DNA of 41,948 nucleotides from Candidatus Kapaibacterium sp. (GCA_031550405.1 JAVBOP010000034.1:1-41948), one strand, 5' to 3'. Positions 1 through 41,948 are shown, counted from the stretch's first letter. Notes: generated by a model not told the origin, from the sequence alone. Numbers and translations: made by a program.

Positions 1-1
1 C

Positions 2-226
2 AATCCTTCAGTCGCAACCATAAGCAATTCCAAGGTGTTAGCAGTAGCAGACGGCGGCACAACGACCATTACTGCCACTTCCGAAGATGGCGGACATACA
101 GCCACCTGCACCATAACAGCCGTGGCGCGCTGCAAGGCAGTGAACAAAGGCAACGAAGAAAGATGCAAAAACAAAGCCAACGAGAACGGCTATTGCACAA
201 CCCACAAAGATCAAGCAACAGAATAG
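2..226 (+). CDS. 3' end of a protein with a bacterial Ig-like (Big_2) domain and a C-terminal Cys3His motif (DUF5763-like); 5' part lies outside the window
   Basis: The frame is open from base 2. NPSVATISNSKVLAVADGGTTTITATSEDGGHTATCTITA fits the Big_2 pattern; it is followed by RCKAVNKGNEERCKNKANENGYCTTH. Confidence 0.65.
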   Translation, partial: NPSVATISNSKVLAVADGGTTTITATSEDGGHTATCTITAVARCKAVNKGNEERCKNKANENGYCTTHKDQATE

Positions 227-241
227 TGCTGAAATCCACAT

Positions 242-263
242 TATATGAATAAAAATTCATATA
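242..263. repeat. Iterated palindrome site
   Basis: TATATGAA TAAAAA TTCATATA, between convergent genes. Confidence 0.85.
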
Positions 264-316
264 TTTGGACATTATTTTATTAATATGGCAAGTTGCAAAA
301 CCAGCCTGAATTAAAT

Positions 317-362
317 AAAACATAGCTCATTAATAATGCAGAATTAATGAGCTATATGTTTA
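317..362. terminator. Probable bidirectional intrinsic terminator
   Basis: Hairpin aaaacatagctcattaat...attaatgagctatatgtttt between convergent genes. Confidence 0.6.
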
Positions 363-381
363 TATGGTCTACATAAGCAGC

Positions 382-1569
382 TTATTTTAGAAGGCTTAGC
401 CCATGCGACAAATCGGCGGTTAAATCATCAACGTTTTCGATGCCAATAGCCAGACGCACAAGACCATCCGTAATCGATGCTGCATTGCGCGCATCTGATC
501 CCATAAGCACGTGTGTCATTGATGCTGGGTGCTGGATAAGGCTCTCAATGCCGCCAAGCGAAACAGCCAACTGGATAACAGAAACATTATTCATCAATGT
601 CTTGCCTGCCTCAATGCCGCCTTTAAGCTCGAATGCAATAAGCGAGCCGGCACCTTTCATTTGCTTCAAACCAAGCTCATATTGCGGATGCGATTTCAAG
701 CCGGGATACATAACCCATGCCACAGCTGGATGTTTCTCCAGATACTCGGCTATTTTCTGGGCATTCTTCTGCTGCTGCTCAACACGAAGCTTTAGCGTCT
801 TCAAGCCGCGATGCACAAGAAAGGCATTGAATGGGTCAATAACGCCGCCGAAATGGTTCATCATTTTTCTGAAATGCTCATACTCGCTCTCTTCTTTCAA
901 AACGATAGCGCCAGCCACAACATCCGCATGGCCATTCAAAAATTTGGTCATACTGTGGATGATATAATCCGCTCCAAGCTCGAAAGGGCGCTGCAATACA
1001 GGACTTGCAAAAGTATTGTCAACGGCATATTTAATGCCGGACTGTTTGGCGAGCTTGCCAATAGCTTCAATATCAGCCATTACCATTGTCGGATTGCCCG
1101 GCGTTTCGATAAGAATCAGTCTGGTATTCGGCTTAATAGCCTTTTTGACCTCGTCGGTATTTTCAGCATCAACAAATGTAGTTTCAATATTAAAGGCAGG
1201 CATGACATTTTGCAAAAGCGTTGCCGTTGAGCCATATATCGACTTGCTTGCTATCAGATGGTCGCCCGATTTCAGCACGGAAGCGATAAGCGTATGCACG
1301 GCTGCCATACCGCTTGCACAGCCAATAGCCTTGGCGCCGCCTTCAAGAATGGCAATAGCATCTTCCATTGCAGCAACCGTCGGATTGCTTATGCGTGTGT
1401 AAATATAGCCTGCTTCTTCGCCCTGAAACAGGCGTGCGCCATGGTCGGCATCTTTAAATCTAAAAGTAGAGGTTTGATAAATTGGCGTAACGACAGCGCC
1501 ATTGGGATCGCTTGTGATACCTGCATGTACGCACTGTGTATCAATAGCCATTTTCCTAACATTATCCAT
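382..1569 (-). CDS. megL: PLP-dependent Cys/Met metabolism lyase, methionine gamma-lyase-like
   Basis: Motifs YTRISNPT, SGMAA, ETPGNP, DNTFASP, PLP lysine HSMTKFLNGHAD and AVSLGG; 395 aa. Confidence 0.8.
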   Translation of the reverse strand: MDNVRKMAIDTQCVHAGITSDPNGAVVTPIYQTSTFRFKDADHGARLFQGEEAGYIYTRISNPTVAAMEDAIAILEGGAKAIGCASGMAAVHTLIASVLKSGDHLIASKSIYGSTATLLQNVMPAFNIETTFVDAENTDEVKKAIKPNTRLILIETPGNPTMVMADIEAIGKLAKQSGIKYAVDNTFASPVLQRPFELGADYIIHSMTKFLNGHADVVAGAIVLKEESEYEHFRKMMNHFGGVIDPFNAFLVHRGLKTLKLRVEQQQKNAQKIAEYLEKHPAVAWVMYPGLKSHPQYELGLKQMKGAGSLIAFELKGGIEAGKTLMNNVSVIQLAVSLGGIESLIQHPASMTHVLMGSDARNAASITDGLVRLAIGIENVDDLTADLSHGLSLLK

Positions 1570-1661
1570 GTTATATCCTGTGTTTTCTTGTAAAAATATA
1601 TTAATGTTGCAAAGATAACAAAAAAATGCGAATGAACAAGCCTTGATATATAGCCATTACA

Positions 1662-1683
1662 ATTATGAATATTTTTTAATAAA
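1662..1683. repeat. Iterated palindrome site
   Basis: ATTATGAA TATTTT TTAATAAA, between divergent genes. Confidence 0.8.
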
Positions 1684-1789
1684 AAACGCAGATTGAAATT
1701 ATATATATAGTCTACTATTTAAATATATCTGAAATTTTTGTATTTTTAATATGTTCTTAAACAACATTCATAAATAACTGCGAAAACCT

Positions 1790-2635
1790 ATGAACAAAAT
1801 AATATATGCACAGAGTATCTCTGATAATGTCAAAAAATTTATAATCGATGCGCCGGCTATTGCTAAAAAGCATAAACCGGGGCAGTTTGTTATTTTGCGG
1901 ATTGCCGAAAATGGCGAACGCATACCGCTCACAATCGCTGATTCTGATTCCGATGCTGGCACTATCTCTATTATAGTACAGGGAGTTGGAAAAACTACCT
2001 ATATGCTGCTGCAACTTGGCGAAGGCGATAATATTTTGGATTTGGTCGGTCCGCTGGGCAAGCCTACGCATATCGAAAACTATGGCAAATGCGTAGTTAT
2101 CGGCGGCGGAGTTGGAACGGCTATTGCGTATCCAACGGCGAAAGCGTTGAAAGAAGCGGGCAATCATGTAACGGTGATTATCGGCGGGCGGAGCAGGGAA
2201 TATGCCATACTGGATAGCGAGATGCGGCAATTTGCCGACAATGTGTTTATCACGACGGATGATGGTTCGGCAGGCATGAAGGGGTTTGTTACCGATAAGT
2301 TGAAAGAAATAATAGAGATACAGCCACCTGATTTCGTTCTTGCAATTGGTCCGATACCTATGATGGCATCTGTGGCTAATATGACTAAGCCATATAAAAT
2401 TAAAACAGTTGTAAGTTTGAACCCAATTATGCTTGATGGTACTGGCATGTGCGGCGGATGTCGTGCTATTGTTGACAATAAAAATGTATTTGTATGCGTA
2501 GATGGACCTGAATTTGATGCACATCTTGTTGATTTTGACACACTTATGAAGCGAAACCAAATATATTTTAGAGAGGAACATGCTTCTCGTCACATTTGCC
2601 GGCTTAAACTGCAACTTGTCAATATTTTTATTTAA
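1790..2635 (+). CDS. Sulfide dehydrogenase / NfnA-like FAD/NAD-binding 2Fe-2S subunit
   Basis: PGQFVILR, ERIPLTIAD, GPLG, GGGVG and DGTGMCGGCR...VCVDGPEFD (SudB/NfnA/PyrK family). Confidence 0.85.
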   Translation: MNKIIYAQSISDNVKKFIIDAPAIAKKHKPGQFVILRIAENGERIPLTIADSDSDAGTISIIVQGVGKTTYMLLQLGEGDNILDLVGPLGKPTHIENYGKCVVIGGGVGTAIAYPTAKALKEAGNHVTVIIGGRSREYAILDSEMRQFADNVFITTDDGSAGMKGFVTDKLKEIIEIQPPDFVLAIGPIPMMASVANMTKPYKIKTVVSLNPIMLDGTGMCGGCRAIVDNKNVFVCVDGPEFDAHLVDFDTLMKRNQIYFREEHASRHICRLKLQLVNIFI

Positions 2636-2776
2636 TCAGTTGTAAAAAATTGATATATTAAGGCAATGGACAGATGGAATATCTGTTTCGTTTCGTGGTT
2701 ATATTGCAAGCAATAGTCCGAGAGTATTTTTATAGATATTTTTAGTATATTTGCTATGGTTGCGGTTGAGGCGAAC

Positions 2777-2800
2777 ATTTATGAATAAAAATTCATAAAT
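2777..2800. repeat. Iterated palindrome site
   Basis: ATTTATGAA TAAAAA TTCATAAAT, perfect 9-bp arms. Confidence 0.9.
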
Positions 2801-2844
2801 ACTATGAGAAAGTTAAATAGTTGTTTATATGTTAAATTAAGCTG

Positions 2845-4122
2845 ATGCAAAAAATTTCTATCAAATTTGCTTTGGAAGCGGAAAAATTGCTGGCAGAGCA
2901 ACAATATAATGAGGCAATCAGGCTTTGCGAACGTGGACTTGAAATTTATCCGGATTATTCAAGTGCTGCTATATTGCTGGCAAAAGCCTGTTTCTTTCAT
3001 GGAGAAATTGATAGAGCCAAAGAAGTTATTGATGTGGCGTGCTACCAGTTTCCTGCGAATGTAGCAATTGCCCAGATCAAGGATAAAATTTATAACCACT
3101 CATTAATTCAGGAAGATAGCGCTGGCAATATTTTTCAGGAAGAAAACAGTTTTGAAATTGTAGATAACCACAATGACAACGAAGATGATTTTTCTCTACA
3201 TATTGAAGAAATAAAAAATTTGACAAATAAATTGAAGCAAGTTAGTCAGGAGAGCATTGATTCTGAAAATAGCGCTGAAATGACAGGAATTTCAAATTTT
3301 TTTGAAATAAAAAGCGAAGATGAAACGTATAATATTCCTGATGCTGAAAATAATTTGGCAGATGACGGAATGAGCTTGGAAAGTATGGAAAATGCCGATG
3401 ATATTATTGAGCAAGATACTGAAAATACTGACTCTTACGAAATCGAAAAAAATGATGCGGAAACATATTTTCCGGAAAATATTTTGACAGAATTTGCGGT
3501 GGATACTTTAGATGAGACAAAAGGCGATAATGATGAAAACGATGCAATGGAAGTGGAAAGTGTTGAAAATACTAATGTTGAGAAAATAGAATATTTTGAT
3601 GAATATGAAAAAAATATATTTGCCAAAGCATTTAGAAAATCTAAAAACATACCTCAGGATAATTCCAATAAGATAAGTAAGTTATATCAAATCGACCTAA
3701 AATTTCCGCGTGAAAAATCTAACATTAAAATTCAACCGGATGTTTTCGAAAATATAAAACTTGACATGGATTTTTCAAAAGCTGATTTTTTTAATTTTGG
3801 TGTCGTTGATGACGAAGAAAAATTAAAAAATATTCATAATCCTGATGAATTAATCGACGAAAAGGCTCAAGAATTTTTGAATTTATCCAAACAATTAGAA
3901 AATGCTCAAGTTACTTTAGCAGAAGAGAGTTATGATGATCAGGAGCCTGACAGTGAGGACACTCCGCTGGTTGCAAGCGAAACAATGGCAAAAATATTTA
4001 CAAAGCAAAAAGCATATAAACAGGCAATAAAAATATATGAAATGCTGATAGAAGAAAAGCCCGAAAAAGCTGACTTTTATCACGAACAAATCGAAATATT
4101 GACAAAAGTTAATAATCCTTAA
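2845..4122 (+). CDS. TPR protein with a long acidic linker
   Basis: N-terminal TPR (AIRLCERGLEIYPDYSSAAILLAKA), D/E-rich middle, C-terminal TPR (SETMAKIFTKQKAYKQAIKIYEML). Confidence 0.75.
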   Translation: MQKISIKFALEAEKLLAEQQYNEAIRLCERGLEIYPDYSSAAILLAKACFFHGEIDRAKEVIDVACYQFPANVAIAQIKDKIYNHSLIQEDSAGNIFQEENSFEIVDNHNDNEDDFSLHIEEIKNLTNKLKQVSQESIDSENSAEMTGISNFFEIKSEDETYNIPDAENNLADDGMSLESMENADDIIEQDTENTDSYEIEKNDAETYFPENILTEFAVDTLDETKGDNDENDAMEVESVENTNVEKIEYFDEYEKNIFAKAFRKSKNIPQDNSNKISKLYQIDLKFPREKSNIKIQPDVFENIKLDMDFSKADFFNFGVVDDEEKLKNIHNPDELIDEKAQEFLNLSKQLENAQVTLAEESYDDQEPDSEDTPLVASETMAKIFTKQKAYKQAIKIYEMLIEEKPEKADFYHEQIEILTKVNNP

Positions 4123-4148
4123 ATACAAATTTAAATAAACGGTTGAAT

Positions 4149-5270
4149 ATGTCAAATGCTGGCAAAAAAATTTTACTTATAGATGACTCAGAATTTATTT
4201 TGGAAAGTACATCAACATTGCTTCAATTTGAAGATTATGAGGTGTTTACAGCTTCTGATGGTCATAAAGGCATCCAGATTGCGATTGAGCAAAAACCTGA
4301 TTTGATTATTTGCGATATTTCAATGCCGGGAATAAGCGGGTATGAAGTAATTTCTCAATTAAGAAACAATAAGGAAACGGCTTCAATTCCATTTATTTTT
4401 TTGAGTGCATTCACAGAAAAATCTAAAATGCGCGAAGGAATGGAGCGTGGAGCTGACGATTATTTAACCAAGCCTTTCACTAAAAATGAAATTATTTCTG
4501 CAATCAATGCGCAATGGAAAAAATATGCGACTGTTGAAAAGAAAATGCAGGAAAAGGTTGAAGAGGTCGGAAAAAACCTTAACTATGCGCTTCCTCATGA
4601 ATTTAGAACGGTTCTAAGTCAACTTATCGGTTCTGCAAGATTATTGAACTGGAACGCTGATTCGATGACCACTCATGACATCAAGGAAGTTTCAAACGAT
4701 ATGATTTCCGTTATCCAGCGCCTAACTCGTATTACTGATAATTTTTTGTTATATATGAAGTTAGAAAATATTAGCAAATCAAAATCGAATATTGAGCAGT
4801 TAAGAACGCAAACAACAATAGAACCGTTAGCCATTATTTCAGATAATCTGGACACTATAGCGCAAAAATATTCCCGTTTGGAAGATGTGGAAATATTAAA
4901 TCCAGTTTTTGATATTGATGTTGCCATAGGCTCGGAACTGTTTGCCAAATTAGTCGATGAATTGTTCGACAATGCCTTCAAATTTTCCACTTCCGGAACC
5001 AAGGTTACTGTTGAGTCTGAGGTTGAAGATGAAAACCTGTTTTTGAAAATTTCCGACAGAGGAATTGGCATGACACAGGAGCAAATTGGCTCAATTGGAG
5101 CATATATGCAATTCCAAAGAGACAAGTATGAGCAGCAGGGAGTTGGCATTGGTTTGGAAATTGCTCGATTAATTGCTACCTTGCACAATGGAACCATGAA
5201 AATTGTCAGTAAAAAAAATGAAGGAACTACAATTTACTTATCATTACCTTTAGCAACGCAAAATCCATAG
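4149..5270 (+). CDS. Hybrid response regulator / histidine kinase
   Basis: Receiver (ILLIDD, PDLIICDISMP, DYLTKPF), H-box LPHEFRT, and HATPase boxes DNAFKFS, DRGIG, GVGIGL; start could be the TTG at 4143. Confidence 0.9.
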   Translation: MSNAGKKILLIDDSEFILESTSTLLQFEDYEVFTASDGHKGIQIAIEQKPDLIICDISMPGISGYEVISQLRNNKETASIPFIFLSAFTEKSKMREGMERGADDYLTKPFTKNEIISAINAQWKKYATVEKKMQEKVEEVGKNLNYALPHEFRTVLSQLIGSARLLNWNADSMTTHDIKEVSNDMISVIQRLTRITDNFLLYMKLENISKSKSNIEQLRTQTTIEPLAIISDNLDTIAQKYSRLEDVEILNPVFDIDVAIGSELFAKLVDELFDNAFKFSTSGTKVTVESEVEDENLFLKISDRGIGMTQEQIGSIGAYMQFQRDKYEQQGVGIGLEIARLIATLHNGTMKIVSKKNEGTTIYLSLPLATQNP

Positions 5271-5274
5271 CATA

Positions 5275-6069
5275 ATGAAAAAAATATTAGTTATTTGCTG
5301 TGCTGTGCTTATTAGCGCAGCATTTTTTTATCCAAAACTATATGCAGAAAAATATGTACCTTGCATCGGCGAAGAGTTGGAATATGATGTATCATTTTTA
5401 ACTTTCAAATTGGGCAAAATACGCATTACAACTGTCAGCAACACGGAATATGAAGGCGAAAAAGTCATCAAAACGCAGGTGCATATTGAATCTAATCCCA
5501 ATATTCCGTTTGTTAAAGTCAAAGCTATTTTTGACGCACTTATGGACACATCACTCACTTGTGGGCGGTATTTTGAAAGTACAGTTGTGGATAATGACTG
5601 CAAAACGTCTAAACAAAAAATTTATTTTCATTACCCAGCCAAACAGTCCCTGCGAATTGAGAAATGGCACGGCAATCAAAAAAGTATGGATACACTGTTG
5701 CAATTCAAGGGGAAAATACTTGACGGGGCGACTTTATTCTTCTTTGCCCGAAAATATATTGCCAACAAAAGCCAGCTAAAAATTCCAACGATAATGGATA
5801 TAAATATTGACAATACCTATCTGAATTTCTCTGGAAAAATTGAAAAGGTAGAAAATGCGACAATTAATTATCCAATAAAAGCATACTACTTGAATGGAAA
5901 GGCGGATTGGAAAGGGATTTATGGTTTGGGCGAAAAATTTGAAGGCTGGTTCAGCTGCGATGAAGCCAGAATTCCTATCAAAGCCAAAATGAATGTCTAT
6001 CTTGGCAATGTGACTTTAGAACTAAAAAAATGGAAGCGTAAAGACTGGAAACCACCAAAATACAACTAA
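5275..6069 (+). CDS. Exported protein, DUF3108-like
   Basis: Signal peptide, GEELEYDVSF at the N-terminus, WFSCDEARIPIK...LGNVTLEL at the C-terminus. Confidence 0.7.
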   Translation: MKKILVICCAVLISAAFFYPKLYAEKYVPCIGEELEYDVSFLTFKLGKIRITTVSNTEYEGEKVIKTQVHIESNPNIPFVKVKAIFDALMDTSLTCGRYFESTVVDNDCKTSKQKIYFHYPAKQSLRIEKWHGNQKSMDTLLQFKGKILDGATLFFFARKYIANKSQLKIPTIMDINIDNTYLNFSGKIEKVENATINYPIKAYYLNGKADWKGIYGLGEKFEGWFSCDEARIPIKAKMNVYLGNVTLELKKWKRKDWKPPKYN

Positions 6070-6093
6070 CATTATGAATATTTTTTAATAATG
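6070..6093. repeat. Iterated palindrome site
   Basis: CATTATGAA TATTTT TTAATAATG, immediately after a stop codon, between convergent genes. Confidence 0.85.
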
Positions 6094-6364
6094 CGATATA
6101 TCTATTTGGTAAGCTGTTATATTATTTTCTTGAATACATTATCCATATTAAATAGCTATATTGCATAAGTTTATTGCATTTCAAAAATAAAAAAATTTAT
6201 GTCTGATATAGATTTAAGTTGGAATTTTTCAATAAATTATTTAAAAAAATAAAGTAAAAAGTATCTGCATATATGATTATACAGCTAACATTCATATAGA
6301 GAAATTATTCATAGAAATTGCATTATTCGTCAAAATACGAACAATGCTTTTATTATAAAATATA

Positions 6365-6402
6365 TAAACCACAAAGGACGCATTTGCATTCTTTGTGGTT
6401 TA
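6365..6402 (-). terminator. Terminator hairpin after valS
   Basis: taaaccacaaag...ctttgtggttta inverted repeat. Confidence 0.65.
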
Positions 6403-6436
6403 ATGTATATATTGATAATTTTTATTAATAATTGGG

Positions 6437-9220
6437 CTATTTCAAATTAGCAAGATTCTCTTTATTCTTCTTCAAACTCTCCTGCATTGAAGCGAGTTTT
6501 TCACGTTCGTTTTGAACAACTTCCGGCGCTGCATTATTAACAAATTTTTCATTATTCAACTTGTTTTCGCAACCACGAATATTGCCCTCAAGCCTCGCAA
6601 TTTCCTTCTCCAAACGCTGCCTTTCCTTCTCAACATCAATGCTTCCAGCGATAACAAGATGCACTTCTATTTCGCGAAATACTGTCGAAGCAACGCCTTC
6701 GGGCTTTTCTGCATTTATCTTTACTTCCAATGTGTCAAGTTTACATAAAGTCTTGATTATTTCCGCCAAATTTGCAAATAAAATTAAACTTTCTTCATTT
6801 TTAACAGAAATAATTGCCGGCATTTTTTGGTTTGGTGCAATATTCATAGAGGCACGCAGCTTGCGTATTTCCTCAACAATAGCTTGAACTAACTCGAACT
6901 GTTCCTCAATTTTCGGATTGATTTCAGCTTTGTTCGGCTTTGGAAAATCAGTGGATAAAATGCTTATATTTTCATCACGATCTTTAACTAAATGATACAG
7001 TTCTTCCGTAATAAACGGCATAATTGGATGCAGAATTATTAATATTTGTTCATAAATTTCGCTGACAAATTGCATATAGTTTGCATGTTCTTCATCATTT
7101 TTGCCAGCAAGCTGTACTTTCATAATTTCAACATACCAATCGCAGAAATCACGCCAAATGAAGCTATATAACAATTTAGCATATTCCGTAACTTTATAAT
7201 TATCAAGTGCTTCGTTGATTTTCTCAACCGTAGAATTGAAACGCGACAATATCCATTTATCGGCAATGCTAAGCTCATTAATATCTAATTTTTTGGTCGG
7301 CTTCATGGTCGCGGCTTCGAGCTTCATTTGCAAAAAACGTCCCGAATTCCACACTTTATTCGCAAAATTTCTACCTATTTCCATCGATGCAATATCCTGA
7401 TGCTCAACATCGACATCCATACGCACATCCTGCCCGAGCGGTGCAATATAAAGCATTGTGAAACGCACGGCATCAGCACCATATTTAGCAATAATATTCA
7501 GCGGATCGGGCGAATTACCGAGCGATTTCGACAGCTTGCGACCTTGTCCATCACGAATTATGCTTGTAAAATAAACATTTTTAAATGGTACTCTACTTTT
7601 TGTATCAAATTTTTTGGTAGCAATAATCATTCTCGCAACCCAGAAAAATATGATTTCCGGTGCAGTAACAAGCAAATCGGTAGGAAGAAATTTGTGCAGC
7701 GAATTATTCCCCTTCTCTGAAGGGGTGGCAGACGTAGTCTGACGGGGTAGTTTATTGTTATTCATACAACACCCCGTCCCTTCGGGACACCCCTCTACAA
7801 GAGGGGAATTTCCTTCCCAACCCATAGTAGTCAAAGGCCACAACCACGACGAAAACCAAGTATCAAGTGAATCAGGATCTTGCGTAAGCGGCTTATTATG
7901 AATAAGATTTAATTTTTCTCGTGCTTCATCTTCATTTTTTGCGGCTGTACATCTGCCATCTTCGGTATAATAAACAGGAATGCGGTGTCCCCACCATAAT
8001 TGCCGAGAAATACACCAATCGCGAATGCCCGTCATCCAATGCTCATAAGTCTTAACCCAGTGATTTGGATAAAATTTTATTTCCCCATTAAGCACAACCT
8101 CTAATGCTTCCTTAACAAGCGGCTGCATTTTCACGAACCATTGGTCGCTGAGATATGGTTCTACTGGTTCACCACCACGTTGCGAAAAACCAACATTATG
8201 AGTATAATCTTCTATTTTTTCAATTAAATTCTTAGCCTTCAATTGTTCCAATACTGCCTTTCTTGCGTCGAATCTGTCCATTCCGTTAAATTCGCCAGCA
8301 AGTTCGTTCATCGTGCCATCTGGGTTAATTGTATTAATTATTTCAAGGTTATGACGCTCGCCAACAAGAAAATCATTAGGATCATGAGCAGGTGTAATTT
8401 TCACGCAGCCAGTGCCAAAAGTCGGGTCAGCATAATCATCGCCAACGATTGCAATATATCTATCTGTCAAAGGCACTCTAACTTTCTGTCCTATCATAGA
8501 CTTATAGCGTTCATCATTTGGATTCACAGCAACAGCAGTATCGCCGAAAATCGTTTCAGGGCGTACGGTTGCAACATTCAGATAATTTTTTCCATCTTCA
8601 AAATAATATCGCATAGTATATAAATATTCTTTCACTTCGCGAAATTCTACTTCCTCATCAGAAAGTGCAGTTTGAGCAAGTGGCGACCAATTAATAATGC
8701 GTTTGCCCTTATAAATCAAGCCCTCATCAAATAATTGAATGAAAACATCTTGCACAGCATTTGAAGCAGATTCATCCATTGTGAATAAAGTTTTATCCCA
8801 ATCGACAGCAACACCTAACTCCTTCATTTGCTGCAAGATAATGCCGCCATATTTTTCTTTCCATTCCCAAATTTTTTCTACAAATTTTTCGCGTCCTAAA
8901 TCATATCGGGAAATATTTTCCTTGCGTAGTTCGGCTTCAACTTTAGATTGCGTAGCAATTCCCGCATGATCTATGCCCGGAAACCAGCACACTTCATATC
9001 CTTGCATTTTTTTCGAGCGGATGTAAAGGTCTTGTAATGTTAGATTTAGCACATGTCCAAAGTGCAAAATGCCGGTTACATTCGGCGGCGGCATGAGTAT
9101 GCTGTAAGGTGGTTTTGTGGAATTGGTATCAGCGACGAACAATTTATTATCGAGCCATTTTTTATACCAGCTTTTTTCAGCTGTTTGCGGTTCAAAACTT
9201 TTAGGAAATTCTTTTGCCAT
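6437..9220 (-). CDS. valS: Valine--tRNA ligase
   Basis: PPPNVTGILHFGH (HIGH), DWCISRQLWWGH, KLSKS (KMSKS), C-terminal coiled coil. Confidence 0.97.
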   Translation of the reverse strand: MAKEFPKSFEPQTAEKSWYKKWLDNKLFVADTNSTKPPYSILMPPPNVTGILHFGHVLNLTLQDLYIRSKKMQGYEVCWFPGIDHAGIATQSKVEAELRKENISRYDLGREKFVEKIWEWKEKYGGIILQQMKELGVAVDWDKTLFTMDESASNAVQDVFIQLFDEGLIYKGKRIINWSPLAQTALSDEEVEFREVKEYLYTMRYYFEDGKNYLNVATVRPETIFGDTAVAVNPNDERYKSMIGQKVRVPLTDRYIAIVGDDYADPTFGTGCVKITPAHDPNDFLVGERHNLEIINTINPDGTMNELAGEFNGMDRFDARKAVLEQLKAKNLIEKIEDYTHNVGFSQRGGEPVEPYLSDQWFVKMQPLVKEALEVVLNGEIKFYPNHWVKTYEHWMTGIRDWCISRQLWWGHRIPVYYTEDGRCTAAKNEDEAREKLNLIHNKPLTQDPDSLDTWFSSWLWPLTTMGWEGNSPLVEGCPEGTGCCMNNNKLPRQTTSATPSEKGNNSLHKFLPTDLLVTAPEIIFFWVARMIIATKKFDTKSRVPFKNVYFTSIIRDGQGRKLSKSLGNSPDPLNIIAKYGADAVRFTMLYIAPLGQDVRMDVDVEHQDIASMEIGRNFANKVWNSGRFLQMKLEAATMKPTKKLDINELSIADKWILSRFNSTVEKINEALDNYKVTEYAKLLYSFIWRDFCDWYVEIMKVQLAGKNDEEHANYMQFVSEIYEQILIILHPIMPFITEELYHLVKDRDENISILSTDFPKPNKAEINPKIEEQFELVQAIVEEIRKLRASMNIAPNQKMPAIISVKNEESLILFANLAEIIKTLCKLDTLEVKINAEKPEGVASTVFREIEVHLVIAGSIDVEKERQRLEKEIARLEGNIRGCENKLNNEKFVNNAAPEVVQNEREKLASMQESLKKNKENLANLK
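7035..7056. repeat. Iterated palindrome site inside valS
   Basis: ATTATTAA TATTTG TTCATAAA. Confidence 0.6.
7706..7810. repeat. GC-rich REP-like palindromic element inserted in frame in valS
   Basis: ATTCCCCT...AGGGGAAT inverted ends and internal hairpins; AATT at 7702-7705 and 7807-7810; 105 bp = 35 codons. Confidence 0.8.
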
Positions 9221-9436
9221 GTTATTCCGGATTTTAATAAAAGTGTAATATACAAATATTCTTTAAAATATTGGATAAGTACTGCTTAAGGATGCAGGTT
9301 AGCAAGCCCATATTTTTTATGAAAAAAAGTGCAAAAAATACTGATGTATATCGCTCAATAAGGTTTTGTGAACCCCTGATACATTTTTTATATTTGTAAT
9401 TATATTATAAATATGAGAGTTAATCATCGCCACAAA

Positions 9437-9460
9437 TTTTATGAATATTTTTTCATAAAA
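9437..9460. repeat. Iterated palindrome site
   Basis: TTTTATGAA TATTTT TTCATAAAA, perfect 9-bp arms. Confidence 0.9.
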
Positions 9461-9641
9461 CAGGATAGCATAGCTTATTCCGCCTGAAAAACATATAAAA
9501 ACCAGAGCAGAAACATTCAGCATGGAAGGCTATAACATCAGAAATAAAAAACGCAGGCAGATACTTATTTTCGAAATGCCATATTTTTATATTTTTTTTG
9601 TATATTAGAATTAATCAATTAGTTAATTAATAGATGTGATT

Positions 9642-11726
9642 ATGAAATATAATTTTTTCTATGTAATAATTGCTACATTTTTTGCTGCGTTTAATGCTTC
9701 TGGGCAAGTCAATTATCAATATTTTGATGCTGAAGCTGTTAAATTATTGCCGGATTCTTTGGCAACTCCACTAAATATTTATCACAATGACATCGATAAG
9801 TTCAATAAAATATTTATATTAGCTCAAAAACAAATATTTTCAAATGATAAAAATTCTTTAATATATGCCAGAATAATGCTTTCGGAAGCGTTGTGGATTG
9901 CGGAAAATATAGGATATGTTGAAGGAAAAATTAATACTTACAACGCTTTGTCGGTTGTTTATGGAAAAATGAAAGACAATAGAAACGCCATTATATCATC
10001 TATCAAAGAGAAGGAGCTGAAGCATGAAAAGCGGCTTTACAAGGCTTTGAGCATTCCGTATTTGAATTTGGGCATTTCATTTTACAGGCAATTGAATTTA
10101 AAATGTGCGATGCGATATTTGGATACGGCTATTTATTATGCAGAAAATTATGATACAAACCGCTTGCCGATTGTTTACAGCATCAAATTATTGATATATC
10201 AGACATATTATTATAATCAAAATTTGGCTGGATATATGAATTTTAAATTTACAGATAGAATTTTGGAGGAAATAGGTTTTTTATTAAAAAAAATTCATAA
10301 AACTAACAACAAAAGCCAGAACAATATGGAATATGACTGGTATGTAATGCCAATTTCTCCAAGGATCTTAGAGGCGTATTATTCGGGCAATATTGTATTG
10401 AATCTGCAATTAAAAAATTGGGATTCTGCAAAGATATTTCTTGATTCGCTGGCAATACTGTACCAAATGAATGATAGTTTCAAAAATCAGCAAAATTATG
10501 AGCGAATTGATTTTTACTATGCCAATTACTATTTTGAAAGAGGCGATGTCAATAAATCCAAAGAATATATCAAAAAATATATTCCATCTATAGAGAATAT
10601 TAACCAGCAAACGAGTACGCCTTTTGTTGAGCTCTATTATAAAATCTTGAAAAATGAAAAAAAATTCATAAAAGCTAATGTCGTTTTAAATAAATTGCTG
10701 GAAAAGAATTTGCATGAATACTACGATTTTTGGTCAAATGACCACAATAACAGCTTTCTTGATAATTATTCATTCGATTTGCTCACGAAAAAAATAGAAT
10801 TGAAAATAGAAGAAAAGCAGGCTGTTTCCAAAATAGAAGTTGCTTTATTATCTGGCGGTTTGATTATTTTGATGCTCATAATTGTACTGATTTACAGGAA
10901 TTACCGCAACAAGCGGCTTTCTGAAGGCGAACTTATAAAAAAGAATCATGAAATTACGGAACGAAACAACCAAATCAATATTATGAACCAACAGCTGCTT
11001 GACCTAAATCAACAGTTAATTCAAGCTAATCATACGAAAAATTTGCTAATTAGCGTTATTGCTCATGACTTGAAAAATCCAATGACGGCTATCAGAATTG
11101 GCTTGCAAGTGCTTACAAACTATTCTAATAAATTGACAGAAAAAAAGCGCAACCTTTTGACCGAAAGTATTGATTTAGCTTCAGAGCGTTTCCAGGTTCT
11201 CTTGCTGGATCTGCTGAATTGGTCGAAAATCCATTTCGCTACGTCTGAAATTCAAGTTGAAGAATTTAAGCTTCAGCCAATTATCGACAAGGCATTTCAG
11301 CTATGGGAAAGAAACGCTATTTATAAGAAAATAAAATTTTGTTCAAACATTCCGACCGATTTTGTCATGGCAGGCGATGATATCATGGTTGCCTCTATAA
11401 TTCGGAACACTTTAAACAATGCAATTAAGTATTCAAATTTCAATGGAACAATTGAAATAACGCATGATTTTATCATTAAAAACGACAATAAATATTTATG
11501 TATCTCTATATCTGACAATGGTATAGGAATGTCGCAAGAAACAATTGATAACATTTTATTCACAAATATCATGAAGTCATCCGACGGAACAATAAAAGAG
11601 CATGGCACAGGCGTTGGCTTAATTTTATGCAAAGACTTTATTAAACTCCACAATGGATTTTTGGAAATAGAAAGCGAGCAAGGCAAAGGTACAAAATTTT
11701 CCTACTACTTCCCTAAAAACATGTAA
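9642..11726 (+). CDS. Membrane sensor histidine kinase with periplasmic TPR-like region
   Basis: Signal peptide, TM helix LLSGGLIILMLIIVLIY, H-box IAHDLKNP, NNAIKYS, DNGIG, GTGVGL. Confidence 0.9.
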   Translation: MKYNFFYVIIATFFAAFNASGQVNYQYFDAEAVKLLPDSLATPLNIYHNDIDKFNKIFILAQKQIFSNDKNSLIYARIMLSEALWIAENIGYVEGKINTYNALSVVYGKMKDNRNAIISSIKEKELKHEKRLYKALSIPYLNLGISFYRQLNLKCAMRYLDTAIYYAENYDTNRLPIVYSIKLLIYQTYYYNQNLAGYMNFKFTDRILEEIGFLLKKIHKTNNKSQNNMEYDWYVMPISPRILEAYYSGNIVLNLQLKNWDSAKIFLDSLAILYQMNDSFKNQQNYERIDFYYANYYFERGDVNKSKEYIKKYIPSIENINQQTSTPFVELYYKILKNEKKFIKANVVLNKLLEKNLHEYYDFWSNDHNNSFLDNYSFDLLTKKIELKIEEKQAVSKIEVALLSGGLIILMLIIVLIYRNYRNKRLSEGELIKKNHEITERNNQINIMNQQLLDLNQQLIQANHTKNLLISVIAHDLKNPMTAIRIGLQVLTNYSNKLTEKKRNLLTESIDLASERFQVLLLDLLNWSKIHFATSEIQVEEFKLQPIIDKAFQLWERNAIYKKIKFCSNIPTDFVMAGDDIMVASIIRNTLNNAIKYSNFNGTIEITHDFIIKNDNKYLCISISDNGIGMSQETIDNILFTNIMKSSDGTIKEHGTGVGLILCKDFIKLHNGFLEIESEQGKGTKFSYYFPKNM
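10280..10301. repeat. Iterated palindrome site inside the kinase gene
   Basis: TTTATTAA AAAAAA TTCATAAA. Confidence 0.6.
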
Positions 11727-11754
11727 GTATATGGAGAGATATTTGCATTTCACC

Positions 11755-13164
11755 TCATTTCCTGATAAGCTCCGTAATTACTTCGATGTGATATGTGTGA
11801 GGAAACATATCAACTGGGCGTACATCGTATATATCATATTTTGCAGATAGTTCCGATAAATCACGAGCTTGCGTTGCAGGATTACAGCTGACATATATGA
11901 TGCGCTCAGGCGTTATATTCAATAAATGTTTTATTAAATTATTGTGCATGCCGTTGCGCGGCGGATCGATTACCACAACATCAGGTGCAGGCAGGCTGTT
12001 CAATAGAGTGGGTATTGTCGAATTATGCAAATCAGCAGTAAAAAAATGCGCATTGTTGATGTCGTTATTGGCTGCATTCTTTTTAGCATCATGAATGGAC
12101 ATTTCAGATAATTCTATGCCATATATAGAGTTACACCCTTTAGACATAGGCAGCGTTATAGATCCAGTACCGCAATACAAGTCCCAGACGGTGCTGCTTT
12201 TTTCCACTTTGGCGGTATCGATAATGAGCTGCACAAAGCTGTCCAATTGATACGAATTGGTCTGAAAAAAAGAAAATGGCGATATTTGATAATCAATTCC
12301 AAGTATATTTTCCGTAATATTGGGCTTGCCCGTAATGGAAATAATTTCGCCAGTATTAACCGAATTTTGTGTGTTCTGGGCGTGAACTACAGAAACGAGC
12401 TTGGGATATATTTTGCATAATTCAGTATTGTACCAGTCAAGAAAAATTAATTTTTTTTCATTTTCGGGCGAAGTTGTAATCAATATACTCATATATTCGT
12501 CATTTTTTCGCGAATATCGTAGAGTTAATCCCTTTAAAAAACCGATATTTTTGTACGTATTAAAGCATGGCACATCAAGCTCTAATGCCTTTTCCCGTAT
12601 AGTACTTAAAATGTTATTCCAATCAGAATTCTGTATTTTGCAGCTCTGTATATCCAGCACCTTGTCATAGCGTCCGGGCACATGCAAACCAAGTGCAAAA
12701 TGCCGATTCATATCCTCGCCGCTCTCTATCTCGCCAGTTGTCAGCCAGCGGGCATTCGAAAAAGAAAAGTCCATCTTATTGCGATATTCCAACGTTTTCT
12801 GTGCAGGCATTGTGTTATGAAAATTCATGGCTTTAACCTTTCCAATTCGCTGGTAGGCATCAATTACATGAGTTTTTTTCCATTCGAGCTGTTTTTCGTA
12901 AGTCAAGCATTGCCATGTACATCCGCCGCATGCACCAAAATATTGGCAGTACGGCTCAGTTCTATCATCTGATTTTTTGATGATTTTTTTTATGCTTGTT
13001 TCTATATAACCCTTATGTTTTTTGCGCACTTGCGCCATGACAACATCGCCAGGGATTCCGCTACGCACAAAATATACCTGCCCATTTTTACGGGCAATAG
13101 AAACGCCCTCAAAACCAAGCCCTTCCACCTCAAGTTCTATTAACTCTTCTGTCTTATTTTTCAT
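11755..13164 (-). CDS. rlmD: 23S rRNA (uracil1939-C5)-methyltransferase
   Basis: TRAM domain, CQYFGACGGC, FFQTN, DLYCGTG, DPPRNG, YVSCNPATQARD, DMFPHTYHIE. Confidence 0.93.
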   Translation of the reverse strand: MKNKTEELIELEVEGLGFEGVSIARKNGQVYFVRSGIPGDVVMAQVRKKHKGYIETSIKKIIKKSDDRTEPYCQYFGACGGCTWQCLTYEKQLEWKKTHVIDAYQRIGKVKAMNFHNTMPAQKTLEYRNKMDFSFSNARWLTTGEIESGEDMNRHFALGLHVPGRYDKVLDIQSCKIQNSDWNNILSTIREKALELDVPCFNTYKNIGFLKGLTLRYSRKNDEYMSILITTSPENEKKLIFLDWYNTELCKIYPKLVSVVHAQNTQNSVNTGEIISITGKPNITENILGIDYQISPFSFFQTNSYQLDSFVQLIIDTAKVEKSSTVWDLYCGTGSITLPMSKGCNSIYGIELSEMSIHDAKKNAANNDINNAHFFTADLHNSTIPTLLNSLPAPDVVVIDPPRNGMHNNLIKHLLNITPERIIYVSCNPATQARDLSELSAKYDIYDVRPVDMFPHTYHIEVITELIRK

Positions 13165-13238
13165 ACAGCAAATATACAAAAAAGCTGGTTATATGGAGGT
13201 ATTTGGCTGTCAATTATCTTTATTATTTATAGCCATTT

Positions 13239-14330
13239 TTATTTTATTGTCTTGCGGTTGCTGCACAGCAAATTGTATGAATTGATGCAAAATTTGCAAT
13301 GCTGCGGTATGTCGCCTTTGAGGTGGAATCTTCTAAATGCCTTATATTCCTTGGAATTATATATTTTTTCCACATTAGTTTTAAAAATATTTCCAAAGAT
13401 TAGGGGCGGAAGTTGTTGCGTTTTTCCAAAATATGAAAATGGAGTTGAAACAGCTAAGTAATCGCACGGACTGACATTTCCATCTACGTCAATATACAAC
13501 GCATTGCATTGATTGCAACCGATTGCCAGCGGCTTTGTAGTCGGGATTTGCGCAACTTGTTTGTTTTTTTTAATCCGAACTGCTAACTTTTCAAACAATT
13601 TTTCAACGTCCGGATTGCCTTCTTTTGCATACAAAACCTCATTTTCAAATTCAGGCAAAAATGGCATTAAATTGTTGATATGTATATTTCTTATGCCAAG
13701 CTCTTTGACAAAATCAGAATAATCAAGAAGCTCATGCTGATTGGATTTATGCAGAACAAAGACAAGCGAAATTTTGTCTTTTAAATTGGAATCTGCTAAT
13801 AACTTGATGTTTTTAATAATCTTATCGAAATCAGAACCTGTCTTAAACTTTTCCACCGTATCTTTAGTTGCTCCATCAAGCGAAATTGTTACCCCTGCAA
13901 TCGGTCTTTTTTCTAAATTTTCGATTATTTTTTCATCAATTATCATTGCATTTGAATGAATATAAAACTGCAAATTTGGATTTATTTCCAGCGCATAATC
14001 CATCATATTAAATATATGTTTATTCAATAGCGGCTCAAATGTCGAAAATTGCATAAACCGCGCATTTTTAATCATCCTTTTAATAGCATTCGCGGTCGCT
14101 TTAAACTCGTTTATGTCAAGCAGTCGAATTTTGCCGTTGGGAATAATATCGCCGTAATAATTGATAAAACAATGCTCACACTTTAAATTGCATGCCGCTG
14201 TCGTTTGTATTAAGATATTCGACGGCGTTGAAAATATCTTGCGCTTCAAGCCGAAACGTATTCGCGTCGGCAGTTCTGATATCGGAATGCGGCTTATTTT
14301 TTTAATTGTATTAATTAACAGTAAAGGCAT
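13239..14330 (-). CDS. Radical SAM / SPASM domain protein
   Basis: CNLKCEHC motif; SPASM-like ...DGNVSPC...FGNI...CKFC. Confidence 0.85.
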   Translation of the reverse strand: MPLLLINTIKKISRIPISELPTRIRFGLKRKIFSTPSNILIQTTAACNLKCEHCFINYYGDIIPNGKIRLLDINEFKATANAIKRMIKNARFMQFSTFEPLLNKHIFNMMDYALEINPNLQFYIHSNAMIIDEKIIENLEKRPIAGVTISLDGATKDTVEKFKTGSDFDKIIKNIKLLADSNLKDKISLVFVLHKSNQHELLDYSDFVKELGIRNIHINNLMPFLPEFENEVLYAKEGNPDVEKLFEKLAVRIKKNKQVAQIPTTKPLAIGCNQCNALYIDVDGNVSPCDYLAVSTPFSYFGKTQQLPPLIFGNIFKTNVEKIYNSKEYKAFRRFHLKGDIPQHCKFCINSYNLLCSNRKTIK

Positions 14331-14554
14331 AAAATATTTTATAAATTAATTATTTTTAATATAATTATATAAAAATATAAAATTTATTCTCTTTATAATC
14401 AATAGACGGTTGCGAAGTTGAAATTATATTTTTTCACCTCATATAAAAATATTTTGTTTGCAAGATATTTCATAGCATACAAAAATATGAATTTTTTTAA
14501 GAATTGACCGAGATTTTTGTGGAAAAAAGGTTTATATCCATATCTGGTACACGC

Positions 14555-14596
14555 AAAAAAAACATGACAAGGCAAACATAAGCTCGCCCTGCCATG
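14555..14596 (-). terminator. Intrinsic terminator of fliC
   Basis: Minus strand CATGGCAGGGCGAGC-TTAT-GTTTGCCTTGTCATG followed by T8. Confidence 0.8.
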
Positions 14597-14655
14597 CAAA
14601 TTTATATCAAATGCACATTAAGCTCAAAACCTAACGCACGCGATGATTGCTATTA

Positions 14656-15630
14656 TTATCTCAATAATTGCAAGAACTGTGATGGATTTTGATTAGCTTG
14701 TGCCAATGAAGTGAGAGATGCGCTTTGCAAGAACTGAGACTTAATTAAGCTCATTTGTTCTGTTGCAATGTCTGCATCTTCGATTCTTGAAATCGCAGCC
14801 TTGTAGTTTGTTATCTGGCTGTTCAATACCTCTGTTTGTGATTCCAATCTTACGTGAATACCACCGACATATGAAGCCACTTTATTGATATTGTTCAATG
14901 CCATAGATAAACTTTGAAGCGTAGTCTTAATGCCTGTACCAGCGGCGTCATCTTGTACTGCAAAGATACCTAAATTGCTATCATTAACATTTCCAAGATC
15001 AGACAAATTCAGACCTTTAACACCAGCAAAGTTTGCTGCACCAGTGCCGTCCGTTGCTTTTAAATCAAAAGCTTCACCTGCGTCACCTGTTAAATCAGCC
15101 TCAGCTACAAGTCCATCTTCACTTAAGTCAATCTCTATAGCTAACAAACTATTATCAGCTTTATAACCAGTAACCCAATCTCCAGTAAAACTACCATCTA
15201 ATAATGCTTTACCACCAAATACTGTAGAATCTGTGATAAATTGAATTTGCTCTGCTAAACGGAAACTTGCTTTTGCTAAAGCTACTTTTTCGTCTGTTCC
15301 CAAAGCTCCCGAAGAAGCCTGAGCAGCAGCATCTTTTATAGAAGTAACCAAAGTGTTGATTTGGTCTAATGCATCCATAGAAATAGATGTAACGTTTTTA
15401 GCATCGCCTGCGGACTGTAAAGCTGCTTTCAAAGCACCATTACGAGAACCAAGGGCACGCGATGTAATATAACCTGCCACATCATCTGCAGCTGAGTTAA
15501 TACGCTTTCCAGTAGAAAGACGCAATTGACGTAATGCGATATCTTGACTTGATGCATTTAATGCGTTATAAGCATTTTGTGCTGGGATATTTGTGCGAAT
15601 TCTTGAATCGCCACTAACTGCTGTTGCCAT
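14656..15630 (-). CDS. fliC: Flagellin
   Basis: RIRTNIPAQNA, RLSTGKRINSAADDVAG, SRIEDADIATE, LAQANQNP; GGAGG SD supports the ATG at 15630 rather than the longer ORF. Confidence 0.95.
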   Translation of the reverse strand: MATAVSGDSRIRTNIPAQNAYNALNASSQDIALRQLRLSTGKRINSAADDVAGYITSRALGSRNGALKAALQSAGDAKNVTSISMDALDQINTLVTSIKDAAAQASSGALGTDEKVALAKASFRLAEQIQFITDSTVFGGKALLDGSFTGDWVTGYKADNSLLAIEIDLSEDGLVAEADLTGDAGEAFDLKATDGTGAANFAGVKGLNLSDLGNVNDSNLGIFAVQDDAAGTGIKTTLQSLSMALNNINKVASYVGGIHVRLESQTEVLNSQITNYKAAISRIEDADIATEQMSLIKSQFLQSASLTSLAQANQNPSQFLQLLR

Positions 15631-15778
15631 AAAAACCTCCGTGTTTTTACTAAACTTTTGTTTAATATAAATTAATTTGTTATTACGGGGCTTCCTGCCA
15701 ATATTGTAAGTCCTAAAGAGGAAAAAAGAGAGGAGCAGAAAACATCCTCTGTTTATAGCTGCCTTCCCTTTCACAATA

Positions 15779-15805
15779 TTATCGTTCTTTTTTTCTGGAA
15801 CTTTA
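15779..15805 (-). promoter_or_regulatory. Sigma-28 (FliA) promoter of fliC
   Basis: TAAA-N15-AACGATAA versus consensus TAAA-N15-GCCGATAA. Confidence 0.8.
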
Positions 15806-15929
15806 ATGTTCTTCAAAAAAATATTTTTACGATGTAGATTGTGTAATACTTATAGACGATTTTTCTTTTCTTCTTATTGTATTTTGAGTGGATTTTTTGT
15901 TTCTCAACCACCGCCGCTCCATAATATTT

Positions 15930-17036
15930 TTAGTAAACTGGGATATTGCGCTTTTTCATAAATTCAACTAAGTCTTTTACTTTATGGGCTTCGCCACGCC
16001 TGCACAATAAAATTGCATCATCAGTATTTATCAGCACTACATCTTCAATGCCAACAATGCCAACAGGTTTGTCTTCTGAAAATATCATGCAATTTTTGCT
16101 GTCAAACGTTATGATATTTCCTGCCATGACATTGTCTTTTGCATCTTTTCGAGATATTCTGAACAGTTCATCCCAATCATTCAAGTCAGTCCAGTTAAAA
16201 GTAGATTTAACCACATATACATTGTCTGCATTTTCCAAGATGCCATAATCAAGCGAGATACGGTTAAATGTTTTATACAGTTTCCTCAATTCCTCGTCAA
16301 ATTCGTCTGTATCAATGAAATTTTTTAAGGCGTTAAATTGCTCAAAATGGTAATTCAGGTGAGTTTCAAAAGCAGTGTTTATCACACTTTTTTTAACCAC
16401 CAGAATACCGCTATTCCACACAAAATCACCAGAATCAATGAAGCGCTGGGCAGTTTTTTTATCGGGTTTTTCAGCAAAATTAATCGAATATCTGACGCCC
16501 GAATCATACAATTCCCTGTTAAAACCATAATTGTCATCGTCGAACTGTATATATCCAAATTGCACTTCAGGGCGTGTGGGCTGCACTCCAATGGTAATAA
16601 TGCCATCGAGCGTAAAAGCAGCAAGGCACGCTGTATTAAGCGAAAGGTTAAATTCGCCAATATTTTGAATATAGTGGTCAGATGGGAATATCATGAAAAT
16701 CGTATCATCAGCATATCTATCGTTCAGCAGCGACAGCGCCAAACCAACTGCTGGTGCGGTGTGCCGGGCTAAAGGCTCGCGTATTAACTGCCTGGAATCA
16801 ATATTAGGAATTTGTTCTTTAACCAGATGTTCATAATTTACATTGACAATCACCCAAATATCATTTCTGGGGATTTGCGAGCTAACCATCGCAAATGTCC
16901 GCTGGAAAAGGGTTGTATCATCAAACAGATGCACAAATTGCTTTGGATTGTTTTGTGTTGATTTGGGCCAAAACTGCAAATCGTTTCCGCCCGCTAATAT
17001 TAAAGCTACTTTTTTCATGGTTGGATTGAATGGCAT
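15930..17036 (-). CDS. Mannose-1-phosphate guanylyltransferase-like protein with a degenerate nucleotide-binding loop
   Basis: PKQF, EPLARHTAPA, PSDHYI, FGYIQ, FAEKPD, WNSG, ISLDYGILE. Confidence 0.8.
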   Translation of the reverse strand: MPFNPTMKKVALILAGGNDLQFWPKSTQNNPKQFVHLFDDTTLFQRTFAMVSSQIPRNDIWVIVNVNYEHLVKEQIPNIDSRQLIREPLARHTAPAVGLALSLLNDRYADDTIFMIFPSDHYIQNIGEFNLSLNTACLAAFTLDGIITIGVQPTRPEVQFGYIQFDDDNYGFNRELYDSGVRYSINFAEKPDKKTAQRFIDSGDFVWNSGILVVKKSVINTAFETHLNYHFEQFNALKNFIDTDEFDEELRKLYKTFNRISLDYGILENADNVYVVKSTFNWTDLNDWDELFRISRKDAKDNVMAGNIITFDSKNCMIFSEDKPVGIVGIEDVVLINTDDAILLCRRGEAHKVKDLVEFMKKRNIPVY

Positions 17037-17041
17037 AAAGC

Positions 17042-17069
17042 ATATTTATGAATAATTTTTCATAAATAT
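17042..17069. repeat. Iterated palindrome site with perfect 11-6-11 geometry
   Basis: ATATTTATGAA TAATTT TTCATAAATAT in a 49-bp gap. Confidence 0.9.
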
Positions 17070-17085
17070 CATGTGCTTTCTAACT

Positions 17086-18285
17086 TTATACGTTTTCTAA
17101 AATATGTCCTAATTTTGCCTTCTTGGTTTGCATATAAAAATGATTATGTTCGTTTGGCAGCAGCTCAAGCGGCACCCGCTCAACAACTTCCAAGCCATAG
17201 CTTTCAAGTCCGACACGTTTTTTAGGATTATTTGTGATAAGCCGCATCTTGTGAATACCAAGGCTTCGCAGTATCTGGGCGCCAATGCCATAGTCTCTCG
17301 GATCATCCGCAAATCCCAGTGCTATATTAGCTTCAACAGTATCATAGCCGTTATCCTGCAATTCATACGCCCGTATCTTATTGGTCAAGCCTATGCCTCT
17401 GCCTTCCTGCCGCATATATACAACCACTCCGCAGCTCTCTTTGGAAACCATACTCATAGCCGCATGCAGCTGATTGCCGCAATCGCACCGCAATGAAGCA
17501 AAAACATCGCCCGTCAGGCATTCAGAATGCACTCTCACAAGAACCGGCTCGTCAGGCTTATTAACGTCGCCTTTGACTATTGCAACATGCTCCAGCCCGT
17601 CTATTGCATTTTTGAAGGCATATATTTGAAATTCGCCATAATCCGTTGGCATTTTTGCCTTTGCAACACATTCAACCAGACTCTCCCTCGCAATACGGTA
17701 TGCTATTAAATCTTTGACTGTTATTATCTTTAAGTTGTATTCCCGTGCAAACCGCATCAGTTCAGGCATTCGTGCCATGGAACCATCTTCATTTATAATT
17801 TCGCACAATACGCCGGCTGGATTTAAGCCTGCCATTTCCATAAGATTTACCACTGCTTCGGTATGCCCTGCACGCCTCAGCACGCCTTCCTTAACCGCAA
17901 TCAATGGGAATATATGTCCGGGCTTGCCAAGCTCCTCCACTTTTGTATCGGGATTTGCAAGAGCCTGTATTGTTTTCGCCCTGTCCGCTGCTGATATGCC
18001 TGTAGTTGTGCCAATAAGGTAGTCCACTGACACTGTAAATCCTGTCTCATGCAGGGAGGTATTATTTCGCACCATCGGCTCAAGTTCAAGTTCGGCAGCC
18101 CGCTCGGCAGAAAGCGGAACGCAAATCAAGCCCTTGCCTTTTACAGTCATGAAGTTCACCATTTCAGGGGTGCAAAATTCCGCCGCACATACCAGATCTC
18201 CTTCATTTTCGCGATCCTCATCATCCATAACAACCAACATCTTGCCTGCAATTAAATCTGCAACAGCTTCATCTATAGTATTCAT
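17086..18285 (-). CDS. ribBA: Bifunctional DHBP synthase / GTP cyclohydrolase II
   Basis: DDEDRENEGD, RRAGHTEA, RVHSECLTGD, RCDCG, QEGRGIGL, TNNPKK. Confidence 0.96.
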   Translation of the reverse strand: MNTIDEAVADLIAGKMLVVMDDEDRENEGDLVCAAEFCTPEMVNFMTVKGKGLICVPLSAERAAELELEPMVRNNTSLHETGFTVSVDYLIGTTTGISAADRAKTIQALANPDTKVEELGKPGHIFPLIAVKEGVLRRAGHTEAVVNLMEMAGLNPAGVLCEIINEDGSMARMPELMRFAREYNLKIITVKDLIAYRIARESLVECVAKAKMPTDYGEFQIYAFKNAIDGLEHVAIVKGDVNKPDEPVLVRVHSECLTGDVFASLRCDCGNQLHAAMSMVSKESCGVVVYMRQEGRGIGLTNKIRAYELQDNGYDTVEANIALGFADDPRDYGIGAQILRSLGIHKMRLITNNPKKRVGLESYGLEVVERVPLELLPNEHNHFYMQTKKAKLGHILENV

Positions 18286-18466
18286 TTTATCCGCTAAATA
18301 ACTTGATATAAGCTACAAATATAAGAAAAGATTTGCTATTAATCAGCCGTATTAGTTGGATGTGCAGCTGGAAGGATTATGGTGGCTATATGGTGCCTGC
18401 AGCCTTTTTTTGCTCTTTATTCACTTATTGCCATGTCTGAACTGGCATTATCACGTTCATACATAT

Positions 18467-18490
18467 ATTTATGAATTTTATTTAATAAAT
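18467..18490. repeat. Iterated palindrome site
   Basis: ATTTATGAA TTTTAT TTAATAAAT. Confidence 0.85.
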
Positions 18491-18508
18491 CTAATTCGAT
18501 GATGCTTT

Positions 18509-18540
18509 TTTGTGCATTTATATTTTTATTTATATATTTG
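18509..18540 (+). promoter_or_regulatory. Bacteroidota-type primary sigma promoter of ffh
   Basis: TTTG-N20-TATATTTG; similar TAnnTTTG boxes at 1610-1617(-), 2746-2753(+), 13169-13176(-), 18316-18323(-) and 20000-20007(+). Confidence 0.6.
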
Positions 18541-18570
18541 TAACCCTAATTTCATAAGTAATGGTGTATA

Positions 18571-19899
18571 ATGTTTGAAAATTTACAAGAAAAATTAGAG
18601 GTTGCGCTAAAAAAATTTAGAGGGCAATCGAAAATTACCGAAGAAAATATAGATGAAGCGTTAAAAGAAATTCGCCGGGCGCTGCTTGATGCGGACGTTA
18701 GCTTTCAGGTTGTCAAGGAATTTGTTGAATCTATCAAGCAAAAGGCGATAGGCACTGAGGTCAAGGGCAAGCTGCTTCCAGACCAGCTCATTGTGAAAAT
18801 AGTTCATGACGAACTGAAGGAAATTATGGGCAACAAAAACAGTGAAATCCAGTTTGCTCCGCAGCCGCCAACTGTCATTTTGGTTGCTGGTTTGCAAGGC
18901 TCTGGAAAGACTACTTTTTGTGCTAAACTGGCAAAAAATTTACGCAAAAAAGGCAGGCAGCCGCTGCTTGTTGCTTGCGATATACACCGCCCTGCTGCGA
19001 TTCTGCAGTTAAAACAACTTGGCGAACAAATTAAAATACCCGTCTTTTCTGAAGAGAATGCAAATGCTGTGCAAATAGCTGAAAATTCGATGGCTTATGC
19101 TAAAAAATTTGCGAGAGACGTGATTATAGTCGATACCGCAGGCAGGCTGACAATTGACGAAGACATGATGAAAGAGGTGGAGAGCGTATCGAAAGCTGTA
19201 AATCCAACCGAGACGTTCTTCGTCTGCGACGCAATGATAGGACAGGATGCGGTTAATACTGCCAGAGCATTTCACGAGCTTCTTTCTCTCACGGGCGTTG
19301 TGCTGACAAAACTTGACGGCGATACTCGAGGAGGCGCTGCCTTGTCGGTTCTCAAAGTTGTGGGCAAGCCTATTAAATTTGTTGGTACGGGCGAAAAGGT
19401 TGATGATATTGAGCCGTTTCATCCCGAACGTATTGCCTCGCGCATTCTTGGCATGGGTGATATTTTAACTCTTGTTGAACGGGCAGAACGGGAAATTGAT
19501 CAGAAAAAGGCTGACGAATTAGAGGAAAAAATACGGAAAAATCAGTACACGTTTGATGATTTTCTCGACCAGATAAAAACTATCAAGAAGATGGGTTCTA
19601 TCAGAGATTTGCTGGGCATGATACCGGGCATGGATAAGTCATTGAAAAATGTGCCTATTGACAATTCTGCATTTCAAAAAGTGGAGTCCATTATATATTC
19701 CATGACAAAGCAGGAGCGTACGAATCCCAAAATAATTAATGGCTCGCGCAGGCAGCGTATTGCCCGTGGCAGCGGCAACCCTGTGCAGGAAGTTAACAAG
19801 CTGTTAAAGCAGTTTGAGGAAATGCAGAAAATTATGAAGAGCGTAACTCTCGGCAAAAAATCAAGGATATTCCAGAATTTCCAAAAAATGATGAAATAG
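18571..19899 (+). CDS. ffh: Signal recognition particle protein
   Basis: GLQGSGKTT, DTAGR, TKLDGDTRGGAALS, RILGMGD, M domain. Confidence 0.97.
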   Translation: MFENLQEKLEVALKKFRGQSKITEENIDEALKEIRRALLDADVSFQVVKEFVESIKQKAIGTEVKGKLLPDQLIVKIVHDELKEIMGNKNSEIQFAPQPPTVILVAGLQGSGKTTFCAKLAKNLRKKGRQPLLVACDIHRPAAILQLKQLGEQIKIPVFSEENANAVQIAENSMAYAKKFARDVIIVDTAGRLTIDEDMMKEVESVSKAVNPTETFFVCDAMIGQDAVNTARAFHELLSLTGVVLTKLDGDTRGGAALSVLKVVGKPIKFVGTGEKVDDIEPFHPERIASRILGMGDILTLVERAEREIDQKKADELEEKIRKNQYTFDDFLDQIKTIKKMGSIRDLLGMIPGMDKSLKNVPIDNSAFQKVESIIYSMTKQERTNPKIINGSRRQRIARGSGNPVQEVNKLLKQFEEMQKIMKSVTLGKKSRIFQNFQKMMK

Positions 19900-20048
19900 G
19901 CTAACCGCAAAACAGCTGCGCCATAGGGAATTGCGTTGAAAAAAATTGCCGTTATAAATTTGCCATTTACTAAAGTTAGATATATTGCCTGATATTTTGT
20001 ATATTTGGTTTTTCTAATTTTTATATAATTAAATAATTGATTGATGCT

Positions 20049-21137
20049 ATGAAAATTACTCGATTTAATGCAATACACAAGGCACTTGCAGCCAAAATGG
20101 TTGAATTTGCAGGCTTTGAAATGCCAATACAGTATGCCGGCGGCATAATACACGAGCATAAGGTGGTTCGTGAGAAAGTTGGTGTTTTTGATGTTTCGCA
20201 CATGGGCGAATTTGAAGTGCGGGGCAAGGATGCTCTTAATTTCCTTCAATATCTAACACTTAATGATGCTGCTAAATTGCAGAAAGGCAATGTGCAATAT
20301 TCTGCCATGTGCTTTGAAGATGGCGGTATTGTTGACGATTTTCTCGTGTATAACATGGGAGATTACTATTTACTGGTTGTAAACGGTGCCAATATTCCAA
20401 AGGATTGGGATTGGGCAAATAAAATTGCTGCCAAATTTGATGTGCAATTGACGGATGTGTCCGATGAATACAATCTGCTTGCAGTTCAAGGTCCTAAGTC
20501 TATTGAAACAATACAGAAGCTCACTTCAACCAATCTGTCCAATATCGAATTTTACAATTTTGAATCAGGCAAAGTCGCAGGCATTGATGCCATACTTTCC
20601 CGCACAGGCTATACGGGCGAATTAGGGTTTGAACTATATTTTAAAGGCGATGAAACTGCTGCCAAAAAAATGTGGGACGCTTTGTTCGAAGCCGGCAATG
20701 AATTTGGCATAGAGCCAACAGGGCTTGGCGCAAGGGACACATTGAGGATGGAAAAGGGCTATTGCCTGTATGGCAACGACATAGACCAGACGACCAATCC
20801 AATTGAAGCGGGTTTGGGCTGGATAACCAAGTTTGACAAGGGCGCATTTGTGGCATCGGACATATTAGCCAAGATAAAGGCAGATAAGCCTTCCCGCAAT
20901 TTGGTGGGCATATTTAGCGATGCCGAAAAATTCATTCCAAGACACGGCTATAAAATATTTGCGGGCGACAAAGAAATAGGAATCGTTACAAGCGGCAATA
21001 TCTCGCCATCCCTGAACAAACCTATTGCAATAGGCTATGTGCAGGCGGAGCACAAAGCGCCGGGCACGAAAATAGAGATAGAAGCTCGAGGCAAGAAATT
21101 TCCTGCTGAAGTAACCAGAATGCCTTTCCTGAAATAG
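20049..21137 (+). CDS. gcvT: Glycine cleavage system aminomethyltransferase T
   Basis: FAGFEMPIQY, FDVSHMGE, SRTGYTGELGFE, GLGARDTLRME. Confidence 0.96.
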   Translation: MKITRFNAIHKALAAKMVEFAGFEMPIQYAGGIIHEHKVVREKVGVFDVSHMGEFEVRGKDALNFLQYLTLNDAAKLQKGNVQYSAMCFEDGGIVDDFLVYNMGDYYLLVVNGANIPKDWDWANKIAAKFDVQLTDVSDEYNLLAVQGPKSIETIQKLTSTNLSNIEFYNFESGKVAGIDAILSRTGYTGELGFELYFKGDETAAKKMWDALFEAGNEFGIEPTGLGARDTLRMEKGYCLYGNDIDQTTNPIEAGLGWITKFDKGAFVASDILAKIKADKPSRNLVGIFSDAEKFIPRHGYKIFAGDKEIGIVTSGNISPSLNKPIAIGYVQAEHKAPGTKIEIEARGKKFPAEVTRMPFLK

Positions 21138-21157
21138 AAAACCAATCATTGCAATAC

Positions 21158-21189
21158 CGGTAAAAGACACGCAAATGTGTCTTTTACCG
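21158..21189. terminator. Terminator hairpin after gcvT
   Basis: cggtaaaagacac-gcaaat-gtgtcttttaccg, perfect 13-bp stem. Confidence 0.7.
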
Positions 21190-21254
21190 TGTAAATGTCT
21201 TTAGATTGTAGCATACACTAATACCGGTTCATCAATCTTTCCTGTTTGAGATGA

Positions 21255-21276
21255 TTTATGAATAAAAATTAATAAA
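21255..21276. repeat. Iterated palindrome site
   Basis: TTTATGAA TAAAAA TTAATAAA, between convergent gcvT and polA. Confidence 0.85.
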
Positions 21277-21335
21277 ACCGCATATAGTAAAGCCATGTTG
21301 ATATGCTTCCTTTCCACCACTCCACTTAAAAAAAC

Positions 21336-24146
21336 TTAGCTTTCCTGTTGGGCTTCAAGCCAGTTTTTGCCAAAGCCAATACGCACAGCTAAAGGCACAT
21401 CGCCCAATGGCATGACATAAGCCATATTCGTATTGACTATATCTGCAATAGTATCAAGCTCCTCCGCCTTTACCTCAAGCAGCAATTCGTCGTGTATCTG
21501 CGATATAATTTTTGATTGCAAATTGCGCTCCTTCATCGTGCGGTACGTATTGATCATACTCAGTTTAATTAAATCCGAAGCCGTACCCTGCACAGGCATA
21601 TTGACTGCGGCACGTTCTACTGCTGCCCGCACATGCTGGTTGCTGCTATTAATATCAGGGAAATAGCGCTTACGACCTGTAACAGTCTGTGAATATCCCG
21701 TCTGCCTTACCTCATTAACCGTATTTGCAATATAGTTTTTGATTTTAGGGAATCTGTCAAAATAGTTGTTAATGACATCCTGAGCAACATTTCGAGGCAT
21801 ATTCAGGCGCTGCGATAAGCCATAGGCACCCAAGCCATACATGATGCCGAAGTTCACAGTTTTTGCGGTATGCCGCATATCGTAACTTACTAAATTATAA
21901 GGTACATCAAACAATATTGCCGCTGTTGCGGAATGAATATCGGCATTGTTTTGAAAGGCATTTATCAAATTTTCGTCATTGCTCAAATATGCCATAATTC
22001 GCAGCTCAATTTGGGAATAATCGGCGGAAAGCAGGAAATCATCAGGGTTTTGCGGTATAATAGCCCGCCGTATTTCCTTGCCAATATTATTCTTTATGGG
22101 AATATTCTGCAAGTTTGGTTCGGACGAAGAAAGCCGCCCCGTACTGGCAACAGTCTGGTTAAAATTCGTATGTATGCGTTTTGTAGCATGATTAATCAGC
22201 TTCGGCATAGTATCAATATATGCCGTCTTTAACTTCATATATTGCCGATACTTAAGCACGCTGTCCACTATTTTATATTCTTCTGCCAGTTTGCTTAAAA
22301 CCTGAACATCGGTACTGTAACCTGTCTTCGTTTTTTTGTATGCAGGCAGCTTCAATTTGTCGAAAAGCACCTCGCCAAGCTGCTTCGGAGAATCAATATT
22401 AAACACCTCGCCACTTTCGTAATATATCGTTTTGGTCAAATCGGCAATAGTTGTGTTGAGCTGCTCCGAGATAATTTTAAATTTATCCGTATCAATATAA
22501 ATTCCCGTAACCTCCATGTCTACAAGAACTTCTATAAGCGGGAACTCTATGTTGCTGGCAAGATAAGCTGCATTGCTTTCGGCTAATTTGCCATTCATTG
22601 CATCGCATAATTGCAGAGATATGTCGGCTGTTTCGCTGTAAAAATCGGATGATTTTTCAGGAAGAATATTCATTTTGTCCTTGTTGCTGCCTTTTTCAAT
22701 GCCAGTAATGCTCGATAATGAAATAGGGGTATAGTTCAGATATTTATCTGTAATTGCCTGAAAATCATGAGAATTATCTGGATTCAAAATATAATCTGCA
22801 ACCATCGGATCAAACGTAATTGGCGAAAGATTAATGCCATACCGCTTTAAAATATATGCGTCTTTTTTTATATCATATCCACATTTCATAACCGCAGGAT
22901 TTTCAAGAACTTCCTTCAAATTGCACAAAATATGTTCGAGCAACAGGCTGTCGGTATCCTGCGCATCATTGCTTGCGAAAAGCGAGTGCTCCTGCGGCTC
23001 CGGAGCGATTGGAATATAATATGCCTCATGTTTGTTGCGCGCCAGTGCAATGCCTGTAATATTGGAACTGTTGCGGTCGGTGGAATCAGTTTCAATGCAA
23101 ATAGAAAGTATCGAACTATCGCCGATATGTGCAAGCAGCATGTCGATATTTTTCTGTGTAACTGCTATATAATTATGGGGAATAGAAGATATATTGCTTT
23201 TAGAATCATTAGATGAATTTGGCTGTAATAAATCTGCTGGCTCAGAGATTAATGAATAATTATTCATTTTTCTTTTGAGCCATTTTTCGCGCAGCTGCTT
23301 AAATCCCAATTCCGCAAACATCTTATCTAATTCGCTGAAATCAGGTTGGTTAAGCTTCAGCATCTCGAATGCGGCATTTAATTCGCTGATTTCAACATCA
23401 GTATTTATCGTAACAAGCTCTTTCGATAAAAAAGCCATTTTCTTATTCTCTATAAGTTTATTTTTTATCGCTGGCTTAGCGATTTTATCTATATTTTCAT
23501 AAATATTTTCGAGCGAACCAAATTCTTCTATAAGCGGTATTGCGCTTTTTTCACCAATGCCTTTGACGCCGGGAACATTGTCCGAGCTGTCGCCGATAAG
23601 TGCAAGATAATCAATAACTTGAGATGACAAAACGCCAAATTTGCCTTTTACATTTTCGGAAGCAATCAACTCAAATTCATTCGTATTTTTACTGCTTCTC
23701 ATTAAAAATATATTTTCCTGCAAAATTTGAAAAAAATCCTTATCCGCAGTATAACAATATACTTGCACGTTATTTACCGCATTTTTTTTCGCCAAAGTGC
23801 CAATAATATCGTCCGCTTCAAAGCCTGCTTTTTCAATCCTCCTCAAGCCGATCAAGTCGAGAAATCTCTTTATATGCGGCATTTGCAACGCCAAGTCTTC
23901 GGGGAATTTCTTACGGTTCGCTTTATACTGGTCATATATTTCATGGCGAAAAGTCGGCGCCTGACAATCAAAAACAACAGCAATATTTTCAGGTTTTTCT
24001 TTTTCCAGAAGCGAAGTTATAATATTTGCAAAACCAAAAATAGCGCCTGTTGGTTCACCTTTTTTATTGCTAAGCTGTGATTTTTCCATAGCATAGTAAG
24101 CACGAAAAACCAGCGACATTCCATCTACAAGATATAGTTTGGGCAT
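21336..24146 (-). CDS. polA: DNA polymerase I
   Basis: 5'-3' exonuclease (EADD, GDSSDNVPGV), motif A DYSQIELR, motif B AKTVNFGIMYG, motif C QIHDEL. Confidence 0.96.
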   Translation of the reverse strand: MPKLYLVDGMSLVFRAYYAMEKSQLSNKKGEPTGAIFGFANIITSLLEKEKPENIAVVFDCQAPTFRHEIYDQYKANRKKFPEDLALQMPHIKRFLDLIGLRRIEKAGFEADDIIGTLAKKNAVNNVQVYCYTADKDFFQILQENIFLMRSSKNTNEFELIASENVKGKFGVLSSQVIDYLALIGDSSDNVPGVKGIGEKSAIPLIEEFGSLENIYENIDKIAKPAIKNKLIENKKMAFLSKELVTINTDVEISELNAAFEMLKLNQPDFSELDKMFAELGFKQLREKWLKRKMNNYSLISEPADLLQPNSSNDSKSNISSIPHNYIAVTQKNIDMLLAHIGDSSILSICIETDSTDRNSSNITGIALARNKHEAYYIPIAPEPQEHSLFASNDAQDTDSLLLEHILCNLKEVLENPAVMKCGYDIKKDAYILKRYGINLSPITFDPMVADYILNPDNSHDFQAITDKYLNYTPISLSSITGIEKGSNKDKMNILPEKSSDFYSETADISLQLCDAMNGKLAESNAAYLASNIEFPLIEVLVDMEVTGIYIDTDKFKIISEQLNTTIADLTKTIYYESGEVFNIDSPKQLGEVLFDKLKLPAYKKTKTGYSTDVQVLSKLAEEYKIVDSVLKYRQYMKLKTAYIDTMPKLINHATKRIHTNFNQTVASTGRLSSSEPNLQNIPIKNNIGKEIRRAIIPQNPDDFLLSADYSQIELRIMAYLSNDENLINAFQNNADIHSATAAILFDVPYNLVSYDMRHTAKTVNFGIMYGLGAYGLSQRLNMPRNVAQDVINNYFDRFPKIKNYIANTVNEVRQTGYSQTVTGRKRYFPDINSSNQHVRAAVERAAVNMPVQGTASDLIKLSMINTYRTMKERNLQSKIISQIHDELLLEVKAEELDTIADIVNTNMAYVMPLGDVPLAVRIGFGKNWLEAQQES

Positions 24147-24265
24147 TTTTCTCTCGTTATTATTATTCTAAAATAAACAAAAAATGTTAATTGGCATGGT
24201 TCACATTTAAAAGATTTGTATTATTTTAGCAGGATTTAAGTTAACTACATTCATTGACGCTGTAG

Positions 24266-24289
24266 AATTATGATTTTTTATTCATAATT
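24266..24289. repeat. Iterated palindrome site (one mismatch)
   Basis: AATTATGAT TTTTTA TTCATAATT. Confidence 0.7.
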
Positions 24290-24310
24290 TTGTACACTTA
24301 GAGAATATAT

Positions 24311-25039
24311 ATGCGATATTTAATAATAGCCTTTTTGCTGAATACAGGCGTACTTTTGGCTCAAAATCCCAATCCATCCCTGCCGCCTGCAGGCTTGCCC
24401 GACACAACAATGCTTGAGCCTGATACGCCGAATCCTGACACAATATACACCTTCATATCGCCGCGCCCGCTTTTGCTCGGCGCACGGGCGCAAGCCAAGC
24501 GGAACACTATCGGACTGGAGGTGCTGTTTTCGGGTTCTGGCTTGGGAATCGGCTGCCAAATGGAGCGAGTGTTGAATACGGATTACAAGCTGAATTGGGG
24601 AATATTTTTTTCAGGCAAAAGAGCCAGCGATGAAATTGAGTATTACGACAACTATGGCAACAGCATTATCTACAATAAAATCAACAGGTTATACGTTTTG
24701 CCACTGAATATTGGCATACAGAGGTATATAAACATAAAGGATTTGGGGAAAACCTTCCGCCCATTTGTCAATGCAATGCTCAACCCTGCTTTAATTTGGC
24801 AAATACCATATCGCTCAAGCTGGTTCAATGATCTGAAATTTTCGGAATGGCATTTTCGATTTGGCGGCGGCATCGCTGTTGGTGCGGATTTTGGCGAGAT
24901 AAATACATCTCTAATCAGCTTTAAATTAAAGTACTTATACATTCCTTACGGTAGTTCTGGCTTAGAAAGCATAAAGGATTTACCTATCAAAAATTTCGGC
25001 GGCTTTTTCCTCTCCCTCACCGCTGGCAGCTATTATTAA
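24311..25039 (+). CDS. Exported protein, probable outer-membrane beta-barrel
   Basis: Signal peptide, Pro-rich linker, alternating beta-strand pattern, aromatic C-terminus (FFLSLTAGSYY). Confidence 0.6.
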   Translation: MRYLIIAFLLNTGVLLAQNPNPSLPPAGLPDTTMLEPDTPNPDTIYTFISPRPLLLGARAQAKRNTIGLEVLFSGSGLGIGCQMERVLNTDYKLNWGIFFSGKRASDEIEYYDNYGNSIIYNKINRLYVLPLNIGIQRYINIKDLGKTFRPFVNAMLNPALIWQIPYRSSWFNDLKFSEWHFRFGGGIAVGADFGEINTSLISFKLKYLYIPYGSSGLESIKDLPIKNFGGFFLSLTAGSYY

Positions 25040-25066
25040 ACTATAGGTTTAATAGACAAATAATAG

Positions 25067-25142
25067 CTGTCATTCTGAGCGGAGCGGAGAATCTGGTAAA
25101 TCCTGTCATTCTGAGCGGAGCGGAGAATCTGGTAAATCCTGT
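25067..25142 (+). repeat. 36-bp tandem repeat containing a REP-like hairpin
   Basis: Two exact copies of ctgtcattctgagcggagcggagaatctggtaaatc. Confidence 0.85.
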
Positions 25143-25237
25143 AATCTTGATTCTGTTGTTTATTAAAATATATTCAGAAAAGAATCTGGTAAATCCTGTA
25201 ATCTTGATTCTGTTATTTATGAATATTTATTCAGAAA
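25124..25237 (+). repeat. 57-bp tandem duplication; each copy ends in a palindrome site (25159-25180, 25216-25237)
   Basis: agaatctggtaaatcctgtaatcttgattctgtt[g/a] followed by TTTATTAA AATATA TTCAGAAA or TTTATGAA TATTTA TTCAGAAA. Confidence 0.85.
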
Positions 25238-25261
25238 TATGGTTGATAGCTTAATATAAAT

Positions 25262-25294
25262 AAAAAAAATCCCGCCAAAATAAATGGTGGGATT
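25262..25294 (-). terminator. Intrinsic terminator of rpsU
   Basis: Minus strand AATCCCACCA-N7-TGGCGGGATT followed by a T-run. Confidence 0.7.
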
Positions 25295-25320
25295 ATGTTC
25301 TGAAAAATCATCTTATATTT

Positions 25321-25515
25321 TTATATCATTTCTTTTGAAATGCGGTATTGCCGTCTTGATGATTTGATCCGTTGCTGTCTTTTTTCGATAGAAGGCTTCA
25401 TAAATGCCGTACGTTTTCGATATTCTCTAAGAATTCCACTTCTTTCGTACTTTTTCTTAAAGCGTCTCAAGGCTCTATCTATATTTTCATTAGACTGTAA
25501 TGTTACACCTATCAC
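25321..25515 (-). CDS. rpsU: 30S ribosomal protein bS21
   Basis: ENIDRALRRFKKKYERSGILREYRKRTAFMKPS; GTG start with GAGGTG upstream. Confidence 0.93.
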   Translation of the reverse strand: MIGVTLQSNENIDRALRRFKKKYERSGILREYRKRTAFMKPSIEKRQQRIKSSRRQYRISKEMI

Positions 25516-25562
25516 TGCTGAACTTCACCTCGCTTTATGTGCAGTATTATTTTAAAATAAAA

Positions 25563-25991
25563 TCAACTTGAAAAATTTTCAATCAATCGCTTTTCATTAT
25601 TCTTTTCAAATTGCACAACAATGGCATTTCCGCCTGTGCTTGTTGTACTTTTTGCTCTAACTATACCAACGTCATCCCAAACAGCATGAAATATCACATC
25701 GCCTATGCAATATTCCTCACGAGGTGAGTATTTTCGCGCATCTTCTCGCGTAATAGGAATAATCGCCTTGGATTTATCGCTACCTGCATCTATAGAGTCA
25801 AGATTGATAAGTTGTGAGTGATGGCTTCGCGTACATCTTGCCCACTGATGCCTTCCGGATTCGGTAACAACCGGTTCTCCGATAAGCTCATGCTTGGTCT
25901 CTTTCATTAAAAAGGTAGAATAAAGAGTTATGTATTTTGCTTTACGAACTCGTAGCTTCTTAGCAACAGGTTCAGGGGTAGTTGAGGACAT
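25563..25991 (-). CDS. Hypothetical protein, possible C-terminal SH3/Tudor-like domain
   Basis: 142-aa ORF co-directional with rpsU; YCIGDVIFHAVWDDVGIV...IVVQFE pattern. Confidence 0.6.
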   Translation of the reverse strand: MSSTTPEPVAKKLRVRKAKYITLYSTFLMKETKHELIGEPVVTESGRHQWARCTRSHHSQLINLDSIDAGSDKSKAIIPITREDARKYSPREEYCIGDVIFHAVWDDVGIVRAKSTTSTGGNAIVVQFEKNNEKRLIENFSS

Positions 25992-26136
25992 TTGACACCT
26001 GCTATTTTTTTTGCAAATTCTTTCTTACAAAAATAACACTTTCTTGCGAGATAAAAAAATGCAGAAAAATAACGCATTCGAAATACAGTGCTTGCATATA
26101 TTCGAAACACCATTTCTGAATATTTTTTGAGGAGAT

Positions 26137-27264
26137 TATACTCTTTGCTAATACAAATTTGTAGTTGCTTTGTTTCTCCAAAAAAGTGTTGTATTTGCGT
26201 ATAGATTCTAAGATAAAAATCATTAACGTTGTAGAAAGTGAACGAGAGCTTGAAAATTTATTAAGAAAACATGCAGGAACGTTTTTTGCTCCTCGCATAA
26301 AAATGCTAATGCAAATAAAAAAATATTCAAGCAAAATTACGATTAACTCGCTTCATCGTATCTTGAAGGTGAGCGAAAATACGCTAAGTACTTGGAGTAC
26401 AAACTACTTAAATGGTTGCATTGGAGAGTTGCTGAGCCATAAAAAACTGGACATCGTCCATCAGTTTTTATTCCAGAGGAGCATGTTTTTGTAGAAAAAA
26501 TTTCTACAAATTTGAGTAGTGTTACTGACAGGTACAAGGAATTATTGCTAATTGTTAATCAAAAATTTAATAAAAAACATTCTTATTTTACTTTTCGAAA
26601 TTATTGCATTCGTAAATTTAAATCAAAAGTTAAAATCTCCCATAAGTCCCATATAAAAAAAGAGGCTAATGCTGTAAAAGCTTTAAAAAAAACTTCAAAA
26701 ATAATTATAAAAAAATAATCCAATCAAAAATGAATAAATATTCATAAACAAACCTTTATTTTGAAGACGAAAGTCATTTTGAACTGATGACAAAAAACGG
26801 TAAATGCCTTGCAGCAAAAGGAGTTAAGTCTGAGTGCAAATTTCAGCAAGTTTTCAAATCAACTTGGTTATTTGGGGCATTTTCGCCCAAAGATTGCAAT
26901 AATTTTTTGCTTGAATTATCCATTGTGATGGCGTTACTTTTCAATATTTTATTGACGAATTTTCCAAACAAAATGAAAATAAATTTAAAATAATTGTCTT
27001 AGATAACGCTGCATTTCACAAAGTAAAATCTCTGTAATTGCCTGATAATATTACACTTATGTTTTTGCCGCCGTATAGTCTGGAATTGAATCCTGCTGAA
27101 AAAATTTGATGGAAATTTAAGCGAGAATTTTCTAACAAATTATTCGAAAATATTGAAAAATTAAATAATTTTTTATCAGACCTGTCAAATTCATTGACAA
27201 AAGAGGAGGTCAGTTCTATTTGTTCATGCAATTATGCTATAAATTTGTATTAGCAAATGGTATA
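26137..27264 (+). mobile_element. IS630-family insertion sequence (decayed)
   Basis: Ends TATACTCTTTGCTAATACAAATTTGTAG and CTATAAATTTGTATTAGCAAATGGTATA (25/28 complementary, TA termini); about 1.13 kb. Confidence 0.9.
26201..27253 (+). pseudogene. IS630 transposase pseudogene
   Basis: DDE remnants YFEDESHF, IVLDNAAFHK, FLPPYSLELNPAEKI*W; A8C slippery run near 26686-26694; start mutated to ATA; several stops and frameshifts. Confidence 0.88.
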
Positions 27265-27461
27265 ACATGTTGGATTTATTGAAGTTGTATTTGTATAGTT
27301 GAATTCATCATATTCCAAGTAGCCGTCGTTTGGAAGCTGAAACGCATCGTGATTTTAGAAGCTTATAAAAGAATGTAATACGTTGATAGACCATGTATTT
27401 GGAACGCTATTAGTTCTGTCAAACCAATTCATCAAAAAAGCTATTCGCATAATTCGATATA

Positions 27462-27483
27462 TTTATGAATATTTTTTAATGAA
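27462..27483. repeat. Iterated palindrome site (one mismatch)
   Basis: TTTATGAA TATTTT TTAATGAA, just past the cutA stop. Confidence 0.7.
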
Positions 27484-27489
27484 ATAGCC

Positions 27490-27825
27490 TTATTTTAATT
27501 CGTCGCTCATCCACATGAGATAATCCGGCGTTCCTTTATCTATCCTGATTGATATAATTTCAGGAAGAGTAAATGTGTGTAATTTCTTCACTAACTCCAC
27601 AATTTCGTCAAACAATCTTGAGTCAGTTTTAACCATAAGCTGCGTTTCTTTGTATTCTTCAATTTTTTCTTTCCATCGGTATGTAGAAATAATTTGTGGA
27701 ATAATTGAAACGCAGGCTGCAAGGCGCTCCTCGACCAAAGCCGCTGCTATTTTTCTTCCTTCTTCCACCGAAGGAACAGTAATATAGATAATAATATAAT
27801 CTTCTGTGATATAACTTTTTTGCAT
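27490..27825 (-). CDS. cutA: Divalent-cation tolerance protein CutA
   Basis: LVEERLAACVSI, STYRWKEKIE, LHTFTLPEII, YLMW. Confidence 0.92.
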   Translation of the reverse strand: MQKSYITEDYIIIYITVPSVEEGRKIAAALVEERLAACVSIIPQIISTYRWKEKIEEYKETQLMVKTDSRLFDEIVELVKKLHTFTLPEIISIRIDKGTPDYLMWMSDELK

Positions 27826-27899
27826 TTTAGAACCTTATTGTGATAAAAAATTGTTATCTTGGTTTCAAATTTAATTAATTTTTCTAAAAATAAAAAATA

Positions 27900-28187
27900 A
27901 TGATTGAATTAATAATATTTCATTTGCATATTCTTGCAGCGTTATATGTTTTTACCAAAAACTGGCAGAATATTGGCATAAAAGATGCCTTCTTAGCCGT
28001 TTCCGTTGTCGCGTTAGTTTTTATTGTCGGTTGGTCAATTTCACAAACGATTGCTGATCTTATTTTTCCTGCAAGCTGGCATTCAAAGCATTTTAATGCT
28101 GACACATTTGCTCTATCCTGTTTCATTATCCCCGAAATTCTTTTTTTCTATCTTTTTTTTGTCAAGGATAATAGAAAAGCGGAATAA
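27900..28187 (+). CDS. Small membrane protein
   Basis: 95 aa with three hydrophobic segments. Confidence 0.6.
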   Translation: MIELIIFHLHILAALYVFTKNWQNIGIKDAFLAVSVVALVFIVGWSISQTIADLIFPASWHSKHFNADTFALSCFIIPEILFFYLFFVKDNRKAE

Positions 28188-28348
28188 GGTCAAAATTCAT
28201 ACCTGTTGTCAGCTGTCAATCATGGCAACTATAATCAACCTTATATTTTATCTAAAAAAATGTATAAATAATAAAAAATGCTTATATTTGTTTGAAAATA
28301 TTCGTATATTTACATTCTTAAAAATGTATAAGTGCAGCATAATATACA

Positions 28349-28370
28349 TTTATTAAAAAAAAATCATAAT
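28349..28370. repeat. Iterated palindrome site (one mismatch)
   Basis: TTTATTAA AAAAAA ATCATAAT, upstream of ftsZ. Confidence 0.65.
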
Positions 28371-28416
28371 TCATCACAGAGATAAAGTTACAATAAATAC
28401 CATAGATGGGGGGAAT

Positions 28417-29874
28417 ATGTCTATAGATTTAGCTACTCAATCGCATTTAGCAGCAAAAATTTGTATCATCGGAGTTGGAGGAGCAGGCGGTAATGCTATC
28501 GACAACATGATTAATCGCAATGTACATGGCGTTACCTTTGTTACAGCAAATACCGATAAACAGGCTCTTGACAAGACAAGCGCTGAAAATAAAATACTGC
28601 TTGGAGTTAATTATACCAAAGGTTTGGGCGCAGGAGCAAAGCCTGAAGTTGGCAAAAAGGCAGCCGAAGAAAGCTATGATGAAATAAAACAAATGTTGAA
28701 CGGCTATGATTTGATATTTGTTACATGTGGCATGGGCGGAGGCACCGGAACTGGCGGCTCGCCGGTTATTGCCAAAATAGCGAAAGAAACAGGCGCATTA
28801 GTTGTCGGTATTGTATCCAAGTGCTTTACTCGGGAAGGCAATAACAAAAAAGCTCTTGCAGAGGAAGGTATTGCAAGGCTTAAGGAACATGTTGATGCTT
28901 ATATTGTTGTTCCGAATGACAAAATTCTTGAGGGCTGCAATAACCTGCGCCCGATAGATGCATACCACAAAGCAAATGATATACTCGATAACGCAATAAG
29001 CGGCATAGTTGATATTATTATAAACGACGGTTTTATCAATGTTGATTTTGCAGATGTTCGCACGGTGCTTTCAGGCGTTGGCGAGGTAATTATCGGTATC
29101 GGCAGTGCAAGAGGCGATAATGCCCCAACGGAAGCTGTTATGCAGGCTCTAAACTCTCCTTTCTTCGATGGCTTGTCTATCAAAAATTCTCAGTTTGCGT
29201 TAATAAACATCAAGGCTGGCGAAAATTATACTATTGAGCAAATTCAGATGGCTTATGATACTTTGAAAAAGGCGGCAGGACACGAGATTGATATAAAAAA
29301 TGGCGAAGACTATCTTGTGGATTCTGACGAGTTTGCCATAACAATCATAGCTCCGGCTTCAAAATATGAGAAAAAAAAATTGAATACTGAAGCCAATTTG
29401 GATGCTGCTAAGAATAAAAATTTTCGATTAGATTATAAGGCGGCAAAAAATAAACAAGCTCATAACGAGAGTAATGAAAAATTAAATTTATTTAATAATT
29501 CATCAAATGAGAGCGATAGCGTTGATATTTTCAATCCTAATTCAAAAATAACCAACGTCGCTGCAACGAGAAATGACAATATATCCAGCATCGAAATGAT
29601 AGGCGGGCAGGTGCACGGCTCCCGCTTTGGTAGACCTCATGGCGAAGATGAGCTGAAGGCTTACGACCAGCCTGCATATATCAGAAAAGGCAAGGAATCG
29701 AAATATAATTACAGCATTGACAACAATGTGCCGGAAGTGGTCCCTGCTGACACGCTGCCTGAAGATGAGGAAAAACAAAAGCTGCAAAAGCTGGTAAATA
29801 CTGCTTCCGAAATGGCGGCAAGCAACCCATTCATTAAGTATTTAGCGGATAGCGGCGTAAAATTTCAAAAATAA
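28417..29874 (+). CDS. ftsZ: Cell division protein FtsZ
   Basis: GVGGAGGNA, NTDKQAL, GLGAGA, GMGGGTGTG, T7 loop INVDFADV, long C-terminal linker. Confidence 0.93.
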   Translation: MSIDLATQSHLAAKICIIGVGGAGGNAIDNMINRNVHGVTFVTANTDKQALDKTSAENKILLGVNYTKGLGAGAKPEVGKKAAEESYDEIKQMLNGYDLIFVTCGMGGGTGTGGSPVIAKIAKETGALVVGIVSKCFTREGNNKKALAEEGIARLKEHVDAYIVVPNDKILEGCNNLRPIDAYHKANDILDNAISGIVDIIINDGFINVDFADVRTVLSGVGEVIIGIGSARGDNAPTEAVMQALNSPFFDGLSIKNSQFALINIKAGENYTIEQIQMAYDTLKKAAGHEIDIKNGEDYLVDSDEFAITIIAPASKYEKKKLNTEANLDAAKNKNFRLDYKAAKNKQAHNESNEKLNLFNNSSNESDSVDIFNPNSKITNVAATRNDNISSIEMIGGQVHGSRFGRPHGEDELKAYDQPAYIRKGKESKYNYSIDNNVPEVVPADTLPEDEEKQKLQKLVNTASEMAASNPFIKYLADSGVKFQK

Positions 29875-29893
29875 AAGTAAGGCAAAAACAATC

Positions 29894-29925
29894 AAAAGCT
29901 CGCAGGTCTCTTCCCGCGAGCTTTT
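29894..29925. terminator. Bidirectional terminator after ftsZ
   Basis: aaaagctcgc...gcgagctttt. Confidence 0.7.
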
Positions 29926-30024
29926 GGCATATATAAGCAATAATAAGCATTAAGTTAAGTGCAAGGAGTCTATGGGAAATAGCTTAGTGCGATAGATTTT
30001 CCTGTCCTGCAGTATATAATAGAG

Positions 30025-30618
30025 TTAACTAACACTGCCTATTAATTCAGGTATATCCGTCTGCAATTGAAGCAGCATGGATTTTCGCTCTTCCTCGCTT
30101 GTGCGGGGTATTCCTGTGAAATAAAAATGCTTTCGGATATCAATACCCATCGCACCTATCGTGCCTTCATCCACCAATTTTTTATACAAATCGAAATATC
30201 CATTCGTTTCGATAAATTCATACGGATTGCCGCAAGTTGTTATAATTATAGCCTTTTTGTCGGTCAGCATTCCCTGCAAGCCATTTGCATCATAATAGTA
30301 TGAGAAGCCCAGTGTGAAAATTCTATCCACCCACCCCTTCAATATTGCAGGTAGATTGTGCCACCATGTTGGATAAATAAATGTTAACATATCAGCCCAA
30401 GCAACATACTCCTGTTCTGTTTTTACATCAATGCGCTGCGTTTTTTGCAGCAATGCCATAAAATCATCGCCTGACAGCTGTGGATTGAAATCCATTGCAT
30501 ACAAGTCTCGCACAACGACCTCGTCGCCGCGATTCTCATATACATTTTTGACTGTTTCCATAATTGCATGATTAAAGCTTTTTGGATTTGGATGTGAATA
30601 GATAATTAGATGTTTCAT
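30025..30618 (-). CDS. NAD(P)H-dependent oxidoreductase (flavodoxin-like fold, quinone reductase family)
   Basis: HPNPKSFNHAI, RDLYAMDFNP, YPTWWHNLPAILKGWVDR. Confidence 0.88.
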   Translation of the reverse strand: MKHLIIYSHPNPKSFNHAIMETVKNVYENRGDEVVVRDLYAMDFNPQLSGDDFMALLQKTQRIDVKTEQEYVAWADMLTFIYPTWWHNLPAILKGWVDRIFTLGFSYYYDANGLQGMLTDKKAIIITTCGNPYEFIETNGYFDLYKKLVDEGTIGAMGIDIRKHFYFTGIPRTSEEERKSMLLQLQTDIPELIGSVS

Positions 30619-30722
30619 GTTATTCCACGCATTAATTTATTAAATAGACATTGTATGGATGACGATATTTTTTATATATTATTGTCCTATAGAAAATAGG
30701 TCGTGCCTCATACGCGTTGATT

Positions 30723-30967
30723 TATCCATTTCACCAATACAAATTTGCAGCTGTTTTGTTTCTCCAAAAAATGCTATATTTGCGTATGGATTCTAAGATA
30801 AAAATCATTAATGTTGCAGAAAGCGAACTATAGCTTGAAAATTTATTAAGAAAATCTTGAACAATTAAGTGATTTTTTATCCGATTTAACAAATTCATTG
30901 ATAAAAGAGGAGGCAGCTTCAATATGCTTCATGCTATTATAATACAAATTTGTATTAGCAAATGGTA
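30723..30967 (+). mobile_element. Non-autonomous IS630 deletion derivative (MITE-like)
   Basis: Left part matches about 26139-26269 and right part about 27146-27262, including the right TIR aaatttgtattagcaaatggta. Confidence 0.85.
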
Positions 30968-31834
30968 TTACTTGTTTTTTATTAGTTTTAATTGGATAAA
31001 AGAAAGAATTAATAAAAGAAAAAACAGAAAATATGCAATTGCAGCGGCATACCCCATCGAATCTGACTTTTCAAAAGCATTCGTAAATACCATATAAACA
31101 AGGGTAGTAGTTGAATATAACGGTCCGCCTTTGGTCATCACGTATATCTCCATAAAAATTTGAAAAGATTTAATAACATTGATAACCAATACAAAAACTA
31201 AAGAAGATTTTATCATTGGTATAGTGATTTTCCGCAGCACCAAAAATGGTTTTGCTCCCATCAGAACTGCGGAATCATATAGCGATTGCGGAATTGTTTG
31301 CATTGCAGCTAAAAAAATTATCATATAATATCCGCAAGCCGACCAAATATCCATGAGCATAATTGCAGGCAACGCAGTGCTGGGGTCTGATAGCCAGCCC
31401 AGATTTGAGGCGGGCAATCCAAGCGTTTCTAAAATTTTATTAATATATCCGTTCTTCGCATATAAGTTCGTAAAAATTAAAGATATTACAACAACAGAGG
31501 TTATAGCTGGTGCAAAAAATGAAGCTCGGAAAAATTCTTTGAATTTGACAGCCTTGCTATTCAGCAGTGTCGCCAAACCTAAGGCTATGGCAACGGTAAA
31601 CGGCACTGTGCCAAGTGTGAAAATAGAAGTATTAGCCAACGCTTTCCAGAATAGCGGATCGATAAACATTTTTTCATAATTAGCAAGACCAATAAAATTA
31701 TTTTCATTTGTAATGGAATCATAGCTGTTCAAACTCAAAAAACCTGTATAGAGCAGCGGATATAGCCAAAAAATGATGAAAATAATGCACCATGGAAGCA
31801 ATAAAAGTATTGTATTTGCCCTGTTCTTTTTCAT
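30968..31834 (-). CDS. Carbohydrate ABC transporter permease (MalF/UgpA-like)
   Basis: FIGLANY, EAA-like loop IPQSLYDSAVLMGA, TKGGPLYSTTT; 6 TM segments; start could be 31846. Confidence 0.9.
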   Translation of the reverse strand: MKKNRANTILLLLPWCIIFIIFWLYPLLYTGFLSLNSYDSITNENNFIGLANYEKMFIDPLFWKALANTSIFTLGTVPFTVAIALGLATLLNSKAVKFKEFFRASFFAPAITSVVVISLIFTNLYAKNGYINKILETLGLPASNLGWLSDPSTALPAIMLMDIWSACGYYMIIFLAAMQTIPQSLYDSAVLMGAKPFLVLRKITIPMIKSSLVFVLVINVIKSFQIFMEIYVMTKGGPLYSTTTLVYMVFTNAFEKSDSMGYAAAIAYFLFFLLLILSFIQLKLIKNK

Positions 31835-31904
31835 TGTTATTTTCAATTAAGTTTATCCATACAAGCAAGATAGTGCATAATTGCCATATCATGATATTCT
31901 ATTT

Positions 31905-33050
31905 CTACCACGCCATTTCATATATAGCTTCAATATCTTGCTGCGACAGCTTCACAAGCCCACCGATAACAGGCGCTATACCCAAGCATTTTTGCACTAT
32001 TGCCGGAAGATCCTCCTTCATAACCCCAAGCTCTTTGATACTCACAGGTATTCCCCATTTTTTGAATTTTGACACCATATTCTGCACTCCCTGCTCAACA
32101 GAATCGGCACCCCAAACATTTTTTGCCCAGCGAGCAAACTGCTGTGGATTGGCTCTGCTGCAATAAAGCAGCCATGACGGAAATATAGCCGCTAAGCCCG
32201 GACCGTGCGCTACATCTGGATATATGGCACTAATGGCATGTTGCAACTTGTGCGTTGCCCAATCGCCGCCATTCATTCCTGCCGCTGAAATGCCATTTAA
32301 TGCCAAAACCGATGCCCATGAGAGATTTGCCCGCCAGTCATAGTCCGTCGGCGAGATTTGCAATTCATCTAAACACCTTATAATAGTGCGCATTAGCGCT
32401 TCACTTATTGATATTGTGGTTTCCTGTCCTGTGCCTGTGAAATAGTTTTCCATGCAGTGCGTTATAGCGTCAACTCCCCCATTCACCGTCTGATTCCAAG
32501 GCAGGCTAATCTGCACCGAAGGATCTATAATTGACACTTTGGGGAAATTCAAGTCAGAATATAAAGACAGCTTGAGCTGCATTGCCTTGTTTGAAAGCAC
32601 AGCATTGCGATTCGATTCCGTGCCCGTGCCGGATAGAGTTAATATCGTAAACACCGGCAACGCTTTCTGCGGAACTACGCTCTTGTCAAAAGCCTGCCAA
32701 ACGTCGTCAAGATAATATCCAACGGCAATCGATTTGCCCTCGTCTATAACCGAACCTCCGCCTATAGCAAGCACAGCCTGTAGATTATGAATTTTTATTA
32801 ATTCAATACCTTCTCGCGCATGTTCCACAATAGGATTGGGACGAACTCCCCAATGCTCAATAAATCTTATGTCATTATTATTTAAGGACTTAACGGCTGT
32901 ATCATACACGCCGTTGTGCCTGATAGAGCCTGAGCCGGCAAGCAGTAACACGGAGGATATGCCCTTTTTGCGTAATTCATCGCCAATCTGCGAAATAGTG
33001 TTTTTGCCGAATATAATCGTTGTTGGGTTGTAAAATGAAAAATTATTCAT
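31905..33050 (-). CDS. Iron-containing alcohol dehydrogenase (butanol dehydrogenase-like)
   Basis: MNNFSFYNPTTIIFG, AIGGGSVID, DAITHCME, THKLQH...HG. Confidence 0.9.
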   Translation of the reverse strand: MNNFSFYNPTTIIFGKNTISQIGDELRKKGISSVLLLAGSGSIRHNGVYDTAVKSLNNNDIRFIEHWGVRPNPIVEHAREGIELIKIHNLQAVLAIGGGSVIDEGKSIAVGYYLDDVWQAFDKSVVPQKALPVFTILTLSGTGTESNRNAVLSNKAMQLKLSLYSDLNFPKVSIIDPSVQISLPWNQTVNGGVDAITHCMENYFTGTGQETTISISEALMRTIIRCLDELQISPTDYDWRANLSWASVLALNGISAAGMNGGDWATHKLQHAISAIYPDVAHGPGLAAIFPSWLLYCSRANPQQFARWAKNVWGADSVEQGVQNMVSKFKKWGIPVSIKELGVMKEDLPAIVQKCLGIAPVIGGLVKLSQQDIEAIYEMAW

Positions 33051-33163
33051 AATTTCTACCTCTAAAATTAGAATTTGCAATAATATTGATACAAAATTAA
33101 CATTATTTTTATATTTTAGCATTATTTTAGCATTGAAAATTATTATAATAAGGATTTTTAAGT

Positions 33164-33571
33164 ATGAAAAGTATTAAAAATATAAGCCAACTGCGGGTGC
33201 GCTATGCGGAAACGGATAAAATGGGTGTGGTGTATAATGCTAATTATCTTGTTTATTTTGAAACTGGGCGCAATGCACTGATGCGCGCTAACGGCCTGCC
33301 TTATACATTCTTTGAAAGCATAGGATATTATTTTCCACTAATAGATGCGTATGCAAAGTATTATATATCAGCGGCTTACGATGACCTTCTTGATATCGAA
33401 ACCGAATTTACTTTTGAAAATTCTCCGATAATTAAAATTAATTACAAAATATTTCGAGAAGGCAATTTGCTTTGCGAAGGCTACACTCGCCACACATTTG
33501 TATCGCAATCAACGATGAAGCCAGTGCGCCCTCCCAAGCAATTTGCAGCTCTATTCAAACAATCTTTATAA
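33164..33571 (+). CDS. Acyl-CoA thioesterase (YbgC/4HBT family)
   Basis: RVRYAETDKMGVVYNANYLVYFETGR. Confidence 0.9.
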   Translation: MKSIKNISQLRVRYAETDKMGVVYNANYLVYFETGRNALMRANGLPYTFFESIGYYFPLIDAYAKYYISAAYDDLLDIETEFTFENSPIIKINYKIFREGNLLCEGYTRHTFVSQSTMKPVRPPKQFAALFKQSL

Positions 33572-33620
33572 ATATTTTTTAAGAAACAATAAATATAGAC
33601 AAATTAAAATTTTAACAAAA

Positions 33621-33992
33621 ATGAGAATATTATTTCTAATTGGTGCAGGTAGCTTTATAGGTGGAATTTTTCGCTATTTATTGTCCCAATGCGTGCATGC
33701 TAAATTTTTCGCCAAATTTCCGCTCGGAACATTGATTGTCAATATTATCGGCTGCTTTTGCATAGGATTGTTTTTCGGATTGGCAAATAAAATAAATTTT
33801 AGCAACGAATGGAAACTATTTTTAGTAACAGGATTGCTCGGCGGATTTACCACATTTTCAGCATTCTCAAACGACACTGTTTTATTATTTAAAGACGGTC
33901 AGGTTTTATACGCTGCTATTTACATATTTTCCAGTATTTTCTTAGGCTTAGCAGCAACGTTCATCGGGAATGCCATAATAAAAAATATTTAA
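33621..33992 (+). CDS. crcB: Fluoride efflux channel Fluc/CrcB
   Basis: GGIFRY, FPLGTLIVNIIGC, TGLLGGFTTFSAF. Confidence 0.95.
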   Translation: MRILFLIGAGSFIGGIFRYLLSQCVHAKFFAKFPLGTLIVNIIGCFCIGLFFGLANKINFSNEWKLFLVTGLLGGFTTFSAFSNDTVLLFKDGQVLYAAIYIFSSIFLGLAATFIGNAIIKNI

Positions 33993-34237
33993 TATCGACA
34001 ACATTTATTGGAAAACCTTATGTAGTAAAAATGACGGATTCAGGAAACATCAAGACAAATTCTTATATACTTTTAAATAATATTTTCCTTTTTTTTAATA
34101 AATCTTGTAAGTCAACCGGTATTTTATTCTTGTCTTTAATTCACCGTAACTTCCAATAGAATCAAAAATATATTTTTATTCGTAAAACAAATTTGTAATA
34201 TTTACGTCTATTTACAACAAATTTAACAGGCAATAAC

Positions 34238-35308
34238 ATGAGTGAAATCATATTAAAAATTAGAAAGAAAAAAAGCAAGGTACAGTTAATCCAAGCTCAG
34301 CAGATATTGCAGCAAGAAATGGATAAGCGAGCGACGGAATTGCAGAATGAATTTGAGTCTGTTACTGTGGCGGATAGCGAAACCCAGCATGAAATTGAAA
34401 CTGAGCGAATCGTTGATGAAGAGCTTGAACAGATGGGGGCTCTTTCTGATATTGATAAAAAAATAGAAGATGAGCCTGAAGAATTAAAAAATATTCATAA
34501 TTCAGAAGAGGCTGCTCATGATTTGGCAAATAACGAGGACGTTTTGCCAAAAATTCAAGCACGAAACAGGACCATTTATACGGAAATATATACCATAGCT
34601 GATAATGATAAACCTATTGAAATTGAAATAGATAGAGCAAAAAATAATTCTATTGACATGGAAATTGCCCGTCAGCAGATTCAAGATGCCTATGATAAAG
34701 GTTTTGCAGATTGCACGGAAATGGCGAGCATTAATGCAGAGGCGAAAATACAGGAGGCGTACAAGTGGGTGCGGCGTATTGACCAGCTGATGTTTGAGTT
34801 GCGCGAACATTATTCTGATGCTATTGATGGGTTTAAAAATAAATTGCTTGATGTTGCAGCGGTCATTTCTGAGGCAATAATTGACAAGGAAGTGAAGTTA
34901 GATAATAATATTATTTTACAGCAAGTTAAGAGAGCCATAGAAGAATTGGATGACGATGTTATTTTTAAAATCCATGCCAATCCTGCGGACATTGAGTGCT
35001 TAAAAACAGCCCAATCATCGCTGACGAAAAATGATGCCATGTTTGCTAACACAATGCTTATAAGCGATGCCAATGTTAAACAGGGTGGCTGCATTTTGTA
35101 CACTTCGGCTGGCACAATTGATGCTCGAATTAATTCGCAGCTTGAGATAATTAAACAAAATATTACTGAATTTGACCGCGAAAAACGTGCCGAACACTCA
35201 AATAGTGATTACAATGATTTCGATATTATACCTGATGTTAGCACTCCTCTGACCGAATACGAAGAATATATTTCACAGCAAAAAGCTGAAGATACAAGCG
35301 AATTATAG
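34238..35308 (+). CDS. fliH: Flagellar assembly protein FliH/SctL family with long acidic extensions
   Basis: AYDKGF (AxxxG repeat), IHANPADI, DANVKQGGCILYTSAGTIDARINSQL. Confidence 0.8.
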   Translation: MSEIILKIRKKKSKVQLIQAQQILQQEMDKRATELQNEFESVTVADSETQHEIETERIVDEELEQMGALSDIDKKIEDEPEELKNIHNSEEAAHDLANNEDVLPKIQARNRTIYTEIYTIADNDKPIEIEIDRAKNNSIDMEIARQQIQDAYDKGFADCTEMASINAEAKIQEAYKWVRRIDQLMFELREHYSDAIDGFKNKLLDVAAVISEAIIDKEVKLDNNIILQQVKRAIEELDDDVIFKIHANPADIECLKTAQSSLTKNDAMFANTMLISDANVKQGGCILYTSAGTIDARINSQLEIIKQNITEFDREKRAEHSNSDYNDFDIIPDVSTPLTEYEEYISQQKAEDTSEL

Positions 35309-35453
35309 CAATATTTATAAGGCTTGTCTCTTTAATACCAAGCACAGTGGACAGCTACCTCAAATATATTACTTTACTTGATATTATGCGGAAGTCGTGG
35401 ATAGCACAAATTAGGGATATGTTTTTTTAATTATGAAGGTAGTTATTTTTACT

Positions 35454-35477
35454 ATTTATGAATTTTTATTCATAAAT
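35454..35477. repeat. Iterated palindrome site
   Basis: ATTTATGAA TTTTTA TTCATAAAT, perfect 9-bp arms. Confidence 0.9.
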
Positions 35478-35643
35478 CTATCGTATGTGTTGGCATTGTT
35501 CCACTTTCAAAAAAGATGCAGTTACCTTTCCCGTTATACCGCAAGAGAAAAAAAAGTTGTTGTTTTAAAATATTTTTCACTAAATTGCAGTTGTTGAAGA
35601 TACATAACTATTATTACTTTTTAAAACTAAATTGAGAGGGCTT

Positions 35644-37704
35644 ATGTCTGAAGAAAAAAAATTTGTTCCTTTCGTTCCTGCCGATTCCAATTTGCCTGAA
35701 CTTACTATTAAAGCATTGGTATTAGGGCTTATAATGGCAGTGGTGTTAGGGGCGGCGAATGCCTATTTAGGGCTAAAGGCGGGCATGACCATTGCAGCAA
35801 CATATCCTGCGGCTGTTATCGGCATGGCGTTACTTAAAATTATGAAAGGCTCGGTGCTTGAAGAAAATATCTCAAGAACTGTCGGGTCTATTGGTGAATC
35901 TATTGCTGCTGGCGCTATCTTTACGCTGCCGGCATTTTATGTTGCCGGAATATGGCATCCGTTCCTTACAACTTCAAGCTATATCACAGCTTCTGTAATT
36001 CTTGTGCTGGGTGGTGTGCTTGGCATTATGTTCGTAGCATTGCTGCGCAGGGTAATGGTCGAGGACAAGGACTTGCCATTTCCTGAATCTGTTGCTGCTG
36101 CCGAGATACATAAAACAGGCCGCAGCGGCAAAGGTGGCTCGAAATTTTTATTTGGAGCTATGGGCTTGGGTGCATTAATTAAATTGCTTGGCGAATTTAA
36201 GTTCTTTCCTGCAAGCTGGGAAAAATTTATCGCATTTACCAAGCAAACCATAACAGGCAGCGCATTTCAGGGGCAAGGCGGCTTATTGCTCAGCTCGCCC
36301 GGCATCAGTCCGGCATACATGGGTGTTGGCTATATTATTGGTGCAAGATTAGGCGCACTTAATTTTTCCGGCGGTTTAATTGCCTGGGGACTGTTAACTC
36401 CTATAATTTATTATTTCTTATCTCCAGCGCTTGATTTGAATGCTTGGATAAACATGCTGGTATCAAATGGCGGCTTAACTTTGCAGGAAGCAACTGCCAG
36501 AGTAAATGATCCTGTATTCCAAATGAATGGCGTATGGAAGTCAATAGTAAGGCCTATAGCTATTGGCGGCATGCTGGTTGGTGCATGTTATACGCTTTTC
36601 AATATGAGAAAATCTCTTATTGCCGGCATAGTCCGCTCAGTATCTGATGTCAAAAAAGCAGCAACAGGCGGCAATACAGCAACAAGCAGGATAGAAAAGG
36701 ATATACCTTTTAACTGGATATTAATTGCAATTATAGCGGTTGCAGTAGCGGTATTCCTTTTAGTGCATTTGATATTCAGCTCACTGTTTATGTCAGCAGC
36801 ATGCGCATTGCTGGTGGTCATACTGTCCTTCTTCTTCTCTGCGGTATCAGGATATCTGGTCGGCATTATGGGTTCAAGCAACAATCCTATCAGTGGCGTT
36901 ACATTAACAGCTCTTGTTATAACCGCTTTGATTCTGGTGGCATTAGGCGTGAATGAAGAGATGGGCGGCGTTGCCTCTGTACTTATAGTTGCAGCAATAG
37001 TGTGCGTTGCATCGGCTGTTGGCGGCGAAATGTTCCAGGATCTGAAGGCAGGACACATACTCGGTGGTACGCCCTGGAAAATGCAGGTTGGCGATATAGT
37101 AGGCGTAGTATTGGCTGGCTCTGTAATGTTTTTTGTTCTATCATTCCTCAATGATGGTGATATAGCAAAAGGCTTGCAGGAAGGCTATGAAGGCGGCTTT
37201 GGCAGCAAGTCATTAGCGGCACCGCAGGCAAGTTTAATGGCGATATTATCGCAGGGTATCGTAAGCGGTCACATGGCATGGCCTCTTATCATAGTCGGTA
37301 TGCTTATGGGTATTGCATTGATATGTATGCAGGTTAAAAGCCCTATGCTTGTTTCCGTCGGTATGTATCTGCCGCTCGAAACAACATTTGCTATTTTCCT
37401 TGGCGGCATTATACGCTATATATGCGACTCATACTCGAAGAACAAAGGATTTAATGACTGGCAGAAAGTGCGTATCGGCAATGTCGGCGTATTGCTGGCA
37501 TCGGGATTGATTGCCGGCGAGGCGTTGATGGGGCTTGTGTTTGCAGGCTTTGCAGTGGGCAATATATTCCCACCAGCAGTGTTCCCGGGCGCTCCATTCG
37601 TTATCAGCATACTGGTATTGTGCCTCATTGCATTTATACTGGTTAAAATACCAAACGACAATGCAGGCAGACCTGACGAACCAGCCACACCGTCCGGCAT
37701 GTAA
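35644..37704 (+). CDS. Oligopeptide transporter, OPT family
   Basis: ANAYLGLKAG, LPFPESVA, GSSNNPISG, QDLKAG, APQASLM; many TM helices. Confidence 0.93.
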   Translation: MSEEKKFVPFVPADSNLPELTIKALVLGLIMAVVLGAANAYLGLKAGMTIAATYPAAVIGMALLKIMKGSVLEENISRTVGSIGESIAAGAIFTLPAFYVAGIWHPFLTTSSYITASVILVLGGVLGIMFVALLRRVMVEDKDLPFPESVAAAEIHKTGRSGKGGSKFLFGAMGLGALIKLLGEFKFFPASWEKFIAFTKQTITGSAFQGQGGLLLSSPGISPAYMGVGYIIGARLGALNFSGGLIAWGLLTPIIYYFLSPALDLNAWINMLVSNGGLTLQEATARVNDPVFQMNGVWKSIVRPIAIGGMLVGACYTLFNMRKSLIAGIVRSVSDVKKAATGGNTATSRIEKDIPFNWILIAIIAVAVAVFLLVHLIFSSLFMSAACALLVVILSFFFSAVSGYLVGIMGSSNNPISGVTLTALVITALILVALGVNEEMGGVASVLIVAAIVCVASAVGGEMFQDLKAGHILGGTPWKMQVGDIVGVVLAGSVMFFVLSFLNDGDIAKGLQEGYEGGFGSKSLAAPQASLMAILSQGIVSGHMAWPLIIVGMLMGIALICMQVKSPMLVSVGMYLPLETTFAIFLGGIIRYICDSYSKNKGFNDWQKVRIGNVGVLLASGLIAGEALMGLVFAGFAVGNIFPPAVFPGAPFVISILVLCLIAFILVKIPNDNAGRPDEPATPSGM

Positions 37705-37724
37705 AAATACCATCTCCGTATTCA

Positions 37725-37761
37725 AAAACTCCACTGATATCCTTAGTGGAGTTTTATTTTT
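37725..37761 (+). terminator. Intrinsic terminator after the OPT gene
   Basis: aaaactccact-N9-agtggagtttt followed by a T-run. Confidence 0.75.
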
Positions 37762-37986
37762 CTGTGGCTCCCCCATGTGGTGTAGTATGGAAGGCTGTAA
37801 CATCATTATATGGCAAAAACCAAATGCTATTCCTAATACGAATATATGATTGAATGTTCGTTACAATTACTGATGTTGCATCAAAATAATTCAATCATGT
37901 ATCGGATTTTATATGATATATTTATATTTCTGTATAAAATGACAATATGGTAACATTACAGATATTATTAAGCTATAGATTGTAGT

Positions 37987-38008
37987 TTTATGAATAAAAA
38001 TTAATAAA
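37987..38008. repeat. Iterated palindrome site
   Basis: TTTATGAA TAAAAA TTAATAAA. Confidence 0.85.
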
Positions 38009-38080
38009 TCGCAGTGTCGACATCATATAATTTACAGTATATTTTCATTTACATCAATTGATACAATATTAAATGGTAAA

Positions 38081-38096
38081 TGGCACAAGATTTGAT
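38081..38096 (+). promoter_or_regulatory. Possible sigma-54 promoter of fliG
   Basis: TGGCAC-N5-TTGAT versus consensus TGGCAC-N5-TTGCW (C to A at -12), 60 bp before the ATG. Confidence 0.45.
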
Positions 38097-38132
38097 TGTA
38101 ATAAATGCGTTTCATAAATTTATTTGTCAATA

Positions 38133-38154
38133 ATTATTAAAAAATATTCATAGA
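38133..38154. repeat. Iterated palindrome site
   Basis: ATTATTAA AAAATA TTCATAGA, 2 bp before the fliG ATG. Confidence 0.75.
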
Positions 38155-38156
38155 GT

Positions 38157-39197
38157 ATGGCAAAAACGGAAATAACAACTTCAAAAATTCAATCGGTAAG
38201 AGATTTAAGCGGTAGGCAAAAAGCAGCTGTTTTATTGATGACAATGGATGTCGACACTGCGGCAAAAATCTTTAAGGAGCTTGATATACAGGAAGTTGAG
38301 CAAATCGCTGTCGAAATTACAAATCTTAAGGATTTGGCAAGCGATATAATCGAAGAAGTTATTGAAGAATTTTATCAACTTATTTCTGCTTCTAATTTTC
38401 TCGTTGAAGGCGGCTTTGAATATGCGCAAATGTTGCTCGAAAAAACTTATGGTTTGGATAGAGCAATGGAAATTATTGAGAAAATACGTGTACTTACGAC
38501 GGTAAAGGGATTTACTGTTTTGAAAAAAACAGATCCCAACCAGTTGGCTAATTTTCTCGCCAAAGAACACCCGCAAACCATCGCTTTGATTTTATCGCAT
38601 TTAACCCCGGACCAGTCGGCGGAAGTTTTGGCTGAATTTCCCGAAGAGCTTCGCGGCGATACTATCATGCGCATTGCGACTCTCGGCAAGGTTTCTCCGC
38701 AAATTGTCTCTGAAATTGAAGATGTTGTTGATAGAGTTGCAGAAGGTACGATGTCGCAAAATCTGGCGTCAACCGGCGGCTACCAGCTTGTTGCAAATAT
38801 TCTTAACAAGTCGAACACCGCTGTGGCTAAGTCCATGCTTGAATTGATTGAAAATACGAATGAAGACATGGCGCTGGAAATCAAGCGCAAAATGTTTCTG
38901 TTTGAGGATATTGTGCAGATTGAAGATAAAGGTATTCAGCGAATATTGCGTGATGTTGATAAACGCGATTTAGCGTTGGCATTGAAGGCTTCTGACGAAA
39001 AAATCAGGCAAAAGATATTTAAAAACATGTCCGAGCGTGCCTCGGCTGTTGTCAAGGAAGAGCTCGAATTTATGGGACCTGTTAAGCTTAAGGAGGTCGA
39101 AGCGGCGCAAATGCGCATTGTAGATGTTATCAAACAGCTCGAATCTCAAGACGAAATCGCAATCGGTGGTCGCGGCAAAGAAGACATCTTTGTATAA
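38157..39197 (+). CDS. fliG: Flagellar motor switch protein FliG
   Basis: LSGRQKAAVLL, EHPQTIALILSHL, MFLFEDI, NMSERA, GPVKLKEVEAAQ. Confidence 0.97.
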   Translation: MAKTEITTSKIQSVRDLSGRQKAAVLLMTMDVDTAAKIFKELDIQEVEQIAVEITNLKDLASDIIEEVIEEFYQLISASNFLVEGGFEYAQMLLEKTYGLDRAMEIIEKIRVLTTVKGFTVLKKTDPNQLANFLAKEHPQTIALILSHLTPDQSAEVLAEFPEELRGDTIMRIATLGKVSPQIVSEIEDVVDRVAEGTMSQNLASTGGYQLVANILNKSNTAVAKSMLELIENTNEDMALEIKRKMFLFEDIVQIEDKGIQRILRDVDKRDLALALKASDEKIRQKIFKNMSERASAVVKEELEFMGPVKLKEVEAAQMRIVDVIKQLESQDEIAIGGRGKEDIFV

Positions 39198-39306
39198 TTT
39201 TTGTTGTTGTAGGCAAGAAGATGGTTATAAAAAAATGAAAACTTAGAATACAGTATTTTATTTTTTAGGAATAATTCCGTGATATCTTGATTGACAATCA
39301 ATTATG

Positions 39307-39328
39307 TTTATTAACAAAAATTCATAAT
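39307..39328. repeat. Iterated palindrome site
   Basis: TTTATTAA CAAAAA TTCATAAT. Confidence 0.85.
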
Positions 39329-39428
39329 TCTGTCTAAAAGCCTTGCATATATTGTCTTTTCTTTTTTTATATAGATAAAATAATAGTAATTTTGCTGTGT
39401 TAGAAAATGCACATTATGGTTTGAACAG

Positions 39429-40226
39429 ATGATAGAACTTTTTAAAATTGGATTTATTTCGTTTACTTTATTTGACTTGCTGGATATAGCTTTGGTAACT
39501 CTAATATTTTATTGGATTTACAAAGCTTTGAAAGATACTCTCGCAATTCAGGTTCTATTCGGTTTGGTCATTATTATCGGACTTTCATTTGTTGCCGAAG
39601 CGATCAATTTGAAATCCATAAACTGGCTACTGCGCTTGCTCTCAGACATTTGGATTCTGGCATTTGTAATTTTATTTCAGCCTGAAATCAGAAAAATGCT
39701 TGTCCAATTCACAAGAAGTCCAATTTTTCATCTTTTCATAAAAACTAATTTAATTGAATCGGTAGATGAGGTTGTTGATGCTGCAATAGAAATGAGCAAA
39801 CATCATATTGGCGCTCTCATTGTATTCCCGCAAACGCAAGATGTATCAATGGTTTCCATAGATGCAGGTATTAAAATTGACGCCATTTTATCCAAAGAAC
39901 TTCTGCTTTCTATTTTCAATACTAAAGCTCCTTTACACGATGGAGCAGTTATTGTTGATAAAAAAAGAATTATTTCATCGGCAAGATGTATTTTGCCTCT
40001 TTCAAACGAAAGGCGAGTTGGCAATCGTTTGCTCGGCACAAGACACCGCGCCGGTCTTGGCATGACGGAAAAAATTGATGCTATTGTGCTGATTGTGTCA
40101 GAGGAAACCGGCAGCATTTCAATAGCCATGAACGGAAAATTAGAATTAGATATTCCTCATTCAAAACTAAAATCAAAATTAAATGAAAAATTCATATTAG
40201 CTTCGCCCGTAACAAAAAAAATATGA
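39429..40226 (+). CDS. cdaA: Diadenylate cyclase CdaA/DacA
   Basis: Three N-terminal TM helices, FQPEIR, PLHDGAV, GTRHRA, VSEETG. Confidence 0.95.
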   Translation: MIELFKIGFISFTLFDLLDIALVTLIFYWIYKALKDTLAIQVLFGLVIIIGLSFVAEAINLKSINWLLRLLSDIWILAFVILFQPEIRKMLVQFTRSPIFHLFIKTNLIESVDEVVDAAIEMSKHHIGALIVFPQTQDVSMVSIDAGIKIDAILSKELLLSIFNTKAPLHDGAVIVDKKRIISSARCILPLSNERRVGNRLLGTRHRAGLGMTEKIDAIVLIVSEETGSISIAMNGKLELDIPHSKLKSKLNEKFILASPVTKKI

Positions 40227-40315
40227 GAGAACAGAGCGGAGAATTAGTCTTTGTTTATTTCAATGAATTTAGCTAATTTTGTTTGTATATTTTTTGATTT
40301 TAAATATAGATTTTT

Positions 40316-40720
40316 ATGATTACAGGACTTAATCACATCGGAATAGCTGTTACTGATTTGGAAGCAGCATTAGAAACGTTTAGAAAAATTTTCCAATTCG
40401 AATCTGTTCACAGAGAAACTGTGGAAGACCAAAAAATTGAAGTGGCCTCTTTCAGCGTTGGCGGGGTATTGATAGAGCTTACTTTCCCAACATCACCCGA
40501 GTCGCCAATCGCCAAATTCATAGAAAAAAACGGCGGCAAAGGCGGCTTGCACCATCTCGCTTTCGAATCGGATAACGTAAATTCTGAATTGCAGCGTTTG
40601 GAAGGCGAAGGCATACAATTAATTGATAAAACGGCGCGGTTGGGTGCGCATGACATGAAAATAGCATTTATGCACCCAAAATCCACAAATGGCGTACTAA
40701 CAGAGATTTGCCAACATTGA
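40316..40720 (+). CDS. mce: Methylmalonyl-CoA epimerase
   Basis: NHIGIAV, SPIAKFIEK, GGLHHLAF, FMHPKSTNGVLTEIC. Confidence 0.93.
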   Translation: MITGLNHIGIAVTDLEAALETFRKIFQFESVHRETVEDQKIEVASFSVGGVLIELTFPTSPESPIAKFIEKNGGKGGLHHLAFESDNVNSELQRLEGEGIQLIDKTARLGAHDMKIAFMHPKSTNGVLTEICQH

Positions 40721-40736
40721 GAATGTATTTGACAAT

Positions 40737-40767
40737 AAAAGCTCGCTATCGAAATAGTGGGCTTTTT
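40737..40767 (+). terminator. Intrinsic terminator after mce
   Basis: aaaagctcgctat-cgaa-atagtgggcttttt. Confidence 0.75.
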
Positions 40768-40774
40768 GCATATA

Positions 40775-40796
40775 TTTATTAATTTAAATTCATAAA
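40775..40796. repeat. Iterated palindrome site
   Basis: TTTATTAA TTTAAA TTCATAAA, just after a terminator. Confidence 0.85.
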
Positions 40797-40817
40797 TCCA
40801 TATCCTATAACTATCAC

Positions 40818-41636
40818 ATGCCTACAAAAGAGAAGTTAATAAATTATTTTATGTCGAATCAATTGCTATCGGGAAATATTATATATTTTAATGACATGCC
40901 TGCAAAAAAAAATCAGAAAAAAAAATCGCAGCTTGATAAACCTGTTTATAATATAGAGGTTGACGTTCCTTCTGCTCCGCTTCCAATTAATGAAATAACT
41001 TCAACATCTGTGCAGCCAATAGCTAACCTTAAACAAAATTCTGTAAATATACCGCTCAGGGATTTGGCGCACATAAGCTCGCTGGAGCAATTGCATGACA
41101 ATATTCTTGAATGCCAATGTTGCACGCTCGGCAGCACTCGCAACAAGCTGGTGTTTGGTTCTGGCAATCCAAATGCTGATATTATGGTGATCGGCGAAGC
41201 TCCCGGTGCAGATGAGGATGCGCAGGGTTTGCCGTTTGTGGGCAGAGCTGGGCAGCTTTTGACGGATATATTAAAATCTGTTAATTTTTCTCGTGAAGAG
41301 GTATATATTGCTAATATTTGCAAATGTCGTCCACCTGCCAATAGAAAGCCAACAACTGAAGAGATATATTTTTGTGAAAATTATCTTAAAAAACAAATTG
41401 AATTGATAAAGCCGCAATTCATTTTGGCTCTTGGACTTACGGCTGCCGATGCACTTTTTAAAAAAACGCATAAAATGGCGGAAGTGCGTGGAAAAAAATT
41501 TGACTACCACGGCATTCAAACTATTATAACCTATCATCCTGCGGCATTGCTCCGCAACCCTTCGTGGAAGCGCTCGGTCTGGGAAGACATCCAATATCTA
41601 AGAAGGTTATATGACAATCACTTGTCAACGGTGTAG
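40818..41636 (+). CDS. Uracil-DNA glycosylase family 4
   Basis: CQCCTL, GEAPGADED, PFVGRAG, KCRPPANR, TYHPAALLRNP; start codon uncertain. Confidence 0.92.
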   Translation: MPTKEKLINYFMSNQLLSGNIIYFNDMPAKKNQKKKSQLDKPVYNIEVDVPSAPLPINEITSTSVQPIANLKQNSVNIPLRDLAHISSLEQLHDNILECQCCTLGSTRNKLVFGSGNPNADIMVIGEAPGADEDAQGLPFVGRAGQLLTDILKSVNFSREEVYIANICKCRPPANRKPTTEEIYFCENYLKKQIELIKPQFILALGLTAADALFKKTHKMAEVRGKKFDYHGIQTIITYHPAALLRNPSWKRSVWEDIQYLRRLYDNHLSTV

Positions 41637-41706
41637 ATTATATTGTTTATATAGAAATGGATATATGTGTTTGATCATTATTGCCATCGCTTTTCATAAT
41701 TGCTAT

Positions 41707-41800
41707 TGTTTTCAAATTGCGGTTCAAAAGTATTAAAAAATCTGGTTTTCAAAGAGGCATTCAACGTTATAAATGCCGTTCCTGCGGTCAACTCCAATAA
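41707..41800 (+). pseudogene. Remnant of a transposase N-terminal zinc ribbon (IS1 InsA-like)
   Basis: CGS, then after a frameshift SIKKSGFQRGIQRYKCRSCGQLQ*. Confidence 0.55.
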
Positions 41801-41808
41801 TTACCTAA

Positions 41809-41948
41809 ATTCTTGCCAATTTTGGGAACGTTGATTTTGTGATAAATCGCGGCGACAGGATAGCGCAGCTGGTTATTGCAAGGTATGAGCAGGCAAAATG
41901 GGAAGAAACCAATGAACTTGACAACACCGAGCGTGGCTCCGGCGGCTT
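41809..41948 (+). pseudogene. dut: 5'-truncated dUTPase fragment, running off the window end
   Basis: [46 protein letters not shown] (motifs 4-5); in-frame TAA at 41806-41808; motifs 1-3 absent. Confidence 0.8.

What the first reader, a model, noticed from the sequence alone, without database searches (positions are those of the whole stretch)
242..40796. Highly iterated 22-bp palindrome (WWTATGAA-N6-TT[C/A]ATAWW) punctuating the chromosome about every 1.5 kb: candidate undescribed genome-organising or recombination system
Seen: 15 exact matches to TATKAA-N6-TTMATA, with 22-mers starting at 242, 1662, 2778, 6071, 7035, 9438, 10280, 17045, 18468, 21255, 35455, 37987, 38133, 39307 and 40775. 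One-mismatch copies start at 1753, 3819, 7895, 10651, 24267, 25159, 25216, 26727, 27462, 28349, 32784, 33032 and 34480. A hand estimate assuming about 65% AT and independent bases gives about 0.15 exact matches expected in 42 kb. The spacer is always 6 bp and almost all A/T (TAAAAA and TATTTT recur), and flanks are unrelated, so this is not a MITE. Sites lie between convergent genes (242, 6071, 21255, 25159/25216), after terminators, on either side of promoters, and beside functionally unrelated genes, which does not fit an ordinary regulon. Established: the TGAAT-W4-ATTCA form resembles the ArgR/AhrC ARG box, and the AA-N6-TT arm geometry resembles tyrosine-recombinase (Xer dif-like) core sites. 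Inference: either a chromosome-wide site for an abundant dimeric nucleoid or architecture protein (analogous to matS, NBS/SBS or HIP1), or crossover sites of a gene-shuffling recombinase. No candidate protein is encoded in this window.
Basis: partly seen in the sequence, partly recalled or inferred. Interest (0 to 1): 0.88.

Follow-up and report, generated by a model that had tools for sequence, protein, structure and literature searches.

The report
Hyper-abundant 24-bp palindrome, grown in place
One uncultured gut bacterium carries about 1,350 copies of a 24-base palindromic DNA word, found in none of its sampled relatives, that arose by point changes on the spot and looks like the landing site of an unknown paired DNA-binding protein.

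Summary
All 15 exact copies stand at the stated places (shuffles give 0.20). All 13 near-copies are there too, plus 5 more.

Genome-wide, TATKAA-Nx-TTMATA gives 3-39 hits for every spacer from 0 to 12 except 6, which gives 644. The full unit is a 24-bp palindrome, A-W-T-TATKAA-[A/T]6-TTMATA-A-W-T. About 1,350 copies score at least 14 bits, against 18 in a Markov-3 control.

It is not a MITE or REP element, hairpin, terminator, promoter element, ArgR box or recombination crossover:
- There are no target duplications.
- The arms do not covary.
- Half-sites alone are not enriched.
- Divergent, convergent and tandem gaps are equally occupied (43/41/38%).
- Sites show no link to synteny breaks.
- 279 copies lie deep inside genes, against about 5 expected, without indels relative to orthologues.

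About 740 other genomes of the phylum lack the enrichment.

Best reading: the recognition site of a lineage-specific homodimeric duplex-DNA-binding protein, accumulated in place under a genome-wide pressure. Whether that pressure is selection for chromosome architecture or an uptake-signal-like drive is open. No protein was identified.

The parts
241..264 (.). 24-bp palindrome copy (21.0 bits), 117 bp beyond the stop of the Cys/Met PLP-enzyme gene
1661..1684 (.). copy (27.0 bits) in a divergent gap
2777..2800 (.). copy (29.4 bits), 44 bp before the start of the TPR gene
3818..3841 (.). copy (17.0 bits) inside the TPR gene
6070..6093 (.). copy (22.0 bits) directly after the stop of the DUF3108 gene, in a convergent gap
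7034..7057 (.). copy (26.4 bits) inside valS, read in frame as EIYEQILI. It is not an insertion relative to 12 orthologues.
9437..9460 (.). copy (27.5 bits) in a divergent gap
10279..10302 (.). copy (24.4 bits) in frame inside a histidine-kinase gene
10650..10673 (.). copy (17.5 bits) in frame inside the same histidine-kinase gene
17044..17067 (.). best copy in the window (30.5 bits). It fills a 49-bp gap, 18 bp after the ribBA stop and 7 bp before the manC start.
18467..18490 (.). copy (25.8 bits) in the divergent gap between ribBA and ffh
21254..21277 (.). copy (26.5 bits) in the convergent gap between gcvT and polA. It is separate from the GC-rich terminator hairpin at about 21157-21190 and is covered by an RNA contig.
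23248..23271 (.). copy (15.6 bits) inside polA
24266..24289 (.). copy (22.5 bits) in a divergent gap, 21 bp before a start codon
25158..25181 (.). copy (20.9 bits), first of two in a local 57-bp tandem duplication
25215..25238 (.). copy (26.1 bits), second of the duplicated pair
26726..26749 (.). copy (19.6 bits) in a 1.15-kb stretch without a long ORF
27461..27484 (.). copy (22.6 bits), 5 bp after the cutA stop, covered by an RNA contig
28348..28371 (.). copy (21.1 bits), 45 bp before the ftsZ start
32783..32806 (.). copy (14.2 bits) inside the Fe-ADH gene
33031..33054 (.). copy (18.6 bits) inside the Fe-ADH gene
34479..34502 (.). copy (17.7 bits) inside fliH
35454..35477 (.). copy (29.4 bits) in the tandem gap between fliH and the OPT transporter gene
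37986..38009 (.). copy (26.5 bits) upstream of fliG
38132..38155 (.). copy (21.1 bits) ending 1 bp before the fliG start codon
39306..39329 (.). copy (23.1 bits) between fliG and cdaA
40774..40797 (.). copy (26.4 bits), 20 bp before the start of the UDG gene

Best explanation
The 24-bp palindrome is a recognition site in double-stranded DNA for a sequence-specific homodimeric protein peculiar to this lineage.

Proposed binding geometry (inferred). Each monomer reads one A-W-T-T-A-T-K-A-A arm in the major groove. The two arm centres lie about 12 bp apart. The uncontacted A-tract between them supplies a narrow, bent centre.

Origin of the copies (shown). They were not spread by transposition. 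They were built where they stand by point substitutions, under a genome-wide pressure that yields about one site per 1.9 kb. The word is tolerated mainly in non-coding DNA at gene boundaries, but it has also been forced into reading frames.

Most likely role (inferred). My best guess is an abundant chromosome-architecture or self-marking protein, comparable to what has been proposed for HIP1 in cyanobacteria or to matS/Noc-type sites but about 20-fold more numerous. An uptake-signal-like molecular drive is the main rival for the pressure.

Shown: abundance, symmetry, strict spacing, origin in place, restriction to this lineage, independence of gene orientation.
Inferred: protein binding, dimer geometry, architectural role.
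For: Abundance and strict geometry.
- Spacer 6 gives 644 hits; other spacers give 3-39.
- About 1,353-1,357 sites score at least 14 bits, against 18 in a Markov-3 simulation.

The unit is the pair of arms.
- Half-site words outside full sites occur as expected, for example ATTTATGAA 153 against 140.

Readout on the duplex.
- At arm position 7 only G or T occurs: GC 212, TC 195, GA 175, TA 62, every other combination 8 or fewer. G and T share a major-groove keto group; that this explains the pattern is my inference.
- Double-T sites are under-represented in intergenic DNA too: 81 against 120 expected. This suggests at least one G arm is needed.

Not a hairpin.
- Symmetric positions are no more complementary than chance, and the spacer is anti-complementary: 0.277 against 0.484, and 0.239 against 0.494. 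The spacer is dominated by A-tracts.

Origin in place.
- 279 sites lie deep in long ORFs, against 4-7 after codon shuffling, in all three frames.
- 53 of 55 ortholog alignments show no gap of four or more residues at the site, and 105 of 137 show no gap at all. No gap equals the 8 codons an insertion would need.
- valS aligns without an indel to 12 orthologues.
- Orthologous 24-mers in relative G002 score -8.4 on average, against -26.9 for random coding 24-mers.
- Amino-acid identity is lower inside sites than beside them: 0.371 against 0.490, n = 131, p = 8e-9.

A DNA-level role independent of expression.
- Divergent, convergent and tandem gaps carry a site in 43%, 41% and 38% of cases.
- Occupancy is 0.37-0.48 for gaps of 25-300 bp whatever their length.

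Mild spacing pressure.
- The coefficient of variation of spacing is 0.82.
- Genes of 600-1200 nt carry a deep internal site in 17%, 11% and 6% of cases with 0, 1 and 2 flanking sites (p = 0.011).

Even spread and lineage restriction.
- No contig is significantly poor in sites.
- G000 has 644 hits. Forty relatives have 0-24, and 400 genomes of the class have 30 or fewer, with similar control counts.
- For the stricter word, G000 has 190 hits and 400 genomes of the phylum have 1 or fewer.
Against: - No binding protein was identified. No DNA-binding gene specific to this genome was found, and I could not screen for one.
- Maintaining about 1,350 sites of roughly 30 bits by selection on an architectural role needs many small selective effects. 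A selfish drive would explain the numbers more easily.
- Known architectural sites (matS, Noc and SlmA sites; numbers recalled) come in tens, not thousands.
- The 600-1200-nt compensation effect was not seen in longer genes (p = 0.79 and 0.88). Adjacent gaps are independent. So evidence for a spacing requirement is weak.
- Gene calls are my own crude longest-ORF calls. Distances to start codons are therefore approximate.
- Only one genome carries the motif, so site conservation, the test used for HIP1, could not be run.
Confidence: 0.4

Rival explanations
1. Uptake-signal-like molecular drive. The palindrome is preferred by this lineage's DNA-uptake or recombination machinery. Copies therefore spread through the population by biased transformation, as with DUS in Neisseria or USS in Pasteurellaceae, without benefit to the cell.
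For: - Density of about 1 per 1.9 kb is like that of DUS/USS (recalled).
- Copies arise in place inside genes in all frames and go with extra amino-acid change. This is the pattern described for USS (recalled).
- The roughly 10-fold intergenic excess is of the order recalled for DUS.
- The motif is lineage-specific and evenly spread over contigs, including those with integrases.
- The score distribution in non-coding DNA is top-heavy, close to consensus.
- ComEC, a ComEA-type HHH_3 protein and DprA are encoded.
Against: - No secretin, no PilB/PilT-type ATPase and no N-methyl pilin was found in the 91.6%-complete genome. The pilus route used by every known uptake-sequence system (recalled) is therefore not seen.
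- Known uptake sequences are asymmetric and are read singly (recalled). Here half-sites alone are not enriched.
- ComEC, ComEA and DprA are widespread in bacteria that are not known to transform.
- No second genome shares the word, whereas DUS/USS are shared across genera (recalled).
Confidence: 0.25
2. Operator or roadblock site of a global transcription factor or insulator protein that acts at gene boundaries, for example to block read-through or supercoil spread between transcription units.
For: - Occupancy goes by gene boundary rather than by base.
- Sites avoid the core promoter and pile up about 55-75 bp upstream of the TAnnTTTG box, and again about 50-60 bp downstream of it.
- Sites often lie between a stop codon and the real GC-rich terminator hairpin, or flank such hairpins in pairs 64-75 bp apart.
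- Site-bearing gaps occur equally inside and outside conserved gene pairs.
Against: - Convergent gaps, which have no promoters, and divergent gaps, which have no terminators, are equally occupied.
- The roughly 50-fold enrichment deep inside genes has no place in a boundary function.
- Piling up beside promoters may only reflect which space is free.
- RNA contigs run through two sites, 21254 and 27461, so those two do not obviously stop transcription. Contigs cannot show transcript ends.
Confidence: 0.12
3. Miniature mobile palindrome (REP/REPIN, MITE or RPE-like) spread by a transposase such as the RAYT-like Y1 protein.
For: - There are hundreds of intergenic palindromic copies.
- A 215-aa Y1_Tnp-like protein scores 28.4 bits against a cut-off of 23. 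A site lies 10 bp after its stop, and its contig C3 is the richest in sites (10 in 7.5 kb, p = 0.008 uncorrected).
- In conserved gene pairs, gaps with a site tend to be longer than in G002.
Against: - There is no target-site duplication at any boundary tried, and the arms do not covary.
- Copies inside genes arose without indels.
- Several site-bearing gaps have the same length as in G002: 33 against 31, 32 against 42, 18 against 24 and 13 against 14 bp.
- The Y1 family is found in 24 of 41 genomes, relatives that lack the motif included.
- The genome has a separate GC-rich modular palindrome family that does behave as an inserted element. That family is the likelier RAYT partner.
Confidence: 0.05
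4. Core sites of a tyrosine recombinase (Xer/dif-like or pdif-module-like) that shuffle genes.
For: - The geometry of two arms around a 6-bp centre fits such sites.
- The arm shares TTATGAA with the Helicobacter difH arm (PMC3325230, passages seen).
- Eight Phage_integrase matches are encoded, one of them Xer-like at 173 bits.
Against: - There is no excess of sites at broken synteny: 58 of 140 against 17 of 42 at conserved adjacency, p = 1.0.
- Sites inside essential genes arose in place.
- Read 'joints' at sites have sides of only 20-22 bases.
- In difH the shared word lies 4 bp further from the centre on each side, so the geometry differs.
- Some 1,350 active crossover sites would wreck a chromosome (inference).
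Confidence: 0.04
5. RNA-level element: an AU-rich hairpin or protein-binding RNA word in untranslated regions that works in either direction of transcription.
For: - Sites lie in 5' and 3' untranslated positions next to coding sequences.
- Two sites are covered by RNA contigs.
- A palindrome reads the same on both transcripts.
Against: - Pairing is not selected: 57% of exact sites have a G-A or T-C mismatch at positions 7/18, and there is no covariation.
- Sites are present in divergent gaps upstream of promoters.
- Orientation bias relative to genes is only weak, 246 against 181.
Confidence: 0.03

Closest known systems
HIP1, the highly iterated palindrome of cyanobacteria (GCGATCGC). Source: Xu, Lawrence and Durand 2018, PMC5861425; abstract and outline seen.
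   Same: - It is a palindromic DNA word that is hyper-abundant: 15- to 300-fold in HIP1, and here about 50-fold in genes and more between them.
- It occurs within and between reading frames and has no detectable role in gene expression.
- Its function is unknown, and a chromosome or nucleoid role has been proposed.
   Different: - HIP1 is an ungapped, GC-rich 8-mer shared by most cyanobacteria.
- This word is a 24-bp, AT-rich, gapped palindrome with a fixed 6-bp A-tract centre.
- It is about 10-fold denser outside genes.
- It was seen in one genome out of about 740 of its phylum searched.
- Conservation and periodicity, the tests made for HIP1, could not be made here because the assembly is fragmented and no sister genome is held.
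DNA uptake sequences: DUS of Neisseriaceae and USS of Pasteurellaceae.
   Same: - About one copy per 1-2 kb.
- Arises by substitution in place, also in genes, with effects on protein sequence.
- Lineage-specific and spread evenly.
   Different: - Uptake sequences are asymmetric 9-12-mers read by a pilus-borne receptor.
- Here the unit is a strict two-armed palindrome.
- No type IV pilus parts were found.
REP/BIME elements with RAYT transposases, and the in-frame palindromic elements of Rickettsia (RPE). Properties recalled.
   Same: Short palindromes in hundreds of copies, mostly at gene ends. In E. coli some bind nucleoid proteins.
   Different: - REPs act as single-strand hairpins with paired arms and spread by copying. 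RPEs add residues to proteins.
- Here arms do not covary, there are no duplications or indels, and coding copies replace existing codons.
ARG box of ArgR/AhrC.
   Same: The central 14-18 bp of many copies fit the ARG-box form.
   Different: - No ArgR domain was found.
- Copies are single and dispersed over about 1,350 places beside unrelated genes.
- T is accepted in place of the G.
Sites of chromosome-organising dimers: matS/MatP, Noc and SlmA sites. Recalled.
   Same: Palindromic duplex sites for dimeric proteins, placed without regard to genes and found inside genes as well.
   Different: Those come in tens of copies confined to chromosome regions. This one has about 1,350 copies on every contig.

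Membership tests
ArgR regulon (ARG boxes) | The genome encodes ArgR (Arg_repressor DNA-binding domain) | tested here: not met
   PF01316 gives 0 matches in G000 (91.6% complete). The control search rings in 9 of 14 known genomes.
ArgR regulon (ARG boxes) | Boxes lie, usually in pairs, at promoters of arginine genes | tested here: not met
   About 1,350 dispersed single sites with a median spacing of 1,360 bp, beside unrelated genes and in convergent gaps.
REP/REPIN with RAYT | The arms form a hairpin, with pairing kept by compensating changes | tested here: not met
   Positions 7/18 are complementary in 0.441 of sites against 0.516 expected. No symmetric pair clearly exceeds chance; the largest excess is positions 2/23, 0.558 against 0.496 expected. 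Mixed G/A and T/C arms are in excess.
REP/REPIN with RAYT | A cognate Y1 transposase is specific to the genomes that carry the repeat | tested here: not met
   A Y1_Tnp-like protein is present, but the family is found in 24 of 41 genomes, G000 included. Relatives have no motif enrichment.
MITE or other inserted element | Target-site duplication, and an insertion relative to empty sites | tested here: not met
   No direct-repeat excess for boundaries 8-17 bp from the centre. 105 of 137 coding sites align to G002 with no gap.
DNA uptake sequences (DUS/USS) | Hyper-abundant, on both strands, about one per 1-2 kb, arising in place within genes | tested here: met
DNA uptake sequences (DUS/USS) | Type IV pilus or competence-pilus machinery carrying the receptor | tested here: not met
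   Secretin, T2SSE ATPase and N_methyl pilin each give 0 matches. ComEC, HHH_3 and DprA are present. The genome is 91.6% complete, so absence is not proven.
DNA uptake sequences (DUS/USS) | Biased uptake of DNA that carries the word | not testable with these tools
   This needs a transformation or uptake assay.
HIP-type iterated palindrome | A palindromic word many-fold over-represented both inside and outside reading frames | tested here: met
   279 sites against about 5 expected in deep coding DNA. Density is 1.75-2.5 per kb between genes and 0.23 per kb in genes.
HIP-type iterated palindrome | Sites are conserved between related genomes (evidence of selection) | not testable with these tools
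   No second genome with the motif was found among those searched.
Xer/dif-type recombination core sites | Sites mark recombination end-points | tested here: not met
   Broken adjacency 58 of 140 against conserved adjacency 17 of 42, Fisher p = 1.0. Read joints are repeat artefacts.
Intrinsic terminators | GC-rich stem followed by a T-run, at 3' ends only | tested here: not met
   The arms are AT-rich with a frequent mismatch. Divergent gaps are occupied in 43% of cases. Real GC-rich hairpins stand beside the sites.

The most novel reading that the evidence does not exclude
The palindrome is the address of an undescribed genome-wide system in Bacteroidota. One form would be a self-DNA uptake or recombination signal read by a dimeric receptor, through a route that needs no type IV pilus. 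The other would be a new nucleoid protein that pins the chromosome about every 2 kb. In either form the pressure is strong enough to have rewritten hundreds of protein segments within one genus-level lineage.
Probability: 0.3. Interest if true: 0.85.

Novelty: new variant of a known kind. Interest (0 to 1): 0.66.

Why it matters
Very few hyper-abundant DNA words that grow in place are known: HIP1, DUS/USS, and Chi/KOPS-type words. For HIP1 the function is still unknown after decades.

This case has unusually high information content: 24 bp, two arms, a fixed spacer, and one position that takes G or T only. That makes the reader protein easy to fish out by affinity.

It is also young. It is confined to one lineage among about 740 genomes searched, so the gain of the responsible gene, or a change in its specificity, should be traceable once sister genomes exist.

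It also shows a DNA-level pressure changing protein sequences. Identity is 37% inside sites against 49% beside them.

Finally, it offers a direct test between selection for chromosome architecture and selfish drive.

Tried and rejected
- Population and expression data. One DNA run, which may be the source of the assembly, and two RNA runs from one study were laid on 16001-36000. All are contigs, so they cannot show transcript ends or levels. No indels were seen at sites. Joints at sites (for example 17066 to 27461, 21277 to 24269) have sides of 20-22 bases and are repeat artefacts. RNA contig ends showed no consistent relation to sites. Parts without cover carry no weight.

- Viral contigs. 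Five contigs had one match each, which is chance level.

- Metagenome contigs. Hits were single. The one dense locus, L229, is an unrelated 100-bp satellite. L225 holds two operator-like sites in a 52%-GC contig. No related lineage was found.

- Relative G002. In 400 kb there is no comparable gapped palindrome. There are 30 hits of at least 14 bits per 400 kb in a 25.7%-GC genome, against about 210 per 400 kb in G000.

- Synteny around ffh and valS. Gene order is not conserved in any of 23 loci of relatives, so intergenic alignments were impossible there.

- Candidate protein P0003, encoded at window 25563-25991. It lies under the deepest RNA contig (123) and has no Pfam family. It is conserved in 40 of 41 genomes and is near clusters with a PcrA/UvrD-tudor domain. 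It is not lineage-specific, so I dropped it.

- RAYT-like protein. Dropped as the driver; see the rival explanations.

- Competence genes. The result is mixed; see the rival explanations.

- Tools not used or closed. I did not ask for supplementary files. The supplements of PMC5861425 may hold methods useful for a periodicity test.

- Literature. I saw no description of such a motif in the search listings returned. This is weak evidence that none is in print, because subscription journals are not held.

- Unpublished genome. G394 is one of the 400 class genomes (18 hits, control 31). No claim depends on it.

Full report
OBSERVATION

In 100 dinucleotide-preserving shuffles the mean was 0.20 and the largest 1. 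With one mismatch the window holds 33 matches against 2.29 expected.

The window is contig C48 of a 2.555-Mb, 235-contig assembly, G000. It has 37% G+C and is 91.6% complete. The best matches of its Ffh protein are MAGs labelled Ignavibacteria or Candidatus Kapaibacterium, at 73-78% identity. The reads that hold it come from an invertebrate-gut metagenome.

ANATOMY

Across the genome the pattern gives 9, 6, 7, 3, 10, 9, 644, 39, 15, 8, 16, 5 and 6 hits for spacers 0 to 12.

Aligning the 644 copies shows conservation over 24 bp and none beyond: A-W-T-TATKAA-W-A-W-W-T-W-TTMATA-A-W-T.

A weight matrix finds 1,353-1,357 sites of at least 14 bits, against 18 in a third-order Markov simulation of the genome. 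That is one per 1.9 kb.

At arm position 7 only G or T is found: GC 212, TC 195, GA 175, TA 62, every other combination 8 or fewer.

The spacer is nearly pure A/T and prefers runs. AAAATA occurs 383 times, AAAAAA 218 and TAAAAA 160, each counted with its complement.

Half-site words outside full sites occur at the expected rate, for example ATTTATGAA 153 against 140. The unit is therefore the two arms at fixed distance.

Symmetric positions are not more complementary than chance, and the spacer is clearly anti-complementary: 0.277 against 0.484 and 0.239 against 0.494. The two arms are negatively associated at the G/T position, in intergenic sites alone as well: GC 333 against 372 expected, TA 81 against 120. 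Nothing selects for base pairing. At least one G arm seems to be needed.

I infer that G and T, which share a major-groove keto group, are read by a protein on duplex DNA.

WHERE THE COPIES LIE

I used my own crude gene calls: longest non-overlapping ORFs, n = 2,009, 82% of the genome.

- Sites are 1.75-2.5 per kb between genes and 0.23 per kb within them.
- Divergent, convergent and tandem gaps hold a site in 43%, 41% and 38% of cases.
- Occupancy is 0.37-0.48 for gaps from 25 to 300 bp, whatever their length. It goes by boundary, not by base.
- Many copies touch or overlap a stop codon, or end a few bases before a start codon. In gaps of 250 bp or more, 52 of 281 lie within 20 bp of a stop, against 17 for uniform placement.
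- Copies are dispersed singletons with a median spacing of 1,360 bp. Of the 21 pairs closer than 100 bp, 9 are 64-75 bp apart. Several of those flank a GC-rich terminator-like hairpin, and two are local tandem duplications.
- Orientation of the A-tract relative to genes is only weakly biased, 246 against 181.
- The genome uses the Bacteroidota-type TAnnTTTG promoter box (word recalled), which peaks 30-50 nt before start codons. The palindrome avoids the core promoter and accumulates on both sides of it.
- No contig is significantly poor in sites, and contigs with integrase genes have normal density.

HOW THE COPIES AROSE

This is the main new result.

- 279 sites lie deep inside ORFs of at least 900 nt, against 4-7 after shuffling codons. 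They occur in all three frames and spell recurrent peptides.
- The valS copy (7034-7057) aligns to 12 orthologues with no indel. G000 reads FVSEIYEQILIILHP where the nearest relative reads FATSIYENILKILHP.
- In a first sample, 53 of 55 coding sites with a spanning ortholog alignment showed no gap of four or more residues.
- With 1.145 Mb of relative G002, 105 of 137 had no gap at all. The 32 with gaps had 1-11 gap columns, and none had 8, the size of an inserted unit.
- The G002 24-mers at orthologous places score -8.4 bits on average, against -26.9 for random coding 24-mers, and share 15 of 24 bases. Sites therefore grew from predisposed sequence by substitution.
- Amino-acid identity to G002 is 0.371 inside sites and 0.490 in the 25 residues on either side (n = 131, Wilcoxon p = 8e-9).
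- There is no target-site duplication for any element boundary tried.
- In conserved gene pairs some site-bearing gaps are as short as in G002: 33 against 31, 18 against 24 and 13 against 14 bp.

WHAT IT IS NOT

- A hairpin, terminator or RNA element. This is ruled out by the lack of pairing, the equal occupancy of divergent gaps, and the separate GC-rich hairpins.
- A promoter element or ordinary regulon. Convergent gaps and gene interiors are occupied.
- An ArgR box. PF01316 is not found.
- A REP with RAYT. The Y1_Tnp-like protein belongs to a family present in 24 of 41 genomes. G000 also has a different, GC-rich modular palindrome family that does behave as inserted DNA.
- A recombination crossover. 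Gaps of at least 25 bp at broken adjacency carry a site in 58 of 140 cases, and those at conserved adjacency in 17 of 42 (Fisher p = 1.0). An earlier, smaller sample had hinted at a difference, 14 of 26 against 3 of 14, which did not hold. Read joints at sites are repeat artefacts.

TAXONOMIC RANGE

- G000 has 644 hits. Forty relatives have 0-24, with backward-pattern controls of 0-47.
- 400 genomes of the class have 30 or fewer, with similar controls (one of them, G394, is unpublished and not needed for the claim).
- For TTATGAA-N6-TTCATAA, G000 has 190 hits and 400 genomes of the phylum have 1 or fewer.
- G002, among the closest relatives sampled, has no comparable gapped palindrome of its own.
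- Viral and metagenome scans gave only single chance hits.
- These are samples, so the motif was not found in those searched.

MECHANISM

The following are shown:
- a strict two-armed duplex word;
- origin in place;
- a pressure acting everywhere in the genome and limited by coding constraint;
- indifference to transcription direction;
- restriction to one lineage.

I infer a homodimeric DNA-binding protein that bends or clamps the A-tract centre. About 0.8 of my belief goes to 'a protein-read duplex site that evolved in place'.

What supplies the pressure is open.

- Selection for an abundant chromosome-architecture or self-marking protein (0.4). In its favour are the dimer symmetry, the even spread, a spacing coefficient of variation of 0.82, and the partial compensation between flanking and internal sites in 600-1200-nt genes (17%, 11% and 6%; p = 0.011). 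Longer genes show no such effect.
- An uptake-signal-like drive (0.25). In its favour are the copy number, the origin in place within genes, and the presence of ComEC, ComEA and DprA. Against it are the symmetry and the lack of any type IV pilus part.
- A boundary or insulator regulator (0.12).

COMPARISON WITH WHAT IS KNOWN

It works most like HIP1 and like DUS/USS. HIP1 properties are from the abstract of PMC5861425, read. DUS/USS properties are recalled.

It differs from both in being a long, gapped, AT-rich palindrome, 10-fold biased to non-coding DNA, and confined to one genome. It shares TTATGAA with the Helicobacter difH arm (PMC3325230, passages read), but the arms there stand 4 bp further from the centre.

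I file it as a new variant of the 'iterated genomic word' kind, with function unproven.

LIMITS

- Only one genome carries the motif, and its assembly is fragmented.
- Gene calls are crude.
- The RNA evidence is contigs only.
- No binding protein is known.
- The properties of DUS/USS, REP/RAYT, RPE, matS/Noc, the ARG box and the promoter word are recalled, not read here.

Noticed in passing
window about 7706-7812 (inside valS, minus strand): valS of G000 carries an in-frame insertion of about 29-35 residues, absent from 12 orthologues. Its DNA is built of GC-rich hairpin modules that recur elsewhere in the genome: 40 blastn-short hits, with core words in about 24-36 copies. It is a true inserted palindromic element in an essential gene, like the Rickettsia palindromic elements (recalled), and the likelier partner of the RAYT-like genes.
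   Followed up: partly
window 25563-25991 (minus strand): This 142-aa protein has no Pfam family. It lies under the deepest RNA contig of the 20 kb laid, 123 against 4-36 for its neighbours. It is conserved in 40 of 41 genomes at 49-79% identity. The nearest Atlas clusters are unnamed, and one at 0.88 carries PcrA_UvrD_tudor. It may be an abundant, uncharacterised Tudor-like factor of this order.
   Followed up: partly
window 24672-25338, 26006-27339 and 30885-30935: The DNA run shows 6- to 15-fold higher summed contig depth here, with many variant letters, small indels and internal joints. This looks like a repeated or strain-variable segment. It includes the 1.15-kb stretch 26335-27490 that has no ORF of 90 aa or more.
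   Followed up: no
window 25138-25238: A local 57-bp tandem duplication carries two copies of the palindrome. A similar duplicated pair lies at G000 C200:18508-18563.
   Followed up: no
G000 C3:2358-3002 (L115:1069-1716); also C37 and C36: A Y1_Tnp (IS200-like/RAYT-like) protein of 215 aa scores 28.4 bits. Partial paralogues lie on C37 and C36, and the family is found in 24 of 41 genomes searched.
   Followed up: partly
genome-wide, 30-50 nt upstream of start codons: TAnnTTTG peaks 30-50 nt before starts: 84 and 98 per 10-nt bin, against about 20-25 on the antisense control. This Kapaibacteria-like lineage therefore seems to use Bacteroidota-type promoters.
   Followed up: partly
G000 versus G002 and other relatives: Gene order is heavily shuffled between genera of this family. 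None of 23 loci of relatives around ffh or valS keeps a window neighbour in place next to it, and only 85 adjacent pairs are conserved among 618 reciprocal best hits. G+C also differs widely, 37% against 25.7%.
   Followed up: no
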